Source of the DNA: Eutreptiella sp. 'Long Island Sound 2002'
Taxonomy: Eukaryota; Protista; Euglenida
Direction: 5' to 3'
DNA length: 64,000 nt
Assembly (NCBI GenBank): GCA_964036045.1
Contig: OZ038379.1
Coordinates: 16,368,001 to 16,432,000 of the forward strand
In this document: piece after piece, positions 1 through 64,000 of the stretch
How positions within the stretch are numbered: the stretch's first letter is position 1
How the letters are laid out: every line of letters starts with the position of its first letter
Translations under genes and position numbers: made by a program
The notes under the pieces: model-generated
Database searches by the model: none
What the model saw: only the letters and a program-made list of their open reading frames with translations
What the model was told of the DNA's origin: nothing

Positions 1-22
1 ATTTGGGATCAGTTTCGATGTC

Positions 23-436
23 ATGAACTGGTTGCAGGATGCGGTTCTGTCGGGGCAATCATTCCGAGAATTTTGTTTCCAACTTGGTCGCCGCTACGAT
101 GAAGATGCCACACGATGCGAAATGCAGTTCAAGGAGTACAAGAAAAGGTTCCTGGCAAATGCAGCGTGCACAATTTCATTCACGGCAGATACCGAAATAT
201 TGAAAAGTATGCGGCATGTCCCCTCCGATGACACCCTACGAAGAGCGATGTTCGAACGGTTTTGGAAAGTGGAGCGCTTCTACCGCAGCCAAATGGCCAT
301 CCTTCCTGCTTGCCGGTTATCGGCTGATCACACCTTCAAAGTTGTGGTGAACGTGGGATACTGGGAACGTGTTCGCACGGGGACGGGCATGCGTTGGAAG
401 TGGAGACCGCAGTTGTGGACTTATTGGAAAGGATGA
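23..436 (+). pseudogene. Truncated transposase-like ORF fragment (DHTFKV motif; resembles DUF6729-associated DNA transposon proteins)
   Basis: ORF contains LSADHTFKVVVNVGYW...KW, which from memory resembles a conserved block in eukaryotic DNA-transposon ORFs. It ends abruptly and overlaps an S/T/P-rich ORF (369-911). Confidence 0.4.
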
Positions 437-1001
437 TGAGGAAGTCGATACGGTGGACAGTCAAGATGCGACCCAACCTGCCAAGACGGCAACCCCATCA
501 CAAAGACCGCCAACAACATCCGCTGCTTCTTCACCTTCTACCTCTTCAACATTAAGCAACCCATCACCACCATATCCAGCAATAACAAGTGTAGCGATGA
601 ATGTTCATGGTCCTCAACCCACCTTTACAGCTTCTCCTGCTTCTGCCAGACCTCCTCCAATGGCCCCACATGTGGCCCCTTCTCTGTCTGGGTTCAGCTC
701 TTTTGGCCAAGTGCCTCCAATGCTCAATGTAAATGACATGGTGGCACAACGTCTTCGGTATGAATTACAACAAGTGAATGCCGATATTCAACAATATACC
801 CAACATGCAACCTTTGCCGTGCTTTCTCCGCAGCAGCTGCAACATTGGAATGGCTTGGTGGAGCGTTCCGTGTTGTTGCATGCTCAACTCCAAAACATGG
901 GCTCCGGTTGAATGGGTGCGCATTTCCTTATTCCAATTGGTGCGAGTTTTGTTGTTTTCCATGTCTCTTCATAGGTGCCTTATTCATCTTATGCATAGAT
1001 T

Positions 1002-1410
1002 CAAGTCTTCCAATCAACTTGGAGGTGTCCCCTCCACGTTAGGGTAGGGTTAGGGCTAGGGTTAGGGCTAGGGTTAGGGCTAGGGTTAGGGTTGTCGTAC
1101 TATTTTTTGGCATTTGTCATTGGGGCGGGTTCATTCTTGGTGTTTTGGGGTGGCTACATGGTTACATCTACTCACTAGTCACTCTGTACCTCTTCATACA
1201 AGTCTTGCAATCAACTTGGAGGTGTCCCCTCCAGGTTAGGGTAGGGTTAGGGCTAGGGTTGGGGCTAGGGTTGGGGCTAGGGTTAGGGTTGTCAAACCAT
1301 TTTTCGCCATTTTTCATTGGGTCGGGTGCATTCTTGGTGTTTTGGGGTGGCTACATGGTTACATCTACTCATCTGTCACTCTGTACCTCTGCATGCATGT
1401 CTTGCAATGA
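1002..1410. repeat. ~197-bp tandem duplication, each unit with a telomere-like (TAGGGT/TAGGGC)n tract
   Basis: CAAGTCTT(C/G)CAATCAACTTGGAGGTGTCCCCTCC starts at 1002 and 1199. TTAGGG/CTAGGG tracts lie at ~1039-1092 and ~1234-1290, and the downstream sequence is also shared. Confidence 0.9.
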
Positions 1411-1538
1411 AAACCAAGGTGATTTGGTCTTTGTACGTTGGACAGGGGCGAATCTGTGCATTCGCCTCGGTCGCTTTTTTTAAAATTTTTTCTCTGTGAG
1501 GTCCAAGCCTTATCAAATTCCAATATGCATTTGTTAGC

Positions 1539-1830
1539 AGCCTGATTGGTCGAGCGGTCAGCATAGTTGCCTGCGGAGGGAGAGAGCGTTGGTTCGAACC
1601 TTGCCGGCGACTCCTCGTTTTGCGGCGGCGGCGCTTCCTTGGCACAGGCGCCGGCGATGGGAGAGAGCGGTGGTTCGAACCCTGCTGGCGGCTTATTGTT
1701 TTGCGGCGGCGGCGCGCGCGCTGTCAGCGCCCTTATTCCGGCGCCGCGGCGCCTTAAGTCGCCCTAAGGCGCCTTAAGGCGACGCAATGATTTCGTAGGT
1801 CGCCTTAGGGCGACGGCCCCCCCCAGGTGG
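1539..1830 (+). mobile_element. tRNA-derived SINE-like element with duplicated B-box unit
   Basis: A-box-like TGGTCGAGCGG (1547-1557) and B-box GGTTCGAACC (1591-1600). The B-box unit is repeated ~81 bp later (1672-1681). The cloverleaf stems pair poorly. A GC-rich palindromic tail (GTCGCCCTAAGGCG...GTCGCCTTAGGGCGAC) follows. Confidence 0.5.
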
Positions 1831-3498
1831 AGGTAATGCCCTACGAGCGGATGCTGAGTTTTGGCGATGAGCTAACGACCGCGTGCGCGGCGCCCTCCAC
1901 GAAATAAACTACTCAAGCAAAATTTGTTATTCGGAAGGCATGTCAGTTTTTTCTCAGGTGCCGAATGAAAATTCATTTGCTAGATGTGCTGTCGAACATC
2001 AATTGCTTTTTTACACGAAATCATCGGGATTGGGAAATCCGGAAATAATTCATCGCAAGAGTGCTGAATATCGAGACTTTTGTTAATACTTTGGGCTGTC
2101 TTGCAAGTCAATGAAGACACAAGGGGAGCCAACGAAGGTCCAACAATCAAAACACCAAAACAAGAGGGGTCAAGTTGTTGCAAAACCCAAAGAAGAAGCG
2201 TTAAACTAGCAAAAAAACTTACATGCTTCGTGCATTGCATCATCCATTGTTTCCCCACCCAGCTATTGAAGAGATTTTTGCGTTGTTTGCTTCGTGTACC
2301 GCTCACTAATGAGATGCAACCCTTGCAACCTCTACATGACAATTCGGGCTGGTGGCCCTTGTATGTGCCAACTCATCTACATGACCTTCTTCGTTAGAAC
2401 GTCCACGAGAGGGACCAAAATAACAAGGGGTTCCGACTGCAGCTACGGCTTGCTAATGTTTTCTACCTGTTGACGTGCTTCGCCTCTTAGGAAACTCAGC
2501 CATCGAGATGCAGCTACAGTAATTCTCGAATTCCGCCTGCGTGTTGGGCACGAACGTACCCTTTTGGCTCACCCTCTTTCACTGGAAGCGGTACGGCAGC
2601 GATAACCATTTTGGCCATTTTTTCACAAAAATCCACCCCGACGGGAGCAAAAGCCGGTGTGACAGTTGCTGCCGCTCGGTTGCGTCTGGCCGTGCTACTT
2701 ACACATCCAAGCATGCACAACACACAAGGGGATAACGAGGTTGAAAACTGTTGAAGATATTCCCAAAATTTGAACAAACCGGCCAAAAACTGCCGCGCCT
2801 AAGCATTATTACTCCCTACCAGGGTAGAGAAACAGTGCTCCGACGTGGATATTACAAGCAGCACCTGCAAGCAGTGCCCGATGACATAAGCAGCACCTCT
2901 ATTCCTAACAAGTTCGCAATGCTTACTGAGTTCGTGTTGAGGCAGCATACTGTGAAATTGGATCAATTTGTCACCATTTCTTCTTTTCTTTTCCATTTCT
3001 TTTTGTATTTTTTGTTTTTTCTATTTTTTTACTCTCGTTTTTTCCCTCTTTTTTTCCAACATTAATTCATAATGCATGTCCCCACAGGCTTCTCTAAACA
3101 ATGGCACAACACAAAGCACATCGTATCATCACCTCATACTCCCTGTTGACTCGGAAAGTTGCCCAACTGGGACATCAAGTCCTGTGAAGACATGGGAGGC
3201 ATTCTTGGGAAACTTGGCACTTGGGGTATCACACTCATGCCAAACGAATTTGGAAACATGCTGGTACCAAGCAATGTTAGCGGAATAGGCAGTAGAAAAC
3301 CGGGCGGAAACGGAGGAAGAATGCTCGAGCTCGAGCTTGAGCTGGAGCTGGAGTTGAAGCTATTGCTGGACGTGGCCATAGAGGTGGAGTTAGAAATCGG
3401 ATTGAAAAAAAAAAGTTGAGGATTGTTCATAGTTCAGTCGTGGGTGCAGACACGGAATCGAACCAACGACCGCCAAAACAAAAATCAGCAACGCTAAA

Positions 3499-3828
3499 TT
3501 GTCGCGCGTGTCTTGCTACATTTTAAGCAATGCTCGGCCTGGAAGTTGCGCGAAAAAACCGTGGCGCGCCAAGAGATTTCGTGCGGAGTTAGATCACTTG
3601 AAGGGTCGTCCCACACCCATTCCCCATCCCGAACACGCAGACCACTTTCTGTCTTATGCGGAGCATAGGGAGCAGCGTCTGAACGCTGACCCCGACACTC
3701 ACCAACCTTCTTTTGCCAAGTGCCCCGGCCGTTGCACTTTGTGCCGGTATGTCTTCAAGAGTGAAAATGACAAAGCGGTCCATAACCGCCTGAGGCACCC
3801 GAGGTCTGGGTCCCTCTTGAATGAGTAA
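3499..3828 (+). pseudogene. C-terminal fragment with a C2H2-like zinc finger, probably a decayed transposase
   Basis: PIPHPEHADHFLSY...DTHQPSF...CTLCRYVFKSENDKAVHNRLRH (C-x2-C-x12-H-x4-H). No intact upstream reading frame. Confidence 0.4.
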
Positions 3829-5349
3829 TCAATTGTGGTCTTTATCTGGTGCCTGTGTCTTTTGCTAGGGGGGTACACGGGTGCAGGAGGGAGTGTGGAG
3901 CCACCGACCTGTGTTGGAGGGAGGGAGGGAGGGTGGGGGGGGGGGGGTCCGGCCATTCCTATTCTCAACCGAAAATTCTCACATTGTCGCATATTCTCCC
4001 CCCAACAAGGTCTGATTCCAAATAAGCAACATTGCTTCTCTGCTGTGGTAGGGAGTACAGCAGCTAGTAGGTGACTCGACTGACCCTTCCAAATCCGATT
4101 GTCCCGAATCCGAATCCGAGATCAACCCCAAAATCAATCGCGTAGTGGTCGGAGTAATAAGACTCATATGTGTCCGACATTGGTTTTGTGAGGTTGGCTT
4201 CTATGCCTTCCATGCCTTCGCCTTTTGCGTTTTGAGGGGTTTCGGCGGTTTTTCGAAATTTTCGGGCCATGCACCTCGGCAACAGGGGAAGGGGGGTCTT
4301 CCGAACCCCGATCCACGATCGACGCCAACCCCAGGGGGTCCCCTGGGGGGGGGTTTCCGGGACCTCCGATCTGCCGTGGATCAGATTGCCTCCTCCACTC
4401 CGTGTTGGGCCCTGCGTGCCGCTATTGGGGGGGAGGGGGTCCAAGTGTTGAACGAGGTGTGCCGCGGTGTACCTACTCCGGATGGTTGGGTTGGGCTGCA
4501 TGGACTTTGTTGTCCTTGTGCACGAACATTCCTTTGCTTTTGGTTTGCGTACACGACGTTACCGAGCTTTGATCAATTCATCTTGCTTGCACTCTTTGCC
4601 TTGTCTTTGTGTAAGGTCACCGGTGAGGCGTTTTGTTCACGAGCACTATCATGCAGTGCGTGGGATGAGGTGCTTTTGAGGGGAAGGAACACAAAGGGGG
4701 AATAAGACGGCTTGTGCCGTGCCGTAGGCGACAACCCATAACCCATGTCAGAGTGTACTTGTTCGGCACCCGCAAAGACCTGTGATTCGTCAAACCATTG
4801 TCCGGGGGGGGGTTGGCGGCCACGGATTGGCGGACTCCCAGACGGGACGAAGGTGCAACGCAAGATTTGCGGTCGTGGTGTGACAAGCGAGGAACCTCAT
4901 GATTTGGAAGTTTGACTTGCACGGCCCATCTTTGTCAAAGTTGATGCCATGATGACAAACGGCAAGCTCGCACACATGAAACCCCATTTGAACACCATGT
5001 TTAAATTCGTGGTGTTTTTTTGTTGCGTTGCACTTTTTGATGCTACCATGGGGCGTTGGAAATATGTGAAAATGATTGCGAATTCGGTCACACCGGTGAA
5101 GGCAGCCTTGATGGACAAGTATGCACCCATAGACGAGATCCCAAGTGACCAAAAGGTATGCTACATGTCATAAGGCACCTACACGGTGCGCGCGGATGCC
5201 CACAATCACATCTTCGAATGGCACATTCGCCTTCGCCGCATGTCGCTATTACATTTCTTGATAATTCCTCGGTGTGGCCTACTGTTTGATTGCGGCTCTT
5301 TCAATTCAGGGGTCTTAAATTCCAAAAATGTATACTAACGAGAGAACCA

Positions 5350-6306
5350 TGCTGCGAATAAACGAACGATGTACCCCAATGGAATGGATTTGCTTAACCT
5401 AGAACATGTGTTAAGTCGTGGGCATAATAGGTTATAATCTAGTAGTTTCTTCTGCTTCGCGGAAGTAATTGTCATCGTAACCGACAGACTTTGTGGCAAT
5501 ATTGTAGTGCAGCTCCTTATTCAATTTGCGCAGGAGGCATTTTGCGAAGAAGTTGGCATGATATGTGATGCAAGACAACAAATACTCGTTATTGTCCGCG
5601 ACATGCATCCTATTGGTGTGTTCCAAGCGCACTTTGCATTTCGCTTATCGCGTTGCCTGGTATTGTTGCTGGCGCTCCTCTTCGTGTTTGACGTGCGACC
5701 ATGATCTCGTTCTTTTATCCCTAAGGTCCCTCCATCACCTCTATTTGTGTATGTGTTGGGTCCGAGCAAATAGGTGTGAAAAGATAACGTGGGAAAAAGT
5801 AAATGGGGGTAACGTCGGTGAATGAACGAGCATTTTGCGTTTTTGTTAGGAAACTTACTCGCACAAATTTTTGATTGGAGGAGAGGGCTAACGCAGGAAG
5901 CGAAGCTCAAGGACCTCGAGGTATTTGCCCGCCGTGCCTCATCTTTAAGGCTTGCTTGGACTCGGCCACCTAGGGAACCCTACCCACGGACATAGGCATA
6001 AAGGAACCTACCTTCCACTGCAACCCGGGGGACTCCTCGCCACCGTCCGACACCCGGCTACTGGATTGTTGGTCACCGAACACACGGTCCATGCTCCGCT
6101 CCCTTACTCCCAATTTGTTCAAAAAATGTGCGTTTTACAGGTTTGATAAACAAGGTTTCGTGAGAAATGTACGCGCGGTTGCAAACCTCTTCTCGAAAAA
6201 ACAGTACCCCAACTCTTGGTGGAAGCCGTGCTTCATGGCGAAGTGTGCGGGAGTCGACTTGTTGACGGAAGCACGTATTGCCATGGCGACCGTCCTAAAG
6301 AGCTAA
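5350..6306 (+). mobile_element. Degenerate Penelope-like (PLE) reverse transcriptase remnant
   Basis: Motif-like blocks occur in the expected order across stops and frameshifts: TMYPN (5365), PPSPLFVYV (~5728), W-G*RR*MNEHF (decayed RYxDD position), LRLAWT...TDIGI, DTRLLDCWSP, FVRNVRAVANLFSKKQYP (thumb-like). Confidence 0.4.
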
Positions 6307-7185
6307 CATGGGAACTAATCTCGAGGTTGGTGTAACCCAGGCGGCCCGGTCAAAAAATGACTTTCCCAGAAAGGTGATCACCAGCGGGCCATGAAACATG
6401 CAATGTGCATATGCCGTGTATCACACGTGTGTGCCAATGCGAGTGTCACCCCATTGCTCCATCACGCTTTCGTCTACTCTGCAGCAAGGCCAAGGCCTAG
6501 TGGTTTCTGCTTGAATTGTGTACCGCTGCATGTCTGCTGGTTTTGGGCGCTCCGTATAGTGTTCACTCCCTCAATTCATCCTGTGGTCCAATAAAAAGCA
6601 CAACCCGGTCACCACCCGTCGAAGCAGAGTAGTGGGAAAATCGGACTAACAAGACACCTTCAATTGCAATGGACACCGAGATGCAGGGCAAATGCGCTCA
6701 AGTGTGCGGCTTCGGTGATACCACAATGGTGGAGTCTTGCAATTGGAGGATATGATTGGAGAGAGCAAATCTCCAACTTTTTCAAACGCTTTCGACTAGG
6801 ACCCCAATTTGGTTGCAACACAAGTAGCGATGGTGGAATGTGTTGTGCATTACCCGAGAGCAAGCGTCTAGGGTGTTTCGTTGCTGAAATGTTGCATTCG
6901 TGTGCGCGCCGATCGCTAGAACGCGGTGAACCAGTGGGCAACTATTGTGTACCAAATGTTGGGGTTGGTGAGGTGGGCCATCCCGCAACATGTGGGGGCA
7001 TGTGGACTGCGGCTGCAACCATGTGGTTTACGTCCGGAGGAAGATGGTATGCGAACGCAAGGATTGGACTGCTCTCGGCAGCTTTACAATGCATGCCTTC
7101 GGTTGTTTTCAGAAACGCGATTGTGCAAGGAAATTGAAGTCCGTTGATCGGGCCAATGTCCAGGCCACACTAGCTGCATTGCTTT

Positions 7186-7500
7186 ATGGGGTATGGCTTT
7201 TTTGTGCTGCTGTGGGTTGGGGCCAGTGTACGATGTACCATGTGCGAAAGCGGTGTTGCGGTTCCACGGCCGGGGGGGAAAGCGCAGTGCCACGGTGGCG
7301 GCGTGGATGGTGGTGATGTGTACACAGCGATGTGCGGTGGTTGCAGGTGGCTAAAGTGCAAGAAGTGGCCCGTTGCACAATGTTAATGTGTGCAAGGAAA
7401 TTGCTTCCATGACAATGTGCGACAACGACCGGAGGTTTTGGGTTTGCAGTGTCCATGTTGCCGGGCCTCTTTTACATTTCTCGCCCGCTTAAGCTCGTCC
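7186..7500 (+). pseudogene. Decayed Cys-rich RING/PHD-like domain
   Basis: CTMC...CGGCRWLKC...C*CVQGNCFH...LQCPCCRASF in one frame, split by a single TAA at 7384-7386. Confidence 0.3.
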
Positions 7501-9163
7501 CGCGTTCAAACCCTGTTGTCCCCCCCCCCCCCGCCCGTTTTCGGCCACGCCGGTAGTGCATGGTTTCTTTTATCCGACACTGACTGGAAATTACCGACTG
7601 TGATTTTGACTAACTGTAGTCACACATGGTTCCATTTTCTGTTTCAGACACAGTGTGTGTCTTGAGGTTTAACCAGATAAAGATGCATTCATGCCTGACT
7701 ATGGAGTGCATTACCTGTGGTTTGCATTCGTCTGTTTTTTAATTAGGTCTCCACCCCCCCCCCCCCCCGTTGGGGCCACCCATGAATAGTGTGTGCTTGG
7801 GCAAAACACGCGATCAGTTGCAAGCAAACGCTCAAACAACGCTTTCGCCACCATGGTGTGAATGGTGCATTCGCTTTGCAAGGAATCGTTGTCTCAACCG
7901 TAGAGGGAAGGACACAGATTGCAGCACAACGCTGTTCGCCCTGTGATTGGTTGCTGTTTCGCATTGCGAGTTGCATTTTGCACGTTGTTTTAGGTGCTCG
8001 GTTTGGCTGGAGCAAGTTGCATTCATTTCCGGCATCTTCGCTATAAATGGAACTGGTTGAGACTGTGCACAATGCTTGCTGCCGGTTGTGGCCTGGTAAG
8101 CCGGTCAGAGTTCATCATCGCATTCGCAATCGGCCTCATGATCGTTTGGATGTTTTCGAATATGATTGAACATGCATTCAGTGTGCGTGCACGATTGCGA
8201 GCAGAACTGCCAACAGGCGAGATCCATGGTGGCAAGCGCAGTTGATTGGTGCAAAGCACAGCAACTTTCCAGCACCTCATTTCTCATGTGTCTACTGCTC
8301 TGAATCGTAGTTGCATTGAGTGATTCAGGAAGATAACCCCAAGGCACTGGGCTTTTGAGGCGGCTTTGTTGTGGTCCGTGTCGTGGATGCGCGGTCGTTT
8401 ATTCTTCACGTGCTGAGGCCTGTGGACAGGGGGCGTTCCGCGAGATTGCTTTCTGGTTTTGAAGGAGACGACTAACCCGATTTCCAGCGAAATGGAGTTT
8501 CTATTCGAAAAAAGAAAGCCCCCAAAGCTCCTGTGGAATAGTGATCCCCATGCCGCGTTTTGCTATCCGTATGCACTCAATTGCGATACTCCTCCACCAG
8601 CCCATTACCCCGTTTTGAAACATCAAATCCCGCACTTTAAGCTTCGGTAGTTCGTCGCGGGTGGCCTGCTCGGGAACTGCCATGGATTGTAGCAGTGCGT
8701 CACTGCACCAAGACGCAAGCGTGTTCTCTATTTAAGCCCGGTGTAGCTTCTGCGTGGGCAGCAGCAGTTTCTCGTGACAAGCAGGACAAAGTGCAGGACT
8801 CGAAAGGACACGGGGAGGAAGGCTCCATGGTTTGTGAGGGTTGTCCCGCGAGGATAGCTCCTTGGAGGGAATTTTTGGGCTGCTACAGCTCTCCTACCTG
8901 CATTCGGAATCCTCCCCCAGTTTCAGCTCTACCGTGCTGATATGCAGGCGGTTCGATGAATTCTAGCGAAATGCCACAAAACCGCTTTATGGGCAACTGT
9001 TTTAGATGTTGGTCAATGATGCCTAAATGCTCCCAGTGCCCTTTGAACGTGTAAGCCCCAGGCTGGCGGTTACAGGCCAAGTGCTGGCGGTTACAAACCG
9101 CTGGTGCTTACGGGTTAAATGTCAGTCAGCCACAAACCACCGTCGGTTGGCCACCATCTTCTG

Positions 9164-9895
9164 TCAGATAACTACCAACGACTTTCTTTGCCGGGGGTCG
9201 GGGTCCCCTTTGCCCCCCTTACCTTTCCCCCCGTGTCCCCCTTTCCCCTTCCCCTTCCCTTTCCCTTTTTCCGGGTGTGGGGCTGGGTGTGGGACTGGGT
9301 GTGAGATTGAGTGTGGGGCTTTGTGTGGGGCTGGACGTGGGATTGGGGCCCCAATGTCCCATGCCCAGCGGTGGTGAGGTGCCTTGAGCCAGTTGTGGAG
9401 CGTCTCGGCGGTGTGGGGGTGGGCGAGGCCTTGGGTGGCCTCGTTCAGGAGGGTGCCAGTGGTCACGGGGCATGCTTGCAGGGGGAGGGGTGGATGTGAT
9501 GGCGGGGTTTGCTGGGGTGCGGGCCCGGATCTCGTCCATGGTGTGGAAGCGGGCCAGGCCCCCTCTGTCCGCCCCACCCGCCCACCGCACCCACCTCTGC
9601 AGTTCCCGGAGGGCATCCACTGGCCACCGGGTGAGGTCGGCGGGCGGGGGGAGCCAGCGGGGGGACTCGGGGGACATGGGGCGTCGGTGGCGGGGGGCCG
9701 GGGGGCTGGAACCCTGGCGCTGGAGATGGCGGTGGGCGGCGTGGCGGCGGCGGTCTTCTTCAGGGGACGCAGGGGAGCTGTGGTGCTGGGGTTGTTGGCG
9801 GGTGGTGCGTTGGCGGGGATCCTCCGTCGGTTGACCAGTCAGCCGCGCCAATCGCCGCCGTTTGACTGCCAATTCGGCCCAAGTTTTTTTTGAGC
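9164..9895 (-). mobile_element. GC-rich ORF1/gag-like low-complexity region with (KG)n repeat
   Basis: Overlapping minus-strand ORFs 9219-10004 and 9164-9616 are P/R/H-rich and end in KGKGKGKGGHGGKGKGGKG. The region starts right after an A8 tract on the minus strand (9883-9891). Confidence 0.3.
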
Positions 9896-10038
9896 CCAAA
9901 GAATCACGCGACCCGACATTTTCCGGTTTTTTCCCCGAACGAAAGCAGAAGAGAGCACCTGAAAGCAACTGACTTGAAGCACTGCTACAGCTGCCTCCAC
10001 ACATACCCGTATCCGTACCCCAACCGCAGAAGGGCGCT

Positions 10039-12436
10039 TTACAGGGCCCATGTTGTTAACGTGTCCCTCAATCCCACACCTTGACCTGAGTCCCTGCATA
10101 GAATTTCTTCCACTGGTTGTCTTACAGAGCCCTGAACAGCTACTCCCCCCCTTTTCCCAGGCAGACTCCGCCTGGCCGAGACGTTAGAGCACATGCGTCC
10201 TACACCCGCGGTTCCGGGTTCGTATCCCAAGGTTCGAAGGTTGCACTCGACGGGCGCCGCGAGTAAAGCAACGCAGGGGGTTTGGGGAGAACCGCTTTCA
10301 GCCCTGGGCCAACCACTGTGCACTGGGACGATCTGCATGAGACGCTCTGGGGCTGGTGCGCAAATTGCATCGCCCTCTGTGTGGCCTGCTGACGCTGGGC
10401 CGTCTGCGCTCCTGAACCCCACCCCCCCCGCTTTCCATCCCAGCCTCAGCAGAGGGATAACTGTCCCACTCTCACCCACCAAAAACACTCTTCTCCAGTG
10501 GTTTGAGACATGCAGCGTCAACACTTTCCTCCTGAACACCCAAACCAGTGCGAACACCCGCAAGTACCAACCGGCACACTTTGAGCCTTCACGGCGCCCC
10601 CCGCCTGGTCTCGCCCTCCAGGGCTGAGCCTGACTACCGGATTTGGCACCCCTCTTCATAGCCCGATGCACAGCAGAGCGGGAACCCAGGGCCTCGTCCT
10701 CAGCCGACGGCGGTGCACTGGGATTGTGAATGGGGGTCGTCCCGCTATCTGCAGGCTCTGCGTGATATTGGGTGCATCGGTGCGGGGGGTGCACTCCTTC
10801 CTTGGGGCTGTGCCGTTTGGCGGCTGCATGTCGGCATACCGCACGCTGCACATGAGGAGAGGAGGGGGGTGCGTGTCTGTAACCGAATGTAACCTCTGCT
10901 TCTGCATTCCCTCCACTATGAGCCCCGGCTGCAGTCTTTTGTTTCCTTTGCCCAGTTCCCATTTCATTCCATTTCATTGCCCCCGCTTTGCACTGGCACC
11001 TCAGGTTCGCCCAGGCTAAAGCTGTACATGCAGAGTGTGCGTGTGTGACTGCTTTTGCAGAAGTCGCTGGGGTTGGATCTGCCGCCGGCAGGCGAAGGTG
11101 TCTTGGACTGTTCAGCCACCCACAACTTGATGTCACGTACCGTAGGCCACTCCACCGCGGTGCGTCAAGTTGAGTGGAACATCAAGCTCATAGCCATGGG
11201 CCAGCAATGACTCCAATCTGTAGCGGTAAAGAAATGCAGCTCCTGAACGCAAAGAAATCAATTTCATACGAGTGCATGTAATTCCGAAGGCTCACATAGC
11301 GCTTCTTCATGAGATGTTCCAGCTTTATGACTGTCTGTAATCCATTGAAATTGTGTGACAACTTCTGAGCGTGCTGCTCACAGGTGCAAACCCATGCGGA
11401 CACCTGAACCATTGATGTGGTGTGCCAGATTAGCATGTAGCGCCAAACATGACCAATTGCCTTCTGTGACCCCAGGGGTCAGTCCCAGTCCCCAGGAGGT
11501 TCGCAGGTTTCATACAACCAGGGCAGAGATAATGCCGGATGCATGTGCTTTGCTTGAGGGAGGCTAGACAACGGTGTGTGAGGCTCACCAGAACGCGAGG
11601 ATGCAGCAAACCAGGGGACCGAACTGGGAATGGATTGTGTCCCACCTGATCCCTGAACAATGGGCAGGGGCCTCTGCATCGGTAACCCAGCAGTTGGACG
11701 GCATTCAGCAAGCAACTCGATCAGAAAGAGCATGAACAGACCCCTTGCTGCCGAAGACAGCATATGCCGCTGTGGAGCTGAGACAGGCTGTGCGCACAGA
11801 AGAGGAATGGCTGATATCAATAATCCGCTGGCTGCACAACAAATGGGGACGGTGCCCCCCCCTCCAGACGCACACGGTCTGGAGGCACCCCAGTTGGGGA
11901 TTGTTCTGTGTGGCGGGGACCGTTGCTGCGGGGCGCAAAGGGCAATTGTTGGCCCATCTGCCACACCTGGTTGCCTGTGACCGGTGATGCCATCCCAGGT
12001 GCATGTGGACAGCATGATTAGGAGGCCCATTGCCTTTCTCAGGCGTTGTTGCAGCCTGTTTTCATGAGGAAGCTTTTCTGCCTCTCCTCTGCCCCTTCGA
12101 CCGCCCCTGGTGCTTCCTGGGCTGTGGCAAAAGAACTGTGAGCAACGAATTCCTGATGGCAAACAGCCATGGCCCATGAAGCGCACTCAACACACGGCAG
12201 GGACAGCAAGAAAAAAGAGCATTTAGAACCGCAACATCCTCCCAGCAGACCAGCAGACAGCTAATGAAGATCTCTGCATCTTTCCCTGTCCAGTCTAAGG
12301 GATGCTTCAAGGATGGAGATTGAAGCACACAAAGCGTTGTGAGAATTGCAGCCTGTTTACCATACATGCGCGATTGATATGGTGTGATCAAGCACCGACA
12401 AGGAAGAGGCATATGCAGGCACTGAGTGACTGGCAA
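10039..12436 (-). mobile_element. Possible highly degenerate non-LTR retrotransposon RT region
   Basis: Scattered motif-like pieces on the minus strand: GSGVRMG...AARS / TVIKLEHL (RT domain-3-like), VRYAD (~10830), LRLGWKAGGVGFRS (thumb GGLG-like, ~10440). Many stops and frameshifts. Confidence 0.25.
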
Positions 12437-15150
12437 ATCTTGTCAAACCGCAGACAAAAAACCCCATCAGCATGTAGAGTATCATTGGAGGCCCAAGCAT
12501 GAGGGGGTGTACGTTCCCACGGCGCATATGGAGGCACAGTAGAGGGTTGTGGCGATGGGGAATGTGCCGATGATGATCCCTTGGGGGACCGGGGGGGGGG
12601 GGTGTTGTCATGCTGCACCGTCCCACCATGGCGTGCCATAGAGAAGCGCTCTAGAGAAGCGTTGAAGTGAACTGGGCGGGGTCAATTTCACATGGAGGGG
12701 GGGGGAATCCCAGGGAGGGTTGCTTTTACTTTTACGGGGGGGGGGGATGGTATGGCATACCTTAGCACCATGTATTTGCTTTTAGGTTGGTTTGGTGGAG
12801 GTTGGTTAGGTGGTGGTTCCAAGGTCATGGCACAGCATACCATGTATCATGACAGGTTTTCCCACAGTATCAGTGCAAGACTATAGGCCTGCAGCGTAGA
12901 CCATTACTCTCCACACCTGTGGCACTCAGCCACCGCGTGTTGGAATGTATCTAGTCCACATAATCCACCTCACTGTTCCAATTTTGTGAAACGTTCATGT
13001 GGTTCATTTGGTATGGAACGGTCAACGTCGTGAAGAAGATGAATACACCAATATCCCTCTCACAACACAACACAACAAACACCTAATGCAAGGCCCCACA
13101 ACGTGCTGTAGCACGTTTTCAATCATTTGTCGCCAAAGAGGTAGGCATCAACCAACAAATTGACCACCAACTAGCCCTAAAGTGCACAACAGAAGGTGGA
13201 CAGGACAAAACCCGGGACGTAAGGCATCAATGGTGAGCTGTCCCTATTAGGTGCTTTGTGCTATGCTGCACACCACTACATTTCCAAAAGTAGTGCAACA
13301 ATTCTTGGTCCCGGTGTTTTGCTAGATTGATCTTGCATGCATCAAATGTCATGGTGCATTGAGAAGAAAGGAAGGGAGCACTCATGCACGAAAAAATTGA
13401 CATTGTTGATGATGATGTTCTCTTGCATGGGACCTTGAAATGCACCCATCAAGCGGTGCCATGCAACGTGGAGAGTTTGCCTCCCGCTCCAAGGCAGTGT
13501 ACTAGCGGACCGAGTCGCATTTTGTTGCCTATGATGAAATGGGGCGTATGCCCCAAGCATGTGTGGGCAGAATAATATGGATGGATTAGCACTAACCTTG
13601 TATTGTGTGAGTGTCTTCTTGGGCGTTTGTCGCTCCTCAACAAAATTGATAACCATATGGTGGAAAGGAGCATGTTGTTGCATGTCATTTGAGGGAGCAA
13701 TCCAAATTTGGACCAACACACAAAGACGAATTCACAGATTTACCCCTTAAACCTCAAATTTATTTTGCTATGCGGCAATTTTGACCATGGCATGTATTTT
13801 GTAGTGGTTGTTGAGAAGAAAAGGCGCCGCTTCACCGTGATCCTTTGTGGGCGAGTGGGCATTTACGAGTTTGAAGCGTTTGCTAGGTGTGCAGCAGCTG
13901 GTTATTTAGCAGCGGCATATATGTCAATTTTTGAAACTCAGCCAAGTTGTGGGGGTGCCACCATTGGTTGTGGCTTTGTGGGCGCCAGGTGATGCAGCTC
14001 GATGGCGGTCATCATTTCAAGTCGACACACTACCTTGCTGTTCCCGGCGGCTGCCTTAACAAAATCTGCGGTGCGTATCAACATGGCCCCTTAGATCCAG
14101 TATTTTGCACCGATACCTTGACGTGGCTCCAACCACTTGCCACCAATATTTTGAGTTGGTAAAAGCGGACAATAACACATCCATATTTGTGACCAATGTT
14201 TCTTCGTTAACTCAGATCACCTTGTTATTCTACTTCAACACAAAGAGAGGAGTCCTTGTGTGCCAAGAAAACGAAACTCATGAAATCTTGAGTGTCCACA
14301 GTCCATGTACGATGCTACTTGCGTACCGCATCAAGTTTTGCCTCTTTGGTCATTAGGAGCCCAAAGACCACCCTACAAATGCTTGGCTTCTATATTCGCA
14401 ATGGAATTCTAACATGGAGGCACGAAGCATTGCAAAGCACTACTAGATACAGTCCTCAAATCAGGCGCACATTAGAATTCTCAATAACGTGTTAGCTTGG
14501 AGCACAACCAGGTCAACGTTGACTATCTCCAAATCATCCTCCCAAAGTCCTTTCGCTTTTTCCACTTGTGCCATGTGGAAATACAGGTGTTGACGCTTGA
14601 TTGATTGTTTTTTTCCAAAACAATCGTGGAAACGTAGCAACCTCACAAGTTTGACTTTTTGGCAGGAGAGGCGGCTCACGGGACATCATTCCAATAGTAT
14701 GAGGACAGCAACTCTCCACTAGACGACGATGCTTCCTCCCTTGGCACCCACTCATTTCCTCACTTTGGTCGGCACGCTCGCTTTCTGATAACGATTCCGA
14801 TTGTGCCCCCAGCCCAACAAACCACAGCTGGGGACAGTCCTGTGTGCCCTGGTCATGGGTAAGGACCATTCACCCCAGATGTCCTTCAAATCCTATTTGA
14901 GGAATGGGGCACTAATAAGGACTGACGTTTCATGCGATGGACGGAAGACGTCCCACTGATGAACTGGCGTGTGCAGCTGAAAGGGCTGAAAAGGGCACTG
15001 GGCACCCTGACCTCAGAAAACGTTTCTGGGGTGAAGGCCATTCTCTCGGCCACAAAAATGGACTGCCGTTATAAGACCAAGTCTCTGCGCCCTGCGCGGA
15101 CCCCCACTCTGGGGGGCAGCCTTGATGCCACAGCCATGTTTGGTGCACCC

Positions 15151-15170
15151 TTTTGTTCTGCCCTGTCCAG
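15151..15170 (+). promoter_or_regulatory. Putative splice or spliced-leader acceptor upstream of the cysteine synthase start
   Basis: TTTTGTTCTGCCCTGTCCAG ends 29 nt before ATG 15200. Confidence 0.5.
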
Positions 15171-15199
15171 GGGTTTGTTGTTGTGTCCGAAGATTCCCA

Positions 15200-15523
15200 A
15201 TGGCCCGTGTCGCCGACAGCGTCTTGGACCTCATCGGCGAGACCCCGATGGTGCAAATCAAGCGCCTCAACCCCAACCAGAACGTGCAGATCCTGGCCAA
15301 GTTGGAGGGCTGGAATCCTACGGGCAGCATCAAAGACCGCATCGCGCTCAACATGATCAAGCAGGCGTTGGGCTCGGGGGAGCTGTGCCCAGGCAAGATC
15401 ATTTTGGAGCCCACTTCGGGCAACACCGGCATCGGGCTGTGTATCGTTGGCATTGTGTTGGGTTACAGAGTGATGATTGTCATGTCGGAGGCCGTGTCCA
15501 TTGAACGACGCAAGCTCATGCAG
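15200..15523 (+). CDS. cysM: Cysteine synthase exon 1
   Basis: MARVADSVLDLIGETPMV...ERRKLMQ, followed by donor GTACGC. Confidence 0.93.
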
Positions 15524-16911
15524 GTACGCAGTGCAGTGGAAACTTTGTGTGGTATGATGCCCGACTGGGGTACACCTGGGCCATCATGACCATTTTGGCC
15601 ATTTTGGCTCTAAACTCAAGTGTTAGCCGCAGCTCATGTGATGCGAGATATGCCCCAGCATTCGGGGTTTCACGTCGCAGAGGCTGGCACATCAATTGTT
15701 CCTTGATTTTGCTGTGGTACACTTTTGGCCGATTTCGTGTTCACCTACGAACGGCTATTGCAGCCCCCCCCCCCCCCGTTGCAGTTTTGGCCCCCTAACA
15801 AGACTATGGCGTGGCCATTTTGCGCAATGGCCGGAGGACCTTAACCGATTGCGGCCACTGTGCGTCAATCCAAACCCGAGTCTGAGCCTTTTTTGATTTC
15901 TATATGGGTTCCCCCATGGGTCCCAGGTGGCATCTCCGTGTCTCCCAGAATGGCCTCCCCAGGGACCCACACCTTAAGAACATGGCAGTCAATGATCGGC
16001 TGAGAATTTGCGACATTTGGGCGCCTGGCAATCCCCGTGAGCCTCAGGACAGGGGCAGTTGATTGTTACAGAACGAGTATAGACGTCATTTTGGACTGTT
16101 CGACTACTTATAGCATCATGAGCAGTGATGCGCTGCACCAGAGTCACTCATGGGCCAACGGCTGAAAGTGTCTGCGCCGGGGACATTCAGTCGACCAGCA
16201 CCCACCATTGCGCCCGCCCCCCTGATTCCCTGATTGTGTGTTTTCCTTGTTTGCCAGGCGTACGGGGCAGAAGTGCTGCTGACCCCCGGCAAGGAGGGTA
16301 CGGACGGTGCCATCCGCAAGGTGAGGCAGATGGTCAAGGACGACCCCGACAAATACTTCTTCCCCAACCAGTTCTCGTCCGAGTTCAATCTGCTGGCGCA
16401 TTACCAGAACACGGCGCAGGAGATCTGGGCCCAGACAAAGGGCAAGATCACCCATTTGGTGTCCGCCCTGGGCACCTCCGGGACCATCATGGGCATCTCG
16501 AAGTACTTGAAGGAGAAGAACCCCGACCTCCAGGTGATCGCGGCGCAGGCGGAGCGCGGGCACTACATCCAGGGCCTCAAACACATGGGCGAGGCCATCG
16601 TCCCCGCCATCTACAACCGCAAGTACATCGACAAGACCGTGCTAATCGACAGCGAGAGCGCCATCCACATGACCCGCGAGATCATCCAGCACGAGGCCAT
16701 TCCCGCCGGCATGTCCAGCGGGGCGGCGCTGATGGCCGCCTGGTCGGTGGTGCGCGAGGTGGACCAGGGGTGCGTGGTGGTCATCTTCCCGGACCGCTGC
16801 GAGAAGTACCTCAGCACCTCCCTGTTCGACCCCCGGAAGGACCTCCCGTGCCTCTTGGACTCCCCGGAGTACCTCAAAAGCTACTCCTACATGACGCAGA
16901 GCCGACTGTAG
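15200..16911 (+). CDS. cysM: Cysteine synthase, CysM/cysteine synthase B-like (PLP-dependent); join(15200..15523,16258..16911), 325 aa
   Basis: Motifs AKLEGWNPTGSIKDR (PLP Lys), EPTSGNTG, ALGTSGTIMG, GMSSGAA and FPDRCEKYLST. The phase-0 GT-AG intron 15524-16257 joins RRKLMQ|AYGAEV seamlessly. Confidence 0.95.
16258..16911 (+). CDS. cysM: Cysteine synthase exon 2
   Basis: Acceptor TTTTCCTTGTTTGCCAG; AYGAEVLLTPG...MTQSRL*; strongly G/C-ending codons. Confidence 0.95.
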   Translation, partial: AYGAEVLLTPGKEGTDGAIRKVRQMVKDDPDKYFFPNQFSSEFNLLAHYQNTAQEIWAQTKGKITHLVSALGTSGTIMGISKYLKEKNPDLQVIAAQAERGHYIQGLKHMGEAIVPAIYNRKYIDKTVLIDSESAIHMTREIIQHEAIPAGMSSGAALMAAWSVVREVDQGCVVVIFPDRCEKYLSTSLFDPRKDLPCLLDSPEYLKSYSYMTQSRL

Positions 16912-18041
16912 CCCATCTGCACGCCTCCCGCCACGCCCTCCCCCCATCAGACCTGGCCCTACTGTCCGCACGCGCCGCATTGGCAGCGCCAAGACCCCCG
17001 TCGCCCAATGTTGGGTGTACAGCTTCGTGTGGCGTGCTGAGCCGCTGGAGCTTCGAACGGTGGGTCACTGTGTACCATGCGGCCCGTAGCTTGTGCCAAG
17101 GCCCCGGCCCAGCCTCTTCTCCGGGTCACGGGCAGCCGAGGCTCGCAGCGATAATCCTGCTGTTGGATTGGTTCTGGATTGCACAGTTTGCACCCATGCG
17201 AACCGGTCTGCAGTGCAATTGCTTGCAAGCCCCTTCTCCCCCACATTCTTAGTGAATGTTGAATGAATGATTGAATGATGTGATGATGTGATGATGAACG
17301 AGTGATTGATGAGTCGGAGACGGTTTTGCGTCCAGTGAGCCAGATTTGGAGTGGCCGAAACAGTAATGTCGAGAGGCACGGGTCCAGAAGTAGCCTTGGG
17401 GCTCTGCTTCCTGCAAAGGGAATGATGCCCCTCCTCCAAACTGCAGTATCAGGGTGAGATTCCCTACAAATGAAAGAAGGCCGAGAAGGCCCCCGAAACC
17501 AGATGCTGCATGATTCTCTCATGAAGTTCCGCACGTTTCAGAACTGCACTTTTTCAAGTGCAGTTCGGGGCGACAAGTGGTTCACATGCGAACTCTGTGC
17601 TGCTGTTCTTGTTCGCGCCACAAGCATGTCCGGCTTCTGAGGCGTTCAGCCACGGCCGTATCCCCTGGGTCTTGGAGCCCCGAACATCCCCCACTGCTAC
17701 CCCAGAGCGTTCTTAGGCAGAGCCCCGAGCAGACGTCGGCAGCAGCCCCCGGGCCAATGATCTTCTCTTCTCCCGTTCAAATGCTGCCCCGCCTCTTCCC
17801 CAGCCAAGCAGTGTGAGGTTGAGGGTCGGGGGAGTTCCCCTTGCCAATTGCCCTTTGTCGTCTGAGATAAGTTTTGCTGGTTGAATGCCAAAAGGTGCTA
17901 CAATCAGACGCTCATCGAAGGCCTTCTGCATTCGGATGTATGTGTGTTTGTGTGTGTGTGTGTCTGTGTGTGTGTTCTGCTAACCTGTTGGCGACCTGGT
18001 GGCAAGATCAGTGATGCACCCAGTGTAGGCGATGGCCTGAG

Positions 18042-18350
18042 TTGGATGCAATCGCCCGGGCTGCCATAACGTTGGTTGCATACATGACAAGCGTACGGCC
18101 CGCCGTGATAATTTTCATGCACGGGCAGCGGCGCTTATGGCTGTGTATGAACCGAAAGTTGCATCCGCTGCCTGCCTTCTTGCGACGATGCACGCAACAA
18201 TGCGGACCCAAACACCACGACGATTTGTCTGAGCTGAGTTTCCTTGGTGCACATTGGCGTGCCATGAGAATATTTCGACGGTATCTACTGCTTTTATTCG
18301 ACGCACAGGTATGTTCAAATTGTCTGCGTTATCAGAGGTCCTGGTATTAG
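18042..18350 (+). pseudogene. Possible tyrosine-recombinase remnant (DIRS/Ngaro/Crypton-like)
   Basis: ARAAITLVAYMTSVRP resembles box I of tyrosine recombinases, and SNCLRY sits where HxLR would be expected. The segment between them is too short for an intact domain. Confidence 0.3.
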
Positions 18351-19068
18351 TATCGTACGAGTGCCTCTTCTTTTAGTCCCGGCACATTTGCTGCACTCTT
18401 TGGGTGTCAGTCCCAGTGGGCCCCTGCCGCACGACGCAGGTTCCGACATGACCTCTCCCGTCTCTGCACCCCAATGCTTCTCAGCGGACGCTGCAGCAGC
18501 GCAACCTTCGGAGCTGCCGTACCCTGGGCCCGGCAAGTTGGGATCGCCACAGAAGTTCTGGTGGCGTTTTAGAGAATTTGCATTTATATATAAACGCATT
18601 TCCTGGTTTTTTTGACGCGTGCCATTGTAGTATCCAGATAGATACAGAACCCGCAGCAAAGCACCACGTTTGACGTGGGGCTATGCATTCCCTCCTACCG
18701 CAGCGGTATGAACCATCGTGCACCACCGCATCGACCAGCAGTTGCAGCCCGTTGTGTGGGCTTGTGACTGAGGTGTGGAAGGTGCTCACTGCCACCGTCA
18801 TGGTGTGGCACATGACACTGTGCACCCACCCTGTGCTGCTGTGCCGCGTGCACTGATCTTAGTTGTGTGTGATATGAGCATTTGGTTTTACACGGGCCAA
18901 CCATTCTTCTAAATTGGTCCCCCTCCTCCTCCGGCGGGTCAGAATTCCTGCTTGATTTTCTAGGGCAAACACTTTTCACCAGATTTCTGAGGCTCTCTGT
19001 CTCTGGAACATGAAGTATGTTTTATCATTCACCCAAGCCTCATTTCAATTGTGATGAGGATATGGCCG

Positions 19069-19416
19069 TCAGTTTTCATATCTGTCTATGTCAGTCTCCA
19101 ATTTCTTAGTCTCAGTGCAATTTAGCTCTTTGGGGAGTCTGGCGCGGCTGTTCCAACCGCAACCGTCCAGTGTGGAGCTGTGATACCGGATACCGAGCCA
19201 TTTTCGGGGGCTTTCGGGCTGTGGGGTCTTGATCTGCCAGCTTCGGCCCGTGCAAGCCAAAGCAACCAGGAATTGTTCCGCGGGTACAGCGTAATCCTCT
19301 GTCGGACATGCACTGGGAGAAGCTGCTGTGGGGGTCAGCAATGCTCCAGGTCTCGTTCTCAGTGAGTCCACAGTCCGAAAATGAGTTGAAAAATCTGCAT
19401 GTCCTGTTTGATACAT
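19069..19416 (-). pseudogene. Possible DIRS-like RT remnant
   Basis: WQIKTPQPESPRKWLGIRYHSST...RLPKE resembles the 'P....(W/F)LG...ds....lp.eK' block that follows YxDD in tyrosine-recombinase retroelement RTs. Confidence 0.25.
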
Positions 19417-22058
19417 TCGCAGCTGCTGATCCGATTCTCAGCACATGTTCACCACAGTCTCTGGGTGCCGTTGGTCAATTACCACAATCTGCCAGCCATC
19501 CTGGCAGGTCATCAAAGCCTCAGAGGTACATGGTTCAAAGAAAAAACTGTACATCGGTTGGATAATCACTTTTGCGATGTGTTTGCTGTTCACTGGCTGA
19601 TCAACGGGTGAGTTTTCCGCAATTTGATGTCACCGCGTTCCATCTCTTGCTCGTGCTGAATATCTGCGCGGGGATGGGGCTGCTTTCGGGAGTATGGGCT
19701 GAGACAGGAACAAAGCGGAGGTAGCAGATGACAGTCCACCTCCAGCCCACCTCCGGTCCTTTTGCAGTCTAACAGAAGTCCTCCAATGACCACAGAATCT
19801 TAGTCTTCATTCGCATGACTGTGGCGTATGGTTTTGATTGTGCGCTGGCCAGTGGTGTGCAAGGCAGGTGTCTGCTCGGTCAAGCGGTGGGTCGCGGGTG
19901 GGCAGCCTTGGGAGGCGGACATGACCGATAGCCTTGTGACAAAGCAAAGAAGCCAACCACGAGCCAGCCATGAATTGGCATGAACGTGGACACAGCCGAA
20001 GTTTTCCTTCATGGCACGGAAATGCTCCTCTTTTTGAGGGTCCTTGGCAGCTTGGCAGCACCACAGAATCTGCGAATCCATGGGCGGCTTCATTTGCATC
20101 GCTTTTATATGCGGGTTCTACACAAGATTCCACAACGTGCCCCTCCTCGTCATGAGCATCAGGCTCATAATATCTATTTTGTCCCTCCTCATCAGCAAGA
20201 GAACTGCCAGGGTCGGCATCATCAGCCAAGGCATCATCAATTTTAAGCTCGTTATCACAGCAAGATTCATCCAAAAGAACGAATGATCCATGAGGCAGTT
20301 GGGCATGGAAACAGTGCCAGTAAATGGAGCAACACCAAAACGAGTGGTTGTACATCAACAATAACAAATAGCACAAGAAAGGGGCCCAGTAAACAAAGAA
20401 ACAAGAAAGGGGCCCAATAAAATCCCATGGAAATGATAAAATTGTACGCACAATTTTCAAGTGGTGGAGGTGTTTCAGGTCATGTTGTGTGAGAAGAGTT
20501 TGCAATGTGTGCATAGGCAACCGCTGGGAGCCATGGACTGTACCTCATCAGCATATGACAATTGATATCAAACTGCCTCCCTGGCAGGGTTTGTGAGCAG
20601 CAGGAACCGCCACTTTAATGTCAAGCGGTTGGAGTGGTGTTGGGCTGCAGGCTCCCTCATTATGCCAACAGATCCCTGTCATTTTGAAGCCTCCATGGAA
20701 TTCCCCTTCATGATTGAGGACGTGTCTCTCTACGAAGCTGCACCAGAATTGGGGAGTGGGGATCGCATGGGCTGATGGCCAAGATCCAATGACAATGCAC
20801 GAGTACCAGCGAGCAAAGGGCAAGCGTGAGTTTCTGTGCCTAAGGCTTGAAGAAGGGGTGGGGACAGGGAAGTATTAGAACGGCCGTACACCGTAGGAGG
20901 AGGGGGGGGTACCCCTCCCCTGGACACCCCCCCCCCTTTAGACCCCCCCCCCCCTCTCCTCCTCTTCCAATGTTTGAGGCTGACAGCCAAAATTTTGCTT
21001 CGGTGCCTTTGGCGCCAAGAGGATTTAAGCTCAAAAATTTTTGGCCCGCCTTCGGCGGGGACCACAGGGCGACCACAGAGGCCACACCATGCGCTGTGCA
21101 AAAAGTCGACTGTTTTCCACCACCGGTAGCCGTGGGTCCCAGGGTCCTGAATTCTGCACCCCATGCTGTTTTGAATTGATCATGCACGCTTCTGTAGGTG
21201 GGTGGTTTTCAGGGGTGTTCCCGGGATAAACAACGTAATAATTGGTGCTGTGCCCGCACTGTGCGAAAACGCCCCCATAGGTCTAATACATCCCTGGGTG
21301 GGGATGACCCCGAAATGTGACTATCCTTCCACTGATGTGTGTCTATGGTCCTGGGCTTTCCCTCCTGGAGCCTGCTAGAGGCACCCAAATAGAGCGATCT
21401 ATTCCCTCTGCCCGTGTGTTGCTGTGGTGGTAATTATGTGTGTTTTCCCTCCAAGGATGTCTCTTGCATGCACACAAAGTCTGTCATAGGGGCTGTTGTC
21501 ATTGACTCTGAGAGATATTGTTGCCTCTGGCCCTACTGATGGCCCTTTATGCAATCGGTTCTGCAAAATGATCTTGAATCCCTTGTCAATTGCTCTTCAG
21601 ACCGATCATGAGTGCAAGCATTTGACGAGTGCCAGGGTTGCTGGTTTCTTTTATTTCTCCTGAGAATTTCACTGCCTTTTTAAGCCTTCGCCTGTGGATG
21701 CTCTGGACAGTACTGAATCGTCCATGCTTTTTGTAGTGTGGGGGATCTTTTGGATGCCTTTTGTCGGGAAGACCAGAGGCGTGCACTACTGTCTGCGGGC
21801 CTACGTCATGTCAATTCACCCAATTTTTTGCTGTTCGCATTTTGGCAGTGATGAGCCTGGTGTGGTCTTTTGTGCCTTGATCTGCGTGTGACTTTCCACC
21901 AGTTTCTTACTCGTACCCGTGTTTCGGTGATTGTGCTGTTTTCCATCTTGTGGTGGCTGACACCCTTGTTGCTGCGTTACGTCTTACTCTTGAAGAGCCC
22001 ATTCCCGCAAGGTGCTCATGTGTCGATTGCCCCTTTTTCTTGAAGAGGATTGTTGTGC

Positions 22059-22361
22059 ATGGCCAAATCTGGCATCTTCGTGGTCACCGGTGCAAATCGT
22101 GGCATTGGGCTTGAGTGCGTCCGGCGATTGTGTGAAGCACTTGATGATTCAAGTACAGTGGTGCTGTGCAGTCGCAACAAAGACAGTGGAGAGGCTGCAG
22201 CGCAGGATATCCGGAAGTCCCATATGTCCGGTTGCCAACTGGTGCCAACCTCCCTGGACATTGCATCTGACGCCTCGGTCGAAGAGTTTGTGACATTTCT
22301 GCAAGCCAAGTTTGGCCGTGTGGATGGTGTTATACACAACGCTGGGTTCTCATTTCGAATG
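22059..22361 (+). CDS. SDR exon 1
   Basis: MAKSGIFVVTGANRGIG...HNAGFSFRM; donor GTAATT; pyrimidine tract plus AG at 22031-22047 upstream. Confidence 0.92.
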
Positions 22362-25300
22362 GTAATTCCTTCCATTTGTTGTGTGCTGTTACACTGACCA
22401 TGTCATTTTTCTGTTTTGTGTTGTTTCTTCGTTTTGTGTGTGCGTGCGTGTGTGTCTTTGTGTGCCCGGACAGCTTTTCAAGGCCCAGACGCGCCCTGTG
22501 TCTGTTGTGCTTTGCCCCAAATGTGCACATCTGCGCACTGTTTTCTGGATCTATCAATTTTCCACACATGAAAGCAATCCTTGTGTCTCAGCTCCCACTA
22601 AAAGCAAATAGATGACGTAGTCTGAGAAGCTCAGTCGTGTCGCGGGTCGGATGGACATCATCAAAACACCCACTCTTCTTTGGTGGAGATGCACTTCACT
22701 GGTGCAGCGCGAATGGCTTCAGCTGGGGGTCACTGACGTGACCATTAGTCTCCTCCACATGTATGTCTGCTGCTGTTCAGGGCTTTTCTTTGGCAATTTG
22801 CCCCGGGCACAGGTGTCGTAAACACCCACGCCCTTCCAACTGCGTGCGCATTGTGCGTGCTGCATGGAACCGCCCCCCCCCCCCCCCTGGGGCACGGTGA
22901 TAGCACTGAAGAGGAGCTGTCAACGTGTCCGCTCGAATGCTGGACGAAGGTGGCGGGTATCAGGGGTTGCAACCAAGCACACGTCTCAACACTTTCAGTA
23001 GGAACCGCCAGCAGTGACTGTCAGTGGTTGCCGTTCAACCGCCGGCAGCGGTCCCAGACTGTCCATGCCAAAACAAAAGCAGAGCCGTCCACTAAGGAAT
23101 GCCCTGGTCTGAGGTAAGGCGCTGGAATACTCAACTGTTCAGCCCCTCCCCTTCCCCAACCCGCACACCCTGCTCATACCAAACGGGCCAGCCAAATGTT
23201 TCACAAGTGCCTTTTCCAGTGCGAAACCCCAACTGCCAATGGTTGACCCCGAAACGGTGGTGGGTAAGCGCCAGCTGCCGACAGACTGATGGTGGTCAAC
23301 CCCATGACCAGTTGATGGTGGTTGGCATTTGTCTCACGGTTTTCTGTGCCCAATTGCAGTTTTTGTTTGCCCAATTTCTCGCACGGCCTTGCACGGCCTT
23401 GTCTAAGCACGGCGACCGTGCTTAGACATGTGCACGCACACGTGATGGCGGCTTTGCCGCTTTGTTGGACACATGGGGGGCGCCTTAAGCGCAGTGCGCG
23501 TGCAGTGCGCGCAGTGCAACTATTTGGGCGTTTGGCCACAGTAGAAACCCATACTTTGTGGTACTTTGGGCATCATTGTTCTTTGATAGTAGGTTTTGAT
23601 GTATTGGGGATCTAGCATTTTTGTATGTTCACCCTGTTTCACCCATTTCTACCTTTTTGCACAATTTTTTCCCCCATTTCCTCCACATCTACTCTTTTTC
23701 TCGGTTGATTGATATGGTGATACACTTTCAGGGTGCCTGCTACGGGACATCATACTTCCCTCCTCATTTCTCAGGCCCACTTTCTCCATGGATCTCAGTA
23801 TTGGGGATAGGGTGTTCTACACCAGCTCCAATTGCCTGCAACCTCTTGCCACGGTGGTTGGGATGGCTGAAGACGGGCTCCTCCACTTGGAATACTACCA
23901 AGATGGGTTGAGAGTGGTGAATCGGCGATGCAAGATGGAGTCCATCTCCTTTGCCATCCCAAGTTCAAACTCGCCACCTGGCTCCCCTCCATCTCTGCCG
24001 CCCAACACACAGTCAAGTTCCCCCCCAAAGGTCCTTGGTCCTTCACCACTGCCACAAGAAACGGGCAGGTCCCCCTCAAGGTCCCCTCCCGTCCAGTTTG
24101 GGTCGCCTAATTCTAAGGGTGTTTCCAAGGGGCGTGCCTAGGGGCTCTTTCGGGGGTACATAGTCTAAAAGTAGCGCGCAGTGCAAGGATTCCCCCATGG
24201 GCGCGGCTTTGCCGCATTTCGACAATTGGTGGCCGTGGCTTTGCCGCGTTTGCTGGAACCATGAACAATGATTTCCTGCCAGTGGGATACCGGGGGTGAC
24301 GGCCATCGTCGGATTATGGCTCAGCACGGCGACCGTACAGATGTGAGCGAAACATAGCTACGTGGGTGTTATTAGAGTTTTGGATCTCCTCTTCGGGCGT
24401 GGCAGTCCCACTACTTTTCCTGGTATCAGATACAGCAGGTCCTTACTGCGTGTAATGTCCGCTACTACACCGTTTTGTGGGACAATCACATCACTGGACA
24501 GCTCTGATCCTTGATTCCGAGAGATTTCTCGAATGCCTTGTAATGAGCAAGCTCCGGCAGCTCATCATGGCGTGACCCCCCCCCAAAAAAAAAGAGTCTT
24601 GGATCTCCTCTTCCTCATTAGAGTTTAGCACAGATGTGAGTGACACCCGCCGCCTGAAGCGCAGCAAGACGGCGCTGGCGGCGCCTCCGGCACCGTGACC
24701 AGAGGGCAATGAGGAGGGAGGGAATCAAGATGTCCCAATACCTAAAGATGATTGCTTGATGGCTAGGCGTGGCTATGCCACTTCACGGAACACAAGTGCG
24801 ATAGTTGGAGGAGGCTCTGCCACCTTGACAGACCCATACAACAGTCGTCAAGGCGCCTACAGCGCCTTGTTGGAGTCAGCAAGGACACATGAGACTGAGC
24901 AGGTTGCATCGTGTTGAGGGTGTGATGCCCGGGCGGACGACCATCGTTAGATTATGGCTAAGCACGGCGGCCCTGTGTGACTGCCACTCCTTGGATCACA
25001 GTGGATGACATGTTTGGGTGCCGGTTGTGATGGGAATACGGACTGGGTCATAGCTATGAAGAGTTGCAGCTGCTAATGACATCCTTTGCCGCGTCGAGAC
25101 GAACTCTATTCTGTGTCCCGTTGGTCAAAAATCGGAGCTAGGTGTCAAATAAAATAGAAAAGGTGTGTACTTTAGTTGTCATACACCTTGCCCGGGGGGG
25201 GGGGGGGCGACTCCGCGGGTCCTAGGATGCCAGCTGCCCCCTCCCCCCCTTCCCCCAGGGCCTCCGGCCAATAGTTAGTTGCCAAAGGTGCCGCCCCTAG

Positions 25301-28300
25301 GCGTCCATGGGCGCCAAAGGCACGCGATGCTCCATGGGCACCAATCGAAAATTTTGTCCACTTTGCACCCCAACACTATCCTTAAACCCAACCCTGACCC
25401 TAACGCCCACCCCAACGCTACGCCTAGTCCTAATCCCTAGCCCTAACCCTAACCACGTTTGAATATTGGGACCGAGCCGGTGAGGGAAGGAGCATCGTCT
25501 AGGAGAGTTCAACGACAAATGAGGTACGGCTTGGAACGTGGATGAGAGCGGCTCAAGAGGGGCTCAAAATGAGCTGTGTTCATCCGTTTTTGCACCACAA
25601 GCGTACTAGGATCGTTTTTGGAACACCATGGTTTTGACCCATTTTTGAGCCCTTTGTGGTCCCAAATTGGCCCATTTTCAAGGCCCTTTCGCCCTTGAGA
25701 GGGGCCAAATTTGCTCAACATTAGCTCAAAATGGGCTCATTCCACTTGTTTGTGCACCCCAAATAGTCCAAAAGTATGTTTGGAAAAACACATTTTTGAT
25801 CCATTTTTGACTGATTTTTGGTCCCAAAACAACCCATTTTCAAGGCACTTTGTGACTTCAGAGAGGCCAAAATGGCTGGCAATGGGCTCAAAATGGGCTC
25901 ATTTTACTTGTTTATGCACCCCCAATGGTCTAGGATCATTTTTGGAAAAATACATTTTTGACCCATTTGTGACTAATGTTTTGTCCCTGTGCAGCCCATT
26001 TTCAAGGCATTTTCAAGGGATTTTAGGAGGGCAAAACGGGCCACCACAAGCTCAAAACACTTGTTTTGGCATACCATGTGGTCTAGGATCCTTTTTGAAA
26101 AAAGTCTTTTTTTTTTGCACCCGGTGGAGCTTGTTGACCCATTTTGGCACCCACCTCGTTGGGCTACCTCTTGCAGCTTGCCGCAGCCCACGGGGGCCCA
26201 CACGGCAATGATGTGGCAAACGCAGCCATGAACGAAAATTTGGGGATCTTGTCCAGCCCAATCAACATGGTTAGCATGGCTGAACCAACTGGCTACAAAG
26301 GTTAGGGTCAGGGTCACCGAGCTGGTGGAACCATTCTTGGTTTTATAACCCTTTTTAGTGTCTAGGGTGGACCTACCAGGTTTAGCAGCAGCAAGCAAGC
26401 AGCAAGCAAGCAAGCAACAGCACACGCGAAATGGGTAAAAATCAGAACTCCGTCGTGGTGCTTTGGATTTGGTTGAAATTTTGGTGCATGCTACCTATGG
26501 GTGTGAAGTACAATCACACAAAGTTGGAGCGAGAAACTCAACGGTGGCGGCCGGGAACGGGATTCGCAAGTGGCGGACCTCAGTTTCAAAAACTGCAGTT
26601 TAGGGCCAAAAAGAGCCATTTTTGGGCCAAAAAAGCCTGGGAACACATTCAAAACGGCCAAACGAAGGGAAACGGTGGGTACACTCCACATGCGGCTTGA
26701 CTTCCCCGTGTCAACGAGCTCTCTGCGGCCCTCTAACTCCATGATATGTCCCGGAAACGGCCCAAAAAGGCCCCAAGAAGCTCCAAATGCCGACAGCCAC
26801 AAACCAAGAATAGGCCATATCTTTGGCTACATGGCTCAAAATGCGATTCCGAGGGCACCTACTCCACCCGGAACCCCCCACTTTTTGTGGTTTCCACCCC
26901 TCAGAATTGCCCAAACGGACACCTAGACCCCAATACCTAGGCCCACTAGGCTGCGGCAAGCTGCAAGCTCAAGCCCAAATAGGTGGGTGCCCAAATGGGT
27001 CAATAGGGTCTAGTAGGGGTAAAAAGATGACTTTTCTCAAAAATGATCCTAGACCATGTGCGACGCTAAAACAAGTGTTTTTGGACCGTTTTGAGCTTGT
27101 GGTGGCCCATTTTGGTCCTCCGAAAATCCCAAAATGCCTTGAAAATGGGCCGTTTTGGGACCAAAAATGGGTCAAAAATGGGTCAAAAACGCGTTTTTCC
27201 AAACCTCATCCTAGACCATTTGGGGTGCACAAACGGGTGAAATGAGCCCATTTTGAACCCAATTTGGGGCATTTTGGCCCCTCAGAAGTCCAAAAAGCCT
27301 TGAAAGTGGGCCTCGTGGTGATGGGGTTCACTTGCAAGCTTATTTCACTTTGTCAAGAGCCATCAATGTGTGAATCATTCTTGATGTCCCTCACCAGTCA
27401 TAGCTCATGTTCCCTCCCCCACTAGCTCGGTCCCAATATTCAGTCTTGATTAGGGTTAGGAGTGAGAGATGTATCGGCAATGATGAAACCAACGGCCGCC
27501 CCCAACGTCGCCGCCGCCACCGCTCCCCGGGGCCGAGACACCATGGAGCCGAGGACATGACGACGGCCCGAGACCGCCGCCATACACGCTGCATCCCCCG
27601 CCCTTTCACGCGACGGCACAACCCGAGGGCCTGGAGAGATTGGAGAGGTGGGTCGGTATGTGTCACAGGGAGATACAATGGCAACTCTTGTGGCCTCACC
27701 AGAGGCGACCCAGTCACAACGTGGATGGCAAACCCCATTGGGAACCTTTCCCTGTCGGCTTGATTCCGCGAGGCCTCCGCCAACACGGGACTGCGGTGTG
27801 GCCAGCTCCCGCAGACAAAACGAAGGGATTTGCTCGCAGGCAGGCCCGGACCGGGCGGAAAAGTGGCCGCACCCAATGACGGTCACACTCTCACACAGCA
27901 CAGCACCCTGGCCATGCCCATCTGGAGGCGTGACCCGCCGAGATGTGCAGGGCCCACATGGGACCCTTCACTGCAGCAAAGGCACCGACCATGGATCTAC
28001 CCCCCCTCCTAGCCAACACGGCCGTATAAGCCAAAATTTGGGGCCCCACGGCAGCTGTGATGAGCGCCAGCAGCCCGCTGGGGCCGCCGCCCGCCGGCCC
28101 ATGGCCGCGGGTCGCCACCGGCATGCCTTAGCACACACAACCATACGACAGAAGCAGCACACTAGGTCATGTGACCGAACCACATAACACCACACGTTAA
28201 GCAGGGATGCGCGGGGTGAACCGCAAGCCGGGACCGAGTTAAGGGTAGGACTGGAGTGCGTGGGGTGAGGATCGTAGGGCTCAACGAGATGCTAATCAGG

Positions 28301-31300
28301 CAACTCGGTGGGAGGCACAAAGGTGTGTGCACGGCGCCCCACTGCGTCAACACCTCTTATGCTGTTATTCCTCCAGACTGTATTCGCGCACACAACATGG
28401 TAACGAGGAAAACACCAGAAATCCCGCCCGGGGGACTGGGTGTGCACGCGGTGCAATTATTACAATTACGCCCGTCACATCCGATGCCGAGCGTGCCGAG
28501 CAGCCAATACCGCAACAATGGCCCTTGGAGACTGGTTATTCCCACGATGCGGCAACGGCCACTGGAGCCAATGCACAAAATGCAACCAGTGCCACGAACC
28601 CCGCCCGGAACCGAGAAGTGAGCCCAGCAGGCCGCGGCAGACGGCATCAGGGGTGCTAGTAGCAGTGGATACCCAGAGCTTGCCAATACAGAACAACGGG
28701 TACTGGGCGTACCGCATCTGCCCGCACCGAGAAGGATGACGCCGCTGCCTTCCGCACACCACGAGGAGACGGCAAAACACCCAAAGATTGCATATCAGCC
28801 GGAGATGCAGGACAAAGTTATCCCATACCCTCAGTCACAAGCACACGGGGCAGAACAACAGCCACCGCTCCCACCGGCAACTAGGACGCCGGAGGAGGCG
28901 CCCACAGGACGCGAAACCCTAGTGGAACGACTGCAGCGTGTCCAGTCCAGACCAGAGGAAGTGCCCAGTGACCGTGAAGCTCTGACGGAGCGGCTGAAAC
29001 GCGCTCAATCCTGTCCGGCAAAGATGGGAACACCGTACAAGCGGACTAACATCACCCGGATGAACAGGCAGTGACACCACCGATGCACGGAGAGAGATCA
29101 CTATGCTGCCACCAGTAACCGGGGCGCTGGCAGACCGTAGATGGTAGTGGAAGGATCCTACAGTGCGATCACGCTGATACTGTTTGGCCCACGCGCGCCG
29201 CCGCCGCCGCCGGTGATAGGAGGGAGAGAAGACATGTGTTTCGCTTGCCGTAGTCATCTGTACATACTCTCGTTATCACTGCCTTGGATTGAGTCTTCAA
29301 TTTGAAGGCATGGCCGTGGCCAGGCGGCATACTCGGTAGTATCGACAGGAGAAAGCAGTGTCCCCTCTCTTTGCGAGGGGTACGCCTGCTTTAAAGGTAC
29401 TATATGAATCGGGCGGAGCACCCGCATTGTAGCAAAGCACCTGAACTCACCTTTGCAGCTTTTGGACTATGTTTACTGGACCAAAAAAAAAACCAACTGG
29501 CTGCAAAGGTTAGGGTTAGGTTTATGGTGATGCTATGGTTAGAGGGAGGGCAAGTGGAGGTAAGGGGTGCCTGTGCCCCCCCCCCCTGCCTCCCACCCCA
29601 AATCGCCCCACCTGGACCCCCCCCAACCGACCCTCCCACGCCCCCCCTCAGAGCCCCTCCCAAAACACCCCCCCCCCATTGCCCCTCCCAGACCCCCCCC
29701 TCCCAGCCCCCGCCCCCCCGGGGGCCTTCGACCAACGGTGAGTTGGGGGGGGAGTTGGCGTCCAGGACCGAGGAGTCGCCCCCCCCCCCCGGGACACCTT
29801 GACAGATCCACAGGAATCAGAGCATCTCACCTTGACCCAGGTTGACCCAACACCTTTTGCGGAGCAAGCCCGGGTCACAACAGACATCAACTACGTGGGA
29901 ACCCGGCGGCTGCAAGAGCAGTTGCAGCCGCTGTTGACTCCCAAGGCGCACGTGGTGTTTGTGTCAAGCACCATGGGTGAGCGGGCGACGGCCTCGATGT
30001 CTGAAAGCCTCCGCGAACAATTCTTGTCTCCCGAGTTGACTGTAAAGGATTTAGATGGGCTTGTGCAGAACTTCGTGACCACCGCTCAAGATGGGAGCCA
30101 TGCCTCGAAGGTGTGGCTTGTGTCTCTCCATCCCGCACTGCATTTTGGCAGCCACCTTCTCATCCACAAACGAGTCGTTTCTGGCCAAACACACAGCCTT
30201 TTTTTCGTGGCCCTGGACATGTACCATGGTGCGTTTATGGGCAGCAGAGACTCTAATGGGACTGCGCACCTGCAGTCTGAGATTTGTGTTGCTGCACGTG
30301 ATTCTGTCTGCCCAATACTGCGGACCGTTTTTTTTGAGTTGAGCCAGACTGGGACCTGATTGGACCTCCCTGCCAACCCGTTGTGAGATGGGCACCCTGC
30401 CCAAATAGCACGAGGTGCCGTCTCTGTCACTGGTTGGCACCATGGAAGTGACGATTCTCTGCATCTGTTGAGGTGAGGATGGGCGTAATTCTACACCTGT
30501 TGCACCTGCTACACTTGCAGCCTCTGCATCAATCGCTTCAGGGCTCTGAAGGACTGCACAGGGGCAGTTAGACAAGCCGTTACTGCTGAGAAGTCAAGTG
30601 GCGGTAGGTGGTTTTTGGCGGTTGCACATGCGGCGGGCAGGGCTGGGGGCGCAGATAACTGCTGTTTTGGATGTGGTGGTGGTTATGGAGGGAGGGGAAG
30701 GTCCCCTTCTTCAGGAGTTGAAGTGAGATGGTTGAAGCGCAGGCGGTCTGCGGCTGACGTCATGCTGAGTGTTGCTCTCCCTGGGCTTCAGGAACGCACG
30801 TAGAAGGCTGCCCGTCCACACAGCGGGAGGAGTTGTTTCCGCAACCTTTAGTGCTGCTTACTGCCGTTTATGCCATGAGGGGTTGTCTTCTGCCTGTGCT
30901 TGCTTTTGAATTATGGGGCAACACACTGCGCCAGAGGTTGCAGTAGGTACATATGGGGCCCTTGGACTACGCTATCACAACAATTGATCTGAGCTGCGTT
31001 AAAGCGGTTGGCGGCATGCAAAAGGAGAAGAGAGGTAACACAACAGTGTTTTCCCCCGCCATCACCAATCCATAACAGGACTTTGTCTGAAGCAAAGGGT
31101 GGTTCAGTACGTGCCCTCCAGTTGACATGCGGGTTGAAAGAAGCCACTGAGTGATCCATAGACCGGTGGACCGCTAATATTGTGCAAAAGCCAGAAAATG
31201 AAATGGCGGTAGGCTTCTTCAGAAGAGCTGTGTGCACACGCCGGATCCTCACGAGCCGGTCCACAAATCAAAAAGAAGATTGCAAGGCAAGATATTCAAG

Positions 31301-33463
31301 AAACACCACATCAATGTGCTGCCACGGGGCCTCCGGCTGCCAACTGGGTTATGACCATAGGTGGACATTGGTGACTATTGTTGGGCTGTTGTCTTGCATC
31401 TCCGGAATCGACCGTTGGGGGCGTGTGCCCTTAACCACAAATACCACCTACCCGACCCCCCCCCCCCCAGGCCTTGTGCCAACCCCCTCCCTCCCCAGTG
31501 CCCCCGGCTAGAACCGCCCCCCCTCCGTCGGGGGGCTCCCGCTACCAACAGAGGGGACCCTATGAGCCCACTGATGAGCACATCTCGGTCTGTTCGGATG
31601 GTTTGTTCCAATCCCGAGCATGGAGGCGGTGGAGGGTTGAGCAATGAGGGGGTGGGCAAGTTGATTCACATTAATATGGACAAATCGGTGCATGAACCAT
31701 CAGAGCTGCTCTGTAGAAGGGCCTAAGAGACAGGCAGGATGGATCCTCGTGCAGATGCATTGGGCCTACTAACATATGCATCGTACTTAGGGATGGCCCA
31801 ATACGTCGTATGGTGTTGCAAAGGCTGCAGTCACGGCATATGCTCGGATCCTCTCACGCAGCCCAACGAACAACCACGCCTACTCATGTTGCCCAGGGTT
31901 TTGCAGGACAGGTGTGCTGCTGTGCCCTAACCAAAGTGCACGCTGTCAGGCCTACCTCGAGATCCGGGATGATATTAACAGCTCAACTCATTTTGGATTC
32001 GTTCTGTCGTGTTGCGCTTGGGTTGACCCTCGGCCGGTCCCACTCCTTCTCAATACGAGTGTTCTTGTGGTAGGTGCCTCTGTTTCGTGCGATTTCCATT
32101 TGAATTCCCAAACATGAGGTATTGTTGATGTTGCTTCGGCATGGCAGATCCTACTGCAGTCCCATGCAGCAGACCCTGGAACTGTCCGCAGCCTCTTGGC
32201 CGCAGCTCCTCTTTGAGCAATGGATCTTCCATATTTCTTGGGGACATTCAGAAATTGCCAACTTTGTGCGTTTCGGTACTTTGTGGGATTTTCCCCCAAA
32301 ATTTGCTCTGATGTGCAAACATGTCATCACGTAGGGGGTGTATGTGTATATTTTTTGAAATCTGTGAGAAAAGGCTATTTCAGAAAAGTATGGGGTTTTT
32401 TTTGGGGGGGGGTAGGTGCTCACATTTTTCAGCACAGCGCAACACACTGGACGGTGCACACAAACATGGCACTGCACAGGTGAACCATCTTTATTCTGAA
32501 CCATCGTCATCATCTGCATTGCCTTTTTCAGGCAGGGCTGGGGCCCCATTGGGGCAGACATCCCCTTGTTTGTGGACAGGGACAGGTTTCTGCTGATGGT
32601 CTATGTGGCTGCTTGACGACCTGTATGCACCTGCCAGCCACTTGTACACATCCCAAAATACTGGGCTGCGAAAGCAGTGGCCTCAGTAGCGGACAGAATG
32701 TTCTGCTCTTTGTGAGTACATGCAGGTTGCTGGGACGTCGCAGTACGAGCCTTTTTGGCCTGGCTACCAGGCTCGGTTCCGAGTTGACTGCACCCACTAG
32801 ACACCCCCAGAGCGAGCTCTCTTCCGCACCAAAGGCTTCTGTGGTGCATCGGGGGAGGCAACAGCACGTGGCGTGAATTTGTAGGCAGACATGGTAGCTG
32901 CCTGCTGACAAAAAGGGGCAGCAAGCAACACAGGCACCGTCCAAAACGGACGAAATTCTCAAACATGTCGCCAGTACAGCATGCAGACCCAGGGTGCTCC
33001 AAAAAGCCTTTTTCAAGGGCTTTCCGAATATACCCCACATACCCCGACCTCTGGGACACTCAGTGAGCACAAATGAGGCAACAAGGGCTCCGACCCCCAA
33101 AAACGCACAAAGTTGGCAGAATCGCAACCGTCCAGAGAGATATGTTGAGGGCAACACTGCTGATGTAGAGTCCGGGGACTTTCTCCTGAGCCCGGTGTGG
33201 TAACACACCGCTGGTTTGTCCATAACTGACAAAAACAGTATTCTCGTGGCGGGTGTGATGGTGGGTTTGTCACGCTTCCGTGCTTCGCAGGCATGACCCA
33301 GCGGGGCTCATTCTTCAGCCCGATGTCGTGGGTATTTTGGGCCGCTGGCTGGACGATTGGGCAGTCTGCGTATGCAGGAGCTGACACGCCCGTTTGGTTG
33401 CTTTTGGACACAGATGCGCCAGAGACCGGGCGATTCTACCGAGGCAGGAAGCAGATTTCATGA
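22059..33463 (+). CDS. Short-chain dehydrogenase/reductase, carbonyl reductase (CBR1-like); join(22059..22361,29841..30110,31791..31911,33291..33463), 288 aa
   Basis: Motifs TGANRGIG, HNAG, FRM|VDPTPF (CBR-type FKxxDPTPF), VFVSS, GWPNTSYGVAK (YxxxK), CCPGFCRT|GM and GADTPVWL...TGRFY. All three introns are GT-AG with matching phases (0,0,1), and the total of 867 nt is divisible by 3. Confidence 0.93.
23788..24141 (+). other. Intronic ORF of unknown function (117 aa; small beta-rich N-terminus plus S/P-rich tail), probably repeat-borne
   Basis: MDLSIGDRVFYT...ATVVG...LHLEY resembles an SH3/KOW-like barrel. It lies in SDR intron 1 between recurring GGCTTTGCCGC and AGCACGGCG motifs. Confidence 0.3.
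25453..26190 (+). mobile_element. Element B' (truncated relative of element B) inserted after CCCTAA repeats
   Basis: Follows CCCTAGCCCTAACCCTAA and begins ...TGAATATTGGGACCGAGCCGGTG like element B. It has amplified CTAGGATC...TTTTTGGAAAAA subrepeats and breaks off at GCAGCTTGCCGCAGCCC back into hAT-element sequence. Confidence 0.7.
26311..27449 (-). mobile_element. Element B, reverse-oriented copy inserted in a TTAGGG tract
   Basis: Reverse complement of 49714-50868 and 50877-52029. Flanked by GGTTAGGG on the left and TTAGGGTTAGG on the right; has subterminal inverted repeats and a (GCAA)n microsatellite. Confidence 0.88.
27461..29490 (+). mobile_element. Retrotransposed insert (non-LTR fragment or retrocopy) with RanBP2-type zinc fingers, A-tract and long TSD
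   Basis: AACCAACTGGCT(A/G)CAAAGGTTAGGGT occurs at 26283-26308 and 29491-29516 but only once in the uninterrupted copies 2 and 3. An A10 tract lies at 29483-29492. The zinc-finger frame is at 28431-28620. Confidence 0.65.
28404..28739 (+). pseudogene. Two RanBP2-type zinc fingers (second degenerate)
   Basis: GDWVCTRCNYYNYARHIRCRAC and GDWLFPRCGNGHWSQCTKCNQCHEPR; in-frame TAA at 28401 upstream. Confidence 0.75.
29841..30110 (+). CDS. SDR exon 2
   Basis: Acceptor CACCTTGACCCAG; VDPTPFAEQARVTTDINYVGT...DGSHASK; donor GTGTGG. Confidence 0.92.
31791..31911 (+). CDS. SDR exon 3 (catalytic YxxxK)
   Basis: Acceptor TCGTACTTAG; GWPNTSYGVAKAAVTAYARILS...CCPGFCRT plus one G; donor GTGTGC. Confidence 0.92.
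32235..33139 (-). mobile_element. Non-autonomous Sola1-like element (subfamily 2) in SDR intron 3
   Basis: TSD ATAT (32231-32234 and 33140-33143). Degenerate TIRs both carry GCCAACTTTGTGCG. Interior is similar to 36936-37788 and to the ends of 42317-45492. Confidence 0.75.
33291..33463 (+). CDS. SDR exon 4
   Basis: Acceptor CGCTTCCGTGCTTCGCAG, phase 1; (G)MTQRGSFFSPMSWVFWAAGWTIGQSAYAGADTPVWLLLDTDAPETGRFYRGRKQIS*. Confidence 0.9.
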
Positions 33464-36400
33464 GGCAACAGGAGATCGCGGATGTGGTGCTGAAGTGTTG
33501 GTGTGTTGATTATGCCGTCAATAGGCCGCTAGGGTTGTGAGGTGTAGCAGAACGATGCCATCACCCCCGATAATGCATCTGGCTGCACCCAACCTCACCG
33601 ATACCGATGCAGGGCGCACCCGTTCTGGTGTGATGCGCGTGGCACGTGTCCGGGTCTGACACGCCACGTCCCGTGCACGCGCGCCGCGGTGTGACGCGCA
33701 TCGCCCACCCGCATCCAGGTATAGCGCGCTGCGTTGCACGCGCCCCGGTAAGGAGCCCCACGGAATTTCCTGACATTTTTCATCAAGGCACAGGGGCGTA
33801 ATCATTGCTCCCTGGATACAGCACGGCTGACACAGGCATTCCAACCAGCAGGTCCGTGTCCCCAAAATCAGCTTCCGCATCTTCAGGGTAACGTCATGGG
33901 CACATGACACCAGCTGTCACACCCCGTGCAACGAAGTCAGGTCGCACAGCCGCTGCACGCTCAGGGCTGCGCAACCGCGACCACTGGGTTGTGCAGGCAC
34001 AAAATGTCAGTCGGCGGGCAGATGGAAGAATAGTCATGCCAGATATCGAGCAGAGTGAAGTAGAGCTGAAGATGATGCTGTTCCAGAGCGTGTTGCATGT
34101 CCATGCCGGATCAGCGAAGCTGCGGTGTTGTGTGGTTTGCAGGAGGGCATGCTCCGAGGTTGTGAAATTCCCGAGGCATAGCTGAATTGGCTGAAGGGCT
34201 GAAGGCATTGAGATGATTTGCACTTCGTTGCGGGGGCAGTGTACTGCTTCATGGGAAGGTTGTCGCATCCGAGTGCGTACCTGGGATGGCGTTGCAGGGC
34301 ATTTCGGTTCCGAAGAACTGCTTAGGGGGCTGGGCGCCTCGCAGGCATTCTGCTCCGAAGCCACGCGCGGTCGTTGTGCAGCCTGTGCAGCCTACGTGAG
34401 GAATGCCGAGGCTTCTCCGCTGGTTGACGGCGTGGTGGCCGTTTGAGGTCGCAGATTGCCCAGACTTCAGACTTGATTGCCGTACTCACCGTTACATCTA
34501 ACCGCCAGTCCCATATGCAACATAAACCTGAAGCCCAGCTCAGACTAGCGTCCGCCGCCTCAAACATGATCATGTGGGGCTGGTCCTACTGAGTCATGCA
34601 CCAGACGTGGCATGGTCCCCACTGGGGTCCGTGTGTGCAGAAGACCGGCAGTACTGAGTGTCTGGGCTGGTCCTGACGAGATGCAGTCGCTCTGCTGGAC
34701 GCCAGTGGCGGGTCTGCCCCCGCTCCTACCCCGACCCTCGTCCGCTTGGGTCGCCTTTATTGGGACGAGCGCATACCGTGCACGTCACATCCTGCTGGCA
34801 CTCGTTGGGCCATGGTGCTGGTAAACCTGGGTCGGGGACCGTCGGTAGCCCCCTGCCTGGCCTTCGCTCTGGCGCTCTCCGTGTGCCATCAATTGCTAAC
34901 TCTGAACGCTGTCCCATGTCTCTGAGTCGCGTTCCAGCTTGGGATGCCCGTCCGCCGTCCTCCGTCCCCCATCAGTGGATTTCTGGTAGACGCTACGGGT
35001 CATCTGATGGCTGAAGACTGGGGATTAGCTTACCCCACTGCAGTGTGGACCCGGGTCACCCCTCCCCCTCCCAACGCTTGTTCTTCTCAAACAGTAGTTT
35101 CCATTGACTTCTTCAGTCGAGGCCAGAAGGGCAAAAAGCAGGCAGCTGTCTTCCAGTCCTCCCTCGAGCTTGTGAAGAGGGTATGGCGTATGGCGGTGTT
35201 CTCTCGTGTTCATATGCCGAGCAGTCGCAATAGCTCCTGATCTCTGAACTCATCACACAGTGCCCTTGCCACGGTATGGGAAGGTGAGGAAGAACGCTGG
35301 TGGAGCTTCACTAAGACTCGTGCCCCCCCTTCTTGCCAAACACAGGTCGCGAGCTGCACCTCCACTCGCGCCCATCGTTGTTTGGGAATTGTCATGTGTT
35401 GCCAGGTCAAACCAGAAATCAGATGGTGCAGGATCCCAACCCAGTGCACTGTACCCCTGTGTACAGTACGAAACCCTCTGGCGGGGGTGCCTGCATGACA
35501 GGCTTGACGGATGGCCATGGGCAGGCAACCTGTGCAAGCCTGATGGGTATGAGGGGGAGCCTCCTGCTCTACCGACGGGATGGTCTTCCTTGGCGTCTGG
35601 CGATCCACATGGAAAGCCTTGATGGGGGAGTAGTCATCTAGCCTATGGGCTGTGCTCCTTTACATGATTTCCGTCCATACACCTTTCCTTTTGACGAAGG
35701 GCCTCAGCCTGCACGAGGCATAAAATCACCGTTGCGCGAAAGAGTCTCCGAAAAGGTTCAGGTGTGCAGTTGTAAATTTGGGTGGGTTCTACATGCAAGC
35801 GGCAAGTGCACACACATTGAATGCCTGTATGAACGTTTCAGTAGCTATGTGAACATAACTGTGTTGGGCTGGGCCATGTCAGGTTGATGCTTCATTGCGC
35901 ACCAGAAACGCCAGAAGAGGGCATAAGGGGGTTCCATGGGGGACAAATTCTGTTAGGCAAATTCTGAGCGAAGGTTTTGTACATAATTTGGTTCCTTCTT
36001 GAGTTCAAAGTACACGTATTGTGATGTGTTGGTTGGTGGCTCCGGATTGTCTCGACCAAGATGCTGTGCTCGCCTGCTCTCGTCCAAAGAGCTTGAAGAT
36101 GTGTGCTTGATGACCTGTGGGTGCAGAGTGAGTTCTCTGCATGCCCTTTGGGCTGTTCACACATTTCCTCCTGCCATGGGCAATCTTTGGCCACCGTACA
36201 TCATTTGTCCACCCATTTGGCAAAGAGTTGGCACAAAATTTCGCGCTGGAATGTGCTGCAGCAGACTTTCCCTTGCACAATTCTTCCCCCCCCCCCCCCC
36301 CACCCACCCACCCCCACACGCCATTGTGTGTCAGTGGTGCTCACCTCGCCTGAATGGATCGCCGGCACATGCCAGTGCATGCCTGGCGCAGTGACTCAGT

Positions 36401-36935
36401 GAACACAAAACTGCTGCCACAAATTAACAAGGTGCATATGCATAAGCTAAACAAGTAATCGCACAAATGTGAGCAAGATGTGCTTGCGCTTGAACAACAA
36501 GAACCTACACAGGACAGCAACAGGCAGATTTACACTTGCATAATCTGAAAGACGAAACCTTTCCCCAGCGCACCTCCAAGTCTTGTACATTGCAGTGTTG
36601 TACATTGCAATTTAACAAACTATGCAAGCAGTGGCAGGCGGCAAGGGTATTTACGATTTCTGTCTGTGATGAGGATCGGGCTATTTTCCTTAGGTTGCTT
36701 CAACAAAAGCGAGAGTAAGTGTTGGAGAGTGCTCCTCTGGCAGTTTGCGTTTGTGCGCCAAGTGCCATGAAGGTCATACCTGTGAGAGTGACTGGAAAGA
36801 CACAACAACAGTGGGGGCACCTTGAGCGTAGTGTGTGCAACAGAAATGTTTGGCTGGTCGTTGGGCTGTACCAAGAAACTTGTGGGACAAAGTAGTAATG
36901 TGGTCGCCCACCACCACTCAAAGATGTTTACAAAT

Positions 36936-37788
36936 CTCTCTGGGACATCCGTTTCCTGCCAACACGGAGCGTTTTCACATTTTTTTCAGACTTTTCTCAA
37001 CTTTTGGTCTAATGCACCAAAATGTCGGCACCTTGGGGGGGGTATGTGTATGCTTTTCGAAATCTGTGAGAAAACGCCATTTCAGAAATGTATGGCTTGG
37101 GGGGGGGTCACAGTTTGGCACACAGAGCTGCTAACGGGAGGACACACAGGGCACAGGCAATGCTCCAGGGATCACTCACTATTCCGAATCCGATTCGTTG
37201 TCATCGTTGCCCCTTTCCACAAGGGCCGGGACTCCATTGGGGCACACATCCCCCTGCTTGTGACTGGGAATATACTTTTTCAATTTTTCCCAATCCTGTA
37301 GCCTGCGTGGCTTCACTGGCACCCACCCTATGTTCAGGGGCATGGTCCACAGGCCGTCAGTTGTGAAGTCCACATTTCGCTGTTTGGTGAGCTGGACCTT
37401 GCGCCATGGAATGGCCTCACTGTACCCTGGGTTTCTTGGCCTGCTTGGCAGGACGCCGAGTCACACACACCCACTCTGCACCCCCAGAGCGCGCCCTTTT
37501 GCGAAGCAACAGCACGCTCCGTGAATTTGTATGCGGACATCGTACCTGCCTGTTGACAAATAGAGGCACAAAGCAACACAGGCACCGTCCAAAATGGACG
37601 AAAATCTCCAACATGTCGTCAGTACGGCATGCAAACCTCGGGTGTTCCAAATAGCCCCTGTCAGTGGCTTTCCGAATATACCCCACATACCCCCCCCTTT
37701 GGGACACTCAGCAGGCACAAATGAGGCAACAACGGCACCAACCCCTGAAAACGCTCCGTGTTGGCATGAAATTACGCGTCCCAGAGAG
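36936..37788 (-). mobile_element. Non-autonomous Sola1-like internal-deletion derivative
   Basis: TSD AAAT (36932-36935 and 37789-37792). TIR CTCTCTGGGAC...GCCAACACGGAGCG. Retains the transposase 3' end (37179-37435, matching ~44985-45240). Confidence 0.85.
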
Positions 37789-38820
37789 AAATGTCACCTT
37801 GTATGTCTGTACCCTCTCAGGCCTCCAAATGGCTATTCATAAGCTCGTTTCGGTGCCCGTTTGGAAGGTGGTCAATTTGCAGGCTTTCTCAAGCACTATG
37901 TCTTATAGCAAACAGTGTGCGCCATGTGCACTCAGCGCAAGGATACGCCCTGTGTGTTGCTCAATGCTTCCTCTTCTTGATTTGTTGCTGTTTTTGGGTT
38001 TGGGGTGCCTCCTTGGCCCTTTTGAGGGCGGGGGGGGCAGATATTCAGGGCTGGAACCTTTCTGTAGACCTGCACACCATGTGAACAGTGTGCGACAACA
38101 CCACCAGCAGGGAGGGGGGGGGTATTTCCATTCACGGGCACCGGATGCGTTCCATGCATGGTGCAGTGCTTACTGGGCAGCAGTCCAGAGGTAGCCATTG
38201 CGTTCAAGGGTTCGTCGCAGAGATTTGCGTGCATTCGTTATTTGTGTCACCTGTGGGACCTGTGGGGACCCCTGTCAGATGTTTGCACACCGTGAACCGC
38301 CTACGGCCAGTGAAACAATCCCAGGTGCCAGCATGGTGTGCCTGCGTGTAGAGCGCCTTCTCATGCATGGCAACCTGGGCTATTGCCTGGTGAAATACTC
38401 GAAAACGTGGGTGCTGTGCAAGTCAACCCCCCCAAATGCCATGTATTGATGGTCAACATGCCGCCCCCGACCTGGGCTCCCCAGGCACCGCGAAGGGGGC
38501 GGGTAGGCATGCCCTTGCTATGAATGTGTCTGACGAATCTACCCGTTTGCACGGGTGCTCATCAAGGTGTGTGTGAGCCCGTCACACCCGTTGATGTGCT
38601 CCCCTGCTCTGATGTGTGCCCCAGACGCGGATGGGCTGCTACAGCCCCTGAGCCCATCCGTTTGTGCAGGGCCCCATCGATTTGTGGGTGCCCATCAACG
38701 TGTGTGTCAGTCCATTCATCTGTGCAAAGCTTCAGTTTGCATTTGATTCCATCCGCAGACTGACATGAGCTGGTCATCGTATGTGTTGAAAGGAAGCGGC
38801 AACTGACAGGTTGCTGCACG

Positions 38821-38833
38821 TTGCCTCCCCCAG
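38821..38833 (+). promoter_or_regulatory. Putative splice or spliced-leader acceptor upstream of the SGNH hydrolase start
   Basis: TTGCCTCCCCCAG ends 32 nt before ATG 38866. Confidence 0.45.
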
Positions 38834-38865
38834 GCCTGCGTTCCCGGACCTTCGCTTGTCGCTTC

Positions 38866-38964
38866 ATGCGGTGGCAGGTTGTGCTACTGACCATCCTCGC
38901 ATCACTCACCTATGGGGCCAAATACCCCACCCCCAAGCTGCGCAACATTCTACCCAATGCCAAG
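38866..38964 (+). CDS. SGNH hydrolase exon 1 (signal peptide)
   Basis: MRWQVVLLTILASLTYGAKYPTPKLRNILPNAK; donor GTATGT. Confidence 0.75.
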
Positions 38965-41900
38965 GTATGTGTCCGACCTCTCCTCCCATAAAGTGTCCCG
39001 GATTTGTTTCAATGCCGGGACGTCTACCCCAACTTCCTGTCAGTCCACTCGCGCCTGCCGATCACCTTAGGCCGCATGCATAGCGGGCATACACCGTATG
39101 GCTGTTGAGGGTGCCCTCCATAACACTTGAACGAGTGCCGCACATCGCACGTATTGATCCTTCGATGCTTCTTGACCTTTGCGGCGCCAACCACCCCCCC
39201 CCCCCTTCTCCCACCCCAACTCCCCTGCGTGACAATTTGCGCAATGTCCTGCCGCATGAGCGCTTCGAGTACCTGTCCCCCAATCCCGGGTCAGAGCGAC
39301 CTTGCCATTGACCATTAGACAATGAAGGCCGTGGGAAGGCAGGAGCGAATGGAGTTGAGTGGTGGGCCCACCCCTTTTTCAGACCTTTTTGAGGCCACAG
39401 ATGATCTCGATCAATCAAAGCAGGTCACACAAAAGACATGGCGCTGGACACCGCTTCTGCTGCACGGTACCCCCCACCAGTCGTTTTGGACCACCCCCAC
39501 ACCACCACATCACCAGTGCAGACATCAAAAGTGATGCGCCACAGTTGCGTGCCTCCTAGTGAACCGTGTGAAGCGGTTCCTGAAGCTCCCGGTAGGCGAC
39601 TACGTTGAACAAGGTCCAGGACCGTCCGCGTGGATCCAGATTTTTTCCGCTCTCAGGGACAGGGATGTCAACCGACGGCAGTTATATTCGGCCTGTGCTT
39701 GTTTAGCTTAGTTTTGGGGCCTTGCATTCAGGACCGCCAGGGGGCGGCCGGGGCTGGAACCCTGTGCAGGGGGTTCATTCAGCAGAGGTTTGCACCCCGT
39801 ACAAGATAGAGGAATCTATGGTGCGATTCTCTGTTCCAGAGGGTCTTCATCACGGGGGACAGCATCGCGCGTGGGCTCATGATGGGGCACATGTCGTTTC
39901 GATTTTCCACGCGTTTCGTGAAGTGGCTGCAACAGGAGACGACGGACACTGTCACCGAGGTGTGTCTCGGTGCTTTGTGGCGACTACCGCTTGCGTGTGG
40001 TCCTCGTATCTGTGCAACAATGCGAGCGCCGCCACCCGTGGCTGTGCGTCGATGTATGCGGTGCAGCTTCCGTCATGTGCCAGTTCAGTGCTACACTGGC
40101 CAGGCCATGGGCACACCGCGCGTAGTCCGCGAGTAGGCCGTGTATCGGCCGCGTCTAGGCCAAGTGTACGCCGTGCCTAGGCCGCGTGTAGGCCACATGC
40201 AGACATGTAGACCACGAGCAGCAGCCGCAGCAGGGGCAGGGCCCGAGTGCATGGGGTGTGCAGTGCCTTTTGGCTTCCAGTGAGGCCCGGCATTCCTAGG
40301 CAGAGGGAACACATGGACGGCTGTCTGCTGTCAGCATGTGGTGTGTCTCCCAACCCCGGTAGGGTCCTCACTGTTGGGGGGGGGGGAGACTTCAGGTGAA
40401 GCGTGCCGGCGCCGGTGGGAGTGGACGCCACAGGGGCAGTAGGTGCAGTTGTGACAGAGGTTATGTGGCAGAGAGGGGCCAGACACAGGATCCTGGGCTC
40501 AGGCAACCCAAGGCCCTGCCCCAACCAATCACTTGATGACATTTTTTGGAGCCAAGGAAAATAAAAGAGTGTCCTGCCTTGAAAGTAATGTGGGGCACAC
40601 AAACAGTTTGGTGGCTCTCGCCTATCAACCCCCCTCCCCCGCTTCCCCTGGCCTTCCCTCTTTCCCTCCCTTGGGCTGGCGGGCCCTTGGATAGTGCGGA
40701 AGGGTCGGGTCTAGACCTCTGGGCCAGGGGCCATGGGGCCAGCACTGAGCAAATGCGACCCCAAGCTGTGGGCGTAGTGACGTGTGGCCCGGTATGTACG
40801 CCGACCCCCACACCTCAGTGCCTGACACGTGCTGTTCGTACCAAGCCAACGCCGGGATGACCGGACGTGGGCGGAGGACGACCACAAGAGGAGGACCCAA
40901 TGCCATGCCCTGACCCCAGGGATGTCGGAACGAGTGCACATTGGCACAACGATTGATGGCGGCAGTGTCATGAACTGAGAATGCAATGAAGGCTATGTGA
41001 AGGGCGTCTGGGCCAAAGTGCCGGGTCTGCACCTCACTTTTTGGAGGCCCCTTCCTGAAAGCGCAAGTTCTTGGGCAAATGTTGGCGTCAGGCTATAGCT
41101 CAGTGGCCCGTTGACCCTGCCCCGGGAAGGGGGGGGGTAGAGAGGTGGGTGGGGGGTTGACCTCAAAATATGGCTTTTTTGGCCACCAGCCCCCCCCCCC
41201 CCCTCTTTGTTGGGGTGTTGGGTCTAGAGGGCTTTGGCATGCATGCCTCAAAGGTAATGCGCATCTGGGGCTGGCGTGTCCATGAGCGACAGTGGAATAC
41301 GCCTGAGTATCCCCATCCAGAATCATGATTCTTGAATCACTTTGTTCTCGCCAGTTTCTTCCCGCAAATTGTGCCTCATCTCATTCTTGCATGGCCTGCA
41401 TTGTGCCGCCGCTGCAGGAAATATGCCCAGTATTGTGCGACAGGCCTCATTGCATGTGCAGTGCACAGCAATGGGCCTGGCAAAGCACAGGGATCCAGTT
41501 GGACCGCGCCGTTGGAGTTTGGCCAGGCACTTCACCCGCGCTTGGGCAAGGGGGTGGGGGTGCGGGGGCAGTGTCCTTCACGGTCACGTGTGGCGCGGCC
41601 ATTGCGTTTGTGTGCACTGCCCAGCGCCCTCACACGTGCTCCCGTTGTTGTGTGTGTCTGTGCCGCACATGTCTTGCTGCCAGATCAACAAAGGGGAGAC
41701 GGGCTGGGCTTTGGTGGACCGCCACAACTTTTACATGGAACGGGGGCTGAGCATTGGCCAATGGATCATGAGTCTCGAGCCAGACGCTGTCGTCGTGGAA
41801 TGGGGGGTGAACGACCACTTCTGGGGCTATCAGGTGCGTGCACCCAAACGTACCCCAATGTGTGTGTTCTCGCCGGGTGTAACAGGCGCAGCTGCAGTCT

Positions 41901-44900
41901 ACAATGGACGAGACAGAGTAACAGATGATGTAGTGCGGTTCCTCCACATGACCCTCGTCACGGGTGCAGCCCACCCGTGCGCAGAAGCCAATTTGAAGGC
42001 CATCCCACAATGGCCCAAAAACGGTCCCGTGTTCCAGCTCGTGAGAACCGGTGCGAGCATCGGAGTTTGCACCGGAGCTGTGGCACGTTTGGTCATGTCA
42101 GTGCACACTTCTTTCCGGGTGGTGCAATGAGGCCCAAAACGGAGTTCGGAAACGTGGGAGTCTGATGGCATTCAATGGCAGGTTTAAATAAAAAAAAACG
42201 GACCGTGCACAAGTAATAGAGTAATAGAGTTTTGGACCATTGGGGGGGGGGGGTTGCCGAAAAGAATGTATGCCCACCTGTCATGTGGGGTGTGTGGCGC
42301 GCCCACACACATATATCTCTCTGGGACGGTACTGATCCTGCCAACACGGAGCGTTTTCAGGGGTCGGATCCATTGTTGCCTCATTTGTGTCCACTAGTGT
42401 CCGAAAGGTAGGGGTATGTGGGGTATATTCGGAAAGCCCTTGAAAAGGGCTATTTGGAACACCCAGGTCTGCATGCTGTGCTGACAACATGTGTGAGATT
42501 TTTGTCCGTTTGTGACGATGTGTGTGCTGCCTGTTGCCCCCTTTTGTTAACAGGCACGCACCATGTCTGCCTACAAATTCACGCAACGTGTTGCCTCCTC
42601 CGATGCACCACAGAAACCTTTGGTGCGGAAAAGAGCTCGCTCTGGGGGTGTCAGGTGGGTGCAGGTGCATGAGCCTGTCAGCCAGGCAAAAAAGCCTCGT
42701 ACAGCCGGTTCACAGCAACCTGCATGTGACCACGAGGAACACCAGATTCTATCCGCTTCTGAGGCCGCTGCTTTTGCGGCGCAATATTGGGATAAAAAGA
42801 CGCACCCCACCAAGGCTTCACAACATGAATTTCTGGCAACCTGCATCGACGTCGATTTGGAGCAAAATGTGAAACATGCAGGTCGCCAGAAGTACACGAG
42901 AAAGAGGGGGCACCAGACAACATACTTTGTACCCTACTGTGGGTCGCGTCGACAAATTTGCAAGACACCGTTCCTGCACTACTCCAAAATGAGTCGTTCT
43001 ATTGTGTCTTAATGGGGTTTAGACCCTCTCGCATGCAGTGATTTCTTTGATTTTGAGGTTGGGGGTGTACAAGGGGGAGGTACATGTCTTTGTGCTTTTT
43101 GTTGGAAGAAGGATTGGCATTTGGACAGCCCAACAACGGTTATACAATGATGCACATGGGTGGTACAGGGTGCGGATTGAGCAACTCTTCTCATTTGTGG
43201 CATTTGGTTGGGAACATCTGGCCTGGTGGTCCAAATAGATTGCATCAATCAGTTTGTATGTTGTTGCATTTCGCACAATTTTGTATCCAGAGGTAGGTTC
43301 ATTACCCCCCTTTATGGACCTCGGGAATACATTCTCCCTCATGTTTGGAAAACTGTTGGCACAAGCAACTAAGTAGCCACGCAAGATGACGGAGAGATGG
43401 GGTTGAGGTTTGTGCATTGTGCTGTCAGAAGCACCCCACCTATTGTGCAGAGTGTATTGACCCACACACTTGTGAGGACAAAACTGTTTATTAAACACAA
43501 CATGTGTCACATGTGTTGAGGTAGTCTATCTAAAATTACCCCACATCTCTACAGCGATGATGACCTTGTAATCATGTGCTGCATATTTCGGATCCCAAAG
43601 CTTAGTTTTCCAAACCCCTCCAATGGGCCCAATTCACCTCGGTAGCACCGGAAGGTTCAACGGACGTATTCAAAAGTGGCTGTGCAACCCCTACTGTCTT
43701 GGGGTCTTTCCAGGGGGGTGTCAACTGCACTACGATGTGAAATTGTGACACACCATGCTCATGGTGTGGTTTTGTCATGTTTCTAGCTGTCTTTTTCTTT
43801 GGGGCACAAAGCCCACATTGATAAGTCATGCTGCACACCATGTGTCCAACGCAATCTCAAGTTCTTGTAACATTTTCAAGGGTGTTTGACAGCTAATTGC
43901 CAAAACCCCATTGAAGTGGCTTGAAGACTGCAAGAACACCTCGGGAGTAAGGGCATCGACAGTAGCATGCAAAATGGCGACCGGACCCAGGCCTGTGTAC
44001 GCTGGCTGCTCATGGTGCCCCTACGTGACTGGAAATCCCGAGTGTTCATCCAGAAACTTGGCGTTTAAACCTTGCCCATGGAACCAAAGAGGTCGTAGGC
44101 AAGAGCGACCCAGTAGACGATGCCAAGATGCAGGTAGCAGCGGGCTTGTCCAAAGATGGGCATCCTGCACTTTGCCTGTCAGTTGGACGGGGCTGAGGGG
44201 AGGGGGGTGTTTGTGCATAGCGCACGCATGGCGCTGTGGCCAAAGCCAAAGCAGCCGCGGCCATTGCCAACCCCCTTAGCCCCATGAAGAGCCCCCGGAA
44301 GCAGGGTGCAGACCTCAGCCATCAAAGTGAAATTTGAGAAATTTCTCCAGGCACTGCCACAGGCTGAGAACCGCTTCAGCGATGCCTTCCGGCCCAGCAC
44401 TGAGATGGTCCATCTGGCCCCTGTCGGTGGCCATCGCGCGTCACCGTACAATGTGGGGTTTGGCCAGAGTATGTGGCCGGAAAGGGCTTTAATGAGACAA
44501 CCTCTGCCCTGATCAGAGAGCTGTACAAGTGCTCCACAAGGGCAGGGCACCTATTCATCCATACAGATGGGTGCTGTTCCGAATTTCTGAATTTGATGTT
44601 TTGTAATTTGTTGGATAAACTGGTCCAGTGGCGCTGGTTTCATCGCATCACGTGGTGCATTTTTATCAAGGGCCACTCATACAATCTATGCGATGCAGCG
44701 TCCTGTGCCATGGACCGTGCCCTCCATAATGTTGATTATTACTACGGTCTGACTGACATGGCTGGCCTAACAATCTAGCACGTTGTGCGAAACAAACAGC
44801 GGTTTGTGCGCAATGATTTTTGGGATGTGTCGAAGTGGCTGGCCGGTGCATATAAGTCTTCAGGCAGCCACCTGGACCATCAGCAGAAGCCTGTTTTGAT

Positions 44901-47900
44901 TAGAGATGACAAAATCCAGTGGTTGGATTTTGGCAAGACACCTAACCCTGAAAACCTTGAGGCCCATCCGGGTTTTGTCTGGGTAAAATCAGGGTACAGT
45001 GAGGCCATTCCATGGCGCAAGGTCCAGCTCACCAAACAGCGAAATGTGGACCTAACAACTGACGGCCTGTGGGCCATGCCCCTGAACACAGGGTGGGTGC
45101 CAGTGAAGCCACGCAGGCTACAGGATTGGGAAAAATTGAAAAAGTATGTTCCTAGTCACAAGCAGGGGGATGTGTGCCCCAATGGAGTCCCGGCCCTTGT
45201 GGAAAGGGGCAACGATGACAACGAATCGGATTCAGAATAGTGAGTGATCCCTGGAGCATTGCCTGTGCCCTGTGTGTCCTCCCGTTTACAGCTCTGTGTG
45301 CAAAACTGTGACCACCCCCCCCCCCCCCCCAACCCATACATTTCTGAAATGGCGTTTTCTCACAGATTTCGAAAAGCATACACATACCCCCCCTAAGGTG
45401 CCGACATTTTGGTGCATTAGACCAAAAGTTGCGAAAAACCTGAAAAATTGTGAATTTGCTCCGTGTTGGCAGGAAACGGATGTTCCCGAGAGATATGACC
45501 TGTGCCATTCCCAAGCCACCCCTCATTCACCTCATATTCTGTGGCGAAGTCCACAATTGTGGTTTCTTTTTAAGACCCATTCATGTCCCATTCCACACAA
45601 GAACTACATTGAATGCCTACTTGACCACCGACACCGACACCAACACCAACACCATTTCCCCTTGCAAGTGAGTTTTAACGACTTTTGGGGAGACCTGGAG
45701 AGTATCTCCAGAACGCTGTAATAATCCTGCCTGATGTCCTTCCAAACTTCCCACACGCAGCGAATGCCAACTATGTTATGTGAATAGTTTCGGAACGCAG
45801 AAGTGTCTGTGTGTTTACCCAATCAATCTCATGGACGGTTGGGATTGTGGCCGGCTCATGTGGGGTTGGAGTGGTGACTGCTGTGTGCGTTGCATGCCGA
45901 TGTTTGGGTCAATGCCACCCTCCACTCAACCTGCTGGCATGCACCCTGGATGGCGAGGTGGCTGCTTCTACACCTATGGATATGTGAGTAGACAGGACGT
46001 GACAGTTTCTGAGCCGCAGCATTTTGTCACATGCCCAGTTGCTTGGATGGGAGGGCTCGTGCACCTCTTCACACTGACACACACCATACACATTGCTGCA
46101 CCCATGCCGTGTGTGTAAGGCATCGGCACTAAAGATTTTGTGTCCATATCAGACATTAATTTTGTGTTGTTGGCATCCTTCGTACCGATATCTCGCTAGT
46201 CATATCCTGGGGATGGCTGATTGGGGACCTTATCCCTGTTGCCAAGAACATGATTTGGATCTGCTTGTGGGGATAGTTGATAGGCCGTCCTATCCATGCC
46301 GCCACATTGGTGGTTGCACTGTCCCACATACCACATAAGTATTAATTTTTTGCACAAATATTTGATCCCCAAGTTGCGAAAACACACACAAACAAAGCGA
46401 AAAATACGATTAATTTTCAGGTGCATACCCTTCGCAAAAATGAAATCCAACCAAAAAAAGCAAAAAGAATTTCGCCCCCCGCTCTGTGCTGCAAAGCCAC
46501 CAGAGGCATGGGTACTAAATTGTGGCAGCTTGAGGCAAAATCAAGCTGCTGGCGCTGGTGGTGGCCGGCCCGCACTTGTTACAACGGACTCTCTGGGCCC
46601 TTGTTGTTGCTCATTGTTGTATGCTCTTGCATCGCCTTCTGTGGAATTGTTTCAGCATTTTGATGTGCCATCTGCGCTGTTATTGGCAAGCTGACAAACT
46701 GGTAAACTGAGAAAGACTAGTAGACATGAATCACCTGGTACGCTTAGTTGTTGGTCTGCATGTCTGTGCTATGGACTGCAATCCTAGAGTTCAACTGACC
46801 CACATTTGTGTGCATGTGGAGGTATGGAGTGCAATCCCAGAGTCCAAGCAGGTCTTGTTCGGGAGCACCAGGATGATTGAACCAGAACCAAAAAAAGGAG
46901 GCCACACGCAAAAAAAAATTGCAAAAATGAAAAAAATTCCGGTTCAACCCAAGACAGCTCCACCAAAATGAATTTCGCAGAACAAATTGCAAAAAAAGAA
47001 ATATTTCTTTCCATTGTTGGCTGCCTTCGCAAAATTTTTGTGGATTCTCCACATTTGTGGATACCACACCTTTTGCAGATGCGGCATGCTTTAGGGTATC
47101 TTGTTGTTTATTGTGGGACAGTGTACCAGTCATTACACAAAACCGTACCAATTTTCATGGAAGGGCTGAAAATAGGGTACGGTGATGACAGGATCCTAAC
47201 AGGTCAAATACAACCGCAAGAGCTCATTCCATCCCCAACACTACATTTCTCACCAAAACAGTGAAGGGCAATACACTGTATAGTCACGTTTTATATTGTA
47301 AGGTGTACAGGGCTATAAACGGCTATTTTTGGTAGTTCAATTAGGATCCTGTCATTACTAAGTGTAGGTATGCCGAAAAAACATTCCAATACTTTGACAC
47401 ATATTATATTGGGGCATGCCCCCCCTTCCCCATCCTTCTCCTGGATCCACATGATTTTCCTCACGTCCTGACCTGTTTCGTTGCATCAGCCCAGGAGATG
47501 TAGGGATAACCGGGTAAATCTAGTGCTCCGAAGGTTTCTGACCCGCAAGGGAAGGGCTCTCGTCCTCAGGATGGGATGACCCATTTTTTCGGCCTCTGAG
47601 GAAGCAACACTCAACAGCCGTCAGGTAGCCTCTAGGCAGCATTTGGCACAGCAACAGCCTTCTCTTAGTCGTAAGGGGGTCAGCCACTCGCACATTCGGG
47701 TTGAGCCTGAGAGTTTCAGTGAATTGATTCTGGACTCCCCTGGGTGCCATCGCTCCTTGCCCCGTGCCCTATGCGATCTCTGGGCTCTGAAAGCCCGCTC
47801 CTTCCCCAGTTGGATGGTCGCCCATCCAAGATTTCTGTTGGTGGAACCCCTGAGCTTCAGTCAGGGCTTCAGTGCTGCCCTGCAAATGAAGGCCTGCCTG

Positions 47901-50740
47901 GTTTATGACCCTTCCGGCAATGTTTTCGTGTGGTTGCAGGAAGATGAGTTTCTAGCATGCTACGACAAGCTGCTATCTGACTTGCGATTTGTGAAGCCTG
48001 ATATGCCCATTGCAGTGATGACCACTGTAGCAGACTGGAGGTGTGTCAAGATATTCATGGCTGGAGGTTGTGCAGCCATGACCCGCTGCTATGCTGCACA
48101 CATCCGCCGACACCATTTCCTGTGAACTGACAAGGACGCAGTTGGATGAACTGAGCTGGGGCCGTCAAGATACATGCACACATCGCTTTCAAATAAGGCG
48201 CCTGAAAGCGCCAGAAGGCATAATGAGGCCTCAGAGCAGCCGTTGGCCCAGGAAGGACGAAACGGACCATTGTCATCATTGGCACCCGCCAACGACCTGC
48301 GACTGCCGAATGTAGAAGGACTACAATTTCAGTGCAGTGCTCGAGTATCGCACAGTAGAGACGGGCGGCTTGCACAGGGAATGATTGCCTATACACCAGG
48401 GGTGGGAGCGGGGTCCACGAGACATACCTCATGAGCAAGCAGACTTGAGGGCCATGTCTCCACAGCACTCCAAATTGCAAGGTAACGCTGTTGTGTTGTC
48501 CCCCTTGCACTGCTCGCGCTGGCAGGTGGCTTTGTGTTTTCTCGGCATATCCTGTCGATAATTTGAGCCATATGTATTGCCTTTAGTTAGAACCGTACGA
48601 GAGCCATGTTTTGCACATTATTTCTATGGATTCCACTGTTGTTGAAGTTCTGCAGCTAAAGCATGGGTGTCTAGTCATGGGAGGCCACAAGCTGTCCATT
48701 TATGCCCATGCCTTTGAATATGTGTGTGAGCCCAATCAGTGCTGGTCGAGTGATGGCATATTGTGTGACCTCTTTCACACGATGGGATCGCTCCGTTACG
48801 TGCGCACACCATGTGCCTCGAAGTAGTCCAAGCCTCCAATTTTGAGTCACTTCAGAAACGAACCATCCGGGGAGGATAAGAAAGGAATGGCACAGCCTCC
48901 CATTTTTGGCAATGGAATAATGAACAAATTCGTCGTTGTGCCTCACCCATGTACCACCTGTGCCCAAGCCTCACCCAAGCTCAGCTTGAATACTAGCCCG
49001 CAGCCAGAACACCGTTTTGTGCAGAAAGGCTTGCCATCGAGCCATCCTGCGCCACACCCTGCACCCTGCACAACAGCACACATATTTTGTGCGGCATGCC
49101 GCTTTGCTTGCCCTGTCCCTTCCACCCGCCTGGTTGTTGTCACAGGTTCCCCAATAAGCACCTCAGTCCCGAGCAGAAGAAGAGGGCATGGCGTAGCGGG
49201 GCCGACCCCATTTGGTCTGAGCGGGTGCATGCAGGAATACAAGAGTTAGCAGTGCAGGTGCTTTCTATGGGTGGGTGTAACTGTGCCTGCATTCAGGTCC
49301 ACGCAGGCAGCTGTGTATTCATGATCCCCCTCCCCCACCATTTGTGGAAACACCATCTGGCCCAAACGACAGCAGGCTTCATGTCTGCAATTTTTTGGAA
49401 GGATGGGATCGGGTGGTGCCATTACTTGGATGGTCCAAACAGCGGTGTCACGGGGGGGGGGCGACTCCGCGGGTCCTGGGACGCCAACTATCCCTCCCCC
49501 CCCCCCCCCCCTAGGGGCCTTCGGCCAACAGTTAGTTGCCAAAGGTGTCGCCCTCAGGCGTCCATGGGCGCCTAAGGCGCCCGATGCTACATGAACACCA
49601 AAGGTGCCTTAAGGAAAATTTGGTCCAATTTGCACCCCAACACTATCCTTAAACCCAACCTTGACTCTAACACCCACCCCCAACCCTCAGCCTACTCCTA
49701 TCCCTACACCTAATCAAGACTGAATATTGGGACCGAGCTGGTGGGGGAGGGAACATTAGCTATGACTGGTGAGGGACATCAAGAATGATTCACACATTGA
49801 TGGCTCTTGACAAAATGAAATTAGCTTGCAAGTGAACCCCATCACCACGAGGCCCACTTTGAAGGCTTTTTGGACTTCTAAGGGGCCAAAATGCCCCAAA
49901 ATGGGTTCAAAATGGGCTCATTTCACCCGTTTGTGCACCCCAAATGGTCTCTGATGAGGTTTGGAAAAATGCGTTTTTGACCCATTTTTGACCCATTTTT
50001 GGTCCCAAAACAGCCCATTTTCAAGGCATTTTGGGATTTTCGGAGGACCAAACTGGGCCGCCACAAGCTCAAAACGGTCCAAAAAGAATTGTTTTAGCGT
50101 CGCACATGGTCTAGGATCATTTTTGAGAAAAGTCATCTTTTTGCCCCTACTGGACCCTGTTAACCCATTTCGGCTCCCACCTTGTTGGGCTTGAGCTTGC
50201 AGCTTGCTGCCTACTGGGCCTAGGTATTGGGGTCTAGGCGTCCGTTTGGGCAATTCTGAGGGGTGGAAACCACAACAAGTGGGGGGTTGTGGGTGGAGAA
50301 GGTGCCCTCGGAATCGCATTTTGAGCCATATAGCCCAAGATATGGCCTATTCTTGGTTTGTGGCTGTCGGCATTTGGAGCTTCTGGGGGCCTTTTTGGGC
50401 CGTTTCCGGGACATATCATGGAGTTAGAGGGCCGCAAAGAGCTCGTTGACACGGGGAAGTCAAGCCGCACGCGCAGTGTACCCACCGTTTCCCTTCGTTT
50501 GGCCGTTTTGAATGTGTTCCAGGGCTTTTTTGGCCCAAAAATGGCTGTTTTTGGCCCTAAACTGCAGTTTTTGAAACTGAGGTCCGCCATTTGCGAATGC
50601 CGTTCCCGGCCGCCACCGTTGAGTTTCTTGCTCAAACTTTGTGTGATTGTACTTCACACCCATAGGTATCATCCACCAAAATTTCACCCGAATCGGAAGC
50701 ACCACGACGGAGTTCCGATTTTTACCCATTTCGCGCGTGC

Positions 50741-50791
<51 letters not shown>

Positions 50792-53700
50792 GCTAAACCT
50801 GGTAGGTCCACCCTAGACACTAAAAAGGGTTATAAAACCAAGACTGGTTCCACCAGCTCGGTGACCCTAACCCTAATCAAGACTGAATATTGGGACCGAG
50901 CTGGTGGGGGAGGGCTATGACTGGTGAGGGACATCAAGAATGATTCACACATTGATGGCTCTTGACAAAGTTAAATCAGATTGCAAGTGAACCCCATCAC
51001 CACAAGGCCCACTTTCAAGGCTTTTTGGACTTCTGAGGGGCCAAAATGCCCCAAAATGGGCTCAAAATGGGCTCATTTCACCCGTTGGTGCACCCCAAAT
51101 GGTCTAGGATGAGGTTTGGAAAAATGCGTTTTTGACCCATTTTTGACCCATTTTTGGTCCCAAAACGGCCCATTTTCAAGGCATTTTGGGATTTTCGGAG
51201 GACCAAAATGGGCCACCACAAGCTCAAAACGGTCCAAAAACACTTGTTTTAGCGTCGCACATGGTCCAGGACCATTTTTGAGAAAAGTCATCTTTTTGCC
51301 CCTATTGGACCCTATTGACCCATTTGGGCACCCACCTTTTTGGGCTTGAGCTTGCAGCTTGCCGCAGCCTAGTGGGCCTAGGTATTGGGGTCTGGGCGTC
51401 TGTTTGGGCAATTCTGAGGGGTGGAAACCACAAAAAGTGGGGGGTTGCGGGTGGAGTAGGTGCCCTCGGAATTGTATTTTGAGCCATGTAGCCAAAGATA
51501 TGGCCTATTCTTGGTTTGTGGCTGTCGGCATTTGGAGCTTGTGGGGGCCTTTTTGGGCCGTTTCCGGGACATATCATGGAGTTAGAGGGCCGCAAAGAGC
51601 TTGTTGACACGGGGAAATCAAGCCGCACATGCAGTGTACCCACGGCTTCCCTTCGTTTGGCCGTTTTAAATGTGTTCCGGGGCTTTTTTGGCCCAAAAAT
51701 GGCTGTTTTTGGCCCTAAACTGCAGTTTTTGAAACTGAGGTCCGCCACTTGCAAATCCCGTTCCCGGCCGCCACCGTTGAGTTTCTTGCTCAAACTTTGT
51801 GTGATTGTACTTCACACCCATAGGTATCATCCACCAAAATTTCACCCAAATCCAAAGCACCACGACGGAGTTCTGATTTTTACCCATTTCGCGCGTGCTG
51901 CTTGCTTGCTTGCTGCTGCTGCTTGCTTGCTGCTGCTGCTGCTGCTGCTGCTGCTAAACCTGGTAGGTCCACCCTAGACACTAAAAAGGGTTATAAAACC
52001 AAGACTGGTTCCACCAGCTCGGTGACCCTAGCCCTAACCCTAGCCCTGCCTCTCACCCTAGGCTAGGGTCAGAGTGAGTGTTGGGGTCCAAAATGAAGAG
52101 CGACGATGTGGCAAAAGCAGCCATGAACGAAATTGGGGCGATCTTGTTCAGCCCAATCAACATGGCTGGCATGGCCAAACCAACTAGCTGCAAAGGTTAG
52201 GGTTAGGTTTATGGTGATGGTATGGTTAGAGGGAGGGCAAGGGGAGGTAAGGGGAGCCTGTGCCCCCCTCCCCCCCTGCCTCCCACCCCAAATCGCCCCA
52301 CCTGGACCCCCCCCCCCACCACCCCGAATTGCCCCACTTGGACCCCCCCCCCCCCAACCGACCCTCCCGGACCCCCCCCCCCAGCCCCTCCTATACCCCC
52401 CCCCTTCGCCCTCCCTGAACCCCCCCCCCCCCCCCCCCAAGGGGCCTCCGGCCAACAGTTCGTAGGGGGGGTAGTCGGCGTCCAGAACCGAGGGGTCGCC
52501 CCCCCCGTGAGCGGTGTGTGTGGTGTGCTTTGGCATGCATTGCTGGTTGGCTCATTGTTTTGCTTGCTGTGCTTGCCCAACCCCTTTGCCCCAATCTCCG
52601 AGATGGCAACGTGATCCTCTTCGACTATTGCCAGATGCCCAAGCCACTTGGCGTAGTCCGAGGACACGTCACACACGGACAACGCCCCTGTCGAGGCGCT
52701 GTTTCCACAAACTTCAGTGCCCATTGTTTGCACTGGCATGAACACAGGGCATCACAGACACACAAAGCCATGCAACCGCCACACCAAACAGGAAGACGAA
52801 ACATAGACAAGAATAACACACCAAAAGAGAGGGCCTGCACAAACAGAAGGATGCATGCACAACACCCACACCTGGGTCCGCTTACACTTGTAGGGCAGAG
52901 GGGCCAAGCTTGCAGACCGAGGCTAGTCATTTGTGAGGGGAAAGCAGGGATGACAGGCCCTTCAGGGCCGAATCTACCCACCTTTCCTCAACTCAGGGCT
53001 GTGGTGAGGCTCTCGGCTCTACAAGTCATAGGTCTCCCTGTACCCTTAGGGCAGGGGGTTGGTTGCTTGGTATGGAGTCCTTGTACCGAGTACCTGGTGA
53101 GCACCACCACGTGTCTCACTGTACTGCGGTTGCCTCTTCGGACTGGTGAGACATCCGGAGACCGCCACTGCCCTAGCCGAAGCACGGGTGAAGCGGTTGT
53201 GTGGTGCAGTGCGCAGTGTACTCTCACAGCGGCAGTTATGAGGGGAGGCTTCCACTGGTAACCACTGGGGTGGATGCGTTGCACTGAGGGTTGTATCGGG
53301 CTGGTCTCACTGTACATCCTCACGCGGTGAGGCATGGACACTGCCTGGTCCATGAGAGTCACAAGCCCCCTCTGGTAAAGGGTCCCTTGCCCCTCTTGGA
53401 GGACTGACCTGTCAACGTGAGCCACAGGCCACATTCTCCTCTTGAGCATCCACGGGCTCCAGGCCACTCAGGACACTCCGAGAGTTAGACCCTGCTGGTC
53501 CACAAGACCTCTTGTGGCAGTGAAGGCTATGGACAATCCTGTTGCGCTGTCTCACTCATACACGGCCAAGGTTAGTGAGCTGAGACACAGGGATCTTGGC
53601 AACTTGTACCTAGGGGACACCAAACTAAGCGTGCATGAGACCCCCACCCCACCATGTGGAAGTCGTGCTCTCCTGGAGACCGTGACTGGCAACCCCTATT

Positions 53701-56700
53701 TCTTCCACTTGGTCTGGGAGTGGCGGGGCTGCCTCATCTGAGCAGCACCTTCCCCAGGAGGTGGCAGTCCCTGGTGGTGGAGGCCCCCTGTCCAAGCCCA
53801 TCTGACTCGGCTTTAGGGTACCTCCAGAGCAAATAATTTAGATGAGGACAAATTTGATGTGGACAAATGTGGAACCCCTCCCTCCTACCAAATATTTCCT
53901 TCAATTTTAAGGATGCTATGTGCCACAATGTGTGCACCTGTAACAGCACCCATCCAAAACCCACCAAGACATGTTAGCAACCATCCATGAGGAAACAACA
54001 GCAATGAATATCAATTTACCAGCCGACCATACCTGCATGGCACCGGCTTGCCGGCCTTGGGCTTTCAGCAGCGGGGCCTGTGGCAAAAAGGGAGTGGGGG
54101 TCAGGCAGGGAGGGGGCAAAGGCGGGCACAGCGGGGAGAGTAGTGAGGGAAGTGGGGGACTCGCTGTAGGGGTGTGGAGGAGCAGGTGCACCGGGTTGCG
54201 TGTGTGCTGGGGCCAAAGCCAAGGGGCTGGTACCCAGGTTCTGGCAAGGAAGTCAGGATGGTTGGATCCCTTTTTAGGGGTCTCGTGGGTCCATGGGGGG
54301 CCGAGAGGGGGGGCTGCATTTTGCTTGGGTCTGGGGTCAGATGTAGGGTCAGTCACTACCAGTGCACGACACTGGTAGTGACTGCTCACTCACTCACTCA
54401 CTCACTCACTCACTCACTCACTCACTCACTCACACACTGGTGCGCGTGCGCGCGCACACACACACACACACACACACATGCACGGAGTACTCCCATCCGA
54501 CAAAGGCGGAGTACCCACATCCACTCAGGGTGGTGCTGGCTGCAGAGCTCCCCCCAGCAGGACCCAGGCACCTGCCTACAGTGGGTGGGTGTATACTGTG
54601 TGAGTGAGTGAGTGTGTGGGTGTGTATCAGTGGGTGTGTATCAGTGGGTGTGCATAAGCGTATCAGCGATGCACCTGCCTGTCCTCAGTATAAGTGCCAT
54701 GTGGCTCATGTCCACAAGGCCTTCGACCACCAGAAGGACCTTCAGAAGGATTTGGTGCATCCGCATGAATACGGGCACTACGTCATTGCCTACGAATTGT
54801 ACGAAGGCATAGCCCGGCCTCCTCTCGGCCTTGAAAATGTACATTTCATCACAGGTCCTATGTGTTTCGCTGCAAGGCCAATGGTCGTTTGGCAGGCTTG
54901 GCATCGCGTGAGCTTATCAGCGTCTCGCATCCTTTGGCATCACATGGGGTGTTGGAGCACGGAGCACCTGAAACATTCCATTTGCCTGGATAACTGCCGC
55001 CTGCATTCGAGACATATGGCCTCTCCCTTACTGGTATTACTCAGGCCCAAGTGAGTGATAAGTGCCAAGGAAACCTTCCCCTATGACATACCCCTGTTGA
55101 TTCCGGCTGCCAAATCTGTGGGGGGATTCTGAATACTGCAATGGTCAACCCTTGACGTCTTCAAAAAAAGAAAGAGGCACAGTGAAATGCTGAACCGAAC
55201 TGAATGCCATTGAATCCAACCTGGTCGTGGTTTGGGCAGCTTCATGTGCAGGAGCTGCAGCCGCTCGTCAGTACAGATCCCATGGAGAGGGTCACTTGCC
55301 ACTAGATGCTGTTTCATGATACTCAAGGGCTTTGGTGCATGCACCCCGTTCCCCTGCATGAGCCCCAGCCACAAAACAGCACAGTAGAACACAACACAAC
55401 ACCAACCAGGGATAGATCTAAATTGTGTGTCACTCATGGGCGGGGGTGGGGGTGGGGGAGTAGTGAATTGTAACACATCACAATATATTCAAAGGGCCAT
55501 AGTGAGAAATCTGCATTTCCAAAAATATTGTGACGCCTGAAAGGCTCGACAGTACTTCTTGGGGCTGGGTGCGACTGTTGGTCTTTCATGTGTGCAACTG
55601 TCACATTGCGTGTCCAGACCTATTTGGTGCCCACAAGCATTTTGGTAACAGACTGAGCTGGCCCATGATCTGCATGCATTTGATTGGGGCTGAAGATGTT
55701 AATTCTGATGGGTATCCATACACCTTAGTGGCACAGTCTTGGGGTCCCACACAACGTCAGTGGCGCTCTTCTCAAAATGTCAAGAAGCTTTGCAGGGACA
55801 AGGGAAAGGGACGAAGGAGGATCCTGTTCTGCCTGAATCTGTACAGTACATTGACCATCTGGGAGAGGACTCAGATAGATGTAGCTCCTTGTCCTGTTCC
55901 AGAAGCATCTCAACAGATGCCTCTGGCTCAAGCACCATCACCAGGAGTGAGAGTGAAAGTGAAAGCAACGCTGGTGAGGGGAACAGTAACAGTAATTAAG
56001 AAGCCTTGCGTTGATTGCTTAACCTGACAGGATGTGTTGCATGCCTCGCGGCAGCTGGTGTGGCTACACCCGGGGCTGGTTTTTTTGTGACGCATATAGT
56101 GGCACTTTGTCACAACAGGGTGGGGAGAGACCCACCCCCCTCCCGGTTCGACCTATCCCTGACACAAACACGATTGACGCTGGAACGCATGCATAGCACT
56201 GTGCAGTAGCGAATGCAATGCAGTGCCTGGATAATCTTCCCATTCCATAACTTCATCCAAAACCAATGCTGCAGATATTCACAATCAATCAATCGACTTC
56301 CTTGGGTACACTTTTCAAGCCCAGGGGATCCCTCCGGATGAGCAGCGCTGGCTTGAGTTCCATAACATAACTGTGACAGGTGATGGCCCGCCCTAAACTC
56401 TCTGTCGCTCTGCTTTTGCCTGCTGGCAAAGCAGCTGAAGCACCCAGGAATCAGGGGCGGGGGCGCTGTAGCAACGCCAAGTCCAAAGGCCTGTGACGGT
56501 TGGCAAGAAGAAGTCGCGTTGGCATCAGAGGACAGAGCCAGCTCCCTGTACATGTATTTGTGTAAATATGGGAGCCGCTCCGACTCAGTGGCCATGAAGC
56601 AGAAAAGATAGGAATGAGGAATGGTGATGCACAGCCCAGAAGAGGCAGGGCAGAGGGATATACGTAGAAGGAAGTGGGGGCCGTGGTGCAGGGGGTGTGA

Positions 56701-59700
56701 GGTGTGGAGTACCAGCAGCCAAATGCATCAGACTTTGTGTGGTAATCAGACATGATGCCAAAATGGGCACTTTGGCGTAGATAATATGAAGCACAGATGT
56801 CATGTCATGCAAGCGGGTCTGGGTAGCGACCATAGGGAATTGCTGCGGGAAGGGGGTGGGGAGTGTCTGGGTGTGGCCAGACTAGTACTGTGAACGGCAG
56901 GTCCCATCAGTGGCGGCGAAGGGGTAGGGTGGCGGTGGGGGGCGGTGGGACACCATGCGGCCAAATTGCAGGTGAGAGATCCCCCATTGCCCCCCCCCCC
57001 CCCCCCGCAGAGGAAGAGCCCATACTGCCCAAACTCCTGCACCCCACCTCCTTGCACAAGCAGGTGCTTGCCAGCGACAGATACTGTGTGAGACCTTGCT
57101 TTTGTTAACTATGTGTGTTGGGTAGCTGCACACACCTCCACATAGCCATAGACGGCTACACAACTGCCCCCCGGCCTGGAACAGCGCCAGGGACCGGTCA
57201 CCGTCGATCCCTGTGACCGGCTGAATGGCCTAACAGTGGCCACAGGGGCCACAGAGGTGCCAGCAGTTCAACAATGGTCCTGTGTACCGAAGCACAGGGG
57301 CCAACAGTACAACAGTGGCCCGGTTCCCCAAAGCACAGGGGCCTGCAGGTGATGAATATCCGCGAGTGCGCAGCACAGGGGCCAGCAGGTCCACCATGGC
57401 CCAAAAGCCGGCCCACAACAGAGGCACGAGGACAACGGTGCCAAGGACCGGCTGTGCACCAGATCCCCGGCCATGGACTCCAGGGTACCCCAGGACGTTG
57501 AGGACGCGACTGGCCCCCTCCCTGGACCTTCAGTGACCCGTAGAGTACAGTGCCAGGGACTGGTCAGCGTTAACCGCTGCGACCGGCTACACCACCCAAC
57601 AGTGGCCACAGGGGCCACACATGGGCCGGCACAATGGCCTTGCAGTGAAGCACAAGGGCCAGCAGTTCAATACTGGCCTGTGCACCGAGCCAGCAGTTCA
57701 GGAATGGCCTTGTTCATTTGGTGGAGAGGCAAGGCAAGCCTAGGGCCACCCTCGACCAAGTCAACACAAGGATGGACCCTGCACTACTGCCAGCCCCGCC
57801 CCGTGTTTAAGGCTTCGTTCAAGGTCAGGTTCTTAGCCCAGGGGTAGGTTCACAGCCCACCTGTCTACCAGTTCCCATTGGTATGACATCCCGGATATTG
57901 CCTTTTGGTAACAGTGCCTTCGACACCCACAGCCTCATGTGGGGTGCCCTGGCTCAGACCCTGACACCCCTTCCCCCCCTCTGGGAGGTCCAAAATATTG
58001 AGGAGGTTTGGACCACATTTGGCCCAACCCTGGCGCCAAAGGCGCCGGAAACTTTTTATTGGCATACCGCGGGGGGGGGGGGGGATTGACTTCACCCTCT
58101 GTGTGTATGCTCAAAATGCTCAGAATTTTATGGGGAATTCAACTATGCATGCAAAACAGGAAAAATTTTTCACCCCTGACCTTACCCCCCCCCCCCCAGC
58201 CCCCCCCCAAGTCTGGGTGCTGGGACCGGACCCCCAGTGGGTAAATTTTTCAAAAACCCCACATATGCGTGTTCAAAACGATCAGCGCAACGAGGGGATC
58301 ATTTGATGTGTGTATGTTGGGGTACCCGGGACCCCCCCCACCCAACGGGCGCCACCCCCCACCCCCAGGGCCCAAAAGGTTAGGGGGGGTGTTGGTGTCA
58401 GGTCTGAGCCTAAACCCCACGCACAGCCCCCCCCAGTCACACACAGTCACACTACACACAGTTACACACAGTTACACACAGCCGCACACGGCCACTGAAA
58501 CAAAACAAAACCTGCCAGGTATCTTTTCAGATCGCTCTGTTGTTGTCCTGCCGATCCCCATCATGTGCACAGGTATGGAAGTGACCACCCCAGTGATCCT
58601 CAGCATCAGCAGCCCTGCCATCTTTACCCCCAACACGAACGTTGTGGTGTCTGCATCCGATTCTCAAAACAGCACGCAAGTGTTGCTGGACGCCATGGCT
58701 TCTGTCAATGGGGTATGCTGCTCCAGAACGTAAATGCTGTGCATCTGCATGCGATTGGGCGCTTTGATTCTTGTGCCAGGGACAAGTGCCCCCGATTGCA
58801 TCACCACGGCTTTGTCTACGCACGGTGACCCCGTCTGTCCAGTGTTTTCCTGGCCACAGTTTTGTGATCAAGAACGTGAGATGACATGTTCTTGAGCCGG
58901 TTGTCGTGAGCAAGAGGGGACGGGTCATGTGTGTGAACAGTTGTGTCTGCTCAGAAAAATTTGTGCCTCGAGACTGCAACTAGTTTCTGTTTGTTTTGAG
59001 GTCCCGTTCATCTGATAGTGTCAACTGGCAGCAAATGTGGCCAGTGCGCAGCTGTCAAGGCGGGCGACCCTTAGAGCCGGAGCGGGCACAGGAGGAAACA
59101 AGGGAGGCGCTAATGCAACAGGAGGAACTAGACAAAGTCGCGGTGTGGGGCTCGGCACCGAGGCTGGCAAGACGTGACAGAATACCAGCCGGCACATGCG
59201 GAGGGGCATGACGGCCACCGGGTCGGGCAATGCGGGAGGGCTGGGCGCATGAAGGGCTTGCTGCAATGGGGCCAACCCCCCAGGAACCGCTTGGCCTGTG
59301 GGTCGCGCTGAAGCATGGCCCTGTCTCAGCACGGCATCGCCGTCAGACTGTTGCCCCTGACTGTCGCAAGGGGGTGACAGCTGTTGGCGCTTGTGGGCCT
59401 TTGTGTGTCGTGGTAGGGGCGCTGGGGAATGGGGTGGATGCTGGATGTTTCCGAGCGTGTGAACAGCATGTCCACAACCAATGGGCAGTGGAAAAGACAT
59501 GGGGGTTATGGTTTGGGGAGACACAGGCTGTGTCGACCAATGAGATCATGCTCCATGAGCAGGTGTGCGCCACTGTACAGAAACGCTACACAGAAGGCAG
59601 AGTGTCATCAAAAGGGGGGGGAGGACATGTGTTGTAAGTGCCCTGCCCTTCGCCGTTCACAACCAATAGACAGTGCGTGTTGTGTTCAGTTTCCCCGTTT

Positions 59701-61350
59701 TTTCGGTCTATTCCAAACCCCCACATGGACATCCATGTTTGTGTCCTGGGGGGGGGGGACTCCGCTGGTCCCAGGATGCCAACTACCCCTGCCCCCCCCC
59801 CCCCCCCCTAGGGGCCTCCGGCCAACAGTTAGTTGCCAAAGGTGCCGCCCCTAGGCGTCCATGGGCGCCAAAGGCACGCGACGCTTCATGGGCACCAAAG
59901 GTGCCCAAAGGAAAAATTTGTCCACTTTGCACCCCAACACTATCCTTAAACCCAACCCTCACCCTAACGCCCACCCCAACCCTACGCCTCGTCTTAATCC
60001 TAGCTGAACCCCAAGCCCTAACCCTAACCCTAGCCCTAGCCCTAGTGCTAGCTCTAGCCCAAGGCTATGATCAGAGTTATTGTGGGGTCCACAATGGAGA
60101 GCAATGATGTGGCAAAAGCAGCCATGAACGAAATTTGGGGATCTTGTTCAGCCCAATCAACATGGCTAGCATGGCCGAACCAGCTGGCTGCAAAGGTTAG
60201 GGTTAGGTTTATGGTGATGCTATGGTTAGGTAGAGGGCAAGTGGAGGTAAGGGGAGCCTGTGCCCCCCCCCCCCCCCTTTGAACCCCAAATCGCCCCACC
60301 TGGACCCCCCCCCCCCAACCGACCCTCCCGAACCCTCCCCCCCCCCCCAAAGCCCTTCCCAAGCATCCCCCCATCGCCCCTCCCAGAACCTCCCCTCCCA
60401 GTGCCCCCCCCCCCCCTTCCAGGGGGCCTTCGGCCACCAGTTAGTTGGGGGGGTAGTTGGCGTCCAGGGCCGAGGAGTCGCCCCCCCCCCCCCCGGGGTT
60501 TGTGTGCTTTGGGATGTTTCTCTTGGAAAACCTGTTGTGCTGGGCATTCCGCATTCTGCTTCGGGCGAGGCGAATGCGGTAGCTTTTGGTTTTGTCGCAT
60601 TCTGAACCTCAGAGAGCGTGAGGATCGGACTCAACAATGCAGCCCATGGAAGGCAAGTAGTGGGGTGGGGGCGGGGCTAGTTTGTTTCAAATGTAAGCTA
60701 AGGCACATTACAATGATGTACAAATGCAACGCAACGCAATGTGGTGCATGCAAACGTGTTGTGTGGATGGTTTGCACGAATTTCGGTGCCAAAGAAATAG
60801 TCCCCACGGATAATGGAGCTTTCGCGGGGCCTAGCAATGCACCATCATGTGTGGGTCAGCGTGGTTTTGTTTGCTTTGTTTTCTTGCCGTGCGCATGTCT
60901 ACGGAGCAAGGGCAGTAGTGGCGTTTGTTGGCAGTACCATTTATATGGGCTGGTTTTGTGTGTTATAGTTTCAGGGCGAAGCCGGTGCCGCCCGTGGCGC
61001 ATGGTGGTGCTTCGGGGCCCTTGTGGGCAGCCATATTCGTAGTGCAACAGCTGTGGACGGTAGTTGTCGGGCGTGGGGATTGGCGCCACTGTGAGCATTC
61101 ATTGGCGGCCGTGCGGGCATGTGTGGGAGTGACGTGGTCATGTCGGGGGCATGGGCGGGATGCAGTGGGCAGCTGTGGGCTGGCAATACGGAGGGTTGGA
61201 CCCCCCCCCCCCCGCCGTCCGCCCGTTGACGTGCATCTGTTTTGTGTGCAGAGCATCACATTCACCGTAGACCCGGGCACCGGCAGTACGTCGATCCCAA
61301 AGACATTCACAGTCCACATGCGGGGGCAGTGTGCCCGGACCGAATTGCAG
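38866..61350 (+). CDS. Secreted SGNH/GDSL-family hydrolase with C-terminal extension; join(38866..38964,39319..39423?,39840..39959,41684..41833,47940..48040,49146..49257,54689..54854,58531..58712,61252..>61350), at least 378 aa, 3' end not found
   Basis: Signal peptide MRWQVVLLTILASLTYG. Block I FITGDSIARG, block II TE|INKGETG, block III PDAVVVEWGVND and block V DLVHPHEYGHYVIA are present. All junctions are GT-AG with compatible phases (0,0,0,0,2,0,1,0). Confidence 0.85.
39319..39423 (+). CDS. SGNH hydrolase exon 2 (5' boundary uncertain)
   Basis: Phase-0 AG at 39317-39318; TMKAVGRQ...DDLDQSKQ; donor GTCACA leads into RVFITGDS. Confidence 0.5.
39840..39959 (+). CDS. SGNH hydrolase exon 3 (GDS nucleophile)
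   Basis: Acceptor TTCTCTGTTCCAG; RVFITGDSIARGLMMGH...TDTVTE; donor GTGTGT. Confidence 0.88.
41684..41833 (+). CDS. SGNH hydrolase exon 4 (blocks II-III)
   Basis: INKGETGW...LEPDAVVVEWGVNDHFWGYQ; flanked by AG and GTGCGT. Confidence 0.9.
42317..45492 (+). mobile_element. Sola1-type DNA transposon with disrupted transposase
   Basis: TSD ATAT (42313-42316 and 45493-45496) and ~40-bp TIRs CTCTC(T)GGGA....TCCTGCCAACACGGAGC. Transposase blocks: YFVPYCGSRRQICKTPFL; GKGFNETTSAL; LFIHTDGCCSEFLN; FIKGHSYNLCD. Confidence 0.82.
42563..45240 (+). pseudogene. Sola1/DUF7869-like DDE transposase, fragmented (42563-43012, 44306-44512, 44473-44778, 44785-45240)
   Basis: The catalytic-core pattern GKG.NE...L.l..D(N/G)C...N...F...GH(S/T)...CD is recognisable despite stops and frameshifts. 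Confidence 0.8.
47940..48040 (+). CDS. SGNH hydrolase exon 5
   Basis: EDEFLACYDKLLSDLRFVKPDMPIAVMTTVADW plus AG; acceptor GGTTGCAG; donor GTGTGT. Confidence 0.87.
49146..49257 (+). CDS. SGNH hydrolase exon 6
   Basis: Phase-2 entry completes R; FPNKHLSPEQKKRAW...GIQELAVQ; donor GTGCTT. Confidence 0.85.
49714..50868 (+). mobile_element. Element B, copy 1 of a head-to-tail dimer
   Basis: Starts TCAAGACTGAATATTGGGACCGAGCTGGTGG after CCTAA and ends CCACCAGCTCGGTGACCCT; (GCTT)n at ~50740-50790. Confidence 0.88.
50877..52029 (+). mobile_element. Element B, copy 2 of the dimer
   Basis: Same termini; separated from copy 1 only by telomere-type repeats (GACCCTAACCCTAA junction); followed by CCCTAG/CCCTAA repeats. 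Confidence 0.88.
54385..54477. repeat. Compound microsatellite (CACT)n-(CG)n-(CA)n
   Basis: Directly visible. Confidence 0.9.
54689..54854 (+). CDS. SGNH hydrolase exon 7 (catalytic DxxH)
   Basis: YKCHVAHVHKAFDHQKDLQKDLVHPHEYGHYVIAYELY...; the 3' donor GTCCTA (phase 1) is less certain. Confidence 0.85.
57185..57720. repeat. Degenerate ~41-bp minisatellite (AGCACAGGGGCCAGCAG core) with a ~360-bp higher-order repeat
   Basis: The core recurs at ~57242, 57291, 57332, 57372, 57607 and 57649; the block at 57185-57250 recurs at ~57550-57620. Confidence 0.7.
57951..58410. mobile_element. MITE (~460 bp)
   Basis: TIR GGCTCAGACC(C)TGACACC / GGTGTCAGGTCTGAGCC; no convincing TSD. Confidence 0.6.
58531..58712 (+). 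CDS. SGNH hydrolase exon 8 (C-terminal extension)
   Basis: Acceptor ATCTTTTCAG, phase 1; RSVVVLPIPIMC...LLDAMASVNG; donor GTATGC. Confidence 0.7.
59745..60497. mobile_element. Non-autonomous hAT-like TIR element, copy 3 (empty reference copy, 753 bp)
   Basis: Perfect 8-bp TSD GTTTGTGT (59737-59744 and 60498-60505). Contains uninterrupted CCCTAA/CCCTAG and GGTTAGGGTTAGG tracts. Confidence 0.9.
61252..61350 (+). CDS. SGNH hydrolase exon 9
   Basis: Acceptor TTTTGTGTGCAG; SITFTVDPGTGSTSIPKTFTVHMRGQCARTELQ; donor GTACGC. Confidence 0.72.
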
Positions 61351-64000
61351 GTACGCCTCAGACCTGGCCCCACTGGTTTTGCGGGTTGTAGGGACGCGCC
61401 CCGCAGTGAGCGCGGTGCACAGACAGTGCAGGTCTGATTGGGTGTAGGGCCAGAGGGTCCACACGGTCCCTCCTTTTTTACGGAACGCCGAGTCAAAGAC
61501 CGGCTCCCGCATCATTTGCCGGGGGGCGTTGTTGGAATGGAAGCGCATTGATGACGGGGTCGCACTGGTGCTGGTCGGTGATAGTGTGGGAGTGGGAGGG
61601 AAGGGGAGAAATTGTTCAGAAATTGTTCAGAAATGACCGTGTGGGGGTGGCAGTTGGCGTAGGCCGGAATTGTGGTGTGAACAAGAGGGTGCCGCTGCGC
61701 AGCGCGCCCCTCATGACGTTCTTGTGGATTGTGGGCACGCCGATGATCGATGTGCCATTCCACAAAACGGCTGGTTTGGACCGGTCGATTGCATCCACCC
61801 GGCCCCAGACACGCAAAAGGCAATGGCCTCTCCTTCTCTGAAGCAGCCTTGTCCCGTGCAGTGTGTAAAGGGCGTGCCGCTGGGCCAAGCGCTTCTGCAT
61901 TTGCAGGCCCTGGAGGTCAGGTAGCACATCCCCCGCACCGCGAATTCTCGTTCCCAGCGCCATGTTGAGAAATTTTTCGGGCGGCAAAATACTGGGGGTC
62001 TGCATGGAGCGTGGAGCAGGCCCTGCGGGGGAACCGTGAAAGATAAATGCGATGGGGGTGGGGGCGCTGGAGGCCCGCTGGCCCCAGTCCGTGCACCCGA
62101 ACCCCCCCCCCCCCCCCAACCTACGCCAAAGGTCACCAAAGTTTTGGCAGCCCAGGAGGCCTGGATATGTGCGTTGGGGAGAGGGATTACCGCCCCCAAA
62201 TTCTTCCAGTGGGTCTTCTTGTGGGCTTTTTTGGTCGCCATTTGGGCAACAGACCTTCAGAAATGAGGCGGGGGGGGGGTGCTCCAGCTTTGGCGGATTC
62301 CTGGCCCGGAATTTCCATTGGCACCCTCAGGACACGGGGCCAAACCAAGAAAATCCAGGAAACCCCGGGAACACCCCGAGTCGAGTCAGAAATGATCAGG
62401 ATTTGGTGGCGGGGAACTCAGGAAAGGTCCCATCGCATAGACCCTCCTGCATCATCCTCCCACCTCCTCCACCGTCTTCTGTTCTCCTCCACAGCCCCGT
62501 GAGTGCCAGGGCCCATCCCTTCATCTCCTTAGACCTCCCCCACATGCCGCCTCCTCCCAATGAAGTTTGTTGGGGGGGGCGGGGGGGCGGCTGTAGGGGG
62601 CCGTCGGTTTTGTTTTTGCCTCGGAGTGGAGGGTCCCTCTGCCACACGCCCATGGCCTTCGGTCACCGCATCCCTGTGGTCCCCATTGCCCCAATATTTT
62701 GTGGTCAAAGCACAAATGACAGGTTTCGGATGCTTCCCCTCAGCCGTGCCCTGCTTTTGTGTAACACCCCCCATTGACCCCCCCCCCCCCTTTACAACGC
62801 CCCCCCCCCATGATAACCCCCCCCCCCTCTAGGGCCCCAGAAACTACAGTTCATGAAACCACCCCCCCGTATGCCTCAGAACTTAAGACACAGAACAAGC
62901 ACTGCACGGGATTGAGGTTTCGCAACCAACACAGTCATTTGAAAGTCAGCTCTCCTACCGGCGGTGGAGAAAATTAGTGAGGGATGCTTTTCAAGGGGGG
63001 AAAATATGCCTGAAGATTTGTTGTGTTACTTCCCCTGTACTTTGAAGGATTTCCAAGTCTGGTCGGGCGAGGGTTTGCATGCTGCTAGGCAAGCAGTACT
63101 TGCAAAGCGCGCCAACGATGATGTCCAGCAAACACCTAGGGGTGCCTGGTGTAACTGGAGTGCAGAACAATGGAAGGAGTGTGTGGACACACATGTTACT
63201 GGGCGCATGAGGGCTGTGAAGTTGAAATATGGGGACCCCCACCACCCGAAAGCACCAAACGCAGATGGGGGAAAGCAGGACTTGATTGAGCAACACTCAA
63301 TAACAGTGCCATCAGGCTATGGGCAAAAATCATTTGGGAGTTGGCAATTTGGCCTCTTCGTCTTTGTACGTTCAAGAATACATTTTTTTTGAAGACAAAA
63401 CGGGCTTGACCTTGAAGTATCCTTTCACAGAACCCTATGGATCTTGTATAATCCCCCCCCTCATTTTTCAGAGCAGTTGCATATTTTTTCCCGGCAATTT
63501 TTTCCAGAACACACTTTCGCATGCATGTATTTTCTCCATCCCCGGTAGGAAGAGGAGGAGCTGGAGCTGGAGCTGGCAGATGCTCTGGGCTAGAAGAATG
63601 CAGCAATGGAGGCGGGAACTGGCCCATCTGAGCGTGACATCCGCCCCCCCCCCCCTTCTCCATGATAACCCCCCCCCTGTGGACCCCAGAAATGCCAGAT
63701 CCATAACATCCCCCAGGGTGGTTTTACGGGGGGGGGTTGCCCCCGTGCCCCGAGGGACTGCCCCTCCCCCTGGGGGCGCCACTTACCCCAACAGGCCACA
63801 GCGCCTAAGGTGTCGAAGAAAAGCTTTCCTCCGGTTGCACTGGAGTTGTAGTGGAAAGGGCAGGTTTGGGTCGTTGCACATCCCCCCCCCCTTCTCCGGG
63901 GGGGGGGGGGTCATTTGGTGACCGTTCCTCCCGGGGGTTGGGGGCACCGTTGCACTTTCTGGGGGCACTCTGCATGGAGGCGGGGGGGGATGGTTGTGCC

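Follow-up and report, generated by a model that had tools for sequence, protein, structure and literature searches.

The window, that is, the whole stretch of 64,000 nucleotides that was analysed, contains three copies of a carrier MITE (M1, M2 and M3), and two of these hold copies of a non-coding repeat, element B. The features are as follows, in window coordinates.

25191..29793, no strand assigned: carrier MITE copy M1, with B1, B2 and another insertion of 2 kb inside it, flanked by the target duplication ACACCTTG (25183-25190, 29794-29801)
25453..26190, + strand: B1, a diverged subfamily relative of about 77% identity, with a 162-bp unit repeated 2.4 times
26314..27449, - strand: B2, full core, reversed, in the TTAGGG arm of M1
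49449..52509, no strand assigned: carrier MITE copy M2, with B3 and B4 inside it, flanked by the 8-bp target duplication AGCGGTGT (49441-49448, 52510-52517)
49714..50864, + strand: B3, full 1151-bp core, TCAAGACTG...CTCGGTGA as written on the + strand
49732..49744, + strand: subterminal inverted repeat ACCGAGCTGGTGG of B3, the putative 3' subTIR in the Helitron2 direction, followed by an 18-nt tail
50741..50791, + strand: (TGCT)13 microsatellite inside B3
50837..50848, + strand: ACCAAGACTGGT of B3, which pairs with the adjacent subTIR to give a terminal hairpin (the DINE-1 type "IR")
50850..50862, + strand: subterminal inverted repeat CCACCAGCTCGGT of B3, the putative 5' subTIR in the same direction, 2 nt from the end
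50865..50876, + strand: spacer CCCTAACCCTAA at the B3/B4 boundary
50877..52025, + strand: B4, full core, 94% identical to B3
59745..60497, no strand assigned: carrier MITE copy M3, with neither hexamer arm occupied, flanked by the target duplication GTTTGTGT (59737-59744, 60498-60505)

The four copies were located where the preliminary description had placed them, all inside CCCTAA-type tracts of the hAT-like MITE, although the ends that it gave for B3 and B4 (50868 and 52029) each take in 4 nt of flanking sequence. A BLAST search of the whole window found no further copy, as had been claimed. The full cores (B2, B3 and B4) are 94-96% alike; B4 lacks 8 nt close to its start and has a microsatellite expanded by (TGC)n, and the far end of B1 is missing through a deletion that also took about 80 bp of the MITE. 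With at most one mismatch, the spacer sequence CCCTAACCCTAA has 24 occurrences against 0.29 expected.

The anatomical features first reported for B (13-bp subterminal inverted repeats, a CAAGACTG repeat, a microsatellite and internal subrepeats) were all found in the sequence, and the subTIR pair ACCGAGCTGGTGG / CCACCAGCTCGGT is present in all full copies. Read in reverse, B begins with 5' TC and then, 2 nt from the terminus, the 13-bp subTIR; a hairpin partner, ACCAGTCTTGGT, sits 3 nt beyond this subTIR. Folded as DNA, the first 60 nt give a hairpin of -9.6 kcal/mol (z -2.29; 6 of 200 shuffles were equally good). The hairpin is followed by the microsatellite and about 160 bp of repeat-derived sequence, then by the matching subTIR, which starts 31 nt before the end of B, and the 18-nt tail. 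At the 3' end the only such feature is a conserved 6-nt palindrome, AATATT (fold -1.3 kcal/mol, z 0.25). The element ends in GGTGA and its ends are without T-runs. This layout of subTIRs and hairpin favours the strand opposite to that drawn in the preliminary description as the 5' to 3' strand of a transposon.

In one copy (L004_8597) both subTIRs carry an identical T to C change. Subfamilies diverge over the final 8-9 nt of the tail, an unusual feature at the 3' end of a Helitron, and the termini of B are no more conserved than its interior, as expected of decaying copies. The 162-bp subrepeats are tandem in B1 only, and no full-length B1-type copy was found for a far-end comparison across subfamilies. 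In line with the earlier statement that B lacks a credible ORF, no Pfam domain is recorded for any of the 120 listed ORF relatives. Pfam searches of the ten longest ORFs of the window also returned nothing, an Rfam search of 25000-30000 (E <= 1) gave only one chance sRNA match, a tRNA scan was negative, and neither poly(A), nor a ribozyme, nor a protein domain was found in B.

An independent public assembly supplied 11 further loci, and 45 element starts and 45 element ends were tabulated. A CCCTAA-like hexamer adjoins 41 of the 45 starts and 40 of the 45 ends, so that about 90% of the sampled junctions are CCCTAA-like, and TTAGGG adjoins none of the 45 starts and none of the 45 ends. When only distinct start flanks are counted, 26 of 30 are CCCTAA-like. 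Repeats of the longer CCCTAAA type are absent from the loci, and a spliced-leader motif has no match in the window; a dinoflagellate source was rejected on these two results. The base of the host after the 3' end is T at 40 of 45 junctions; the base before the 5' end is indistinguishable from B's own initial T, so that this junction gives no reading on a TT-target rule. Strand polarity, described as fixed from the window, is constant there and in the 11 loci of the other assembly. The proposal that B is a non-autonomous mobile element targeting telomere-type hexamers in a single orientation is supported.

Two clean comparisons of filled and empty sites revealed neither a target duplication nor hexamers carried by the element. 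Both come from locus L007, where a whole B (1-1151) is nested in another B at position 1111 (CACTAAA^AAGGG), with a run of five A kept. The nested copy adjoins a single TTAGTG-like motif; CCCTAA is missing from its far side, and no hexamers came with it. The recipient B in turn lies in a MITE at AAACCCAA^CCCTGACCC, where empty MITE copies read through. An empty form of the M2 site, CACCTAA followed directly by CCCTAG (49712 joined to 52025), is present in contigs of run X1. The mobile unit is the 1151-bp core alone, and it integrates without target-site duplication beside a CCCTAA/TTAGGG-type hexamer.

The carrier is an element with TIRs and 8-bp target duplications (M1, M2 and M3 in the window, and loci L006 and L010), features that fit a hAT-like MITE. 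The majority of the sampled copies of B are found in this MITE family or in a carrier like it. The restriction of B to transposon-borne tracts holds in the window, but not genome-wide, where other contexts occur among the 11 loci. Likewise, the MITE is a landing pad for B in the window, but that description is too narrow, given that B also sits in a second carrier repeat (L002, L004 and L012), in a tract without a match to the window's MITE (L008) and in another B (L007). From these contexts, the target looks like a hexamer-sized motif rather than the MITE or a long array.

It had also been suggested that the MITE disperses B. Consistent with this, three MITE copies with different 8-bp duplications hold B at an identical internal junction; however, in the tree the B copies at this junction do not group as nearest relatives of one another, so the shared junction is explained equally well by repeated insertion at a preferred site. 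Orthology of the junction copies, and with it the movement of MITE::B composites as units, is thus unsupported by the tree.

Rough read depth points to some 10^4 copy equivalents of B. An older and a younger subfamily are distinguished in the star-like tree, and the two are mixed in the arrays of L006, L004 and L010. Different subfamilies have struck the same tracts repeatedly, and some arrays later grew by local tandem duplication.

We consider B to be, with fair probability, a rolling-circle transposon of the Helitron2/Helentron lineage (HINE/DINE-1-like) that is non-coding, non-autonomous and high in copy number. The HINE/DINE-1 anatomy named in the preliminary description is supported when B is read in reverse. 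Membership of this lineage rests on anatomy because no RepHel element with the termini of B was found. An autonomous partner with the same termini, for which a search had been recommended, did not emerge from the flanks of B in the window or from the 11 loci: no RepHel was present, no element combined B termini with a RepHel ORF, and the ORFs beside the L005 copy comprised only a UCH fragment. Tested as a partner, the RT/RNase H element adjacent to B in L004 proved dissimilar to both ends of B. The single match to a 20-nt terminal motif in metagenome contigs lies in an apparently bacterial coding region and is attributed to chance.

On this rolling-circle reading, a RepHel transposase (HUH nuclease plus helicase) encoded elsewhere would recognise the 13-bp subterminal repeats and the terminal hairpin, nick the element and peel off one strand, which would then be joined to the T of TTAGGG in a single-stranded target. 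The polarity of B would follow from strand-specific recognition of a target motif of roughly 6 nt. Speculatively, the conserved tail segment CCCAATATTC, which resembles a C-strand hexamer, may take part in target choice.

An unlikely alternative is a recombination-driven satellite, in which B, accompanied by a few CCCTAA units, is released as a circle or mispairs via its flanking hexamers, and re-enters any CCCTAA tract by homologous or microhomology-mediated recombination; polarity would then be automatic and no transposase would be needed. Insertion of a bare core does not explain the hexamer spacers between copies, which vary by whole hexamers (1-4 units), or the 12 extra bp of B2 relative to the duplicated target copy at 29487-29520, and this alternative draws on both. 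It also draws on the 12-copy array of L003, where 10 of the copies match their nearest neighbour at 99-99.9% identity, and on the higher-order repeat of MITE fragment plus B in L009. The L007 insertions argue against it, given that the nested copy brought no hexamers and met no CCCTAA on its far side, and that the MITE site is a clean core-only insertion. So do targets as short as 1-2 units, the exact core ends, the paired subTIRs with their hairpin and one covarying change, and the frequent derivation of neighbouring copies from different subfamilies. Recombination probably accounts for the growth of arrays, not for first arrivals.

TRAS/SART LINEs and endonuclease-lacking Penelope-like elements are, like B, present strand-specifically in telomere repeats; they are retroelements that encode RT, carry either 3' tails or telomere repeats at their termini and show 5' truncation, and B showed none of these features. 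That B is a non-autonomous retroelement copied into telomere repeats by such a LINE or by a Penelope-like RT, as had been considered previously, is very improbable. The polarity (CCCTAA)n-element-(CCCTAA)n is what these systems give, and RT/RNase H elements do adjoin the B arrays in L004. However, B is unlike this neighbouring RT element and lacks poly(A) or a simple 3' tail, target duplications, element-borne hexamers and a tRNA head, hammerhead or other Rfam match. Identical TCAAGACT is carried by 36 of the 45 starts and there is no 5'-truncation series, and subterminal inverted repeats with a hairpin are features of DNA transposons.

Finally, B might have belonged from the outset to the interior of a longer ancestral hAT element, with the short MITE as a deletion derivative of that element. 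This idea might appeal to the prevalence of B in this MITE family or similar carriers and to clean deletion of B by recombination between flanking hexamers, but it is scarcely credible: the nested copy of L007 and the reversed B2 both contradict it, and B occurs in either arm, its orientation flipped with the hexamer strand, at several different positions within an arm, in other contexts (L008, L005, the second carrier), within another B, and in numbers that vary and draw on mixed subfamilies.

Target choice by Helitron-type elements is poorly understood beyond an AT or TT dinucleotide, and B would be the first case known to us of hexamer-targeted rolling-circle integration outside the Paramecium germline. 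The exact ends of B, its lack of target duplication and its near-absolute one-strand hexamer preference constitute a clean natural data set on sequence-specific rolling-circle integration. MITE-borne interstitial telomere-like tracts can turn into nurseries of kilobase satellites; arrays that reach 12 or more units, formed by targeted insertion and then local duplication, bear on the origin of satellite DNA, and B bears on the misassembly or misannotation of "telomeric" signals inside chromosomes. A bolder and doubtful proposal is that a Helitron2/Helentron-type transposase reads the six-base TTAGGG on one strand and has filled the interstitial telomere-like tracts of other transposons with about 10^4 copies; recognition may then go through pairing with the conserved CCCAATATT tail, by analogy with target reading in IS200/IS605. 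If true, telomere-repeat targeting would have arisen a second time, independently, among rolling-circle elements, and the choice of target would be guided by sequence and possibly reprogrammable.

Among known systems, B can be compared with HINE/DINE-1 elements, which are non-autonomous Helentrons (Thomas et al. 2014, PMC4067079). These start with TC, have 12-15-bp subTIRs 2-4 nt from the 5' end and an IR with its 5' half lying inside the 5' subTIR, and are non-coding, with a microsatellite and central repeats (PMC4067079); bivalve HINEs carry satellite-like repeats (PMC7492417). B resembles them in being non-coding and very high in copy number, in lacking target duplications, in forming tandem arrays, and in its 13-bp subTIRs, nested inverted repeat, microsatellite and longer internal repeats. 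For HINEs, insertion at TT within T-rich DNA, T-runs and a clear 3' stem-loop are reported (Thomas et al. 2014, PMC4067079), whereas B has neither T-runs nor a clear 3' stem-loop and chooses a TTAGGG-type hexamer. Its 3' subTIR is also nearer the end (18-nt tail), starting at a distance below the range of mite HINEs, in which the 3' subTIR lies 38-60 bp before the 3' terminus (PMC4067079), and inside that of Fusarium.

Helitron2 elements combine a 5' hairpin with asymmetric TIRs, of which the 3' repeat lies 20-40 bp before the end (PMC5148889). Like the Fusarium Helitron2 FoHeli, B has a 5' TC, a 5' hairpin that includes its terminal inverted repeat and a short target of specific sequence (TNAT^ in FoHeli, PMC5148889). 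The 3' repeat of FoHeli is placed some tens of bp before its end, and that of B starts 31 nt before its own. FoHeli, unlike B, is autonomous and 5-11 kb long, with other termini and another target.

Helitrons of Paramecium aurelia, first reported in 2026, insert into C4A2 repeats with absolute strand bias (BMC Biol, PMC13085455); they cap germline chromosome ends and represent a third RepHel clade (PMC13085455). B shares with them C-strand telomeric repeats on both sides, an absolute orientation bias and repeats that lie outside the element, and their abundant ORF-less derivatives full of satellites are a further likeness. Unlike them, B occupies interstitial hexamer tracts inside other transposons (MITEs for the window copies) and has asymmetric TIRs of the Helitron2 type. 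If the Helitron2 direction is right, B's own strand would lie on the G-rich strand, as against the C-rich strand in the Paramecium Helitrons.

The four copies of element B, a non-coding mobile repeat, that had been described in the window were confirmed as three full cores and one truncated relative. The core measured 1151 bp, was bounded by TCAAGACTG...CTCGGTGA, and was 94-96% identical among the three full copies. The far end of the fourth (B1) had been removed by a deletion that also took part of its carrier, and BLAST returned no copies in the window beyond these four. The hexamer tracts holding B were parts of a ~750-bp TIR element present in three copies (M1-M3); the separate 8-bp duplication of the target at each of them is consistent with a hAT-type MITE.

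Copies of B and of its carrier MITE in the window
49714-50864, + strand: B3, full core
50877-52025, + strand: B4, full core
26314-27449, reversed: B2, full core
25453-26190: B1, ~77% relative, far end gone
25191-29793: M1, carrier of B1 and B2
49449-52509: M2, carrier of B3 and B4
59745-60497: M3, both hexamer arms empty

All four copies were set in degenerate CCCTAA tracts, or a TTAGGG tract for reversed B2; CCCTAACCCTAA (≤ 1 mismatch) occurred 24 times in the window against 0.29 expected. Telomere-like tracts were not all occupied, since the hexamer array at 1038-1290, within a 197-bp tandem repeat (999-1408, 2.1 units, an (GTTAGGGCTAGG)n tract in every unit), was without B. Positions 27461-29486 of M1 held a 2-kb insertion with A10 at its end. 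MITE sequence was duplicated on its two sides over ~28 bp (CCAACTGGCTRCAAAGGTTAGGGT.AGG, 26283-26313 and 29487-29520), and the insertion resembles a retroposed sequence already in place when B2 arrived. Other families contributed a 336-nt inverted repeat pair (37099-37434 and 44985-45320, 96%) and a 264-nt direct pair (32855-33118 and 37503-37766, 84%).

Scanning metagenomes with the terminal 20-mer of B gave a single match, in an apparently bacterial coding region, which was attributed to chance. A spurious 163-aa ORF of B, used as bait, retrieved 226 "proteins" from long contigs in one ENA assembly; 11 loci of 20 kb each (L002-L012) were taken from it regardless of flanks. Window and loci together supplied 45 starts and 45 ends of the element, whose junctions were tallied. 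A hexamer ≤ 1 mismatch from CCCTAA adjoined 41/45 starts (26/30 distinct start flanks) and 40/45 ends, and TTAGGG adjoined none of either. Because the loci were picked without regard to flanks, the fixed strand polarity proposed for B relative to the telomere-type hexamer is real and genome-wide. The proposed confinement to tracts of the hAT-like MITE held inside the window but not elsewhere.

Other contexts of B
L002, L004, L012: second carrier repeat
L008: hexamer tract without match to the window MITE
L005: old copy, no clear hexamers at the site
L007: nested within another B

The second carrier repeat of L004, with its B array, was flanked by two 88% identical copies (640-5719 and 12486-17557) of a ≥ 5-kb retroelement with a weak RVT_1 match, and an RNase H ORF lay nearby (18361-19062). 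When this RT/RNase H neighbour was tested as a partner for B, the two shared no sequence.

At L007, a complete B (1-1151) split another B at position 1111 (CACTAAA^AAGGG), leaving the run of five A intact, with no target duplication and no hexamer brought along; a lone TTAGTG-like motif can therefore act as a target. The recipient B itself sat in a MITE at AAACCCAA^CCCTGACCC, a site uninterrupted in empty MITE copies of the window, and the empty form of the M2 site (CACCTAA|CCCTAG) was present in contigs of sequencing run X1. Together these sites indicate that only the core moves and that it inserts precisely. The hexamer stretch accompanying B2 was 12 bp longer than in the duplicated target copy kept at 29487-29520, and spacers between B copies were present even where the first copy adjoined the first hexamer of the tract. 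Both could reflect tract-length variation, "core plus spacer" transposition from arrays, or recombination.

The same internal junction was occupied by B in three copies of a related MITE, two with clear 8-bp duplications differing from one another (L006, L010) and one with a degraded duplication (L011). These B copies were not mutual nearest relatives in the tree, so that, as regards dispersal of B by the MITE, a preferred insertion position explains the common junction as well as joint transposition does.

Spacers within arrays were whole hexamers (1-4 or more), and at L003 10 of 12 full copies were 99-99.9% identical to their nearest neighbour, which shows that this array expanded by local duplication. 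A tree of 27 copies separated an older subfamily from a younger, star-like burst; the subfamilies were mixed inside single tracts at L006, L004 and L010, so those tracts were hit repeatedly, and B3 and B4 were not sisters, B2 being closest to B4. B-bearing tracts evidently turn into complex satellites, as at L009 (9600-16400), where a ~2.17-kb higher-order tandem repeat joined a piece of MITE to one nearly full B and one B fragment (858-1151). A head-to-tail junction at L002 (about 9885-9895) lacked the subterminal inverted repeat (subTIR), last 13 nt and hexamer (...CCAAGACTGGTTC|CAAGACTGAATATT...), and the partial B beyond it ended at position 372, directly followed by CCCTAGGGCTAACC-type repeats. 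Short palindromic strand switches were seen in hexamer spacers at L004 (8560-8597, 9730-9767) and L008 (about 11790) (CCCTAGGGCTAA; CCCTAATTAGG). A retroelement origin (TRAS/SART, Penelope) was not borne out: B had no poly(A), target duplication, or tRNA or ribozyme match, 36/45 copies had an identical start, and no Pfam domain was on record among the listed ORF relatives.

X1 contigs matched the unique window flank without differences at a word depth of ~27, and summed depth over B, a rough measure, was 0.5-2 million, which points to ~10^4 copy equivalents. Runs containing B included estuary metagenomes and metatranscriptomes. Contigs of one estuary metatranscriptome run (X12) covered B and MITE within 49379-52530 and left the unique flanks uncovered; this may be transcription or just DNA carry-over from a very abundant repeat.

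Anatomy of B, in order on the strand opposite to the + drawing
1: TC start
2: 13-bp repeat ACCGAGCTGGTGG, 2 nt from the end
3: ACCAGTCTTGGT, 3 nt past ACCGAGCTGGTGG and pairing with it (hairpin -9.6 kcal/mol, z -2.29)
4: (AAGC)n microsatellite
5: unique sequence
6: ~160-bp repeat, about 1.7 units (tandem x2.4 in B1)
7: CCACCAGCTCGGT, inverted copy of the 13-bp repeat
8: 18-nt tail, CCCAATATTCAGTCTTGA

The CAAGACTG "direct repeat" reported near both ends was present, and is reread as hairpin partner at one end and tail at the other. In one copy, both subTIRs had undergone the same T->C change. DNA folding of B gave no convincing 3' stem-loop, terminal T-runs were absent, and the last 8-9 nt varied between subfamilies. 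On the host side of the 3' end the next base was T in 40/45 cases; B itself starts with T, which masks the TT rule at the 5' junction. No autonomous partner sharing the termini of B was found in the window's B flanks or the 11 loci, so we infer the mechanism from anatomy and junctions, on which B is probably a hexamer-targeted, HINE-like rolling-circle element. Spread by recombination, the main rival, appears unlikely. The observation in the preliminary description stands, and its interpretation does in part.

This layout matches those of known elements. In HINE/DINE-1 elements (non-autonomous Helentrons) the subTIRs measure 12-15 bp, and the one on the 5' side, in which an inverted repeat is nested, lies 2-4 nt from the terminus; these elements also have a microsatellite, central repeats, no coding capacity and a TT target (PMC4067079). 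Helitron2 starts with TC and has a hairpin at its 5' end; its TIRs are asymmetric, the 3' repeat lying 20-40 bp from the terminus (PMC5148889). The HINE/DINE-1-type architecture first suggested is upheld by the subTIRs, hairpin, microsatellite and internal repeats. Telomere-associated Helitrons are noted in Drosophila biarmipes in a passage of a review. Paramecium Helitrons, described in 2026, show absolute strand bias when they integrate into C4A2 telomeric repeats and have many ORF-less derivatives filled with satellites (PMC13085455); B would be their Helitron2/HINE-type counterpart in another organism, on interstitial TTAGGG-type tracts.
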